Source of the DNA: Mytilus californianus
Lineage: Eukaryota
Assembly: GCF_021869535.1 (NCBI RefSeq)
Contig: NW_026262745.1
Coordinates: forward strand, 24,304,001-24,368,000
DNA: 64,000 nt
Direction of reading: 5' to 3'
Positions 1-64,000 of the stretch are shown piece after piece. A program made the position numbers and the translations under genes. The number at the start of each line of letters is the position of its first letter. Within the stretch, counting starts at the first letter, position 1. The notes beneath the pieces were generated by a model. It was not told the DNA's origin. It worked only from the letters and a program-made list of their open reading frames with translations, and ran no database searches.

Positions 1-1
1 T

Positions 2-2567
2 CCAGAAAGAGTGAAAATAGGTCTAATAGGGAGATTAAGTCCAACCACACCTCCTAAGTCCCCAAACATGATAGTCACTGCAAGATCGCAGAAATCTCCA
101 TTATACATTAGAAAGGATGGGTTTGTTTCTGCGGATGAATATGATGAACTCAGACTGGAACTGACTAAGCGGGATAATGCAATTCAAGAGTTAACCAGCA
201 GGTACAGTTTGTTTGTAATTTTGAGGCATTCTGAGTTAGGAAGTTGTGTTCTGTCTTTTCTTTGTGGAAGAGATTGAGACAAAGTAGATTATATTATAAG
301 CATTCAAAATATGTTTCCTTAACTTCCAGTGACAAATATTTCATATAAATGCAGAGCGGCTGATCACATAACTATCACAGAAGGTAATTTTTATATCACA
401 CATGTTGATGATTAGATGTATTTGGTTGTCGTCTCAAAGTATTTGATTAATATGTTTTCATATGTTATATACTTTTGCTCTGCCTTAGATACACCTGTAT
501 AGAGGTTAATTAAAGAAACATTCGAATACTGCAAATAGAGTATCAGAGCGACAGTGTAAAAAGAAAAAAAAAGTAAAATGTCTGAAAACAATAGAATAAA
601 TCTACAACTGGTAAACAACTTTAAAAAAACTGAGATAAACAAAAATAAACATATATGTAACCTATCATTCAATACGGCGCATCAACCATTTTAATTACAA
701 CAAACGCTTGAGAAATAACTTAAGGCACTAGCGCAACTTTAATACATGGGTATCATGTGATACATTACAGGGTCAGTGCGTTAGCCAATCAGCATATCTA
801 TGACGGGTTTCCTACATTTAAGTACGCCAATGAAACAGTCAATTCTACTAACATAGCTGAAAAATTTGCTCTCGTGTTTGAAAACGAATGGAAGGCAGCA
901 TATGAAGATTTAGCAGACAGAGGTTATCACGATGAAGAAATTGTATATAAGTTGATGAGAGTTATTAGGGTAGGTTTTGGTATATTTATCTTTCCTCTCT
1001 TGAGCTTAATTGATGAACTCATTTCAGAAAAGGTGTCCCATGAACAAAAAAAAAGATGATATATTTCGTTTGAGAATTCTTTTTTATGTTGAAATAGTGT
1101 AAAATGTATTAATTTGTTCAAATGATTTACTATGCACACCAGGCGTAAAGTGGCATAAGGAAAACATTTCAGCTTTTGCATGATTGCCAATGAGACAGCT
1201 ATCAACCAGAGTTCATTAAATTTTCTATATTTTTTTTTCATTTTAGTATGCATATCCATTCTGTCAACAAATAGCAGAGGACCAAATAATAGAACTCATT
1301 CACACAATGGAACATCCAAACGTTCGACAAAAGAATATTTACGCTTTAGACAAGGTAATATATATTATAACAAACAAATAGCTTAAATTAACAACTCCAT
1401 TTTGTTGTGTTTTTTTCTGTTTCCTTGACAAACTTGGTTGTGTTTTATCATGTGTTGTATATATCATTCTGCATGATTTCAATGTTCATCGACGATATTT
1501 TTTTCCATATTTTTGAGAGAGAAAAAAATATTTCGTTTATTTTTATGTTGTTAAACAAACTCTTCATACCAGATATCCGTCTTCGATTATAAGACAATCG
1601 TTTAATCATTTTTTTATGTTGCAGGGATCATTGATACACGGATATAAATCCCCACTTCAATTACCATCAGGGGTTGCTACGCGGTTAGCAAAGGAATACA
1701 GGAGAGCAAGTTCTACATTGTCTGTTCCTAGTGTTATACAGGTATTCGTTCAACATTATTCATAACTTCAAAATATCAAAGCGTATACTTAATAGGACCA
1801 TTAAAATCTTATGACAGTTATAGTAATTATAAATCATGAATTGCAAGTTAACAGCAAACAAATAATTACAACTACGCATGAAATTAAATGAAATCGAGAC
1901 ATATAATATTGCGAAGAGCAACTTTAAAAGACAGCGATTCTTTTAGAGTTTTAAAACAATCTGAAAAAATGGAACATGTGATAAATACCTTATACTTACT
2001 TGTCTTTTGACGTGCATTCTACCCTCGGACAAAACCCAATTATCAATGCACATAGCACTGACCATATTTCAACTATACATCCAATAATATACACCTATTT
2101 CCCTCATAATCAGTCATTAAGTGTTGTATCATACCGAACAGAACAACTGTCTAAAAAGTCTACATACAATAAATTATATTATTATTTGTTTAGACAAATT
2201 AGAGATTAAATACATCAGATTTGGAATGCATGAACTTTAAGATCAATTTACTCATTATTGCAAATACAAAGTTTTGTTTCATTTTCAGTATTTCAAGGAA
2301 TCTACAGCTTCTAGATTAGAACTCAACTATAAAACATTGGTTTCTATGAACTCATATATTGACAAATGTGTAGAACTCATATGGTACATGTGTGTACAAG
2401 ACCCATCGATGATTTTAAGATGGCCAGATCCGGACGATGCTGTGGACCCAACAATTTTTAAATACTACAAGAAAAAAGGAACTGTTGTCAAACATGCTGT
2501 ATGGCCGGCATTATATTTACATGACGCTGGTTTAATGTTAAAACGAGGCTGCGCAAGACCTTACTAA
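2..2567 (+). CDS. G1: Mieap (mitochondria-eating protein/SPATA18-like) domain protein, 5'-partial
   Basis: Hand-spliced join(<2..201,771..969,1247..1354,1625..1741,2289..2567). All introns GT-AG, phases 2,0,0,0, no stops, 300 aa in window. Motifs STNIAEKFALVFENEWKAAYE, AYPFCQQIAEDQI, YIDKCVELIWYMCVQDPSM and VWPALYLHDAG match the Mieap-domain pattern as I recall it. A short coiled-coil-like run (DELRLELTKRDNAIQELTSR) precedes the domain. Confidence 0.85.
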
Positions 2568-4081
2568 TCTGTTCTAGTATAATCTACTGCAAGGAATCTA
2601 AATTTATTTGATTTGTTTTCTCTAAAATCATTGTTCCAAAAATTAATGCGGTTTTAATGCTTGTCTATTACAATTAGCTTTAGTCGTCTCTCTATGTTAA
2701 ACAAGCTTTTTCATTTAAACACCAAATGGAGAAACGTAAGACAAAATAATTGAAACAAAACTCTTGCATTTTATAACTATCCTCTCACTGTCTCAAATGT
2801 GCTTTAGTTTGGAAAAACTTAATATTCAGATAACTATTTGATATTCCCCTTGTGATGTAAATGAACAGTTAACACTTTCCTCAAGTCTCGAGTGTCAAAA
2901 TAAAATTATTAAGACATGGTTCTTCAAAGCAGGGACATTACTAACATTTTGGAGTATTTGCCTCAGTAAGCGCTTCGTTGCAACGATATGTGTTTCCTTT
3001 AAACGATATTTATTGATTAATCATTGTATGTTTGAGTTATATTTTAGTTAGTTTAAATTAATGAATTTCAAATGAAAGTGTGAAACTTTTGTGTTATCAT
3101 CCATGTAATTGTTATCATATCAAATAGCCATTAAAGAAATGTTCACATTGCTGTAGTGGTGGTTTTAGTCCTGTGGTAGATAAAGGAAGAAAGGCTATTA
3201 CGGTCCTTATCTTCACAATGGCCTAAACATTATATCAGATTATATCCAATTACCATATAACTCCAACTCCCTCTACACTGAATCTGCCAACAGAACTTCA
3301 ACTTTAACACAAACAGCATTGCATCTCTTTTGGGGAATGATGTATTTGGTACTGTTCTTGTAGTTACATGTACGTACTGACTCTAAATTTATTTCTTGAA
3401 ATATGATTTCTCTTGCTTTGAATTGACATGTTGGTCACAGGAAATACAAATTCTTCTCAATAAGATATCTGTTGCAAGTAAAAGAGAGGCGAAAGATACC
3501 AAAGGGACATTCAAACTTATTAAGTCGAAAAGTAATGAGTAATAAAGTTGCGTTAAAGGCACTCCATACAGAAAAAAAACAGACGACAATACAAGACGCT
3601 GTTAAAATGCATAAAGATAATCACCCGTTTAGTGTTTTATCGTTTCGTCTGATTTGATGATTAACCGATTGGAACATCATGTCTGAGTTTCGAATCACAT
3701 GGCGTGTGATGCATACATACATGAAGACGCTCTCCCTGCCGACGCACACAGTCTCGTTCCTTATAGAGGCCATGCGATTCCCTTAGTATTTTATAAGGTT
3801 GTTTTCCCTTGGTTTGTGTTTTCTTAATGGATTTGTTACATTTGATCATCGGTAAACTACTGTTACTTGAATTTATTACCACTGGATTGTTATTGCTGTT
3901 GGAATATCAGTCCCAGAGGATATCATCCGCCAAGTAGTTAGTGATTCTGTATTGGTATGATTCAGATGCTAAATTTTGTGTGTTAATCCGTTAATGAAAT
4001 AATATTATTTTATTAAAGCTTAAGTTGCAACTTCAACTTACTTCAGGTAAATATCGTACTTGACGAATTTGGCTCAGCTTC

Positions 4082-5957
4082 TTTTTAGCTCACCTTTCCT
4101 AAAAGGAAATGTGAGTTTTTGCCATCACTTGTCGTCCGTCGTCGTCCGTCCGGTGTAAACTATTTCAAACATCTTCTCCTCTGAAACTACTGAACCAATT
4201 GCAGCCAAGGTTATGCTGAATGATCCTTAGGGTAACTTATATAAAGTGTGTGTTTTATTAACAGTTTCGTAAAAAAAACATGGCCACCATAGCTAAAAAT
4301 AGAACATAGGGGTAAAATGCAGTTTTTGGCTTATATCTCAAAAAAACTAAAGCATTCAGAGCAAATCTGTCATGCGGTAAAAGTGTCACGGTCAAGAACT
4401 ACCTGCCTTGAAATTTTCAGACGAATCACAACCGATTTTTGGATTATTGCCCCTAAATTGATAATTTTAATGAAATATTGCAGTTTTTGGTTTTTATCTT
4501 GAATATTATCATAGATAAAGATAAACTGTAAACTGTAAACAGTAAAAATGTTCCGCAAAGTAAGATCTACAAATAAGTCAAAATGTCCAAAATTGTCAAT
4601 TGACCCATTAAGGAGTTGTTGCCCTTTAAAGGCAATTTTACACAATTTGTTCATCATGATTGTTAACTTTAAAAAAAATTCTCCACTGAAACTACTGAAG
4701 CAATGTCAGCTAAACTTACGCTGAATGATCCTTAGGGTATCTAGTATAAAATTTGTGTTTTATATTATGTTTCATAAAAAAACAAGGCCGCCATCGCTAT
4801 AAAAAGAACATAGGAGTAAAATGTTGTTTTCGGCTTATATCTCTAAAATAAGGTATTTGAGCAAATCTGACAATGAGTTAAAGTGTTCATATGGACAAAA
4901 TCTACCTGCCCTGAAATTTTCAGCCAAATTGGATAACTGATTTTTAGGTTATTGCCCCTGAATTGATATTTTAAAGGAAATTTTGCAGTTTTTGGTTATT
5001 ATCTTGAATATTATTATAGATAAGGATAAACTGTAAACAGTAAAAATGTTTAGTAAAGTAAGATCTACAAATAAGTCAAATGATCAAAATTGTCAATTGA
5101 CCCCTTAAGGAGTTTTTGCCCTTTAAAGGTAATTTTACATAATTTGTTCATCATGTTTGTTAGTTTCAAAAATCTTCTCTGAAACTATTGAAGCAAATTC
5201 ATCCAAAGATGGGCTGAATGAACCTTAGGATAACTAGTATGCATTGTATGTTTTATTTTCTTGTACGTCAAGAAACATGGCCACTATGGCTTAAATAGAA
5301 CAAAGGGGTAAAATGCAGTTTTGATAAAAAAAAAAAACTTTTGCTGTTTTTGGTTATTTATTTTGAATATTATCATAAATAGGGAGACACTGTAAACAGT
5401 AAAAATGTTCAGCTTCAAAACAGATATGAACCAAGATAAAAAAAACATACAAGACTAACAAAAGCTTCCTAGATGTTCCTGAATTAGGACATGCACAAAA
5501 ATTCAGCAAGTTATACATGTTTTGTAAGATTTAAACCTATCACCAATAAATTTTGTACCTCTAGCTAATGTGGAATAAATAAACACACATACAGAAAGTC
5601 TATTTAAAAAAAATAAATGTTTGTGTTTATGTTGTGCTGTAACACCACAGTCCCATGTTAAAGACAGGGTATGGATACAGTACATTAATTTTATCCCTCC
5701 TTGCACAACTCAAAATCCAATGATTTTTGTGGTTGTCATTTGTTTTTGTGTTTCATATTTGTTTTTCGTTTATTGTTTTTAGCTCACCTTTCCTAATTGC
5801 CATGCAATACTCTCAGAATGCTGGATACTATCCGCACTGGTTTGTGTCCACACTTATTAATTATACATTAAAAACTTAAAAGCAAAAGAAAAACTTTGAT
5901 GAAAATTAAAATAAAAAAATACAGGTGAGCGATTCAGGCTCTTGAGAGTCTCTTGTT
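4082..5957 (+). mobile_element. Non-autonomous Helentron/HINE (DINE-1-like) element with internal ~500-bp tandem repeats
   Basis: 5' TTTTTAGCTCACCT and 3' AGGTGAGCG sub-terminal inverted repeats, a GTCC/GTC microsatellite (4133-4151), about 2.4 internal units restarting with TCT..TGAAACTA.TGAA (about 4175, 4680, 5175), a 3' stem-loop-like end, and T-rich flanks with no TSD. A second 5' end occurs at 5777. Confidence 0.6.
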
Positions 5958-6960
5958 TTATAATGAGGCCTTTTTGGTTTAAAGATATTTATATTTTTGC
6001 TTTCATTTCATTTCTTTGGGATTTGGGCTTATCGAGGAATGTTATTCCAGAAATATGTGTTGTGCGCTTAGAACAAACATAATGTCATCTTCATTAAAAG
6101 AAAACGGGATACGGTTTAAGTTAACTTCAAATTACCAGCCAAATATCATTCTTAAAATTTCATAGTTATCATACAGTTACCTGACATATCTAATATGAAA
6201 AAATAATTATAGTGTGAAATATGTCATCTAACTTACAACTGGGTTAAGGTAAAATTAAAACCCAAGGAGTAAAAAAAGATCCAACTGAGTATATTCTGCT
6301 ATATTTTGGTACCCTCCGCAATACAGTTGAAGGAGTGAAAAGAGAACCTCGTGAGTAAATTCTGCTATATATATATGTGGTACAATTATATATGTAATGG
6401 TAACATGGTAACAAGATATACATATGCAAACAAATAATAGGAACTCAATTATCATCAATGACTTGAAAGCCTTTACAATTTTAGACTGACTGTATTCACA
6501 CAAATATAGCTTTTGTAAGAATAATGACAACTGTTTTAATTTGAGCACGACTGACGAGTCTTATGTAGACAAAACGGGCGTCTAGCGTACAAAATTATAA
6601 GCCTGGTACCTTTGATGAGGTATCAATTTATACATTGCCGAAGTACATCTAGGTCGTATCATTTTTTTTTTTTTTTTGAAAAATCGAAAACACAATGACC
6701 ACAGACATAATTTTCAGTTTTTTAAGCGCTATTAGTTTGATGGTAACGTCATCTTTATTATGGTTTTTTCTTGATTTTCGATTGGGACATAATTTAGAAT
6801 TCGAACCAAGCTTTTGGTTAACGAGTTTTCAGCTTTGTCTGGTGTTTTCATATGAAGAATTTTGTGACTTTCCGATAATAATTTGACTTTGGAGAGTAAG
6901 AGGAGTTTATATGGATTTATTGATTGTTATTGTTTAAACGCTTAGCCTACTTGCATGACC

Positions 6961-7158
6961 ATTTTCAATTGGTGCTACGATTGCCGAAGTGCCCGGAGAG
7001 AACCACTGACCTTCGATAGAAAAACTGGTAATCCCAGTCAATTTAGATTGGAAGCAAACGCACCTGTAACGTGTGGGGTTCGAACTCACAACCTCGGATT
7101 TGACAGACTAGTAATACAGTAGATAAACTACTTAGAATCACTCGGCCACCGAGGCTCC
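6961..7158 (-). mobile_element. tRNA-derived SINE fragment
   Basis: Minus strand reads GGAGCCTCGGTGGCCGAGTGA (Pol III A box, plus-strand 7139-7148) and, about 50 nt downstream, GAGTTCGAACC (B box, 7077-7087), followed by non-tRNA body sequence. No intact cloverleaf is evident. Confidence 0.65.
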
Positions 7159-8894
7159 AGAGGAGTATATAAAGATTATGTCTATTGACGATTTTGAAAA
7201 CTCGAAATCTAGGGGAGCAATTATAGTGCAGGGTTCGGGATTAACTCTGATTTTTTTACCAGTAAATACAATTAGATCATGTACAATATTTGTTATCTGT
7301 TCATTGCTTACATGATTTAGACTGAATGTTGGTATAAGGTGATGATCAATTGCTGGTGAGACAGACATAAAAAACGAACAAATTATGCTTCCAGTCTATA
7401 TCTATTTTGGTACATAAAAGAGGGACGAAAGATACCAGAGGGACAGTCAATGCAGTAATGTCTAAGTTTAATACGAGTAGAAAATTTTCAAAAGGTCAAT
7501 ATGCTTAATCAATAACAAGATAGATGCTGATCACAGAAATGATGATAGCAATATACCTTCTTACCCATGTCCAAGGCAAATGACATAAAATTATTCAAAC
7601 AAAACTAAATGAAATCTTTCTACTTGTGAAATTTATTTCTTTAATAATTTTTTCTGTCATTAATGCAGTTCTTCGCAACGAAATTTATAACTTGTCAAAA
7701 TCAAAATGCTTTAAAGTTTGCAACAAACTAAATGATAAACTGCATGTTATGCTGATAGTCGATGTTTATGTATTGTGCAACTTTGAAATAGCCAAAAAAA
7801 AATGATTTTTATAGTTTAAAAAACAATAGTTAAAAGGACAAAATATCTGTTTAAAATACATGCAGGTCTTCTGGTTGTAAAATAACTGTTTAAATATAAC
7901 GAAATGTCAACCGTTTATTTTGGTATTGTTTAATTGTAAATTAATCACTTGTATTGTAGCGAAACGAACTTACTCGTTCAAAATGGTAACTTTGGTAAAG
8001 GCGATATCTAATTTCATTGTTTATTAATAATATAAAGTCCACACCATTTTGTTTTTGATTTGGCATGTATTCGTAAAATACGAATCAATAAACAAATGAA
8101 CGGTGAGTATTTTATATGAAATGTACAAAATTTGTGTTATTTATTGAAAAAAAATGTAGAGCTTAGATTTTTTTCAGTATACCGGGAAACATGTTATTAT
8201 AGTCTTACTAAGAAAACCAATGGCATTTACATTTCCACTTTGAATACAAAATGGAAGCTGTTATCGTAAAGGACGATAAAAAAAATCGAGACCTTTCATG
8301 GTAAAGCAATAAACTGCATCTTTTTGTATTTTCATAGTGTTTTAAAGCACTAACAGTAGAGCAAGCACCTTACAGTTATGCACATGTCTATCACATCGAT
8401 ATGAAATTGCAAATAAATTCATCGCTATATTACACACTATAAAAACTGGATGCAACACTGTTATTTTACAAAGTGCATTAACTGAACTCACGATTAGTAA
8501 CACTACTAAAGGACATTAATATCGCGTTTTTCTTGATTTACCGTCATCAGGAATGCTCAAACCTAAACACTTGAAAGTCAGGGATGTGTAAATATGACAC
8601 ATTAAGAGCTATATGACCGAAAGGGACCTAAATAAAATAGCCAAATTCTTCTAAAGTAAACTTTGTCTGAGGAGTTGGAATCTTAGTTTTTTTAACAATT
8701 TCCTAATTATTTCGTAAAGTACTGTTAAAAATTCATATACACTATACGGAAACCTTTAAAGTACAGTATGCTACAAGTATATGTTATATTGTATGTTGTA
8801 TTTTTGTGTTGTTTAGTCGCTCTGACAAGGACGTATACCGATAGTCTGATATTAATCATACGTTTTTTAAATCGTCAAAGTATCTAATTGGCAG

Positions 8895-11800
8895 ATGGAA
8901 GTCACGATATTCCGAGAATTGGAAGATTTTCTTGACCCCTTTCTGGATCCACAGAATGGACCAGTTCGTCCGGACAAGATGATGGCAGGCAGGGCATTAA
9001 TTGCGCTAGATGCTTTGATTAAAAACATGCCTGGTGTTACAGAAGACAGGGTAAGTAAAAAAAATCCATACGAATTAACTATACACCTCTGTCTAATTCT
9101 CATCAAGATAGCATATCATATTCAATACAGGACACAATACAAGTTAGCAATAATTTGAGATTCGTTAGTGTAGATGAAATGACAAGCGATCAATAAGAAA
9201 TACATACTCTAAATATAAACTTATCTTGATGTTACGATGGAACTATCATTTTACGGCTTATAGTGATACTGATGATCTAGTGTAACATAACAATATATGT
9301 TACTTTTCAATTGTTTTCATTACTTTTTTAAATACATTTTATATCAGGCTGTGAAGAATTTATTTTGGTTCGAAACTGTTAATTTCTGTGCTGACAATCG
9401 AAAATAGTATGCTCACATATGTTAAGACAAATACTGTTATAATTAAGTTTCGATTCTTGTAATAAAGCATTATAAAAGATGTTAATTGCCAGCAACTGAA
9501 TTGGTTTTTTTAACAATAATAATGTACAAAAACAAGTTTAAAACGTTCATAAACGTAAATCCTAGTAATCTATCTCCTACTTGACTACACATACAGGTAG
9601 AATCACTAAAGATTATGTTACAAGAAGCAATGAGGGGACGGTGGACATCTATGGACATGAGAATAGATGACGCAGTAGATCAATTCAATGAGATCAAACG
9701 AATGGCATTTGATGAGGTAAATAAACAAAATAATATATATCACTTACTGAATTTGATTTTTTTTTTGAGTAATCTGACCATACTGTTTCATTAAACTCTT
9801 TAAGTTGAACAATTAAAGATGGTTTTCAATGAAATAAATTATTCTTGATTTAAAAACCCAATGTAAAGTACATGTATATGGAAATGAACGTATTCACCAT
9901 AAAGCAATTAATATTATCATTCTTAACCTTTGCAATAAATCTGTAATTGCTCCTATAAATAAATAAATTTACGTAGATATAAAATTGAAACACAATTGAA
10001 ACATAACATATTTCTATCTGCATTTTCTATATTGCCAGGCTGTGCCAATTTCTACAGCTATTTATCTTTATTATAGCGCATATTGCACGACAGTAAACCA
10101 CAGTATTTATACAGCACCTCAAAGTCCAAATCTGCAAATCATCAAATATCACCTCGACCACTGTCAAAAAGACCGGCATATATTGACGGATTCACATTGA
10201 AAAATAAACCATCAGACAATGACGTTATAAACGCTGAAGGAACAGGAAGTGTTTTCAATATGAAAACGAGGATCAACAGAAACCCTGATGACCCTCTGAA
10301 TAGAGAGTTCACATTAGATGTAATAAGGCCAGGCACCAAAATACCACCTCCAACAGGACAAGACCTCGTCAACCGAAATACACTAATAAAAGAAGAGTAC
10401 AAAGACATGAAAAGCAGGTAATATAGACATAAATTTGCTTGCTCCTCTTATTGACGTGAAACTATGTTTCCCAAAGCATGCTCGACTTATTTAAACAGTT
10501 TTTATCCATAATAATTATCATTTGAAATGTCATCAATTTTAATGTACTTGAACAGATTTTCAAAATATACTATAGTTTTAATTTATCATAAAGTCGAACA
10601 ATAACTTCCTTATAGAAAGTAAGTATATATGACATCATATTCATGTTGCATTCAAAATTCTTGGCTTGAAATGCCTCCAATTGCTATATTTTTTTAGTAT
10701 AGCGTGTCCATTTTGCAGATAAATATAAAGAGGATAATGAAGCAAAAAGTAGTTTTAGAATAAAAATAGTCGACAAAAACTAGAGAGATTAAACAATGCA
10801 AACGTCACTACAATACAAGCGGGTGGTCCAGAAGAGTAAACAGATCCTGCTACTTTTGGCACCTTTCGGGTTACTCTTGACATTTAACGGTTACAAGATG
10901 TCATGATGCATCTTACCATCATTGAAAGTATCTGTAGGTACATGTACACCTTACTTCTAGTCTAACGAAGTGATTACAATTTTTCCCAAAATATCAATAC
11001 GTGCATTTTATTACAGATATAGCGAACTCCGGATTCCTGCAACAGTCCCCGAAATTTCAACACGTTCCTATATTCCATCTCAGGTGCTAACAAATAACCC
11101 AACCAAAATTGCTGATCTATTTACCAAACTGTTTGATGTGGAATGGGCTGATGCTTTTGAACAAGTCTGCAGAAATCGAATAGGTGTACCTGAAGTAAAG
11201 ATAATTGTCGATTTAGCCGATATACTGAAGGCAAGTAAATTGTATGATACATATGAAATAGGTTTCTCACGTAAATAGTCTTTTAAATTTGTTCACCATC
11301 TTTTCTTACTCGGGTCGAATAGAGCCTGTCGTATTGTGAAGACACTTGTGTATGTTAAACTATAGGTTCAATGTATCCTTTGGTTATATGTGACATTGGG
11401 TGTCTACGTCATTGATGTATACCCCACATGTGGGGACGGCCAATTGATTTTCTCGGATATTCAGGATATTTCGCAAATGAAGTATTCATTTTATCCTGTT
11501 GCTATGCCGGCTTATGTAATTGGTGCAGCTGTGCTTTTCGGTTTTGTACAAAATTATTTGCTGCATTTCGTGGAGATATCTGTACTGATTCAATTTTGGA
11601 AAATATATCGGAAAATATATTTTTGTATGTGTGTTCTAATGCATTATTGTAAGCGTTATAGACATTATTGTGTGTGTTTGTGTATTGAGATATATCGACT
11701 TAAACTGCTTCCATTGTCTCTAATTCAGAAATCCTTTCAATATACCCGTGAAGAAGCAAGAAACTTGATTGACAGCATGGCATTAAGAGTTCACGATACC

Positions 11801-14337
11801 ATGGCTGTACCACCTGGTCATACACCTTATACGGTAATAAGTATTTAATAACGCCATATATATTATACAATTGTAGCCTTAAATAAGATAAACAAACAAC
11901 AATTGTAGTCAGATTGAGTGTAAACATTAAAATTTGTCCGGCAAATATTACATCTTGTCGATTGACTAGTGTTGCAGGAGCGGGTTTGGCAAATCATAAT
12001 ATTGAAATGCTTACCTAGTGTTAGATTTTCTTTGTTGCAAATACATTTTGTTTATGAAAACATAGTTATTATTCATAACTCATTTGTACTATTTAACAAG
12101 ATGTATTTGTGTATTGGAAATGTGCAGTTTATGTCAAATCATATTAAAATCAGCTTAGTGAAATGTAGACTTGTTAGATGTTACTTGACATATTGTCAAA
12201 ATGAGAGGTACTTTGACCTATAATTGTTTACTTTTTACACATTGTGACTTGGACTTGTCTCATTGGCACTCATACCACATCTTCTTATTTCTATTTACTC
12301 ATCTTCAGCATTGCACAGAATGTTGTATTGTTTTGGAAAAAAGAATTTAAGATGCAATGTATTTTCGTTCAACTTTTTTTATATGAAATTTCGATATAAA
12401 AGAAAGTGTATAATAGCATCGTAATCCGTTATACATGTTTTATAAACATAACTACTTTTCAAGCATTTAGATGTATAAAACTGGTGTAACCCTACGACAT
12501 CAAGTCAGGCTATCTGAACAATGTGTTATTAGTTTATAATTGTCTTTCATTTGTTTGTGTCTATTTTTGTCGGAGGAGTTCAGTGTTGGTGGTTAGTATG
12601 GTCTGAAGTACTGTTCAATATTTTTAGTGATTCCAGCTGGGCCCTCGGTCACTGTACTCAATGCTTGGAGTGCAAAATTTGTGCTCGAAACACCAAATCC
12701 AGTATTTTAATTTGTTGATTTCTGAGTCCGAGAATCAAAATCGTGCAAAGCCTGTTATCCTTTTTATGTATTATATACATTGAGACAACTGTCTATTATT
12801 GAACATTGTATATTGATTTCTAGATGTTTTGTGTTGATTGAATGCTTTCTCATTGACCTATTAACGTAAAGAAAAACTTTAACAACTCGTTGATCAATCA
12901 AATAATGAAAGTCGCAGTACAATGTATTTTTTTCTTTGTATACAATTCAAAACCGTCCGAAAAACATCCATGTATAGAGCAACACCACAACTTTGAAACA
13001 AAACTAGGTATTATCGTCTTTTATATTTCTAGGTTCGGTTAAAAGAGAGACATCATGATTACACATTGAAGCGACATGCTAGAGAAATAGTGAAGGAAAC
13101 AGCTGATTTAAGTTTGAATATCATAATAAAAGTGAGTTTGATCAAACATTGTTTTGTTGAAATATATATGATGTTTTAAATTCATAAAAATAAGGACTTG
13201 TGGTAAATGTACCAAGTTACAAAATAAAAGATATGGAGGAGTATCATTTTTTTTAAATAATATAAGAATCTGGCATCCTCATCACAAAGAGTGATTACTT
13301 GATTTTTTTTTTCAAATGCATGAAAAAGACAAACTTTCATTACAGAGAAATGCAGGGGGAAAATCATAATATTTTTTTCCCATAATGTTAGAATCATTTT
13401 TGGGGTAACTTTGCACATGTCTAACAGATTATGCTTTAGTTGTGTTTAATGTCATTCCTGTTTTAAAGGAAGTTGACATTGTCAAAACTTTAGTCTAAGG
13501 GTTTGTCTATATATATCTTGTCTTTCTGGTTTTGTTTCTCTAATACATTCTAATGGATCGACAATATTGTGAAATCGTGTAACGTAGTCTTGTCGGAAAT
13601 ATAATTTTCCTGGTATAAAAAAAACGATATCTTAGACGAATTCGAGAAACTTCGCAGGGAGATGGATCTATATAAGAGCACTGCTCTTGTTTCCTTATCC
13701 CAATTTTTGAATTAATTGTATATTTCGTTCTTATTTACTCTTGTAGCTATACATAACGAATTCTTTAATAAAATGTTAACACTAAGAGAAGCTCGAGTAA
13801 GTGAGTAAGGTGAAAGACCTACTTAAAAGGTTGTTGAGCGTGGTAAATCGAGCATTTTTTCAAATAAATGCGTGTATTTGCTTTCTATAAATTCAACCTA
13901 TGAGATAATTCAATAGTTTTGCTTTTCTTGATCTTTCATTGAAGGTGTAATAGAATAATGCATGATTATAAAAACAAAACCATATTAACACATGCTTTTA
14001 TCTATACTTAAATAATTTACAGGACTTTGAGGACCGATACAACCCGCCAAGCTTTCGACATCATGTTATACAACAATTTGATATTGATGAATACCAAAAA
14101 CTAGACAAAGTAACCAGGTACCTTCAGAAATGTGTGGAGGTTACTTGGTTTATGAGCGTACAGGATCCACCGATGGGACTTTTGTGGCCGAACACAAATG
14201 AAAATGAAATATCTTTAAACTGTTTCAGACATTTTACAAAATTTGGTAACAAACTGGAACATGAAGTATGGCCAGCTCTATTAATACACGATCAGGGTCC
14301 TGTGATCGTAAAAGGAGTTGCACAACTTAGATATTAA
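8895..14337 (+). CDS. G2: Mieap-domain protein with N-terminal helical domain, 449 aa
   Basis: join(8895..9050,9597..9716,10077..10417,11017..11230,11729..11833,13033..13131,14023..14337) = 1350 nt, open. Intron 11231..11728 is GC-AG, the others GT-AG. Motifs NPTKIADLFTKLFDVEWADAFE, YLQKCVEVTWFMSVQDPPM and HEVWPALLIHDQGPVIVKGVAQ. An extra upstream coding exon cannot be excluded. Confidence 0.88.
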
Positions 14338-15804
14338 ACTGATTAAAATATGTTTACTTGCCTATCATTAAGTAAGAGAAATGACAAAAAGCAGAAAGAT
14401 GTTGTGAAGCAAATGTTGAACACGAACAAATCTACTGTGTATTTAATTTATATAAATGAACGGTTTACCAATATTGCTCTAAAGAGTTTTTTTTTTCAAT
14501 ATAACTGCATGTCGAAAAATCTTTGTTATTTATTTATTCACTCTACCATGTATGTTGAAATAATTGTACGTTTATTGCTATGACTTTTGTTAATGATTGT
14601 AACGAATTAACGTAGGAATATTTATTAGAATTTCACTCATTACTATATTTTTACGGAACTGAAATAGTGAGAGATAATTTGCGGAGTATTATCATTAGAA
14701 CTTCAAAAAGGCAATATAGAATAATAATTTCGATTTTAATTGTGCGCGTAATATAAAAGGATGTAACCAATGAAAATTGTTTTAGATTTTATGGTTGTGA
14801 TTTGTGTGATCATTTGAGTACAAATGTCGGTAAATCTGTTAATATGGTATTAAGTATAGCTAGGTTCCCTTGAAATTCGCAAGGGCTCAAACAGAAGATT
14901 TATTTATTAATTACAATTCGATTGTGAGTTAAACGGCTAATACATGGGGAGTACGTTGCTCGTCTGCAGAGTTATAGCAGAGCATAAAGGCCGCATCAAG
15001 AATTAAGCTGCCCGTCTCCTCACTGCATGCACTATGATTTATGACGTGTAAATGTAGTTTTGATAAATTCTTATTTTATAATTTAGTTTGAAAATCTGAA
15101 TGCTACCAACAACTTAAATGTGTGCTTCCAAATCTTGATCTTGACTTCAATCAAACGTGATGATTGCAATTTTACAATTGTCAACTTTCCTTTTCTCAGC
15201 AGTAATATCCAATCTGTTTCATATTAAAGCGTATACATAATCTCAATTAAGGAAGATCGGGTGTCTTCTGCTATCTTGGATTGTGAAATTACAGGAATCA
15301 ATCGGTCTAGATCTTTAATAGAATTGGCAAGATTCAAGAGAAGAATGTAAAATCTTTTGTAAAACTTTTCAACTAAATGAAGAAAATTATTTGTTTTATA
15401 ATATTTTTACAACTTACAAAATTGATACAGAAACTTTGCCATTTAAGAGGAGATAACTCAGATAAAGTTACTTGTAGAAAGGAATGTGTTATGAATGTAC
15501 CTATGTTGTTTGTTTTGAAGCAAGAAAACCAGTCCGTGAACCCAATTTTGAGATTATTTTCAGAATGCACATTATAAGAGCTATCTTCTCATATTTTATC
15601 TTCAAATTCTATGGATTAGTTTCTTTTTATCACAAAAAAATAGTAGTTGCCATGCATAATCTGTACAAACTCTGACAATTTTGCAAGACCTGTAGCTTGA
15701 AAAGAGGCCTCGTGACCCATACGTTTTATTTTATATTTGAAAAAAAAATGATATAAACTTCATTTTGGCAAATCATTGAAAAATTCTATGGATTTTAATC
15801 TAGA

Positions 15805-15828
15805 CCCCCCCCCCCCCCCCCCCCCCCC
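15805..15828. repeat. Poly-C tract (24 nt)
   Basis: Direct homopolymer run. Confidence 0.95.
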
Positions 15829-17504
15829 TACAAACTTCGTTAACAGGAGTGTGCCCCTACTTCAACAAAGCTATGACAAAAAAAAAACGACGGAAATCTA
15901 CACTACATTTGTTTAAAGGTCATCTGCAAGCCTAATACGATGTGGTTAAACTTCCTTGCGATCTTAGATCTTTAGATACCAGAAAAGTAGTCAAAAAGTA
16001 GTAAATTTAACGATTGTGTCTATTCCCGATTCTGACATTGGATTCGCATGGTGGGTGAGGCATGCATAGCAGGATAATTATGCTTATCCTGTCGACACAA
16101 CCATTCGAATCCCTCAGATTTTGTTTTTACCATGGTTTGTATCTTCTGAATGTATTAATGAGATTTGAACATAGGTAATCTTCTGTTGCCTCTATCTTGA
16201 TCTAGGAGTACTCGCAATTACTGAAAGTTAGTTAGAAGCCAATAACAACTTATAATATTAAATCATGTTCTCCCATACTAAACATTAGTTGGCTCAGTTT
16301 ATTTTCTAATAAGCTTTATTACGTTTTCCAGTCTTTTCCACCAGAAAGGCGATGAAATTAAATCAAAAAGGATAATGTATGTTACGTTAATAACATAAGA
16401 AATGTTTTGTAATATTTGCATGATAAATGGGAAATGAAATATATTCTTAGAAATTTTAACTATTTGAGATTATCACGAAGCACTATGTTTCAAATCAACA
16501 AATGGGACAGATGGAAACAACCGTAATGTTCGTGCAATCTTGTATTTCAACCTTGGTAAGGGAACGTTCAAAGAAAGTACTGAGAGTTCAACCATGTTTT
16601 ATAGAGAAAAAAATTCAACCTTTTCTTAATACGTGTAGTTGATAGTCGATCCACATCAAACACAGTAATAATCGATTGTCAATTTGCAGAATTAAATCCC
16701 TTTTGTATGTGTATTTTATATGTAAGTTATCAATCCAATTTAAGAAGTATATAACTTTCCAATGTCATTCACTAAAGAGAAAAAAATATACAAACATCAA
16801 ATACTGTAGATATAAATTATTTTGTCGGACTGAGTATACTTTGTAGACTAAAAAAATATCATCAAATGATCAAAACTCAACAATCGTTTGGATGATTATA
16901 AAAAAGAGGAAGAAAAACAGCTAAAGTTATAGGAAAACATTAGAAAAACGGAAGCTTTCGGTGGAGCCACATTTTGTAAATATGGTGTGAATCTATGAAA
17001 AGATTACACATAACTTTTTAACACATTTGTACTTGTTTGGCTTTATAACTATTTTGATCTGAGCGTCACTGGTGAGTCTTATGTATACGAAACGCGCGTC
17101 TGGCGTATTAAATTATAATCCTGGTACCTTTGATAACTATTTACCCATAACTGTGTTTTATAACACTCATCTACAAATAAAACACAATATATATATAAAA
17201 GATATATCATGAATAAAATATAAAATATTTTGAAATATAAGAATACATAATACAGACAGTATTTTGACAATGTGTATTGTCATAAATGTCTACTTGTGAT
17301 TTTCTTTTGATTAAATTGTAATGGTGAATCAACAACCATTAAAACGTTTTGTTGTTAAAAATATTGATTTTAACTCTTCACAATAGATAACTGTTGATCT
17401 CCTTGAATAGATCGGTAGATTCGTTCTTTAATTCAATATGTCTATTTATGTTTATTTTTTCTACTATATTCAATTATGGCGGGTAAAACACAAAACTGAA
17501 AAAA

Positions 17505-20500
17505 ATGATCGAGCCGACACATCAGGTAGGTAAAATTCATTCTATAGATCACATCCTTGGGCAAACAACATTTCTTCATAAATAACAATGAAAGTTTTTC
17601 AACAATTTTAAAAATTAAATTTCCAAACATTAAAAAACAATTCTTATACAATGAATTAATCTAAGAAAAGGAAGCGAATTGTATTTTATGAATTGAGGAT
17701 TAAAACCAATTGTGAGGTATTTTGCGAAGAAACCACCAACCTGTTATCCAACAACGAAAAAAGGAATTCTATAATGTATCTTGAAATTACAGGAAAGCAA
17801 TTTATAATATGGTAATATCCTGCTAGATTATAATGTTGTCCCTCTTAGATTTAACATTCGGATGCTACTGATCGAATAATTATACTTGTCTTTGCAGGCA
17901 TTTCAGGATATTCAAAAACTTGACAATTTTTTAACAAAATGCAATCTCCTGTTTGAAGATCCCTATGTAGAAGAACATCCGTCACATAATGATGCTATTG
18001 TTGCTAGAAGAAGTATTTCTTATGTTGAAGAATTTTTTAGACAAAGAGGTTTTATTAATGTATGCATCAAAATAGTTTTCTCTGTATGAACGTTATTTTT
18101 AAGTACATGTGCCTTGCTAGTTATAATATTTTTGCATCTCTTCATGCTTAAAACGGACAATGCATTATAATATATAAGAAACACCAAACAGTGGTGAACG
18201 TCAATATCAAAAAGAGAACGGTTGTGTATATTTTGTATCATAAATTCACTATAAGAAAAAAAAACAATCACTATGCTTGTATTCTATAAATCTTTCTACA
18301 CATTATCGTGTCGTACAGTTTACATTTTTGCTTTAATATATCATCATAAATGTTTGTTTTCATAAAAAGAGCATTTGAGTTCATTTGAGAACATAAAAAT
18401 AACAATAATAAAATTACCTTTGAATATTCCGGTTTTTTGTACTCAAGTATCTTGTTCACCACTACAACGTACACAAATAATCAAATATATATATATTCAA
18501 CAAATAAAATATAATGATCACTCGCAGGTACAGTCCAAATGGTTACGTGAAGTTGCTAATGTTGCTGAAGGAGAAGATTGGAGTAGGGTATCAAGATACA
18601 TCAAAGATGCTAATAATGAATTTATGGGATTCAATCGAGTGTATTCCGATATCGTATGTATACACGATACATTAATACATTTTTTATATCTGAGTATTAC
18701 AAAAGGAAAAATATATATCTATTTGTATCAAATAATAATGAACCAGAGACATCTTCAAACAATTAACTACATTATTGTAACTTGGTACTCTTACGCTTTT
18801 TTTGTTTGTGTGTGTTAGTCTTTTTCTATCTTTTTCGTTTCATTTATTTGTTATCTATCTTACAATCATTGGTTTAAGATTGAAAATTGTCATTAAATTC
18901 CAAAAATTCTCAAATTTTAATAATAACAATTCCAAATACCTTACAAGCATAAATCTTGGAAAGAATTTTAATTCAGATGAGGCAAGTTGAAAAAGAAGCT
19001 TCTTATTCAAAACTGACCAATCAACAAAACGAAAAACAAGAAAAAAGTCAACTTGACACTAGGCTAAGCAAGATTGACGAAGCACCGTCAAGATGTACCG
19101 ACGACACAAGATTTATGTCGCCACAAATGGTACAGTATGTAAAATCAACACATAATGACAGAAACAACTATATCAGATCACAAAGTGGTGTCAAGGAGAC
19201 ACAGACAAGACAACAAGAGACGCCAGACGTGTATGCCTCACATTCCCACAGAAATGATCATTATGCAGGAAACCAACAGGGGGTTATTGATGAAGAACTC
19301 AGATCACAGCTTCGTCTCGCTTTAGATAAATTGGAAGATGACAATACAGAAGAAAACACTTTAAAGGACCCGGAAGTAATTGCAACTGATAGGCTGGAAC
19401 AACAAGAAGAATTTAAAAGGTATTGACAAACGCCATTTGAATAGCACAGCGTCGTACGAAAATTGCTTATTTCTGTATTGTTATACAGAATTTTTTCGAA
19501 TATCGAATACGGAGAAAAATCTGTAACGAAGACTCTAATAACATCCATAGGTATTCTAATTAAATCAAAAAGGTTTAAAACTTTCTTAAATAGTATGAAC
19601 ATTATACTACCTTCATCAAAGGAAGTTAATTACTGTAGATTTTATTAGTAAAAAAATATATAGCATATATGTCATAGAAAAATAATGCACTTTAATTTTA
19701 TGTAAATTATAAGATCCTAACACCAATACCAAGGAGAAAATGGAACGGAACAGTAAAGACAAATTCCAATCATCTTTGAAGAAGAAACATTTTTTTTTAA
19801 CTTGATAAGCTAATAACAACTCAACAAATGTTTTACAAAACTAACTACGCTGTTTGTACATGTCATACAATTCTTCATTCTAAAGCAGTGGTGAATGGGA
19901 GTCGAATTGGGGAACCTGAATATCAACTTCATACATACAGAAATCCGTACAAAAAAGATTCTATTAACTAAAATAGTACATGCATTAATAAACATAGAAG
20001 TTACACTTCGTTATGACGTTTAAAATAATGTAAATGAAATTAAATGCACAAAGAGAGGCGAAAGATGCCAGAGGGACATTCAAACTCATTAGTCGATAAT
20101 AAACTGATAACGCCGTGGCAAAAGAAAAAGACCAAACGACAAACAGCAATACACAAAACACAACAGAGAAAACGAAAGACTAAGCAACATGAAACCAACC
20201 AAAAACCGAAAGGTAAGCAGATCCTCAATAATGTGTTGCATTACTTCACTTCTGGAAATTTGGAAAACAAAATTATTAATTAAACTAGCACATGTATTAA
20301 TATGCACAGTTAATTGTATAAGAATGTCGTTAAAAATGAAGTAAATGAAATTTAATGCATAATGTGTTGCATTACTTCACTTTTGGAAATTTAAAAAAAA
20401 TCATAATTGATAGAACAATTCAAATCTGTCTTAATTTTGTAGGCGTGGCGAACAAGCAAGCAAAGCTCTTCATGACAACAACCCAAATATTACTGACCTC

Positions 20501-22382
20501 AGTGATATAAATAGACCTAGTAAGATAGCAGAAAGATTCAGCAATTTGTATGATGATCTATTGACTGATGCATGCGAGGAGCTTACCAAATTCTACAGAC
20601 AAGAACATCATGCAGAGAAAAGATGTATTCTTGATTTGGCTACTATACTTAAGGTAATTGTTTTACTATAATTCATTTTGTTTCTTTTGTCAAAACGTGT
20701 GAAGAATAAGTCAAGAAATGATCATTGGTGGCAGAGGCATCGCGTTTATAACGAGTTATTCTATATCATTACTATTTTTATTACTTTCCTTTCTTAGGAA
20801 TACTACTATCATCGTTGGTTTTGTTGTTGTTGTTTTTTGTTACGTATATGTTATTTGACTGACCGAATTTTTATAGCGCTAACATACAACTTTTTTCATC
20901 TGAATCATGTTTTATGATAATAGAACTAAGTGGACAATAGTTACACATATAATTCTCATGTATATTAACCTTTATTTAATATTGGAAAGTGCAATTCATG
21001 TTTACATATAACATAAGACAATTGAAATGATTTACTAGTCTGAAAATATTTTCAAATAACATTGATAAGTTGTTTGTTACTACAAATTTATATACTATAT
21101 GTACATTCAAGCAAATCTTATATACCGTTTCAGGCAGCGTTTGAATATTCGTCTAAACACGTGGATACACAACTTGAGAGAATTGCACATCAAACAAGAG
21201 AAATGATGCTGGATCCTTGCAGTGATCGACAACAGGAGGTATATTGTTTTATTCTGTAGTTACTTAATTGTTATCTACTTTCATCTCAAAAAAAGGCAAA
21301 GCATTTTTAATATTCAGTCTATTTGATTTGTTGTTAAATTTCTTTATATTCCTTCTGTATTCAAGTATTGATTGATTGATTCACACTGAATGGTACCTAA
21401 CATAGATACTAACAAAACATGGGGAAAAACACACACAAAAAAAACCCAAAAAAACACGCATAATGAACAGACTTAAAAAAATAACAAAGCAAAAAAGTGA
21501 ATATTAGTTCATTTAAGCATTCTTAAATGTATTCGGTGTATTGTGACCATTGTGATGAAACACATTGGATTCATGATCAGTAAAAAAATGTTGACCATCG
21601 TAACACATTTTTGCAATGCTATTGTTAATATAATGACTCTGTTATTATTTTTAAAGACAGATTTAAATGATCCTTTTCGACATGACAAGACACTTGGACA
21701 CTTTGCATTGATCTGCATAAAGGATACCGCGGATCTAAGCGTTCCTGCTTTACAAAAGGTAATATGAAATGTTGTATGTCTTGATATCCATGCATCATTT
21801 ACATTTACTTGTCAAAGTCGATAACCAGTTGAAAAAAATCGACAGACAACTTTTTCATTGTCACTTCACTTATACACAAATTTGAAGCATGTTGCCAGAA
21901 ATGTTGTACTCGTAATACATTTGTACAAGTTATCTTGATTAATCAAGGGATGAAACAATCAAATGTTGTTATTAAACAAATGTAGTTCTTAAAAAGGAAA
22001 ATTATTTCATAAAGTAAAAATTCTGGTTCAAAAATGGAACATTTGCACGGATTATTCTTATTATTGTTTAATATGAACTCTTTTTTTATAGAATTTTATG
22101 GTCCATGCGTTTCCCAGGAGTAAAGTTACTGAGAATATAACAAAATTGTCATCAGTGAAAAAATACACAGAAAGATGCATAGAATTAACCTGGCTAATGA
22201 ATGTACAAGACCCATCAATGATACTTTTATGGCCAGACATGGTTTCATCCGAAAATTTAACAGACATTTTCAGATACTGCACTACAACAGGAACAGTTCT
22301 CGACTATGAAGTTTGGCCAGCACTTTTGTTATGCAAAGATGGTCCTATGGTTGTAAAAGGCGTTGCACAATTTAGGAATTAG
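17505..22382 (+). CDS. G3: Mieap-domain protein with N-terminal helical domain and long linker, about 486 aa
   Basis: join(17505..17525,17898..18059,18528..18653,18977..19419,20443..20653,21134..21238,21657..21758,22092..22382) = 1461 nt, open, GT-AG. The start exon is uncertain (alternative ATG|GT at 17809-17811). Motifs NPNITDLSDINRPSKIAERFSNLYD, YTERCIELTWLMNVQDPSM and EVWPALLLCKDGPMVVKGVAQ. Confidence 0.87.
20048..20227 (+). mobile_element. Fragment of an abundant dispersed repeat (AAGAG(A/G)G.CGAAAGATACC family, Helitron/Helentron-like)
   Basis: Same sequence family as 3480-3520, 7417-7450, 39330-39470, 52024-52331 and 58683-58990. It interrupts one copy of a local duplication whose sister copy (about 20326-20392) is uninterrupted. 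Confidence 0.7.
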
Positions 22383-22469
22383 CGACTTCTATATCAGACA
22401 TTTATTGCATTGTCAAATATGAATATTAAAATATAAAATCCTATTATTTAGGCTTGCGTTCTTACAATA

Positions 22470-22652
22470 CACCTTATCGCTATTTGTCCGCCATTACTGG
22501 ACATCACAAAGGTTCCCGTAAAATTTTGAAGTCACATTAGAAAATGTCTGACGCCACACAGGAAAAGTACTTGATTGTTGTATCACGTCAATAGTTCAAG
22601 TGTCGCAGATTCCCAGGTCAAGTGTCGCAGATATCAAAATAGCGATAAGGTC
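22470..22652. mobile_element. Small MITE, TA-flanked
   Basis: TIRs ACCTTATCGCTATTT / AAATAGCGATAAGGT, with TA at 22468-69 and 22653-54. Confidence 0.6.
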
Positions 22653-23961
22653 TATACGTTGCATATTTTCTCCATCGATGTGCATCGAATTCATTGAAAT
22701 TTCTTTTAAAATTTTTAAATGACTAATTGGGTAAAAATAAATATTAATTACGGGATATATTGGGTATAAGTAAATTCGAAAGCAAATCAACGATACGAAT
22801 AACAAAAAAAGAATTGGAAGGTAACATAAAGTCTTCAACACTAGACATGTGTCCATAAAATATGTCAAGCTATAAAAGTCGCGAGTCTAAAATGTTATGA
22901 ATAGATTTAACAGAGATCATCGAAGATCTACATTCAATAACAAATTCTCCAAGTAGTAAATAAAACAAACTAACTTACGGTAGTATCCGTCGAGGTTAGT
23001 GATTTGCGACATGCAAATTCACTTGTTGTGAGGTTCAACGAGTATTTTAAAGTCGCAACCCTCCCTTATATTCCCGCTCAATCAGTAGATAAGCAAAAGC
23101 TACTTAAAAAAGCAAACACTATAAAAAAAATCAGGACAAATAAAACCACCAAGCTCTGTAATAACGGTATGATAGATAAAAAAACACAAAAAGCATAACA
23201 ATAATAAACAATACCGTAAAAAATACCTGCATTCCTGAAAGCAAGTTCAAAATACTTCACCCATTTGATAACAAACCATGTCGTTCTACACTCTAGTATC
23301 GGTGATTGTACTTCATATTAGATTTCATATGACAGAGACATAAACATAAACAATACAGGCAACACAACCTTTTGCTTTTCCAAGAAAAAATCTTTAAAGA
23401 ATTTCATAATGAAAAATAACGAACGAAACATTTTAGAATTGCTTCAAACTATAAATAAGCGAACAGATGTACATCCTTCCTCAAGACGTACCGATTGAAC
23501 AGCAACAGCATCAATATCATTGTAGTAAACCTTTATTCATAAGACTTTTGGGTCAAAAAGAAAAAAAATAGCGTCAATTCACAAACTTGTTCCATTATAA
23601 ATAACAATATAATCAACAATCGCAATAATCATTCATTGATATGACATTGATTACAATACGTTATTTTAAATCAGTAAAAAGACAAATAGTATGAATACTT
23701 CCTAAATATATATACAGACTGAGGCAAACTCACAGTACTAAGTTAAAAATATCAAGGTCATATAGAAGAATAAGATGCGGTGTTTTATGAGTATAAATAT
23801 GATGACATCATATTGGACAAAAAATTATCCAACTTTAATGAAGTAACCGCAAACCACAATATATTTTTATTAGCATGACTATTGGCTTAATAAAAACATC
23901 TATATCATAATGTGTATGGTAATAATCGTCCTCAAACCCCTTTACATTTTTTATTTAAGAA

Positions 23962-24100
23962 TTGAATGCTTCTTTTTGTAAATTCATTGGGGTGTAAAAG
24001 CGTTGACCGAAGTATATTTTGTATGAAGCGCTTCATTCTAAAAATGTACGCACGGTCAACGCTTTTACAACCCTATGAAATTACTAAAAGAAGCATTCAA
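23962..24100. mobile_element. Palindromic MITE-like element
   Basis: ~48-bp inverted arms TTGAATGCTTCTTTT...AAAAGCGTTGACCG / CGGTCAACGCTTTT...AAAAGAAGCATTCAA, with a central GAAGCGCTTC palindrome. Confidence 0.7.
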
Positions 24101-24727
24101 TACTTAAAATTACTTTTTTCGCTATGATCATGAAAAGACGATTACTATCAAGTATTTTCTTTTATTTACCTGTGCACTTTATTGTGGAAACGTGTGTCAT
24201 CATGTATGTTTCAATTCATGCAATTCATTTTGAAATGAAGAATGTCGTGAGATTGCTGTTAGCCAATCAAAATAACGTATAATAATGAAACATACATCTA
24301 ATGTAATTATTTATTAATAAACGCGAAAAGAAATGTTATGTAGTGGGCTAATGATTAAATACCAGAATAGATCGCATTGTACGCTTACTTTCTTTGTTTT
24401 TTATTGATGATTATGATAGATGACTATTTAACGTCCAGCGACAACTATCACATGCTTATTAGGGACGAAAACATGCAAATGTATGATATAAATTTGGACC
24501 CTGCTTTGTACCAGACCCTTGTGCAGAGTAGGAATTTAACGTGCTAAACAATTTAAAAGATGTGGTATGATTGCCACTAAGATAACTATCCAACAGGGAC
24601 CAAATGACGTAGAAGTTAGCAACTAAATCACGTATTAACAATCCACAGGAAGACATGTCACTTACTCGCACACACAAATCTGATCCACAGTCGACCAAAC
24701 TTCCTTCTTACTAATAAATGATACGAA

Positions 24728-24828
24728 CCAGCGACTCTTTTCACAAAATTGATCGTAAGTTGATACGAAAATGTTCATGACTTGCCAGTGATTTTACTCG
24801 TAAGATTTTTTGTGAAAAGAGTCGCTGG
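24728..24828. mobile_element. ~100-bp hairpin MITE-like element
   Basis: Perfect 20-bp inverted repeat CCAGCGACTCTTTTCACAAA / TTTGTGAAAAGAGTCGCTGG. Confidence 0.65.
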
Positions 24829-25443
24829 CAGAGAAACAGCAAAGACCTGTCTTGATTGACAGATGCGGTTGTTGTCAGAATTAAATAATATGTAGCTTCA
24901 AAACTAGCTTTATGGCAATACACTTCGAATAACAATTTTGATTGAACAGCATTATTTAATGTAGAGAATATCTAATAACTAATTCACAGGGAAAAGAAGC
25001 ACATTGGAGTAAGATAAGTTAACTGTTTTGCATTAGTCCTAAGACTTAAAATGGGTATGTGCTGCTTCTCTGCTACATTGTAAGAACATGTGCTTTGTTA
25101 GCAGTAAGATTTGCCTTTTCATAGACCAGATTGTATATTCAAAGACTGTGCAATATTTATGCAAAAGTCACTATCTGTACATGGTATTGTATTGTTTAAT
25201 TTAAAAACAAAAATTATGTTACCTAGTAATTTAGCAAAGTTATATACAAACAATCTATAAATATTTTATCTCTACATTGTAGTTTTGACATCATACATGT
25301 ATTTATTTTTATATTTTTTCGACTTCTATTCATATTGAACTGATAGTCACACATTATAAGAAGACAGTAAAATAACTGCATGTATGCAATGTTCTGTCGT
25401 ATCATTGAAGAAAATGTACAAAACAGCAATAGTAGATCCATTT

Positions 25444-26080
25444 TTATTTGAACTGAGCAACCCCTTTGATCATCATAGGACCATCACTTGTCAGCAGTAA
25501 AGCTGGCCATACCTCATGGTGTAAAATCGTTCCACTTCTCGTAAAGAATCTAAAAGATGTTGTTATATCACCTCTTCTGACATCAGCTGGCCATAAAAGG
25601 CTCATGGGTGGATCTTGCACGTTCATAAACCATGCTATCTGCAAACATTTTTGGCTGTAGGATTTAACACTTGGAATTGTAAGGATATCTCTAATTCGCT
25701 CCCGGCGAAGTTGCCATTCGAAATTCTGAAAGCAAAACATACAATATATCCATAGGTCTGTGTCCCGCGTGCTAGTATCGGATTAAAATGATAGAAAATT
25801 CCTGTTTTTGTTACGTCTCATAGGGTATGCAACAATTGACACACACTTAACCTTTGATTAACACATGAATTGAATTACCTTTTTTTTTATCTTTAAGATA
25901 ATATTTTTTAACTGTACTTGTATTACAGGGCATTACTAATTTTCAGTCCCAATGGAATATTGGCTTAGCTCTACCAGTTACACTCTCTCCAAAACATATG
26001 GTCAAATAAAGACTTTTATTTCTAATCTATTTCTATATCCTTTTGGTATGTTTTATTATATACTTAACAATGCAAAGTAA

Positions 26081-26134
<54 letters not shown>

Positions 26135-29100
26135 TGTTGCTTAGCGTCCAGTGGCAAATATGTCATGCATGTTCAGGACGAAAAGCAAATTGAAAATCAG
26201 TTTATTAAATATAGAGAGTTCCCTCTTTCCTTGCCTCTCTAGTACAAAACGAGTGCTTGTTCAGTTCATGTTTCCTGTATATTTCGTTTTTAATGCATAA
26301 TTATTTAAAGAGGTAATATTGTTTGGTAAAATATGCATTTCAAAGGAAATAATCACAAATTATTTTATAAGAATTTAATCGAATACCTTATGTAATACTG
26401 GCAGACTTAATTCTGCATTTTCTTTTATACACTGCTTTGCATATCTTGGAAAACGAACCTCACACAGAGGATCAATATCAACATGTTTATGCTAAAATCA
26501 AATTATTCATAAATTTTATCAATGTGAAACAAATTTAAAAAAGAAATTTTCATAATTATTGGAATAAAGAAGACATTTCAAGAGCTACAATCATCTGAGG
26601 TTATTAGGTATCATAAATTTGAGGTAAGATATTCATATATCCGCAAATTAAATGAATTACTTACTTTGTATCATATTGTTAATTCAGTTTAAGATTACAA
26701 ACCAATTCTTTTTTTTCGAAAACGTGTTTGTGAGTGATTTTTTTACTAGTGACTACAAGCATAGAACATACAGCTAGTTTTTTACTAGTGACTACAAGCA
26801 TATAACATACAGCTAGTTTTTTACTAGAGACTACAAGCATAGAACATACAGCTAGGTTTTTTACTAGTGACTACACGCATAGAACATACAGCTAGTTTTT
26901 TACTAGTGACTACAAACAAAGAACGTACAGCTAGTTTTTTACTAGTGACTACAAGCATTGAACATACAGATAGTTTTTCTACTAGTGACTACAAACAAAG
27001 AACAAACAGCTAGTTTTTTACGAGTGACTACAAGCATTGAACATACAGCTAGTTTTTTACTAGTGACTACAAGCATAGAACATACACCTAGGTTTTTTAC
27101 TAGTGACTACAAGCATAGAACATTCAGCTAGTTTTTTACTAGTGACTACAAACAAAGAACATACAGCTAGTTTTTTTACTAGTTACTACAAGCATTGAAC
27201 ATACAGATATTATTTTTACTAGTGACTACAAGCATTGAACATACAGATAGTTTTTTACCAGTGACTACAAGCATAGAACATACAGCTAGGTTTTTTTTTA
27301 CTAGTGACTACAAGCATATAACATACAGCTTGTTTTTTACTTATGACTACAAGCATAGAACATACAGCTAGTTTTTTACTAGTGACTACAAGCATAGAAC
27401 ATACAGCTAGTTTTTTACTAGTGACTACAAGCATAGAACATACAGATAGTTTTTTACTAGTGACTACAAGCATTGAACATACAGATAGTTTTTTTACTAG
27501 TGACTACAAGCATTGAACATACAGATAGGTTTTTACTAGTGACTACAAGCATTGAACATACAGATAGTTTTAGTTAAATTATACTAAAATTGTTATCCCA
27601 TGAATCAACATGATCGAATAGGAGAGAGAGAGACGAAATGAGGTTAAGATGTTTTACCTGACTGTCAAGTTCGCTGTTCATGAATGAATCACCATTTGGA
27701 CTAATCATCAGTTCTTTCATGGACATGGCTATTTTACGAGTTTGTTTTTCTGCAGTTTCCTGTGTATATTCAAATGCCCTCTGTGCAAAAATCAGAATAA
27801 GTAAGTTAATATTAATATGAATATATACGCCGAGTTCAAAAATATTCGGAAAGGTGATATTGAAATTGACACAAAACTTAAAGATTGTTATCACAGATGC
27901 AATTTCCAGATTTTTTTAAAGTAAAAGGCACTATTGCAGTTGGAACAAACTACAATTTATAGGACAACAAGATGTCCTCCTTAAAGAACACGTACGATCA
28001 TTCATCTACATACATGATAAGTTAATATTGTGCAAATCCCCCTTTTCAACTTTAGGAAGATAAGTTATGATAAATGTGTGTTGGGTATATTTTATTAAGT
28101 TAAAAAAACGTTTAACTTACAGTTATTATGAACAAGATACCTTTAAGATAATGGACATTTCTAAAATGGCTCTTTCTTGACCGTTTATTTCATGCTTGTA
28201 AAGTCTTCTCAGATCTTCAAAGGCATCTGTCCATTGGTTGTCATATAAACTGTTAAACTTTTCAGCCACCTTTGTAGGTCTGTTCATATCGCTGAGATCT
28301 GCAATGTTTGGGTTGTTGTTCAACTTTGTTTCCATTCTTTACAAGTAAAAAAGATTGATATTAAGCTAATATGAAATAAATTATAATGGTAAACATTAAA
28401 TATTCAATGCATAACTATAATGCATTAATATAAAAGTAAGAAGATATGGTATGCAAATGAGATCATTTCCGCTAAAGAGCAATGCATAATATTTAAACAA
28501 CAACATGAACCATACAGACTTCGACAATGAGCAAAACCCGTACGGTATAGAAGTCATGTCCATTGCATACGCGCGTTTGCAATCCGACACCTCATCCGGG
28601 ACACATTTCGCCACGCAACACTGGTGCTGATATTGAACATTTCCGCATGCGCAAACGGATGGCCGGGAAAAAGAGATTTTTATCTATTCTTCCGGCTAGC
28701 CGGATTAATAAACACTCCGTGAAATGTTCCGGTATATAAAATATGTGAAACAATTCATAAGAGAAAAAAAACTGTTAGTTCAAGCTTATTACATTAAAAA
28801 AAAATAATGACAACCACAACAACAAAACGATTAAATAAACAAAACAACATATAAGGGCAACATATAGACCTCAAATATCGACAGGTGTCTATACATATTG
28901 TCAAGCTCTAAGTCGTCTTGAGTCTATAATAGTTGTGAATAAATTTAACAGAAACAGCATATGATCTGTCATTAAAATTCCAATTAACAATTAACAAAAA
29001 AAGACAAAGCCCACAACGATATAATATTGAAATACAGGTGTCTAAACAAGGTTAAAAAAAAGTTGTGAATGAAATTTAACATTGACTATCAAAGATCTAC

Positions 29101-31675
29101 AAGTAATACAAAATGCACAAAATGACAAACGGCAAATACCGGCGAGTTTCCTGACTTTGGACAGGCATATGGCCATAAAGTTATGTATTTATTTATTTTC
29201 TTATCGATATGATTGAAATAAATTCATGCATTCTTAACAAATGCCAATGTATTATTAACATACCTATCTCTTTCTTCCTTTTGCCGCCATTCGGTGACTT
29301 TACTAACTTTGTTCGGTTTAAAATGATTTGGTTTCACAGGTATAGATGTTTCAAATCCGTTAAAATTATTTATATCTGCCTGAAAAGGAAACAATTCTGC
29401 AATGTACTCATATTTAATCATCTGGCCTAGGAATATGATTTCAATAACAACGATGAGTTACGTAGAACATAGACCACAATAATTCAGAATTGCTGAACTC
29501 TTTATTGCTATATTTATGTGCTTCAAATGTAACATAAGAATTTCAATCATGATTTATATTTTTAAAAATAGTTATTATTACACCATTAAAAGGTAAACAG
29601 ATCACCAGTGAAATATATAGGCGAATTAAGTTGCATTTTCATCCCGTAACTGATGCATGAATGCATACAGTAGATCTACTCATTTGTTGATGCACCATCT
29701 TCTATATAAGTCGGATAGGATATATGTTTTCAAAAATACACATTCGAGAATGTTACTGTTTTCGTATTAAAATACAATCGCATATAACACCTTATATCAT
29801 TCTTTAAAAGATGCAACTAACAGTAAATGTTCACCCTGAAACCTCATGTAAGTAACAATTAGTTCTGAACATCAGGCATTAGGCCATTAGTGATTTCGTT
29901 TGAATTGTTTCATATGTTGTCCATGTCGGAGCCTTAATTAGATGACTATATTATATAGGTACATGTATGGATTTTGCTCATTGTTGAATACCGTACAGTG
30001 ACCTATAGTTGCTTACATCCATGTCATTTGGACTCTTGTTGATATTTGTCTCATTGGCAATCTTTCCATGTCTATTTAGTTTACATTCGTGATAAATGTC
30101 ACTAGTATTCTGATCTATTGATGGTTATTTTCTACTTTGAATTAGGTCTTTTTCCCTTTCCTCTGTTTTTAATAAAGATAACGAATACCCGTCTAATAAA
30201 GTTACTTCTGGCTATCAAGAATTCATTTAGTGCCTTCTCGCTGTATGTATGAATACCGGGAATATCATTTTTTCTGGCATTTGTAAGTACTTTAAGTACA
30301 GATGGCACCTGAAATGAGCAGTTAGAAAATCTATTTTAATAACCAGTAATCTTAACAATTTCAGAAATGAACATAAACATTGCTAGTATATAATATGAAG
30401 TGACTTCAACATTGGTTCATAATCGAGTTTTAAGTCATATTTGTTTAACCATGTTAACAGAATACAACTTTCAAAATTTTATTATAATCAGTAAAAAAAG
30501 ACGTGAAATGAAATTGACATGCTACGTGACAGTGATGAAAACTTTTAAGTCTGCCGCAGTAAATCCAGCCAACTTAAAACTATTTGTGAATGTTATGGAA
30601 TCAGATTTTAGCATTTGACACAATGCTTTACTTTATAGTTTTTTCTTTACATTTCGATTTGCCATCTGCCATCTGCCATTTGCATGCACAAAAGTCCATA
30701 AAAACGAATTTATCGATGAATAACCACCGAAGTATTATGTAGTGGTATTTTAAACTGTACAGTTTGTAGTTTAGATTCCTGATGGTTCAATGTTAGTATG
30801 TCTTAATGTTCAATACTTACATCGTCACAAGTAATTTCCTGGACATTATCTAGAAGAAATACCAGTTCGTCCCGAATATTTTTGGCCATTTCTGGTGTTG
30901 GTAAACTTGGCGGATTTGGTCTCTTCAGTTTCGCACATTGTTCTAGGAAATGTTCTAACCGGATAAAAGCTAGATTTATCTGAAAATTTAGAGTAAGTCG
31001 TAGAAATTTTAGTAAAGAGAGATACCTACTCTTCCGGATACGTAGAAACTATTCTGTATTTTATGGACCACAATATTCAACGTGTCCACTACACCGGACA
31101 TTACAAGATGCTGAAGAATGTCTTACATGATACGGTGACCAAACGTGTCCGAGAGGCCTGATTTGTTTGATGCCATACTATGGTCATTTAGAGAGACGGT
31201 TACGGTTTAATCCGTCTAGAAAAGTACAAAGAATGTTTAAATGAAAAACTGTAAGATAAGAAACTGGTTTAGCAATAAAGCTACAGTCTAGACACTTTTA
31301 ATCTCCAAATGGTCAACAAAAAGACAAAGATTACATATCACCAAGCATAAAAATTAAAATACAGGGGAACCCTAAACTTTATTAAAATTTAAATACATTT
31401 AAATTGTGAAACATACACTTTTAATTAATAACCCATATCATATTATTGACATTAAACTGAACATATTGATTTATGAAGTGAATTGATATTCATTTCTTTT
31501 TTAGTGATATCTTAAATGATTCGACTTTTTTATTCATTTCTATATACTTCAATCTGTTCTTCTTTAACAAATCAAATCAATATAAAGCCCATGTAAATTG
31601 ATGATACTGATAATAAATAGTAAAAGTCAATAATATTTTTAACAACAAATATTTACATACCTTCCGTCTATCCAT
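25444..31675 (-). CDS. G4: Mieap-domain protein with N-terminal helical domain, 371 aa
   Basis: complement(join(25444..25725,26387..26491,27658..27780,28141..28336,29264..29379,30189..30308,30821..30979,31661..31675)) = 1116 nt, open, all GT-AG, same phases as G3/G5. MDRRK|INLAFIRLEHFLEQCAKL...; NPNIADLSDMNRPTKVAEKFNSLYDNQWTDAFE; HEVWPALLLTSDGPMMIKGVAQFK. Confidence 0.88.
26081..26132. repeat. (ATTG)13 microsatellite attached to a dispersed-repeat end
   Basis: Direct tetranucleotide run followed by GCTTAGCGTCCAGTGGCAAATA. A related sequence lies near 24435. Confidence 0.9.
26738..27570. repeat. ~38-bp minisatellite, about 22 copies, in a G4 intron
   Basis: Unit TTTTTTACTAGTGACTACAAGCATAGAACATACAGCTAG with point variants. 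No unique spacers. Confidence 0.95.
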
Positions 31676-32284
31676 TTCTTTTTGAAATTATTCACTCATT
31701 GAAAAAAATTGGAACATATCCATGTTCATTGGAAAATTAAAGTGTATAAAATAAAACATTTGGCAAGTTGGAAAGTGTTTTAACCCAGCTTAGATTTATG
31801 CATCATTTGAACAAGTTACCTTAATAGGATAGCTTCAAAGATTTTTTTTTTGTATTTCATTTTCATTTTTTAATTCATATTTTCAATTCGTAAATTTCTT
31901 CCAAATTTATGAACAAGAGAAAATAATAATTCCATGTATTTTGACGCTTAAATTTAAATTGAGTCAATAAGTTAATATTATTACACTACATCGAACAATA
32001 ACATTGGTTTGTTTCATCGAATAATAAAATGTTACACTATATATGTACATTCAAATACTGTGTTTATTCCGTTTTTTTTTAAGTTGGAAATTTAATAACA
32101 CATAGTATTAAGAAAATGAATGTTCCATATACGTGATTTGCATATGTTATTGTTTAAATATACAGATAATTGGTTTCACATTTGAATAATTATACTAAAC
32201 TTGGCTTTCACCTATAAAGTGTAAATATATGTAAAATTGAATAAAATTCAAAACAATCTGAAGGGAGATAATTACAAATTGATA
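31676..32284. promoter_or_regulatory. Probable shared or overlapping bidirectional promoter of G4 and G5
   Basis: The predicted ATGs of G4 (-, 31675) and G5 (+, 32285) diverge and are only 610 bp apart. TSS positions are not determinable from sequence. Confidence 0.5.
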
Positions 32285-35200
32285 ATGGAAGAAGATACCA
32301 CAGAGGACGAGGAAAACAGGAAATTCCAACAGGTATTTATGACAATATAGTCTATGCGCTGTTTTACTCTCGTTTCGAACCTTGTCGAATTTGATTAACA
32401 CCTGGTAAAATTACAGGTTTTGCATGAAACGCAGAACTTGATTACTCTATAAAAGAACATAATATCGTTCCCACTTTTTATTGGAGCTTTCAATTTCAAT
32501 TTCAACTATGAGAAAAACCTATACCGTATAGTCGGCTATGAAAGGCCCCGATATGAAATATATGAAAAAATTGAATTGAGAAAACTAGAGGCCTAATTAT
32601 AACAAAACAATTTACGAAAAAAAAATATGACAGACATGAACCATGCAACGACAACCACTGAACTACAGGCTCCTGACTATGGACAGGTACATAAAGAATG
32701 TTGCGGGGTTAAACATGTTTGTGAGCGCTCAACCTTCCCTTAACCTTGGACAGTGGTGTTACAGCACAACATAAAAACAAGCTATAAAAATCAGATGAAA
32801 ATGGCTTAACTCATCAGATCGATACAAAGCAGAAAAACATTTAACAAAACACAGACAGGACGTGGCAAGGTATTTCTACATCCCTAACAACAAAAAAGAC
32901 ACAAAGTACAGATCTGAGAGTACTCGCAGTTACTGACAGCTAGTTCAAAGCCAATAAAAATTAATGAAAGAAATCATGTATCTAAGACGTTAATATCAAT
33001 CAGTACACATCCAACATCCAATGGATTTAGTGTAAAGACGTCATGGACATAATTTTTCTCGAGACAATTTATTCTGGAAAAACATGAATCAGTTATAGTG
33101 GAATTTGCTTTGAACTAGCTGTCAGTAACTGCGAGTATTCTTAGATCTGTACTTTGTGTCTTTTGTCGTTTTGTCTGTTTATAAGGTGTTTGTTAGTTAG
33201 TTTGTGGGCTTTGTGCCGATGAGATGAATCACACCCTTTCCAAACATTTTCCAACTGATTGTTACAGTTTGATCTTATATTATGCTGTTACTTTACTGTC
33301 CAGGATAGGGAGAGGGTTGAGCGCTTGCAAACATGTTTAACCATGCCACATATGAAATGTGACTGTCCCAAGTCGAGAGCCTGGCATTAAGTGGTTGTCG
33401 TCTGTCATATCTTTTTTCGTTCATTGTTTTATCATATATCAGGTCGTTTGGTTTCTCTTATGTTTTCATTTTGTCATGTAGGGCTTTAGCCAAAAGAAGT
33501 TTCCTGAAGTCTCCTTAATTTTATAATATGAAATACATAAAATAACATTGCATGAATTTTAGTTAAAAATGTCGATGTGTTGATCATTGAATAATAAAAA
33601 ATTGTGTAATATGACATTAATCCAATTTTTTATACCTTCTTCAAAAAAAATTTATTTGCTCTTTCAGCATTGAATGTACATCATTAATACGAATAACGTA
33701 TTGCTTTTTAATTTATTTACAGCTAGAGGAGGAGTTTAGCAATTTAGAAACTTTTCTTCGGAAGTGTAAAAAACTTCTTAGATCGAAGATAACATATAAA
33801 ATGTATCCAACCAAAACAGAAACAGAGGAAGCCGTATCAAGTCTACAGACCATCATTAGTATCAATGAAGAAACAGCAAATGATGTATGTGGACTAAACA
33901 AAGCCGTAAACTTTGTTTTTTAAGGAATCATGCTTAAATTCTACGATATACATGTGGGAAACAGTTAAAACTATGTGCAAGTTAAGATTTTTATTTGAAT
34001 GAAAGAAGTTTACCTAACTGTTTACTTTCTGCAGTGTAGAAACAGATTCTTAAAACATAAGCAAAATTTGTCTCTTGTTTTGAATGAATGAATGAATGAA
34101 TGAATGTTCATCTATCTTTGTAAAAAATAAAATATATTAAATTCGCCTTAAAATCCAGCAATGTATACTAAAAGCAGCAAATTCAGTATTTTTTACTTTG
34201 ATTCAAATAGTGTTGGTGTTTAATTTGATTATTATTCATGAGTTGAAGTTTCTTTAAATGTACTTGTATAATATGATAAAAGGAATACAATATATTCAAT
34301 AGCGAGGAATAGTTGATAATCTTTTTACAGGTAAAACTGGTATTTGAATTTATAGGATTAGTGCTGAACAGAAAATGGAAACAAGTAAAGAAAACTGTAC
34401 TGTCTGCCTGTATGGAGTTAGATGCTGCAGAATGTAAATATCTAAAGGTATATCAGTTACAAATATCCTATCATATATAGACCCCATTTTACTCCTCGTT
34501 TGTCAAAGCAGAGATGAAATTAATGAAATTGAATAAATAAAGATGTAAATTGATGAATAAGCTCTAGTTTGGTTAACGGTATTTGAAGATTATTATTTTA
34601 TATTCCAGAGGGATACTGTTGAGTCCAAGTTGAACAAACCATCAAGTATAGAGCTTGCGAATTTTGATGTTTGGAAGGAATCTGCTTTGTTACGATTTGG
34701 GTTAGAACTTTAATACTTTTTGTCGGATTTAGATTTTGTATTTTGTACAGTCTTGGCAAAACTTACTTTAATTTAATTCGGTAACCTAAAACACATGAAT
34801 ATAGCATAATCGTTTCACAAATTCGTCTAAGCACCTTTGTTAAAAAAATTCAATGTTTGCACTAGATTGACCAGCTGACCTAATGCATTTTAGCAATTCT
34901 CTTTGTACTTTGCAGTCAGGCAATTATAACCATCTTTAATGAAATGTTTTCTTAAATACAGTTTTTGTGTAGGACTTCCTGAGCGCCTTGAAACTTAAAT
35001 GATATACAAATGAGAGTTTCCACTTAAAAAAGGTTACTTACTGAAAGTAACTGTGTGAATATTTTCATGAATACACCACTGCTTTCAGTATAGAACCTGA
35101 AGAAGTCCTCAAATACGATACTGCACTTGCGGAAGAATGCATTGACAAATCTTTGCCTACACAAATGGCCAAACAATTTTGCGGTATTTACGACGTTTAC

Positions 35201-38200
35201 TGGTCAGAAGCCTTCAATCAAGCAAAACAACAATTCATCGACGACAAGGAAGATGAAGAAATAATAAAAGAAATAGCAACACTAACACAGGTATATATCA
35301 ATCAGATTTACTAGTAATAAATAATTTTTAACGCCACTGGTAAATGTAAATGTTTCTTTTTTTACTTTTTATGTGTATTTCATTTTTTTGCTTTAAAACC
35401 CTTATACTCAGGGTGAAATATCTTTCAGGTCTGAATTTAAAAAATAGAACAAACAAGGTAGAAGCTAAGAGATGAAATTAGCACATAATACTTTCATGTA
35501 CATATGTAAAATATTGACCACATAAAATGTGTATTTGGATCTTCTCATTTGTCCCATATATTTGCGTTCAATTTCTATGTGAAAAACATTCCGTTTTTAT
35601 TGAAGTGACTTGTATGTAAAATAATTTGTCCTTTAAGATAATACATTGTTTCAACATATGGGGCACTTTTACAGATATTTATGTACAACTTATACAATCT
35701 AAGTGAATTTTGCAGATACATATAATGAAGATTAAGATGGATTTAATGGGCAGTGCAGTTCCTTAAAACAAATACTGAACATCTCACTTACACATCTCTA
35801 TTTTTTTACATCCGAGTAAAACGTATTGTTTTTGCCTCACAAAGTGTAAATGTGCAATACTGGATTAACTTTCGTCAGAAACGATCAAAATCATAACTGA
35901 ATTAACGCATAGGTATCTGTATAACCATAAAGGAATTCATAAAAAAAAACTAATACCCAAACTATATAAGCTTATGTAAATTTGCTGGATGCCGTTGAAA
36001 CACAATTGGCGACTAATATTACATCAGAAGTTATTTCTATCCAATTGGGGTACATGTAATTCATAGTAAAATGTTTTTTTTTGTGCAACCTCAGAGAAAA
36101 ACGCTAAATGGTTGTTTCTTTGCTTTTTTTTTATTCATGCCGATACGGTATTTAACTTTTTTTAGCTTCTATTTGACTATATAAAGGATAAGGTAACTAC
36201 GCAAGTTAAACAAATGACTGTTACCATGACAAAAATAGTCACAGAACCAATCATCGTCAAGCAGAAATCCAGTAGATCCACATCTGTAAGTTGTAAGTCA
36301 TAATATTATTATATACTCTGTTACTACTGTTCTCAGCTGTCTTTTGTTAGTCATTTATTGTATATATCTATGTATATGCTTCTTGCAAATAAAGTATTCA
36401 TTCATTCACTCATTCATTCAAATTGGTATGGTATTACATTTCTATATGAGACAGGTGTTAAAACGTAATGAGATATCAAGCAATTAAAATGAGTCGACGA
36501 TAAACACCTGCAAGTTTCGAGTGAAAAGGGACAAAGTCTGTAACTATATAAAGTCTTTGTACGACTGATTTTTCTTTCGCTGTGAGGTATGGCTTTTTGC
36601 ATATTTTAAGTTATTCTTCGTTCCCTATAATTTTACAAAAAATACGTCGTACAGACTCTCAATCTAGACCATATAAATTCATCTTTTAACTTTTCTTGAC
36701 TAACACGTTCAAAGAAAAAAAAAGGAAACAGTGCACACGCGAATAACAAACCATCATAAAAAAGCAATGATCTTTTATTCTACTTTTGAGAGCACTTAAA
36801 TTTTAGCATTGATCGTCAATCATTACCACAGAAGTTGAATTCAAAATTAAGATTTGAAGAAATTGCATTCCGACCTATGAGAATTGAATCCTAGTTATTC
36901 ATTCATTTGAACTGACTTCTGTATATTTCAGACAACAAAAACTGTGAACACAAATGCAGAGGAATACCAAGCAGTGTTACCGTACGCTAGATTGGCAGTG
37001 AGAGATACAATTCGCTATAGTTTACCAGTACTAATGAAGGTGAAGTTCTGAAATATAATAATTGCAGTATTAAACATTTATCTTCTTGTTTGAAAGGTCT
37101 GTCATTTTGATATCGAAATTAAATCATGTGTCAATGATCATTTGAAAGACCGACCTTGCGAGATTTTCAAAGCCACTTAAGTTTCCAAACACCCCTAAGC
37201 TATTGAATAGTAACGTTCAACTTCGTACTTTATTTGGCCCTTTTTAACTTTTTTTCATTTGAGCGTCACTGATAAGTCTTTTGGAGACGAAAGGCGCGTC
37301 TGGCACACACAATTATAAGGGCATACGATACAGTTACAGGAGAGGTAATGACGTTGTTAACGTAAAATGTTATTTCCGCGACGTCAAACTGTGACATATC
37401 GGGAACAGATGCATTTTTATCATTCAGACAGATTTAACTTGAAAACGAGTTCATGGACCCCTCTTTTTTAAAATGACATTAGGTTTGATTACGTATGAAG
37501 ATTATTTGTCCAATTTTTATGAAAAAAATACCGATGAAATTTTTTTAAATTACTTAGTAGATAAATATACAGCAAAATATTCCGTTTTCTTTTTCTAAAA
37601 TCATGAAACTTTGATAAAAAATAATTATTTCCAAAGAATTGTTATACAAATTTAGAGCATACTTATGTAAAGAAGATTTTCCAAATATTTTTACAAAAAT
37701 CCGCTTTTGTTTATCTTTTGAAACAAAAAAGTTAGGTATGTCTATCCAAAGAATAGAAATGTCAAAAAAACAGATATTTTGAGTAAATGTCTAAAATTTC
37801 GACCCCATTTATCTCTTAAAGTAGCACATGAAGGTATATTTTTTATTACATATTGGAATTGACTAGGTGAAAAATAGCTTGTATGAAAATTTTCGTAAAA
37901 AAATCACCGTGGGATAAAAATTGTATCGTAAAACTATGCCCTTAATCCTGGTATCTTTGATGAGTTTATCGTTTAGCAAACCTTGTTTTATTTGAATACT
38001 TATACAGCCACTCGTGATAGGAATCCACTTTATAGAATGGAAAATGCGTTCTTAGCTCACCCGACATAGAATTGAATTGTTATTAAATTGACCGGAAAAT
38101 TAGTATTCATAAATTGGAACAAATCAGAATGAGGTATGAATCAAGTATAAAAGCAAGATAAGAAAAAAGTATTTGAATCTGAAACATACATGATTATATA

Positions 38201-38896
38201 AATTTCGTCTAACGATAAACCAGTTTGTAATGATCACTTTATCATTTGAATTAATTTTCATGGTATCGGTCATAAGTATATCCATTGGTATAGAAACATT
38301 ATTATCTGACTAGTCAGTAATTTCAGCAGGGTAGATTAATTACAATGTTGACTACACATGAGGGTATCAAATGGTCAGCAACATCATATCGTGACTTTGT
38401 TGTTGCTTTTATTTCTCGTCGGATCTGCTTTAGTTTGGAATATGGAAAACATAAACTTTACTATACATACAATCAACTTTGTTAGAAGAGGGAGGTCTGT
38501 TACTACGCAGATCTATCGAAGACTATGTATGCTACCATTTTAGACAGTAACTTCTCTTATTCATACTGATTTCGTAATAATTATTATGATAATTAATGTT
38601 TTGTATTACCACAGGACTTTACAGCAACGCAGATTTCACGGCAACTCAAACCGTATCTCAGTTTGGACAAAGTTAATAATTTCTTAGACAAATGTTCTCA
38701 ATTTTCATGGAATATCAATGTTATGGAGTTGCCTATGGTGCTTTTGTGGCCAACAGATGCAACAAAAGACAAACTATTTCATTATTTTAGATATTTTACA
38801 AAATTTGGAACTGAGCTAGAGCATGGTGTGTGGCCAGCTTTGTTATTAAATGAGGATGGACCAATTATGGTTAGAGGTGTGGTTCAGCTAAAATAA
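32285..38896 (+). CDS. G5: Mieap-domain protein with N-terminal helical domain, 376 aa
   Basis: join(32285..32332,33723..33884,34331..34447,34609..34700,35089..35290,36166..36285,36932..37039,38615..38896) = 1131 nt, open, all GT-AG. MEEDTTEDEENRKFQQ|LEEEFSNLETFLRKCKKLL...; PTQMAKQFCGIYDVYWSEAF; HGVWPALLLNEDGPIMVRGVVQLK. AATAAA at 39121. Confidence 0.87.
32541..33487. mobile_element. Long fold-back (inverted-repeat) element in G5 intron 1
   Basis: Inner arms 32894-32951 and 33107-33164 are 56/58 complementary. More diverged complementary blocks extend outward (e.g. GGTTAAACATGTTTG / CAAACATGTTTAACC). A fragment of the same family lies near 16200-16260. Confidence 0.65.
37318..37942. mobile_element. 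625-bp MITE with TA target-site duplication, nested in an older repeat
   Basis: Termini AGGGCATA...TATGCCCT with inner CGATACA repeats; TA at 37316-17 and 37943-44. The host repeat's empty site AATTATAATCCTGGTA is visible at 17111-17126. Confidence 0.8.
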
Positions 38897-41800
38897 TTAC
38901 GAAAGCTTTGTCATGTTAAATCCCGTATACATTAATGAAGTCTTAAATAGACAATTTCCGTCATCGTAAATTACGTTGTGCAGTCTGAGTGTTCAGAAAT
39001 GACGTCTATATCATTTAGCAACGTTTTAAACAATTATCTTTCCATAATACGATACCCTGTATGTTGAGGTCCATTTTAGCATTCATATGTTTTTTTCCTA
39101 AAAGTGCAAAAAAATAATTGAATAAATAATGCCATCATGCATGAATTGTACCAATTCAGAAGGAGGTGACATTTTTGTTTTTCCTAAATAATCCAAAGAA
39201 GGCATTTTAAAATCAAATTATGGTTTCATAACAAATAGAGATTTCTAGTTAAACATCAAATTTGTATGTAAACGAGTGAGTAGTTGGAGTAGACAATAAG
39301 TGGTTAATCAAAATCCGCAAGCCAAGAAAACCCATGAACAAACGAAAAAAGAGACAAAAAGCAGACCACACAGATAATTAAAAATTGAGCAATACAAACC
39401 CAACAAAAATCGGGTTGAACTTATGTGCTCTGGAGTATTCAGCAGTTTCTGTTGCAAAAGTGAAATCTGTCGATTTACTCTGGTTAAAATCCTTTGATGT
39501 AACATATCAAGTGATTAGGAATCGCACAATATCGGATTAGCAAATGTCGCTTGTCTAACAATAACACATTAACAAATGCATGAACCATCTTCAAGTGTAA
39601 ATTTTCTAATCCAAATACTTAATGTTTAAAAATTGAAACAGTTTATAGTGCAAAAGACAGCAAGGACCGTATCCGATAAAAAAAAAGAACATATATATGA
39701 CAATTAAAAATCCGATAAGTAGAATTCGTAGAATCCAATGTAATCCATGTGGCTCTAGCACATTGTTTTTGGAAATTTTTTTAAATTACTTAGTAGATAA
39801 ATATACAGCAAAATATTCCGTTTTCTTTTTCTAAAATCATGAAACTTTGATAAAAAATAATTATTTCCAAAGAATTGTTATACAAATTTAGAGCATACTT
39901 ATGTAAAGAAGATTTTCCAAATATTTTTACAAAAATCCGCTTTTGTTTATCTTTTGAAACAAAAAAGTTAGGTATGTCTATCCAAAGAATAGAAATGTCA
40001 AAAAAACAGATATTTTGAGTAAATGTCTAAAATTTCGACCCCATTTATCTCTTAAAGTAGCACATGAAGGTATATTTTTTATTACATATTGGAATTGACT
40101 AGGTGAAAAATAGCTTGTATGAAAATTTTCGTAAAAAAATCACCGTGGGATAAAAATTGTATCGTAAAACTATGCCCTTAATCCTGGTATCTTTGATGAG
40201 TTTATCGTTTAGCAAACCTTGTTTTATTTGAATACTTATACAGCCACTCGTGATAGGAATCCACTTTATAGAATGGAAAATGCGTTCTTAGCTCACCCGA
40301 CATAGAATTGAATTGTTATTAAATTGACCGGAAAATTAGTATTCATAAATTGGAACAAATCAGAATGAGGTATGAATCAAGTATAAAAGCAAGATAAGAA
40401 AAAAGTATTTGAATCTGAAACATACATGATTATATAAATTTCGTCTAACGATAAACCAGTTTGTAATGATCACTTTATCATTTGAATTAATTTTCATGGT
40501 ATCGGTCATAAGTATATCCATTGGTATAGAAACATTATTATCTGACTAGTCAGTAATTTCAGCAGGGTAGATTAATTACAATGTTGACTACACATGAGGG
40601 TATCAAATGGTCAGCAACATCATATCGTGACTTTGTTGTTGCTTTTATTTCTCGTCGGATCTGCTTTAGTTTGGAATATGGAAAACATAAACTTTACTAT
40701 ACATACAATCAACTTTGTTAGAAGAGGGAGGTCTGTTACTACGCAGATCTATCGAAGACTATGTATGCTACCATTTTAGACAGTAACTTCTCTTATTCAT
40801 ACTGATTTCGTAATAATTATTATGATAATTAATGTTTTGTATTACCACAGGACTTTACAGCAACGCAGATTTCACGGCAACTCAAACCGTATCTCAGTTT
40901 GGACAAAGTTAATAATTTCTTAGACAAATGTTCTCAATTTTCATGGAATATCAATGTTATGGAGTTGCCTATGGTGCTTTTGTGGCCAACAGATGCAACA
41001 AAAGACAAACTATTTCATTATTTTAGATATTTTACAAAATTTGGAACTGAGCTAGAGCATGGTGTGTGGCCAGCTTTGTTATTAAATGAGGATGGACCAA
41101 TTATGGTTAGAGGTGTGGTTCAGCTAAAATAATTACGAAAGCTTTGTCATGTTAAATCCCGTATACATTAATGAAGTCTTAAATAGACAATTTCCGTCAT
41201 CGTAAATTACGTTGTGCAGTCTGAGTGTTCAGAAATGACGTCTATATCATTTAGCAACGTTTTAAACAATTATCTTTCCATAATACGATACCCTGTATGT
41301 TGAGGTCCATTTTAGCATTCATATGTTTTTTTCCTAAAAGTGCAAAAAAATAATTGAATAAATAATGCCATCATGCATGAATTGTACCAATTCAGAAGGA
41401 GGTGACATTTTTGTTTTTCCTAAATAATCCAAAGAAGGCATTTTAAAATCAAATTATGGTTTCATAACAAATAGAGATTTCTAGTTAAACATCAAATTTG
41501 TATGTAAACGAGTGAGTAGTTGGAGTAGACAATAAGTGGTTAATCAAAATCCGCAAGCCAAGAAAACCCATGAAAAAAACGAAAAAAGAGACAAAAAGCA
41601 GGCCACACAGATAATTAAAAATTGAGCAATACAAACCCAACAAAAATCGGGTTGAACTTATGTGCTCTGGAGTTTTCAGCAGTTTCTGTTGCAAAAGTGA
41701 AATCTGTCGATTTACTCTGGTTAAAATCCTTTGATGTAACATATCAAGTGATTAGGAATCGCACAATATCGGATTGGCAAATGTCGCTTGTCTAACAATA

Positions 41801-41997
41801 ACACATTAACAAATGCATGAACCATCTTCAAGTGTAAATTTTCTAATCCAAATACTTAATGTTTAAAAATTGAAACAGTTTATAGTGCAAAAGACAGCAA
41901 GGACCGTGTCCGATAAAAAAAAAGAACATATATATGACAATTAAAAATCCGATAAGTAGAATTCGTAGAATCCAATGTAATCCATGTGGCTCTAGCA
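37536..41997. repeat. 2.24-kb tandem duplication containing the last exon and 3' UTR of G5
   Basis: Copy 1 is 37536..39760, an 11-nt filler CATTGTTTTTG follows, and copy 2 is 39772..41997 (offset 2236). Duplicated ORF pairs (38358/40594, 38663/40899) are identical. Confidence 0.92.
40851..41132 (+). other. Duplicate terminal exon of G5 (intact acceptor, ORF and poly(A) signal)
   Basis: ACAG| acceptor at 40849-50, same 93-aa translation as 38615..38896, AATAAA near 41357. Confidence 0.8.
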
Positions 41998-44900
41998 AAT
42001 GGAGCATATCATTGGTCATCTGTGACACAGACCTTCCATAACAGGCCACCATCTCATGTTGGCGTCCTTAAAACTGTTGAATTAATTATATCAACTTTAC
42101 CATTTAGAACATATGGTTTAATACCTTCCTTGTTAGCAGCAATCCTTTATCACGGAAATCATCATAGTAAATGCAAGCTCTGGAATATTGTATAACTCAT
42201 CAAAGATACCCAGCTTATAATTTGGTACGTCAAACGCAAAGACTAGATAAAACTCAGCAGTGGCGCTCGAGATAAAAGGCAAAACCAAATATACGAAGTT
42301 GAAGAGCATAAATATCCGAAAAGTGGAGCAAAATGGTGCTATGGCTATCTATGTATGGAAAGAAAAACCAGAGTGTTTGGAATACAATGGGCTATATATA
42401 CTCCAAATGCAAGTGCTGTACTGTTGGACTGTTGCTGCATCGAAACGGAAATGAAATCATCTGTTTCGTTGTAAGGTTTAATTCTCAACCGATCCTCACT
42501 GTTGATTTATAGTGTAAAGTCGAGATAAAACTGACTTTGTGGTATCCGTTTTTTCAAGTGTAATGAGATAAATGTATCAATATAGTTTACCGAATTTTTC
42601 AGCTGATATCATCTATAGAGTTCAAAGTGAAGTGAAAAGATAATGCTAGCCTCTTTTAATTTCTCCTTAGAAATCTCAATAATATTCTTCTTAAGAAGGT
42701 CATGTTTTGAGTCTGTTCAAAAGAGTAAAGGAACATCCCTGAATCGAATGCAAATAGGATGATCTAAAATAGACAAGTCACGTGTTTAATATGTTATTTT
42801 CTGACTAATCACATGCGGATGCACGAAATTAAAATAAAGTGTTATTTTCATTTACTAGCGCTGGGTCGATACTACTGTTGGTGAACTGTTAGTCTCCGAG
42901 GGTATTATTAACTCAGTAGTCAGTGATTCGGTACTGACATGATTTTTAACAAACATTCCTAATTCTGCGATGATAATTTAAGAAATCATCTTTGAAAATA
43001 AGTTTCGAACTCCCTCAGGCAAAGTTGATATTAGATGGGTTTGGATATTTTTTAGGTACACTTTGGCAACATAGCTGTTCACGTGTGTGTTTTTTGTCTT
43101 ATATATCCATGGCTTTAAAATGATTTTGTTTGAGCGTTCATGATGAAAATAAATCCAGAAAATCGCTTTGGACGCACGAAATTAAAATAAAGTGTTAAAT
43201 TTAATCACTTAGGCTCCAAATGAAATATAGTACATTTGGGGATATTCGAACATGTGGGAAAGAATATTATATGTTATTCAGGATTTTCACAGGAGGTATA
43301 CGCTCATATACTCTGTCAGTGATCCCATATCCCCTGTGATACCCGAATAACAATTATTTTACTGGAGTTTCTTGATTTCAACATTAGCTACCATTCTTAT
43401 CTTCGCTTTTGTTCACATGGAATATGGGCTCATATACATGTCAAGGTAACCAATCAAATTGCAGAACTAAATGGGATATTTTAGATCCTCAAAAACATTT
43501 AATCACTGTTGCCAAAAAGGTCCAATTTAAAAACCTACGATGCTTGTATGCCATATGAACGATAAATGCTCGTTGGAAACCTTACATGTATGTTTACTTT
43601 CCAGAAATGCATTATTCTGATAAATTCTATGATGAGAACGACAACATAGTATGTATACTGTGGGATTATTTACAGCTCATCCTACAGTGTAAATATGTGT
43701 TTTTTGTTATATTGTTCCCGTGCTGGACTGTGGTCACTTCAGTCGATATGCACAATGCAGTAATTTGGATTCTATTTTGCCCTGGATAAATATCGTCGAA
43801 ATCATGTACAGAGGATGATTTGTACTGTTCCTATACTGTATGAACGTCTTTTATGCAAACATGCATAAAGATATAAAGACGTGAGACCTCAGAATATAAG
43901 TAAGAAATATCGGTATTATATCCTGTCGGACGCTTACAAGTAATGCAACCTGTACCCTCAGCATGAAAAATAAAAAAACAAAATAACGCCATCTTAGCCA
44001 TGTTTTTTTCTATTATACACATGTTAATAAATGCCTGCGAAATCGTTTCATTAGAAACATAGTAATGGGAATAGCAGTAAGTATAAACAATTTTTTTTAG
44101 TATTAAGTGAGTTTTCATTATATCGCATTTCATATATCCGCCGAAAGTTTTATTATGAAATGTTAATTGTGAATGAATTTTAATGTATCTCCTACAAATG
44201 CATATGAGTATAGGCTACATATATTCTACTTCTCTAAACAGCTCCACTGTACTTATTCGTCAGTCAATTTCACAATATAGTATCTATCATAATCGGACAT
44301 CGGACTGGAGACTAGAGATTTTTGTGCAAGATGAACAAAAATTTTGATAAATGTATCTCGACTATCATCCAGATGCTATCATTCAACTAATACATGTGTA
44401 TTTGGAAATTTAATGGAGAACAAACAAACACATTTCATGTAGAAGATCGTGGTGAAAGTACCATTTCTTCTTTCAACTCTAGCAATTCCTAACTGTGTAA
44501 AATTAAAACTTCACATATATCCCTTTTTGGCCACGAAGCTGCAACTGGTGGACTGCTTGTACCCGACGGTATCGTAGCCAAGTGGTTCGCCACCAAAATG
44601 ATTATAACATACATTTCTTTAATTTCCGTTGATAGATTTATCTCTGTATTTTTAAAGTTATGGTGTATTTATTCTTGAGATAACTTCTCTTATGTGTGCC
44701 ATATCATTCTCTCAATTTAAGTCCAGTTTTTTTCTATTAGAAATCATTAAGAAATTTTGGTTCATATTTCTTCAACCAATGTTGACCTACAAAAAATGTA
44801 AGACGGTTTTGATGTTAATTTAAAGTCCCTTTTAGATATATAGCTCCATAAGTATTTATACAATCCTTGCTATCAAATTTTTGGTTCTGAGCCTTCCTGC

Positions 44901-46090
44901 TGGAGGTTATTTTTCTATAAAAGTGCTCCAGACGTACCAAATATATATAGTGTTAATTCATATTTAAGCTGAATTCTTGAAAATGTATTCATCAAGCTTT
45001 TGTTATTTCATTTTATTTTTCATCATGCTGTTAAGGAAATATGAGTGAGTATTGCATGGTTTTGGACATGTAAATAAAATTGACCAAATGTACTCGAATC
45101 ATCATGTAGTCAAACCCGGGGATATTCTGGTAGAACTATAGAAAATATAAGTTGTCTATGCTGATTAAATGAAAGAAAGACTATATTTAAGTTGAAAAAA
45201 GTTAAAATGGTGGTTTCGCGAGAACATATTTGACCAATCATGTACAGTCAAATGTTCCTTTATGATACACAATTGTTGATGGATGGTCTAAATCGTTAAC
45301 GTTATACAATAACAGCAAACAAACTGACTGAATGTACCTAGATGGCCTACCTAATTTGTTCTTTTGATGCCATATATGTGGGCTGTAATGTTCATATACA
45401 GATCTTTCTTGAACAGTTTAAAACTTCAATTGTGGGCTGTATAGTGCCACACAAATTTTCGAAATAGGAAATATTTTATTGATGTATTGCTGGTATTAAC
45501 ACAGTAATAGGTCCGAGGACACAGTTACGTCCTTAGATTTTCGTTGTCTACAAATATAGTCCCTAGTGTGGACAGTGTATAACTTGCTAAATTTTTTCAT
45601 ACACTTTCCAAATTTATTTCTTTATATTTTATGCATGAAATATTAAGTAAGGGGATGAAATTACATGTTAAAAAAATTTGGTAGCTGAATCTTTATGTTA
45701 AGCAGTGATGCATGTTTATGTAAGGCTCCCCTTAATTCGAAAATCTCTATTTTCAGGCACAGGCTCATATGAATTTGACTTTTGAATAATTGTAATAAAT
45801 CTGATAAATCAAATGAGTGTTCAGTTGCTTTTAATACCTAATATATTATATTTAAGAGCATTTAAAAAGCAAATTTTTGCAATATTTAAATTTTTTAAGC
45901 CCAAATCTTGATAGTTGAAATTATTTGATTTAAACGTCAAAGTTAAACATTCAAATTTTAGTATTAAAATGGCCATAGTTTCTATAATGTATATCCTATG
46001 ACCATGAAACTTTGCCAACTATCTTATAATTCCCTAAGCTTAAATCATGCAAAGTTTTATTAGAATTGGTCAAGTCTTTCTATACTATTA

Positions 46091-46529
46091 GGTCCGAGGA
46101 CACAGTTATCGTCCTTAGATTTGCATAGTCCCTAGTGTGGACAGTGTATAACTTGCTAATTTTTTCATACACTTTCCAAATTTATTTCTTTATATTTTAT
46201 GCATGAAATATTAAGTAAGGGGATGAAATTACATGTTAAACAAATTTGGTAGCTGAATCTTTATGCTAAGCAGTGATTTGGTCCAGTTAAAAAAAGGTCA
46301 AAAACTAGTATGTCTGAAACTGTCAAACTGAATTTTAGACCACCTTCACATAGAATTGTCAATATTTTGAGTTAGAGCTGGTAAAATTTTCTATAATTTT
46401 GATATTATTTGTCTCAATAGTAGTACACAACACTGTAAAAATCTTTTTGAGATAGAGCAGGTGCGATTTTTTTAATTTGACTTTATTGTCTAAAAGAAAT
46501 GCACTACGAAATAACTGTGTTCTCGGGCC
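46091..46529. mobile_element. ~440-bp MITE with TA flanks (representative copy; 7 full copies and 1 partial in the array)
   Basis: TIRs GGTCCGAGGACACAGTTAT / ATAACTGTGTTCTCGGGCC (17/19 match), TA on both sides. Other copies: 47823-48261, 49553-49990, 52758-53197, 54491-54929, 56222-56660, 59417-59857. Confidence 0.82.
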
Positions 46530-49500
46530 TAAGAGATGAATTCAGGAAATGTAGATTCTGTACTTTGACAACATCCCTGAATGGTTTGCTGGTTTCAATT
46601 TGTTAAACGCAATAAAAGTAAAGGATTTACATCTTTATTTGAAAGAATTTTCGTAAAAATGTCCCATTTTGACATTATACAGCTAGAATAAGCATTTTAA
46701 AGCAGTTTCCATTTTCAAACCTAAGAGGCATGCTGACTTTCTATCTGACAGCTTTTTATGCTTTGATATTTGTGTTTCTATGATTAATTCAAATTCTATT
46801 AACCATTTGTGAACTCTGAATATAGAGAAAAGTAGATTATCACAGAAAAAAATGTGCAAAATGTGTTGTATTTAGACCCTGGTCGAACGGCCTGTTTAAT
46901 GTATGTGAAATGTGAAGAGCTTTGTACATAAAATGTGTAGTCCATCATAAATATTTCACTAAATATGTAAAAAAAGCACTTGACAATGATCTGTGCACCT
47001 TATCCATTTCATATACTACCTTTTTTTTTTATTTTGTAGGATAGTATGTGGTTCAAATATATGCCAGTTGAGACTAAAACTACATGCAAGTTTTCCATTG
47101 AAAAGTGAAAAACTGTGCATCAGACCATACTGTCTGCAAAAAAAGTTGAATGCAAGAGTCCTTTTGCAATTAGACTTCTTGTATCATGACATCTTAGCAT
47201 AGAAATGAGCAAAAAGTAACAAATTTCCATTTCTTATAGCTTCTGTATGCATTTTTATATGTAAATATGTGCTACGGCCTAAATTGACTCTTAATAATGT
47301 TCAGTCTTACATAGCCTAAGACCATTTTATATTCATTTGGTATGCTTTTTGTTTTCTTTCCATTTAAAGTACATTTAATATACATGGAAGAATAATTTAT
47401 GGTAAAAAAACTTCAAAAACTTCAAATTGGTTGAAAAATATGCATGTTTATGTAAGGCTCCCCTTAATTCGAAAATCTCTATTTTCAGGCACAGGCTCAT
47501 ATGAATTTGACTTTTGAATAATTTTAATAAATCTGATAAATCAAATGAGTGTTCAGTTGCTTTTAATACTTAATATATTACATTTAAGAGCATTTAAAAA
47601 GCAAATTTTTGCAATATTTAAATTTTTTAAGCCCAAATCTTGATAGTTGAAATTATTTGATTTAAACGTCAAAGTTAAACATTCAAATTTTAGTATTAAA
47701 ATGGCCATAGTTTCTATAATGTATATCCTATGACCATGAAACTTGGCCAACTATCTTATAATTCCCTAAGCTTAAGTCATGCAAAGTTTTATTAGAATTG
47801 GTCAAGTCTTTCTATACTATTAGGTCCGAGGACACAGTTATCGTCCTTAGATTTTCATAGTCCCTAATGTGGACAGTGTATAACTTGCTAATTTTTTTCA
47901 TACACTTTCCAAATTTATTTCTTTATATTTTATGCATGAAATATTAAGTAAGGGGATGGAATTACATGTTAAACAAATTTGGTAGCTGAATCTTTATGTT
48001 GAGCAGTGATTTGGTCCAGTTAAAAAAGGTCAAAAACTAGTATGTCTGAAGCTGTCAAATTGAATTTTAGACCCCCTTCACATAGAATTGTCAATATTTT
48101 GAGTTAGAGCTGGTAAAATTTTCTATAATTTTGATATTATTTGTCTCAATAGTAGTACACTACACTGTAAAAATCTTTTTGAGATAGAGCAGGTGCGATT
48201 TTTTTAATTTGACTTTATTGTCTAAAAGAAATGCACTACGAAATAACTGTGTTCTTGGGCCTAAGAGATGAATTCAGGAAATGTAGATTCTGTACTTTGA
48301 CAACGTCCCTGAATGGTTTGCTGGTTTCAATTTGTCAAACTCAATAAAAGTAAAGGATTTACATCTTTATTTGAAAGAATTTTTGTAAAAATGTCCCATT
48401 TGACATTATACAGCTAGAATAAGCATTTGAAAGCAGTTTCCATTTTTAAGCCTAAGAGGCATGCTGACTTTCTATCTGACAGCTTTTTATGCTTTGATAT
48501 TTGTGTTTCTATGATTAATTCAAATTCTATTAACCATTTGTGAACTCTGAATATAGAGAAAAGTAGATTATCACAGAAAAAAATGTGCAAAATGTGTTGT
48601 ATTTAGACCCTGGTGGAACGGCCTGTTTAATGTATGTGAAATGTGAAGAGCTTTGTACATAAAATGTGTAGTCAATCATAAATATTTCACTAAATATGTA
48701 AAAAAAAGCACTTGACAATGATCTGTGCACCTTATCCATTTCATATACTACCTTTATTTTCTTCTGTAGGATAGTATGTGGTTCAAATATATGCCAGTTG
48801 AGACTAAAACTACATGCAAGTTTTCCGTTAAAAAGTGAAAAACTGTGCATCAGACCATACTGTCTGCAAAAAAAGTTGAATGCAAGAGTCCTTTTGCAAT
48901 TAGATTTCTTGTATCATGACATCTTAGCATAGAAATGAGCAAAAAGTAACAAATTTCCATTTCTTATAGCTTCTGTATGCATTTTTATATGTAAATATGT
49001 GCTACGGCCTAAATTGACTCTTAATAATGTTCAGTCTTACATAGCCTAAGACCATTTTATATTCATTTGGTATGCTTTTTGTTTTCTTTCCATTTAAAGT
49101 ACATTTAATATATATGGAAGAATAATTTATGGTAAAAAAACTTCAAAAACTTCAAATTGGTTGAAAAATATGCATGTTTATGTAAGGCTCCCCTTAATTC
49201 GAAAATTTCTATTTTCAGGCACAGGCTCATATAAATTTGACTTTTGAAAAATTGTAATAAATCTGATAAATCAAATGAGTGTTCAGTTGCTTTTAATACT
49301 TAATATATTATATTTAAGAGCATTTAAAAAGCAAATTTTTGCAATATTTAAATTTTTTAAGCTTAAATCTTGATAGTTGAAATTATTTGATTTAAACGTC
49401 AAAGTTAAACATTCAAATTTCAATATTAAAATGGCCATAGTTTCTATAATGTATATCCTATGGCCATGAAACTTGGCAAACTATCTTATAATTCCCTAAG

Positions 49501-50598
49501 CTTAAGTCATGCAAAGTTTTATTAGAATTGGTCAAGTCTTTCTATACTATTAGGTCCGAGGACACAGTTATCGTCCTTAGATTTTCATAGTCCCTAGTGT
49601 GGACAGTGTATAACTTGCTAATTTTTTTCATACACTTTCCAAATTTATTTCTTTATATTTTATGCATGAAATATTAAGTAAGGGGATGAAATTACATGTT
49701 AAACAAATTTGGTAGCTGAATCTTTATGTTAAGCAGTGGTTTGGTCCAGTTAAAAAAGGTCAAAAACTAGTATGTCTGAAGCTGTCAAACTGAATTTTAG
49801 ACCCCCTTAACATAGAATTGTCAATATTTTGAGTCAGAGCTGGTAGAATTTTCTATAATTTTGATATTATTTGTCTCAATAGTAGTACACTACACTGTAA
49901 AAAAATTTTCAGATAGAGCAGGTGCGATATTTTTAATTTGACTATATTGTCTAAAAGAAATGCACTACGAAATAACTGTGTTCTCGGGCCTAAGAGATGA
50001 ATTCAGGAAATGTAGATTCTGTACTTTGACAACGTCCCTGAATGGTTTCCTGGTATCAATTTATTTGTCAAACTCAATAAAAGTAAAGGATTTACATCTT
50101 TATTTGAAAGAATTTTTGTAAAAATGTCCCATTTGACATTATACAGCTAGAATAAGCATTTTAAAGCAGTTTCCATTTTTAAGCCTAAGAGGCATGCTTA
50201 CTTTCTATCTGACAGTTTTTTATGCCTTGATATTTGTGTTTCTATGATTAATTCAAATTCTATTAACCATTTGTAAACTCTGAATATAGAGAAAAGTAGA
50301 TTATCACAGAAAAAAATGTGCAAAATGTGTTGTATTTAGACCCTGGTCGAACGGCCTGTTTAATGTATGTGAAATGTGAAGAGCTTTGTACATAAAATGT
50401 GTAGTCCATCATAAATATTTCACTAAATTTTTTAAAAAAAGCACTTGACAATGATCTGTGCACCTTATCCATTTCATATACTACCTTTATTTTCTTCTGT
50501 AGGATAGTATGTGGTTCAAATATATGCCAGTTGAGACTAAAACTAAATGCAAGTTTTCCATTGAAAAGTGAAAAAACTGTGCATCAGACCATACTGTT

Positions 50599-51770
50599 CA
50601 GACTTGGGGTCAATTATATTGGAATGTAATTAATTAAATTACACATTACATTGCAAAAATGATCAATTACACTAATTACCATTACATAGTTTTTGAGATG
50701 TAATTAATTAAATTACAATTACTTTACTAAAGTAATTAATTAAATTACACATTACATTTGATCATAGTTTTTTCAAACAATATATATAGCATGTGAAAAA
50801 GATTCATGTAAGCTTACAACATAGTTTTAGCATTGCATTTGATCATCATTTGCAGTTTTTAATGTTTTGTCATTTAGTCTGCATCTCTTTGGTCTGAACA
50901 CTTTGCCAGCAATTCTAAATAGTCTTTCGACAGGAGCTGATGTTGCATGTATTGCTAGATCATAAGATGTGTTGATAGAAGAGGGAATTTGTTCCTATTA
51001 ACTTGCCAATACATTGAGGGGTTTATTGACATCTCAGAAATGAAGTCATTAAATTAAACATAATATAAATTAAAAAATTATAAATAAATTTAAAAATGTC
51101 TCAATTCTTTTTTTTACTTTACATTATTAAAAAGTATGCTTGTCACAATATTGAAAATGATATTTAGTACAAACAATGTATAATGTCTAAATATTAGCAA
51201 TATTTTGCTAATTAGATAAAATACATGTAATAGTGGCATTGTCCCTAGGCTATTTTATTACACATTTTAATCTCATTAATTGCTGTTTGTTTTTTCAGCT
51301 GGTAATTTTATTTCTACAATCCTTTTGTGTATACTAATTTGACAAAACGATTGTGTGTAGTGATTTAAAATTCTAAATGAACTGTGTGATTCTCACTTTT
51401 TTTTTAAATTATAAGAGTATTGAGCAAACCATTCTGTATGTCAAATAAATAACATTGAAAAAAAAATAGGGAAAAAAATACAGACTTGTGTATTAAATAA
51501 GTATGTACCTGATATATTAATATTTGTAAAATAAATGTTATTTTACAACTTATATTAACATAATTTCTAATCATTATCACCATAAAAGTGCATGTAATTC
51601 AAATGTAATTCAAAAGTAATTTAGCATTACATGTTTTTTTCATTGTAATTAATTAAATTACCATTACATGTAATTAAAAGAATGCTCAATTACACATTAC
51701 ATTCAATTACATGGAAAATTGTAATGCATTACACTTAATTACCATTACATTTTCAATTACCCCATCCCTG
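50599..51770 (-). mobile_element. Non-autonomous hAT transposon (1172 bp) with a transposase dimerisation-domain remnant
   Basis: CAG...CTG termini, imperfect TIR CAGACTTGGGGTCAATT / AATTACCCCATCCCTG, 8-bp TSD ATACTGT(T/C), dense ATTAC/GTAAT subterminal repeats. The minus strand at about 50830-51040 gives frameshifted INPSMYWQVNRNKFPLLS / LAIHATSAPVERLFRIAGKVFRPKRCRLNDKT / KLQMMIKCN. Confidence 0.85.
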
Positions 51771-52023
51771 ATACTGTCTGCAAAACAAGTTGAATGCAAG
51801 AGTCCTTTTGCAATTAGACTTCTTGTATCATGACATCTTAGCATAGAAATGAGCAAAAAGTAACAAATTTCCATTTCTTATAGCTTCTGTATGCATTTTT
51901 ATATGTAAATATGTGCTACGGCCTAAATTGACTCTTACATAGCCTAAGACCATTTTATATTCATTTGGTATGCTTTTTGTTTTCTTTCCATTTAGAGTAC
52001 ATTAATATATATGGAAGAATAAT

Positions 52024-52331
52024 ATATCGTAACTACAATACCCTTCCCTTTTCACGAATGTGACTTACCGAATTAGACTATTTACCGGATATGTAATAAC
52101 ATAAGCAACTCGACGGGTGCCACATGTGGAGCAGGATCTGCTTACCCTTCCGGAGCACCTGAGATCACCCCAAGTTTTTGGTGGAGTTCGTGTTGCTTAG
52201 TCTTTAGTTTTCTATGTTGTGTCATCTGTACAATTATTTGTCTGTTTGTCTTTTTATTTTTGGCCATGACGTTGTCAGTTTGTTTTCGATCTATGAGTTT
52301 GACTGTCCCTCTGGTATCTTTCGTCCCTCTT
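52024..52331 (-). mobile_element. ~308-bp Helitron/Helentron-like dispersed repeat inserted in an array monomer
   Basis: Interrupts GAATAAT|TTATGG, which is intact in the other monomers. No TSD. Same family as 20048-20227. Confidence 0.7.
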
Positions 52332-55300
52332 TTATGGTAAAAAAACTTCAAAAACTTCAAATTGGTTGAAAAAAATGCATGTTTATGTAAGGCTCCCCTT
52401 AATTCGAAAATCTCTATTTTCAGGCACAGGCTCATATGAATTTAACTTTTGAATAATTGTAATAAATCTGATAAATCAAATGAGTGTTCAGTTGCTTTTA
52501 ATACTTAATATATTATATTTAAGAGCATTTAAAAATCACATTTTGGCAATATTTAAATTTTTTAAGCCCAAATCTTGATAGTTGAAATTGTTTGATTTAA
52601 ACGTCAAAGTTAAACATTCAAATTTCAATATTAAAATGGCCATAGTTTCTATAATGTATATCCTATGGCCATGAAACTTGGCAAACTATCTTATAATTCC
52701 CTAAGCTTAAGTCATGCAAAGTTTTATTAGAATTGGTCAAGTCTTTCTATATTATTAGGTCCAAGGACACAGTTATCGTCATTAGATTTTCATAGTCCCT
52801 AGTGTGGACAGTGTATAACTTGCTAATTTTTTTCATACACTTTCCAAATTTATTTCTTTATATTTTATGCATAAAATATTAAGTAAGGGGATGAAATTAC
52901 ATGTTAAACAAATTTGGTAGCTGAATCTTTATGTTAAGCAGTGGTTTGGTCCAGTTAAAAAAGGTCAAAAACTAGTATGTCTGAAGCTGTCAAACTGAAT
53001 TTTAGACCCCCTTAACATAGAATTGTCAATATTTTGAGTCAGAGCTGGTAATATTTTCTATAATTTTGATATTATTTGTCTCAATAGTAGTACACTACAC
53101 TGTAAAAAAAATTTTTGAGATAGAGCAGGTGCGATATTTTTAATTTGACTTTATTGTCTAAAAGAAATGCACTACGAAATAATTGTGTTCTCGGGCCTAA
53201 GAGATGAATTCAGGAAATGTAGATTCTGTACTTTGACAACGTCCCTGAATGGTTTGCTGGTTTCAATTTGTCAAACTCAATAAAAGTAAAGGATTTACAT
53301 CTTTATTTTAAAGAATTTTTGTAAAAATGTCCCATTTTGACATTATACAGCTAGAATAAGCATTTAAAAGCAGTTTCCATTTTTAAGCCTAAGAGGCATG
53401 CTGACTTTCTATCTGACAGCTTTTTATGCTTTGATATTTGTGTTTCTATGATTAATTCAAATTCTATTAACCATTTGTGAACTCTGAATATAGAGAAAAG
53501 TAGATTATCACAGAAAAAAATGTGCAAAATGTGTTGTATTTAGACCCTGGTGGAACGGCCTGTTTAATGTATGTGAAATGTGAAGAGCTTTGTACATAAA
53601 ATGTGTAGTCCATCATAAATATTTCACTAAATATGTAAAACAAGCACTTGAAAATGATCTGTGCACCTTATCCATTTCATATACTACCTTTTTTTTTATT
53701 CTGTAGGATAGTATGTGGTTCAAATATATGCCAGTTGAGACTAAAACTGCATGCAAGTTTTCCATTGAAAAGTGAAAAACTGTGCATCAGACCATACTGT
53801 CTGCAAAAAAAGTTGAATGCAAGAGTCCTTTTGCAATTAGACTTCTTGTATCATGACATCTTAGCATAGAAATGAGCAAAAAGTAACAAATTTCCATTTC
53901 TTATAGCTTCTGTATGCATTTTTATATGTAAATATGTGCTACGGCCTAAATTGACTCGTAATAATGTTCAGTCTTACATAGCCTAAGACCATTTTATATT
54001 CATTTGGTATGCTTTTTGTTTTCTTTCCATTTAAAGTACATTTAATATATATGGAAGAATAATTTATGGTAAAAAAAACTTCAAAAACTTCAAATTGGTT
54101 GAAAAAAATGCATGTTTATGTAAGGCTCCCCTTAATTCGAAAATCTCTATTTTCAGGCACAGGCTCATATGAATTTAACTTTTGAATAATTGTAATAAAT
54201 CTGATAAATCAAATGAGTGTTCAGTTGCTTTTAATACTTAATATATTATATTTAAGAGCATTTAAAAATCACATTTTGGCAATATTTAAATTTTTTAAGC
54301 CCAAATCTTGATAGTTGAAATTATTTGATTTAAACGTCAAAGTTAAACATTCAAATTTCAATATTAAAATGGCCATAGTTTCTATAATGTATATCCTATG
54401 GCCATGAAACTTGGCAAACTATCTTATAATTCCCTAAGCTTAAGTCATGCAAAGTTTTATTAGAATTGGTCAAGTCTTTCTATACTATTAGGTCCGAGGA
54501 CACAGTTATCGTCCTTAGATTTTCATAGTCCCTAGTGTGGACAGTGTATAACTTGCTAATTTTTTTCATACACTTTCCAAATTTATTTCTTTATATTTTA
54601 TGCATGAAATATTAAGTAAGGGGATGGAATTACATGTTAAACAAATTTGGTAGCTGAATCTTTATGTTGAGCAGTGATTTGGTGCAGTTAAAAAAGGTCA
54701 AAAACTAGTATGTCTGAAGCTGTCAAACTGAATTTTAGACCCCCTTCACATAGAATTGTCAATATTTTGAGTTAGAGCTGGTAAAATTTTCTATAATTTT
54801 GATATTATTTGTCTCAATAGTAGTACACTACACTGTAAAAATCTTTTTGAGATAGAGCAGGTGCGATTTTTTTAATTTGACTTTATTGTCTAAAAGAAAT
54901 GCACTACGAAATAACTGTGTTCTCGGGCCTAAGAGATGAATTCAGGAAATGTAGATTCTGTACTTTGACAACGTCCCTGAATGGTTTGCTGGTTTCAATT
55001 TGTCAAACTCAATAAAAGTAAAGGATTTACATCTTTATTTGAAAGAATTTTTGTAAAAATGTCCCATTTGACATTATACAGCTAGAATAAGCATTTGAAA
55101 GCAGTTTCCATTTTTAAGCCTAAGAGGCATGCTGACTTTCTATCTGACAGCTTTTTATGCTTTGATATTTGTGTTTCTATGATTAATTCAAATTCTATTA
55201 ACCATTTGTGAACTCTGAATATAGAGAAAAGTAGATTATCACAGAAAAAAATGTGCAAAATGTGTTGTATTTAGACCCTGGTGGAACGGCCTGTTTAATG

Positions 55301-57267
55301 TATGTGAAATGTGAAGAGCTTTGTACATAAAATGTGTAGTCCATCATAAATATTTCACTAAATATGTAAAAAAAAAGCACTTGACAATGATCTGTGCACC
55401 TTATCCATTTCATATACTACCTTTATTTTCTTCTGTAGGATAGTATGTGGTTCAAATATATGCCAGTTGAGACTAAAACTACATGCAAGTTTTCCGTTAA
55501 AATGTGAAAAACTGTGCATCAGACCATACTGTCTGCAAAAAAAGTTGAATGCAAGAGTCCTTTTGCAATTAGACTTCTTGTATCATGACATCTTAGCATA
55601 GAAATGAGCAAAAAGTAACAAATTTCCATTTCTTATAGCTTCTGTATGCATTTTTATATGTAAATATGTGCTACGGCCTAAATTAGCTCTCAATAATGTT
55701 CAGTCTTACATAGCCTAAGACCATTTTATATTCATTTGGTATGCTTTTTGTTTTCTTTCTATTTAAAGTACATTTAATATATATGGAAGAATAATTTATG
55801 GTAAAAAAACTTCAAAAACTTCAAATTGGTTGAAAAAAATGCATGTTTATGTAAGGCTCCCCTTAATTCGAAAATCTCTATTTTCAGGCACAGGCTCATA
55901 TAAATTTGACTTTTGAAAAATTGTAATAAATCTGATAAATCAAATGAGTGTTCAGTTGCTTTTAATACTTAATATATTATATTTAAGAGCATTTAAAAAG
56001 CAAATTTTTGCAATATTTAAATTTTTTAAGCTTAAATCTTGATAGTTGAAATTATTTGATTTAAACGTCAAAGTTAAACATTCAAATTTCAATATTAAAA
56101 TGGCCATAGTTTCTATAATGTATATCCTATGGCCATGAAACTTGGCAAACTATCTTATAATTCCCTAAGCTTAAGTCATGCAAAGTTTTATTAGAATTGG
56201 TCAAGTCTTTCTATTCTATTAGGTCCGAGGACACAGTTATCGTCCTTAGATTTTCATAGTCCCTAGTGTGGACAGTGTATAACTTGCTAATTTTTTTCAT
56301 ACACTTTCCAAATTTATTTCTTTATATTTTATGCATGAAATATTAAGTAAGGGGATGAAATTACATGTTAAACAAATTTGGTAGCTGAATCTTTATGTTA
56401 AGCAGTGGTTTGGTCCAGTTAAAAAAGGTCAAAAACTAGTATGTCTGAAGCTGTCAAACTGAATTTTAGACCCCCTTAACATAGAATTGTCAATATTTTG
56501 AGTCAGAGCTGGTAGAATTTTCTATAATTTTGATATTATTTGTCTCAATAGTAGTACACTACACTGTAAAAAAATTTTTGAGATAGAGCAGGTGCGATAT
56601 TTTTAATTTGACTTTATTGTCTAAAAGAAATGCACTACGAAATAACTGTGTTCTCGGGCATAAGAGATGAATTCAGGAAATGTAGATTCTGTACTTTGAC
56701 AACGTCCCTGAATGGTTTCCTGGTATCAATTTATTTGTCAAACTCAATAAAAGTAAAGGATTTACATCTTTATTTGAAAGAATTTTTGTAAAAATGTCCC
56801 ATTTGACATTATACAGCTAGAATAAGCATTTGAAAGCAGTTTCCATTTTTAAGCCTAAGAGGCATGCTTACTTTCTATCTGACAGTTTTTTATGCTTTGA
56901 TATTTGTGTTTCTATGATTAATTCAAATTCTATTAACCATTTGTAAACTCTGAATATAGAGAAAAGTAGATTATCACAGAAAAAAATGTGCAAAATGTGT
57001 TGTATTTAGACCCTGGTCAAACGGCCTGTTTAATGTATGTGAAATGTGAAGAGCTTTGTACATAAAATGTGTAGTCCATCATAAATATTTCACTAAATAT
57101 GTAAAAAAAGCACTTGACAATGATCTGTGCACCTTATCCATTTCATATACTACCTTTATTTTCTTCTGTAGGATAGTATGTGGTTCAAATATATGCCAGT
57201 TGAGACTAAAACTATATGCAAGTTTTCCATTGAAAAGTGAAAAAACTGTGCATCAGACCATACTGTC

Positions 57268-58429
57268 CAGACTTGGGGTCAATTACATTGGAATGTAATT
57301 AATTAAATTACACATTACATTGCAAAAATGATCAATTACACTAATTACCATTACACAGTTTTTGATATGTAATTAATTAAATTACAATTACTTTACTAAA
57401 GTAATTAATTAAATTACACATTACATTTGATCATAGTTTTTTCAAACAATATATATAGCATGTGAAAAAGATTCATGTAAGCTTACAACATAGTTTTAGC
57501 ATTGCATTTGATCATCATTTGCAGTTTTTAATGTTTTGTCATTTAGTCTGCATCTCTTTGGTCTGAACACTTTGCGAGCAATTCTAAATAGTCTTTCGAC
57601 AGGAGCTGATGTTGCATGTATTGCTAGATCATAAGATGTGTTGATAGAAGAGGGAATTTGTTCCTATTAACTTGCCAATACATTGAGGGGTTTATTGACA
57701 TCTCAGAAATGAAGTCATTAAATTAAACATAATATAAATTAAAAAATTATAAATAAATTTAAAAATGTCTCAATTTTTTTTTTACTTTACATTATTAAAA
57801 AGTATGCTTGTTACAATATTGAAAATGATATTTAGTACAAACAATGTATAATGTCTAAATATTAGCAATATTTTGCTAATTAGATAAAATACATGTAATA
57901 GTGGCATTGTCCCTAGGCTATTTTATTACACATTTTAATCTCATTAATTGCTGTTTGTTTTTTCAGCTGATAATTTTATTTCTATAATCCTTTTGTGTAT
58001 ACTAGTTTGACAAAACGATTGTGTGTAGTGATTTAAAATTCTAAATGAACTGTGTGATTCTCACTTTTTTTTTTAAATTATAAGAGTATTGAGCAAACCA
58101 TTCTGTATGTCAAATAAATAACATTGAAAAAAAAATAGGGAAAAAAATACAGACTTGTGTATTAAATAAGTATGTACCTGATATATTAATATTTGTAAAA
58201 TAAATGTTATTTTACAACTTATATTAACATAATTTCTAATCATTATCACCATAAAAGTGCATGTAATTCAAATGTAATTCAAAAGTAATTTAGCATTACA
58301 TGCTTTTTTCATTGTAATTAATTAAATTACCATTACATGTAATTAAAAGAATGCTCAATTACACATTACATTCAATTACATGGAACATTACACTTAATTA
58401 CCATTACATTTTCAATTACCCCATCCCTG
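57268..58429 (-). mobile_element. Second copy of the non-autonomous hAT element (1162 bp)
   Basis: Perfect 8-bp TSD ATACTGTC at 57260-67 and 58430-37. Same position in the monomer as the first copy; 10 bp shorter near the right end. Confidence 0.85.
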
Positions 58430-58682
58430 ATACTGTCTGCAAAAAAAGTTGAATGCAAGAGTCCTTTTGCAATTAGACTTCTTGTATCATGACATCTTAG
58501 CATAGAAATGAGCAAAAAGTAACAAATTTCCATTTCTTATAGCTTCTGTATGCATTTTTATATGTAAATATGTGCTACGGCCTAAATTGACTCTTACATA
58601 GCCTAAGACCATTTTATATTCATTTGGTATGCTTTTTGTTTTCTTTCCATTTAGAGTACATTAATATATATGGAAGAATAAT

Positions 58683-58990
58683 ATATCGTAACTACAATAC
58701 CCTTCCCTTTTCACGAATGTGACTTACCGAATTAGACTATTTACCGGATTTGTAATAACATAAGCAACTCGACGGGTGCCACATGTGGAGCAGGATCTGC
58801 TTACCCTTCCGGAGCACCTGAGATCACCCCAAGTTTTTGGTTGGGTTCGTGTTGCTTAGTCTTTAGTTTTCTATGTTGTGTCATCTGTACTATTATTTGT
58901 CTGTTTGTCTTTTTATTTTTGGCCATGACGTTGTCAGTTTGTTTTCGATCTATGAGTTTGACTGTCCCTCTGGTATCTTTCGTCCCTCTT
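58683..58990 (-). mobile_element. Second copy of the Helitron/Helentron-like insertion
   Basis: Offset 6659 from 52024, same insertion site. Confidence 0.7.
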
Positions 58991-60866
58991 TTATGGTAAA
59001 AAAACTTCAAAAACTTCAAATTGGTTGAAAAAAATGCATGTTTATGTAAGGCTCCCCTTAATTCGAAAATCTCTATTTTCAGGTACAGGCTCATATGAAT
59101 TTAACTTTTGAATAATTGTAATAAATCTGATAAATCAAATGAGTGTTCAGTTGCTTTTAATACTTAATATATTATATTTAAGAGCATTTAAAAATCACAT
59201 TTTGGCAATATTTAAATTTTTTAAGCCCAAATCTTGATAGTTGAAATTATTTGATTTAAATGTCAAAGTTAAACATTCAAATTTCAATATTAAAATGACC
59301 ATAGTTTCTATAATGTATATCCTATGGCCATGAAACTTGGCCAACTATCTTATAATTCCCTAAGCTTAAGTCATGCAAAGTTTTATTAGAATTGGTCAAG
59401 TCTTTCTATACTATTAGGTCCAAGGACACAGTTATCGTCCTTAGATTTTCATAGTCCCTAGTGTGGACAGTGTATAACTTGCTAATTTTTTTCATACACT
59501 TTCCAAATTTATTTCTTTATATTTTATGCATGAAATATTAAGTAAGGGGATGAAATTACATGTTAAAAAAAATGGGTAACTGAATCTTTATGTTAAGCAG
59601 TGATTTGGTCCAGTTAAAAAAGGTCAAAAACTAGTATGTCTGAAGCTGTCAAACTGAATTTTAGACCCCCTTAACATAGAATTGTCAATATTTTGAGTCA
59701 GAGCTGGTAGAATTTTCTATAATTTTGATGTTATTTGTCTCAATAGTAGTACACTACACTGTAAAAATCTTTTTGAGATAGAGCAGGTGGGATTTTTTTT
59801 TAATTTGACTTTATTGTCTAAAAGAAATGCACTACGAAATAACTGTGTTCTCGGGCCAATAAACTCATCGTAGATAACAGGATTAAAATTTAGATCTGTT
59901 TTTGTTCAGTCAATAATGAAAGTGAAATAGTGAAATAATAATTCGCTTTTAGCAACAAGTTTTGTCAAAATAAGAAACATCGCTGATGAAATAGTCACTT
60001 GGAAGTGAATAATTTGACCTCATTAAATCCGTAACTGGTGACCTTCAATTTAACTTAACCCCTTAGCTAGAGATGGGTTATGCATAAACTAGGCGTGTTC
60101 AGCTATTAAAAGGAAAAGAATATCAACATTGAAAGTGAAACAAGGGTCCACCATTTGGTTGACTGATTCGATCCACAAAAACTCATTCTTATACAGAAAA
60201 AACAATGATTAATACATTTTTAACCTATAATATGAAACTAAACAGACCTAGAAAAATCCAATTGCACGTGTTCACTATCTATTTATATCTTTATTTATGT
60301 ATATATCGGGTTATATGACCATCTGCAGTCTTCGGAGGTCACCTCGATGGTTAATTAGATGGCGTATAGACTAAAATACACACGAAATGCGGATACATAT
60401 TATCGAGTTCATGCATCGTAAATTATTTATTTTAGACTTTTCAGATTTGGATATACGTTTTAGTATGTTATAAATTAAAAATGAAAATTTGAGTCAAATC
60501 GATGAACATGAATTTGACAGATAATGCCCCCTTTAACATCAAATTGCATATTAGGCAGAATAATTTAGTGTTTTGACATGCTTAGTTTTACATTATAATG
60601 ATGAAAACAATTTTCAAAACAAAACAATTCACCAATTCACCTTTGGAGTTGGCTATGCACAAATGGATAGAAGTTATTTATATATTTGGTACTTGTATTG
60701 TTACTGCCAATCTGTTAAAAACCATCCATTATTGTATTTGATTGATTAATCAAATGATAACATGCATTTATATACTTGTTAAAGATAAATTAAAGCCCTT
60801 CGTGTTGTGTTACAAACGGTGGATGTATTTAAGTATCAGTTGAAGAAGGAATTAGAAATCACACTA

Positions 60867-62167
60867 ATGTCAAAGGTAAATTGTACATGTAAATGATCAT
60901 TTTACATTTTAAAAATTGTATTTCATAACCAAGATTTTTTGTTTTATTTCCAAGCTGATAAGTTTGCAACATTTATCACCTTCTAGGATGAAATATTCAA
61001 GTTCGAAATTATTATTTGATACACAAACACATCGAAACTATCCTTCTTTTTTATACAGAAATCGTTTAATTGAATATTTTTGTCATACTTCGGATAAACA
61101 ATTCACATTTAGATTCTAAACATGCATAGCAAACTGTTAATCTGGTATCTGTGATGAGTTAATGGTACTTCAGTAGAAATATTCAAGTTTAAGCAGTGTT
61201 GCTGCTTCAACTACATATTGAACTTCCGATCTCATTGCAAACGATATATAATTTAAAATAAAAACGTTATATCGTTTGTGCAGTTATAAAAATCGGTTAT
61301 AAAAAATAATTGTTAAGCGTATTGTGTCTAACTGTATTGTATCATGAGCTTTGGTTAATAGCTTACATCAATTAGGAGCGAGCAAAATTGTGTACCGACT
61401 TTTATTTCCTTGTTCCAGTTATTTTCATGCTGATAGCCGCTTTGTGTAGTTATTTCCTTGTTCCAGTTATTATCATGTTGGTAGCTGCTTTGTGCAGTTA
61501 TTTCCTTGTTCCAGTTATTATCATGTTGGTAGCCGCTTCGTGCAGTCTTTAAGTAAAGATATTGGGTATTATACGTAGAAAACACAATAACCAAATGCCA
61601 CAAACATTTGCGAAATGTTTAGTCAAAATATTGCGATGTCTAATATGCCTGTCTAAATGTTTGTTTTGTTTCTGCATTTTGCACCGCGATTGTCGTGTAC
61701 AATAGTAACAGTGTTTAATAGTTTGTCTTTATTGTTCACTTTAGTCTGTTGGTTGTTAATACTCAGCATATTTGTTCTCAAATTCACAGATGGAGCATTA
61801 TATCTCCTTCTAGCAAAGCATTCTGCTAAGCATGTCTTACACTTGAAGTGAGGTATAAACGTTAAATGCATCACTGTGACTTGAGAAAAAGAATAACAAT
61901 AAAAGAGATGTTCAGTTGTTTTTTAAAATGATTGTGAGGTTCCTGAATTAATAAACCATATCTTATTAGCCTGAAAAGTCTGTAGCTTTAATATGACATT
62001 GACATTTCATCTTGCAATTTTAGTTACAGTTTTCCTTCTCAGTACTGGACAGATTTATCCACGATGTTCAAAAACCGGTTGCACATCCAACTGCTGGCGA
62101 TGCTAAACGGGCTTCTTCTGCCATTGACGACATCATAAATAATGTTCCACTGATCGATGAATTAAAT
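60867..62167 (+). CDS. G6: 5' exons of a sixth family member (3' part not found in the window)
   Basis: ATG TCA AAG|GTAAAT (60867..60875) and exon 62024..62167 (TTTAG| ... AAT|GTGAGA) give MSK|LQFSFSVLDRFIHDVQKPVAHPTAGDAKRASSAIDDIINNVPLIDELN. This aligns with the first N-domain exon of G2-G5 and has the same 0/0 phases. The first exon is a best guess. Confidence 0.62.
61402..61545. repeat. 48-bp tandem repeat, 3 copies
   Basis: Unit TTATTTCCTTGTTCCAGTTATT(T/A)TCATG...GTG(T/C)AG starting at 61402, 61450 and 61498. Confidence 0.9.
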
Positions 62168-64000
62168 GTGAGATTTAATTTTGTATTAAGCATGGTCAAG
62201 TAAAACTTACAAACAACTAACAAACTATGATTCTGTTCTTGGACCTGTACAGGAAGTTTTATCTAGCACTAATTGTATATTTTTATTGTTGATATTAACC
62301 CCATATGTATCAAGTGTTAGATTAGTTTTATTGATATTAAAGAAATTTCTTGGTATTCCTAAACGGAAGATTTTATACACACAGAAGAAGTAGTATACTT
62401 AACAACAAAATTATTTTCATTTACCTGTGTATAATATGACGCAGGTTTCTTCAAAAGTGATGATTTTCTATAAATTGTTTGAAATTTCACAGTGATATCA
62501 TACTTTAACTTTGTTTAAACCTGTTTATTTACTTTTGACTTTAATTATTTATCCCTTGTAATTTTTTATTAACTGTGTATTTGCATTCAGGTGTCACAGG
62601 TCAAATTTATTCGTTCATTGTGTGTTAATTTACGTTTTTTGATTGAGTTAAGCCTTCCAATTGATATTTTATAGTGTGTTTTTCTATGTTGTGATGTTAT
62701 ACTATTGGTTCAGAAAAGGGAGAAGGTTTTGTACCATTAAAACGTTTAATCCCGCTGCAAATGTTTGCATCTGTCCTAAGTCAGGAATCTGATTACAGAA
62801 GTTTTCGTCTGTTTATGTAGTTCATACGTGTTTCTCGTTTCTCGTTTTTATATAGATTAGACCGTTGGTTTTTCCGTTTGAATGGTTTTACACTAGTAAT
62901 TTTTTGGGGCCCTTTATAGCTTGCTGTTCGGTGTGAGCCAATGCTCCGTGTTAAAGGCCGTACCTTGACCTATAATGGTTTACTTTTATAAATTGTAACT
63001 TGGATGGAGAGTTGTCTCATTGGCACTCATACCACATCTTCCTATATCTATGAAACAAATTTTAAAGATGTTACCATTAAGTAAGGCTCAGACAAAATTG
63101 CTATGTCTATCAGATGCTTTAGCTTAGGACAACATTCATCCGAAATTTATTTGATCAAAATACTGTTATTCCATTATTGGTGATTAAATGTATATTTTCG
63201 AAATATTAGGTGAACTTAGTGGTAAAATTTTCTCTCGGGGTAAAGTACAAAATCATTCAGATTCCGGCAAATGATCTTTCGACGAAGAGTGCTTTTTTTC
63301 CCATTTACTTCTTAATATATTCAGAAGGAAAATTCTTGTTACTTTTTAGACTAGAAGAGTATTTTACTTCATTAAAATGAAAATCCAAAGAAAATAATAA
63401 AAGAAATGTACAGTAACAATATTAAGAAAACACGGTATCTGCACAATTCATTTTAATAATAATAACAAAATAAAGTCAGCATGACTTAATATATAATGTA
63501 TTAGATAGTTCTTCTGGGTTGAAAACAATAATGAAATTATCCCTTTTTTTGAATGCCAGTTTGTCGAAATCAGAATTTCAAAATAGTTGGTTATGCGGCG
63601 TAAATCTTGAAAAATCTAATTTGACATGTTTCCAAATAGGTTATAATAGAAAATGTACTAAACTCCAAGAAATTTTTTAAAGTCCAAAGTAACTGACAAA
63701 AACAAAAATACATTTTAAACATGTAATGATACAATAAAAGGAATGTCTGATTTTAATTTGGTACATACACTTTTAATAGACAGAACATAGTTTTATGATG
63801 GCGCTCATTTTCGGTATTTGAAGGTATATAAGAAGTTCCATCTCTTCAATCGATCTTACAAATCCAAGTCACTATGTCATCTTTTAAATGACGAAAAAGT
63901 TCCATCAATACCTGTTGAAACCCTCACGACACTTTACATTAACTTTATCAATATGATTTAATATTTCAAAGGTGAAAGGCTTGCGAGATCTAATCAAACT

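What the first reader, a model, noticed from the sequence alone, without database searches (positions are those of the whole stretch)
2..62167. Tandem cluster of six highly diverged Mieap-domain genes: a candidate expanded, uncharacterised bivalve effector family
Seen: five paralogs splice to open frames with the same intron phases (phase 2 before the Mieap-domain exon, 0 elsewhere), and a sixth begins at the window end. The paralogs are very divergent outside a few motifs, yet no stop or frameshift was found in any modelled exon, which implies purifying selection on old duplicates. Established: vertebrate SPATA18/Mieap is a single p53-inducible gene for mitochondrial quality control. Inference: clustering, divergence and modularity like this usually mark immune or stress-effector families, so this may be a redeployed system rather than a simple Mieap ortholog set.
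Basis: partly seen in the sequence, partly recalled or inferred. Interest (0 to 1): 0.8.

Follow-up and report, generated by a model that had tools for sequence, protein, structure and literature searches.

The report
Mussel cluster of Mieap-domain genes
This stretch of the California mussel genome really holds six neighbouring, intact, very diverged genes of the "mitochondria-eating protein" (Mieap) family, but the family's expansion in bivalves is already published, and the genes look like conserved intracellular proteins, not fast-evolving immune effectors.

Summary
The window is Mytilus californianus, GCA_021869535.1 JAKFGE010000009.1, 24,304,001-24,368,000. It carries five complete or nearly complete MIEAP (PF16026) genes, G1 to G5, and the first two coding exons of a sixth, G6. 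All my spliced models are open. They match the public product lengths (440, 449, 486, 371 and 376 aa). In all five the intron before the first MIEAP exon is phase 2 and every other intron is phase 0. A 1,488-nt spliced transcript contig confirms all seven G3 junctions.

- G4 lies on the minus strand, tail-to-tail with G3 and head-to-head with G5.
- The apparent sixth C-terminal exon is a 2.2-kb, 99.7 % identical duplicate of the G5 end.
- G1 belongs to a different subfamily from G2-G5.
- The cluster continues upstream of the window.

M. galloprovincialis has collinear one-to-one orthologues, and dN/dS is 0.13-0.20, so purifying selection is strong. I saw no evident signal peptide and no immune-type domain. 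The roughly 50-fold bivalve expansion of Mieap genes is already published (Regan et al. 2021, PMC8382680).

Most likely these are intracellular scaffold proteins built like vertebrate Mieap: a helical N-terminus, a disordered linker and a structured C-terminal domain. Their function is inferred, not shown.

The parts
2..2567 (+). G1, the last five coding exons (residues 141-440 of a 440-aa protein). Exons: 2-201, 771-969, 1247-1354, 1625-1741, 2289-2567.
   Evidence: The spliced translation is identical to P0038 residues 141-440. Pfam MIEAP scores 55 bits over profile positions 3-191. The gene starts about 1.4 kb before the window. In the tree it falls outside the G2-G5 clade.
8895..14337 (+). 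G2, 449 aa, seven coding exons: 8895-9050, 9597-9716, 10077-10417, 11017-11230, 11729-11833, 13033-13131, 14023-14337.
   Evidence: The annotated CDS start and product length (449 aa) come. The model is open and reaches exactly 449 aa, but it needs a GC-AG intron after 11230. The last exon scores 44 bits against MIEAP. Runs of the same study that hold spliced G3 hold 16-21 % of this stretch's words, close to the exon share.
17505..22382 (+). G3, 486 aa, eight coding exons: 17505-17525, 17898-18059, 18528-18653, 18977-19419, 20443-20653, 21134-21238, 21657-21758, 22092-22382.
   Evidence: All seven joints are GT..AG and lie in one 1,488-nt contig of run X1. Contigs of X2 and X4 show parts of the same structure. 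The translation is 486 aa, equal to the annotated length. Exon 4 (443 nt) encodes a 147-aa charged and polar linker.
25444..31675 (-). G4, 371 aa, eight coding exons on the minus strand: 31675-31661, 30979-30821, 30308-30189, 29379-29264, 28336-28141, 27780-27658, 26491-26387, 25725-25444.
   Evidence: Junctions were refined against P0005, to which G4 is 90 % identical. All introns are GT-AG. A 39-bp tandem repeat (26739-27571) sits in the intron between 27658 and 26491.
32285..38896 (+). G5, 376 aa, eight coding exons: 32285-32332, 33723-33884, 34331-34447, 34609-34700, 35089-35290, 36166-36285, 36932-37039, 38615-38896. Its ATG lies 610 bp from the G4 ATG, head-to-head.
   Evidence: The spliced translation is identical to P0015, which is XP_052077007/8, LOC127715032 of Mytilus californianus. 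MIEAP scores 32 bits over profile positions 2-194.
39772..41997 (+). A recent tandem duplicate of 37536-39760. It carries a second, nucleotide-identical copy of the G5 last exon at 40851-41132.
   Evidence: Self-BLAST gives 99.73 % identity over 2,226 bp. The 282-nt exon copies are identical; the five substitutions and one indel lie downstream of them. The public annotation lists a second 376-aa record ending on this copy, and two isoforms share one protein. The duplicate is absent from the M. galloprovincialis interval.
45708..59857 (.). A tandem array of about 14 kb with a unit near 1.73 kb, lying between G5 and G6. It is not part of any gene.
   Evidence: Self-BLAST gives 96-98 % identity between units. 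The flanks 45207-45509 and 60535-61384 lie only about 150 bp apart in M. galloprovincialis locus L004, so the array is an insertion or expansion in this genome.
60867..62167 (+). G6, the start only: an ATG exon at 60867-60875 and an exon at 62024 (or 62030)-62167. The rest lies beyond the window.
   Evidence: The region is collinear with the 5' end of an annotated 388-aa MIEAP gene in M. galloprovincialis. The ATG exon is conserved and the exon-1 peptide is nearly identical. A profile of the G2-G5 N-terminal parts hits this ORF as the best non-self match, at E = 0.014. No conserved open exon was seen in 62168-64000.

Best explanation
This is a local gene cluster in Mytilus californianus that belongs to the already described bivalve expansion of the Mieap/SPATA18 (Pfam MIEAP) family.

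Shown here:
- G2 to G5, and probably G6, arose by old local duplications of one ancestral gene with eight coding exons. G1 belongs to another branch of the family.
- Each protein has three parts. The first is an N-terminal helical module of about 100 aa. The second is a charged and polar linker of 30-147 aa, encoded by one exon, with low model confidence over part of it (residues 104-118 of the modelled G4 orthologue). The third is a confidently folded C-terminal MIEAP domain of about 235 aa, made of long helices and a small beta-sheet.
- The genes are intact and conserved one-to-one in a second Mytilus genome under strong purifying selection. Transcription is shown for G3 and suggested for G2.

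Inferred, not shown:
- Vertebrate Mieap has a hydrophilic N-terminal half with coiled coils and disordered regions, and a hydrophobic structured C-terminal half. The C-terminal half takes the protein to mitochondria and cardiolipin-type lipids, and the protein forms condensates. By analogy, I think the mussel proteins are intracellular scaffolds.
- In that reading the MIEAP domain anchors them to a membrane or lipid phase, probably mitochondrial. The diverged N-terminal module and linker would give each paralogue its own partners.
For: Family membership: Pfam MIEAP scores above threshold on all six C-terminal exon copies and over the full profile on G1, G5 and the G4 orthologue.

Gene structure: the exon structure and phases are shared.

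Transcription: RNA contigs give all seven G3 junctions.

Annotation: products of 440, 449, 486, 371 and 376 aa, all carrying MIEAP, are annotated at these positions.

Conservation: orthologous exons in M. galloprovincialis are 79-98 % identical in DNA and keep the same splice sites. dN/dS is 0.128, 0.125 and 0.202, lowest in the MIEAP part for G3 and G4.

Phylogeny: G2-G5 form one clade with SH-aLRT 98, and G1 falls outside it.

Structure: the AlphaFold model of P0005 has pLDDT above 90 over most of residues 157-371 (a loop near 230-250 is lower), about 70 over residues 1-104, and below 50 at 104-118.

Vertebrate mechanism: Ikari et al. 2024, PMC10845071.

Expansion: Regan et al. 2021, PMC8382680.

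Other bivalve data: MIEAP annotations are over-represented among gill-enriched genes of another mussel (PMC5549309). A Mieap protein changes in abundance in Dreissena exposed to cadmium (PMC11036304).
Against: - No localisation, lipid-binding or phase-separation data exist for any bivalve paralogue.
- The MIEAP parts of these proteins are not hydrophobic overall (GRAVY -0.26 to -0.55), unlike the description of the vertebrate C-terminal half.
- The N-terminal module has no detectable similarity to the vertebrate coiled-coil region.
- No near-consensus p53 response element occurs in the window (0 found, 0.7 expected), so p53 control is not indicated.
- The fold has no solved relative that could support a lipid-binding role.
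- G3 is almost silent in the one raw-read RNA run tested, so expression is conditional or tissue-limited.
Confidence: 0.8

Rival explanations
1. The cluster is a redeployed immune or stress-effector family, diversified by an arms race or by environmental stress, and no longer does Mieap-type mitochondrial housekeeping.
For: - Large lineage-specific expansions in bivalves often concern immune and stress genes, and Regan et al. list Mieap beside HSP70, C1q and B-box families.
- The paralogues are extremely diverged.
- Expression of G3 differs strongly between runs.
- A Mieap protein changes abundance under cadmium in Dreissena.
- An unchecked note of this scan reports a B-box/coiled-coil-Mieap fusion elsewhere in this genome.
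Against: - dN/dS between species is 0.13-0.20, and lowest in the domain in two of the three genes.
- Orthologues are one-to-one and collinear, and are present in several Mytilus species. This is the opposite of the turnover and presence/absence variation typical of mussel immune families.
- There is no evident signal peptide and no second Pfam domain in these proteins or in 14 larger relatives.
- No infection or stress expression data could be examined here.
Confidence: 0.12
2. The paralogues are specialised for mitochondria-rich ciliated or flagellated cells (gill epithelium, sperm). In this reading the expansion serves tissue-specific variants of one cell-biological function, not stress or immunity.
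For: - MIEAP annotations are over-represented among gill-enriched transcripts in Mytilisepta virgata (PMC5549309).
- The vertebrate gene is named for spermatogenesis (SPATA18).
- The nearest non-mollusc structural cluster in the ESM Atlas is from ciliates: TM 0.62 by the target over 186 residues of the domain.
- G3 is present in some RNA runs and nearly absent in another.
Against: The tissue of the runs is not known to me, because run ids are coded. The Atlas match compares two predicted models, and TM by the query is only 0.42. Nothing in the sequences points to cilia.
Confidence: 0.25
3. Some of the copies are decaying duplicates or assembly artefacts and not working genes. The candidates are the duplicated G5 end and G2 with its GC-AG intron.
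For: The 2.2-kb duplicate is 99.7 % identical and is absent from M. galloprovincialis. That pattern could come from a very young duplication or from a mis-assembly. G2 needs a non-canonical donor, and its junctions were not checked on reads.
Against: - All five genes have open frames that match the independently annotated lengths.
- G3, G4 and G5 show strong purifying selection.
- G3 is spliced exactly as modelled.
- RNA runs hold an exon-sized share of G2.
- The duplicate adds no new protein, because the exon copies are identical.
Confidence: 0.1

Closest known systems
Vertebrate Mieap / SPATA18 (Pfam PF16026 MIEAP)
   Same: The C-terminal domain of about 195 profile positions matches over its full length and above the Pfam threshold. 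The overall layout is the same: a hydrophilic helical N-terminal part, a disordered charged region, then the structured conserved domain near the C-terminus.
   Different: - Vertebrates have one gene. Here there are six within 64 kb, with more nearby.
- The mussel proteins are shorter (371-486 aa against 538 aa).
- They carry a different N-terminal module and lack the C-terminal disordered tail.
- No p53 element was found.
- Mitochondrial targeting, cardiolipin binding and condensate formation are untested.
The bivalve-expanded Mieap orthogroup OG24 of Regan et al. 2021 (PMC8382680)
   Same: It is the same Pfam family in the same animal class. The paper reports 807 genes, 53 per bivalve against 0.6 in other animals, with duplications dating to the bivalve ancestor. 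Relatives of the window genes occur in Dreissena, scallops, oysters, unionids, ark clams and Solemya.
   Different: In the passages I read, the paper treats the family only as a count and a tree. It does not describe this cluster, its exon-phase structure, the G2-G5 subfamily with its own N-terminal module, or selection on individual paralogues. M. californianus was sequenced later.
Tandemly expanded bivalve immune families (C1q-domain, TIR, B-box/TRIM-like genes and others)
   Same: Local clustering and deep divergence of paralogues within a lineage-specific expansion.
   Different: There is no secretion signal and no recognition or signalling domain. dN/dS is low, and one-to-one orthology and synteny hold between Mytilus species. 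So the resemblance stops at genome organisation.

Membership tests
Pfam PF16026 MIEAP (Mieap/SPATA18 family) | The sequence scores above the curated gathering threshold (27 bits) against the family HMM. | tested here: met
   Terminal exons alone score 38.7 (G1), 44.3 (G2), 38.7 (G3), 38.9 (G4) and 28.0 (G5 and its copy) bits. Full proteins score 55.3 (G1), 32.4 (G5) and 56.9 (G4 orthologue) bits.
Pfam PF16026 MIEAP (Mieap/SPATA18 family) | The match covers the whole domain and not a fragment. | tested here: met
   Profile positions 3-191, 2-194 and 1-193 of 195 are covered. The domain is split over the last four exons, and the first of these matches profile positions 1-41.
Mieap/SPATA18 as a functional system (vertebrate) | An amphiphilic layout: a hydrophilic N-terminal half with coiled coils and disordered regions, then a hydrophobic structured C-terminal half. 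| tested here: inconclusive
   The order helices, low-confidence linker, well-folded C-terminal domain is seen in the model, and the linkers are strongly hydrophilic (GRAVY down to -1.44). But the MIEAP parts are mildly hydrophilic overall (-0.26 to -0.55). No coiled-coil predictor was run.
Mieap/SPATA18 as a functional system (vertebrate) | Transcriptional induction by p53. | tested here: not met
   No two-decamer p53 element with at most one mismatch occurs in 64 kb, against 0.7 expected. This is a weak test: the mollusc p53-family site preferences are assumed, and elements could be degenerate.
Mieap/SPATA18 as a functional system (vertebrate) | Mitochondrial localisation, binding of cardiolipin-type lipids and formation of condensates. 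| not testable with these tools
   This needs cell imaging and lipid-binding and phase-separation assays. No solved structure or fold relative gives a hint.
Fast-evolving immune or stress-effector gene family | Raised dN/dS, gene turnover or presence/absence variation between close relatives. | tested here: not met
   dN/dS is 0.13-0.20. G3-G6 are collinear one-to-one with M. galloprovincialis. Clusters at 90 % identity include M. edulis, M. trossulus, M. galloprovincialis and M. coruscus proteins. Variation among individuals was not tested.
Fast-evolving immune or stress-effector gene family | A secretion signal, or a known recognition or signalling domain. | tested here: not met
   Pfam finds only MIEAP. 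The N-termini are charged and lack a hydrophobic leader by inspection. No signal-peptide predictor was available.

The most novel reading that the evidence does not exclude
The MIEAP domain may be a module that binds cardiolipin-type lipids, which are also found in bacterial membranes. The bivalve expansion, including this G2-G6 subfamily with its own N-terminal module, may have turned a single mitochondrial quality-control scaffold into a set of paralogue-specific intracellular coats or condensates. Some of these would act on targets other than the cell's own mitochondria, for example internalised bacteria or symbionts in a filter feeder. Nothing here tests this. The low dN/dS and stable orthology argue against an arms race but do not exclude a conserved defence or stress role.
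Probability: 0.08. Interest if true: 0.7.

Novelty: new member of a known kind. Interest (0 to 1): 0.25.

Why it matters
Bivalves hold about fifty Mieap-family genes where most animals hold one, and nobody knows what the extra copies do. This cluster is a compact, well-resolved example. It has six neighbours with one shared exon plan, very different N-terminal parts and linkers, and a strongly conserved C-terminal domain that has no solved structure. It offers ready constructs for testing whether the copies differ in place, partners or inducing stress. In itself it is an ordinary case of an already published expansion. The genes are already annotated in public databases.

Tried and rejected
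- Sequence search of the family profile against all solved structures gave only coiled-coil noise (best E = 0.018).
- Foldseek against the PDB found nothing at E <= 0.001. The exhaustive VIA-align search gave a best Z of 7.3, on the N-terminal helices only, and Z of about 6 on the domain. That is within the range the tool itself calls common for helical proteins. I therefore claim no fold relative. I also do not claim a new fold, because the domain was not folded alone.
- Pfam on 14 longer relatives (up to 2,606 aa), looking for fused immune or signalling domains, found only MIEAP, sometimes two or three copies, plus sub-threshold coiled-coil-like hits.
- A p53 response-element scan found none.
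- Junction scoring of G2 against its paralogues was too weak to fix the model, and a brute-force search left 10,575 solutions. The final G2 model rests on motif alignment, the annotated length and one GC-AG donor.
- Looking for further G6 exons in 62168-64000 by comparison with M. galloprovincialis found only non-coding conservation.
- One literature search was mis-set and returned nothing useful.
- Full-length G2 and G3 could not be sent to Pfam or to structure prediction, because spliced sequences have no reference.


Full report
**What the window is.** The window has 31 % G+C and no gaps. Exact look-ups place it in Mytilus californianus, assembly GCA_021869535.1, record JAKFGE010000009.1, positions 24,304,001-24,368,000.

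**Finding the genes.** Three of the longest ORFs hit Pfam MIEAP (PF16026) at about 1e-9, over the last 75 positions of the profile. Comparing all stop-to-stop ORFs with these three found six such C-terminal exons: 2241-2564, 13972-14334 and 22092-22379 on the plus strand, 25447-25782 on the minus strand, then 38597-38893 and 40833-41129 on the plus strand. All reach the Pfam threshold on their own. A second set of paralogous ORFs (724-1056, 10961-11275, 20435-20668, 28129-28338 minus, 35051-35311) matches the first 41 positions of the profile below threshold. So the domain is split over several exons.

**Gene models.** A search of 1.84 billion representative proteins with the G3 last exon found 931 representative proteins at E <= 0.001. 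Three of them are identical or nearly identical to window genes.
- P0038 (440 aa) is G1. The window holds residues 141-440, and the match is identical.
- P0015 (376 aa) is G5, identical over its whole length.
- P0005 (371 aa) is the M. galloprovincialis orthologue of G4, at 90 % identity.
- For G3, three public runs hold spliced contigs. One contig of 1,488 nt gives all seven joints, each GT..AG. The resulting CDS is 486 aa.
- For G2 I used motif alignment with the paralogues and the annotated product length. The model is open and gives 449 aa, but it needs one GC-AG intron. It is the least certain model.

The public annotation at these positions lists products of 440, 449, 486, 371 and 376 aa, all with MIEAP. 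My five models match these lengths.

**Phases and layout.** Intron phases are 0,0,0,2,0,0,0 in G3-G5, 0,0,2,0,0,0 in G2 (which lacks the short first exon) and 2,0,0,0 in the visible part of G1. G4 is on the minus strand. It is tail-to-tail with G3, with 3.1 kb between the stops, and head-to-head with G5, with 610 bp between the ATGs. The same arrangement holds in M. galloprovincialis, with about 605 bp between the two ATGs.

**The sixth gene and the sixth exon.** The exon at 40833-41129 is not a gene. The segment 37536-39760 is repeated at 39772-41997 with 99.73 % identity. The two copies of the last exon are identical base for base. The public annotation has two isoforms of LOC127715032 with one and the same protein, and a second record ending on the second copy.

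The real sixth gene starts at 60867 with a 9-nt ATG exon and continues with an exon at 62024-62167. Both are collinear with the start of an annotated 388-aa MIEAP gene in M. galloprovincialis, and the exon peptide is almost unchanged. A profile of the G2-G5 N-terminal parts hits this exon as the best non-self match in the window, though weakly (E = 0.014). Between G5 and G6 lies a 14-kb tandem array. Its two flanks are about 150 bp apart in M. galloprovincialis. One more MIEAP gene (601 aa) lies 7-10 kb upstream of G1, outside the window.

**How diverged, how old, how constrained.** The paralogues share 27-45 % identity in the MIEAP part and 20-29 % in the N-terminal part. In a maximum-likelihood tree of 57 full-length domains, G2-G5 form one clade (SH-aLRT 98). 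G1 groups elsewhere, with another M. californianus gene and a scallop protein. The sampling is biased, because it uses the best 150 hits to one exon, so the tree says little about where the clade began. An oyster protein (Saccostrea) that also matches the N-terminal profile sits next to the clade without support.

The M. galloprovincialis locus L004 has orthologues of G3, G4, G5 and G6 in the same order and orientation. I rebuilt the three complete orthologous CDSs, which are 485, 371 and 377 aa with all introns GT-AG. Nei-Gojobori estimates are:

| Gene | dN | dS | dN/dS |
|---|---|---|---|
| G3 | 0.037 | 0.288 | 0.128 |
| G4 | 0.047 | 0.378 | 0.125 |
| G5 | 0.071 | 0.352 | 0.202 |

The MIEAP part alone gives 0.086, 0.080 and 0.213. 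The linker is higher in G3 and G4 (0.23 and 0.28), on few sites. Clusters at 90 % identity contain proteins of M. edulis, M. trossulus, M. galloprovincialis and M. coruscus.

**Expression.** G3 is transcribed and spliced in three runs of one study. In a raw-read RNA run of the same species label, about 6 % of which was read, it is almost absent. Runs of the same study, two of them among those that hold spliced G3, hold 16-21 % of the words of the G2 stretch, near the exon share. This suggests G2 is transcribed but does not prove it. Tissues and treatments are unknown to me.

**What the proteins look like.** An AlphaFold model of P0005, built with a 54-sequence alignment, has mean pLDDT 81.8.
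- Residues 1-104 form four helices at pLDDT about 70.
- Residues 104-118 are below 50.
- Most of residues 157-371, the MIEAP domain, are above 90, apart from a loop near 230-250. The domain has long helices followed by a small beta-sheet that carries the most conserved motifs, including the invariant W351-P352 and several glycines.

The linker exon varies from 92 to 443 nt and encodes strongly hydrophilic, charged sequence. No solved structure is related by sequence or convincingly by fold. In the ESM Atlas the model matches mollusc MIEAP clusters and, more weakly, a cluster of ciliate proteins. Pfam sees no other domain in these proteins or in 14 longer relatives. By inspection, no N-terminus looks like a signal peptide.

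**Mechanism.** For vertebrate Mieap, Ikari et al. 2024 (PMC10845071) report that the N-terminal hydrophilic half, with coiled coils and disordered regions, and the C-terminal hydrophobic structured region are both needed for multi-phase mitochondrial condensates. They also report that the C-terminal region determines partition into mitochondria, and they suggest it binds cardiolipin-related lipids. The mussel proteins have the same order of parts. My best reading is that they are intracellular scaffolds whose conserved MIEAP domain provides the common anchoring activity, while the diverged N-terminal module and linker give each paralogue its own partners. This is inference. The MIEAP parts here are not hydrophobic overall, and no p53 element is present.

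**Comparison with what is known.** The expansion itself is published. Regan et al. 2021 (PMC8382680) list a Mieap orthogroup of 807 genes, 53 per bivalve against 0.6 elsewhere, with duplications in the bivalve ancestor, and they interpret it as part of an ancestral response to physical stress. A mussel expression atlas found MIEAP annotations over-represented in gills (PMC5549309). A proteomic study saw a Mieap protein change under cadmium in Dreissena (PMC11036304). I found no functional study of any bivalve paralogue. The genes of this window are annotated publicly as uncharacterised or MIEAP-domain proteins.

**Verdict.** The 'effector / redeployed system' reading is not supported by anything I could test, and conservation argues against an arms-race family. 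The finding is a well-resolved example of a known, functionally unexplored expansion.

**Earlier notes of this scan.** Another first-stage note reports a B-box-Mieap fusion elsewhere in this genome. I did not check it. Two further notes, one on this window and one on a stretch inside it, concern the N-terminal module and the 14-kb array. I partly checked both.

Noticed in passing
window 37536-41997: A 2.2-kb tandem duplication at 99.7 % identity gives G5 two base-identical last exons. The public annotation has two isoforms that encode one protein. The duplication is absent from the orthologous M. galloprovincialis interval. It is either very young or an assembly artefact.
   Followed up: partly
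window 45708-59857: A tandem array of about 14 kb, with a unit near 1.73 kb and 96-98 % identity between units, lies between G5 and G6. Its flanks are only about 150 bp apart in M. galloprovincialis, so the array arose or grew in the M. californianus lineage. Another note of this scan (s1-274979) links it to MITE ends. I did not test that.
   Followed up: partly
window 31661-32332: G4 and G5 start head-to-head, with 610 bp between their ATGs. The spacing is kept in M. galloprovincialis (about 605 bp). This is a candidate shared bidirectional promoter.
   Followed up: no
window 26739-27571: A 39-bp minisatellite of 21 copies at about 90 % identity lies inside a G4 intron.
   Followed up: no
window 11230-11729: The G2 model needs a GC-AG intron at this junction. 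It is the only non-GT donor among the 33 modelled introns and was not verified on reads.
   Followed up: partly
window 17001-17200, 20001-20200, 22401-22600: Three short stretches, two beside G3 and one in its intron, have very high contig and read depth (hundreds to thousands) in all RNA runs, with many loose ends. They behave like copies of abundant dispersed repeats transcribed elsewhere. The one at 20044-20280 shares a lysine- and arginine-rich ORF with units of the 14-kb array (52142-52435, 58801-59094).
   Followed up: no
model of P0005 (G4 orthologue), residues 150-367: The nearest non-mollusc structural neighbour of the MIEAP domain in the ESM Atlas is an unnamed cluster of ciliate proteins (TM 0.62 by the target, 186 residues aligned). 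This hints that the fold is much older than animals.
   Followed up: no
L003 1-3256 (7-10 kb upstream of G1, outside the window): Another annotated MIEAP gene (601 aa) lies on the same strand, so the cluster extends beyond the window's left edge.
   Followed up: no
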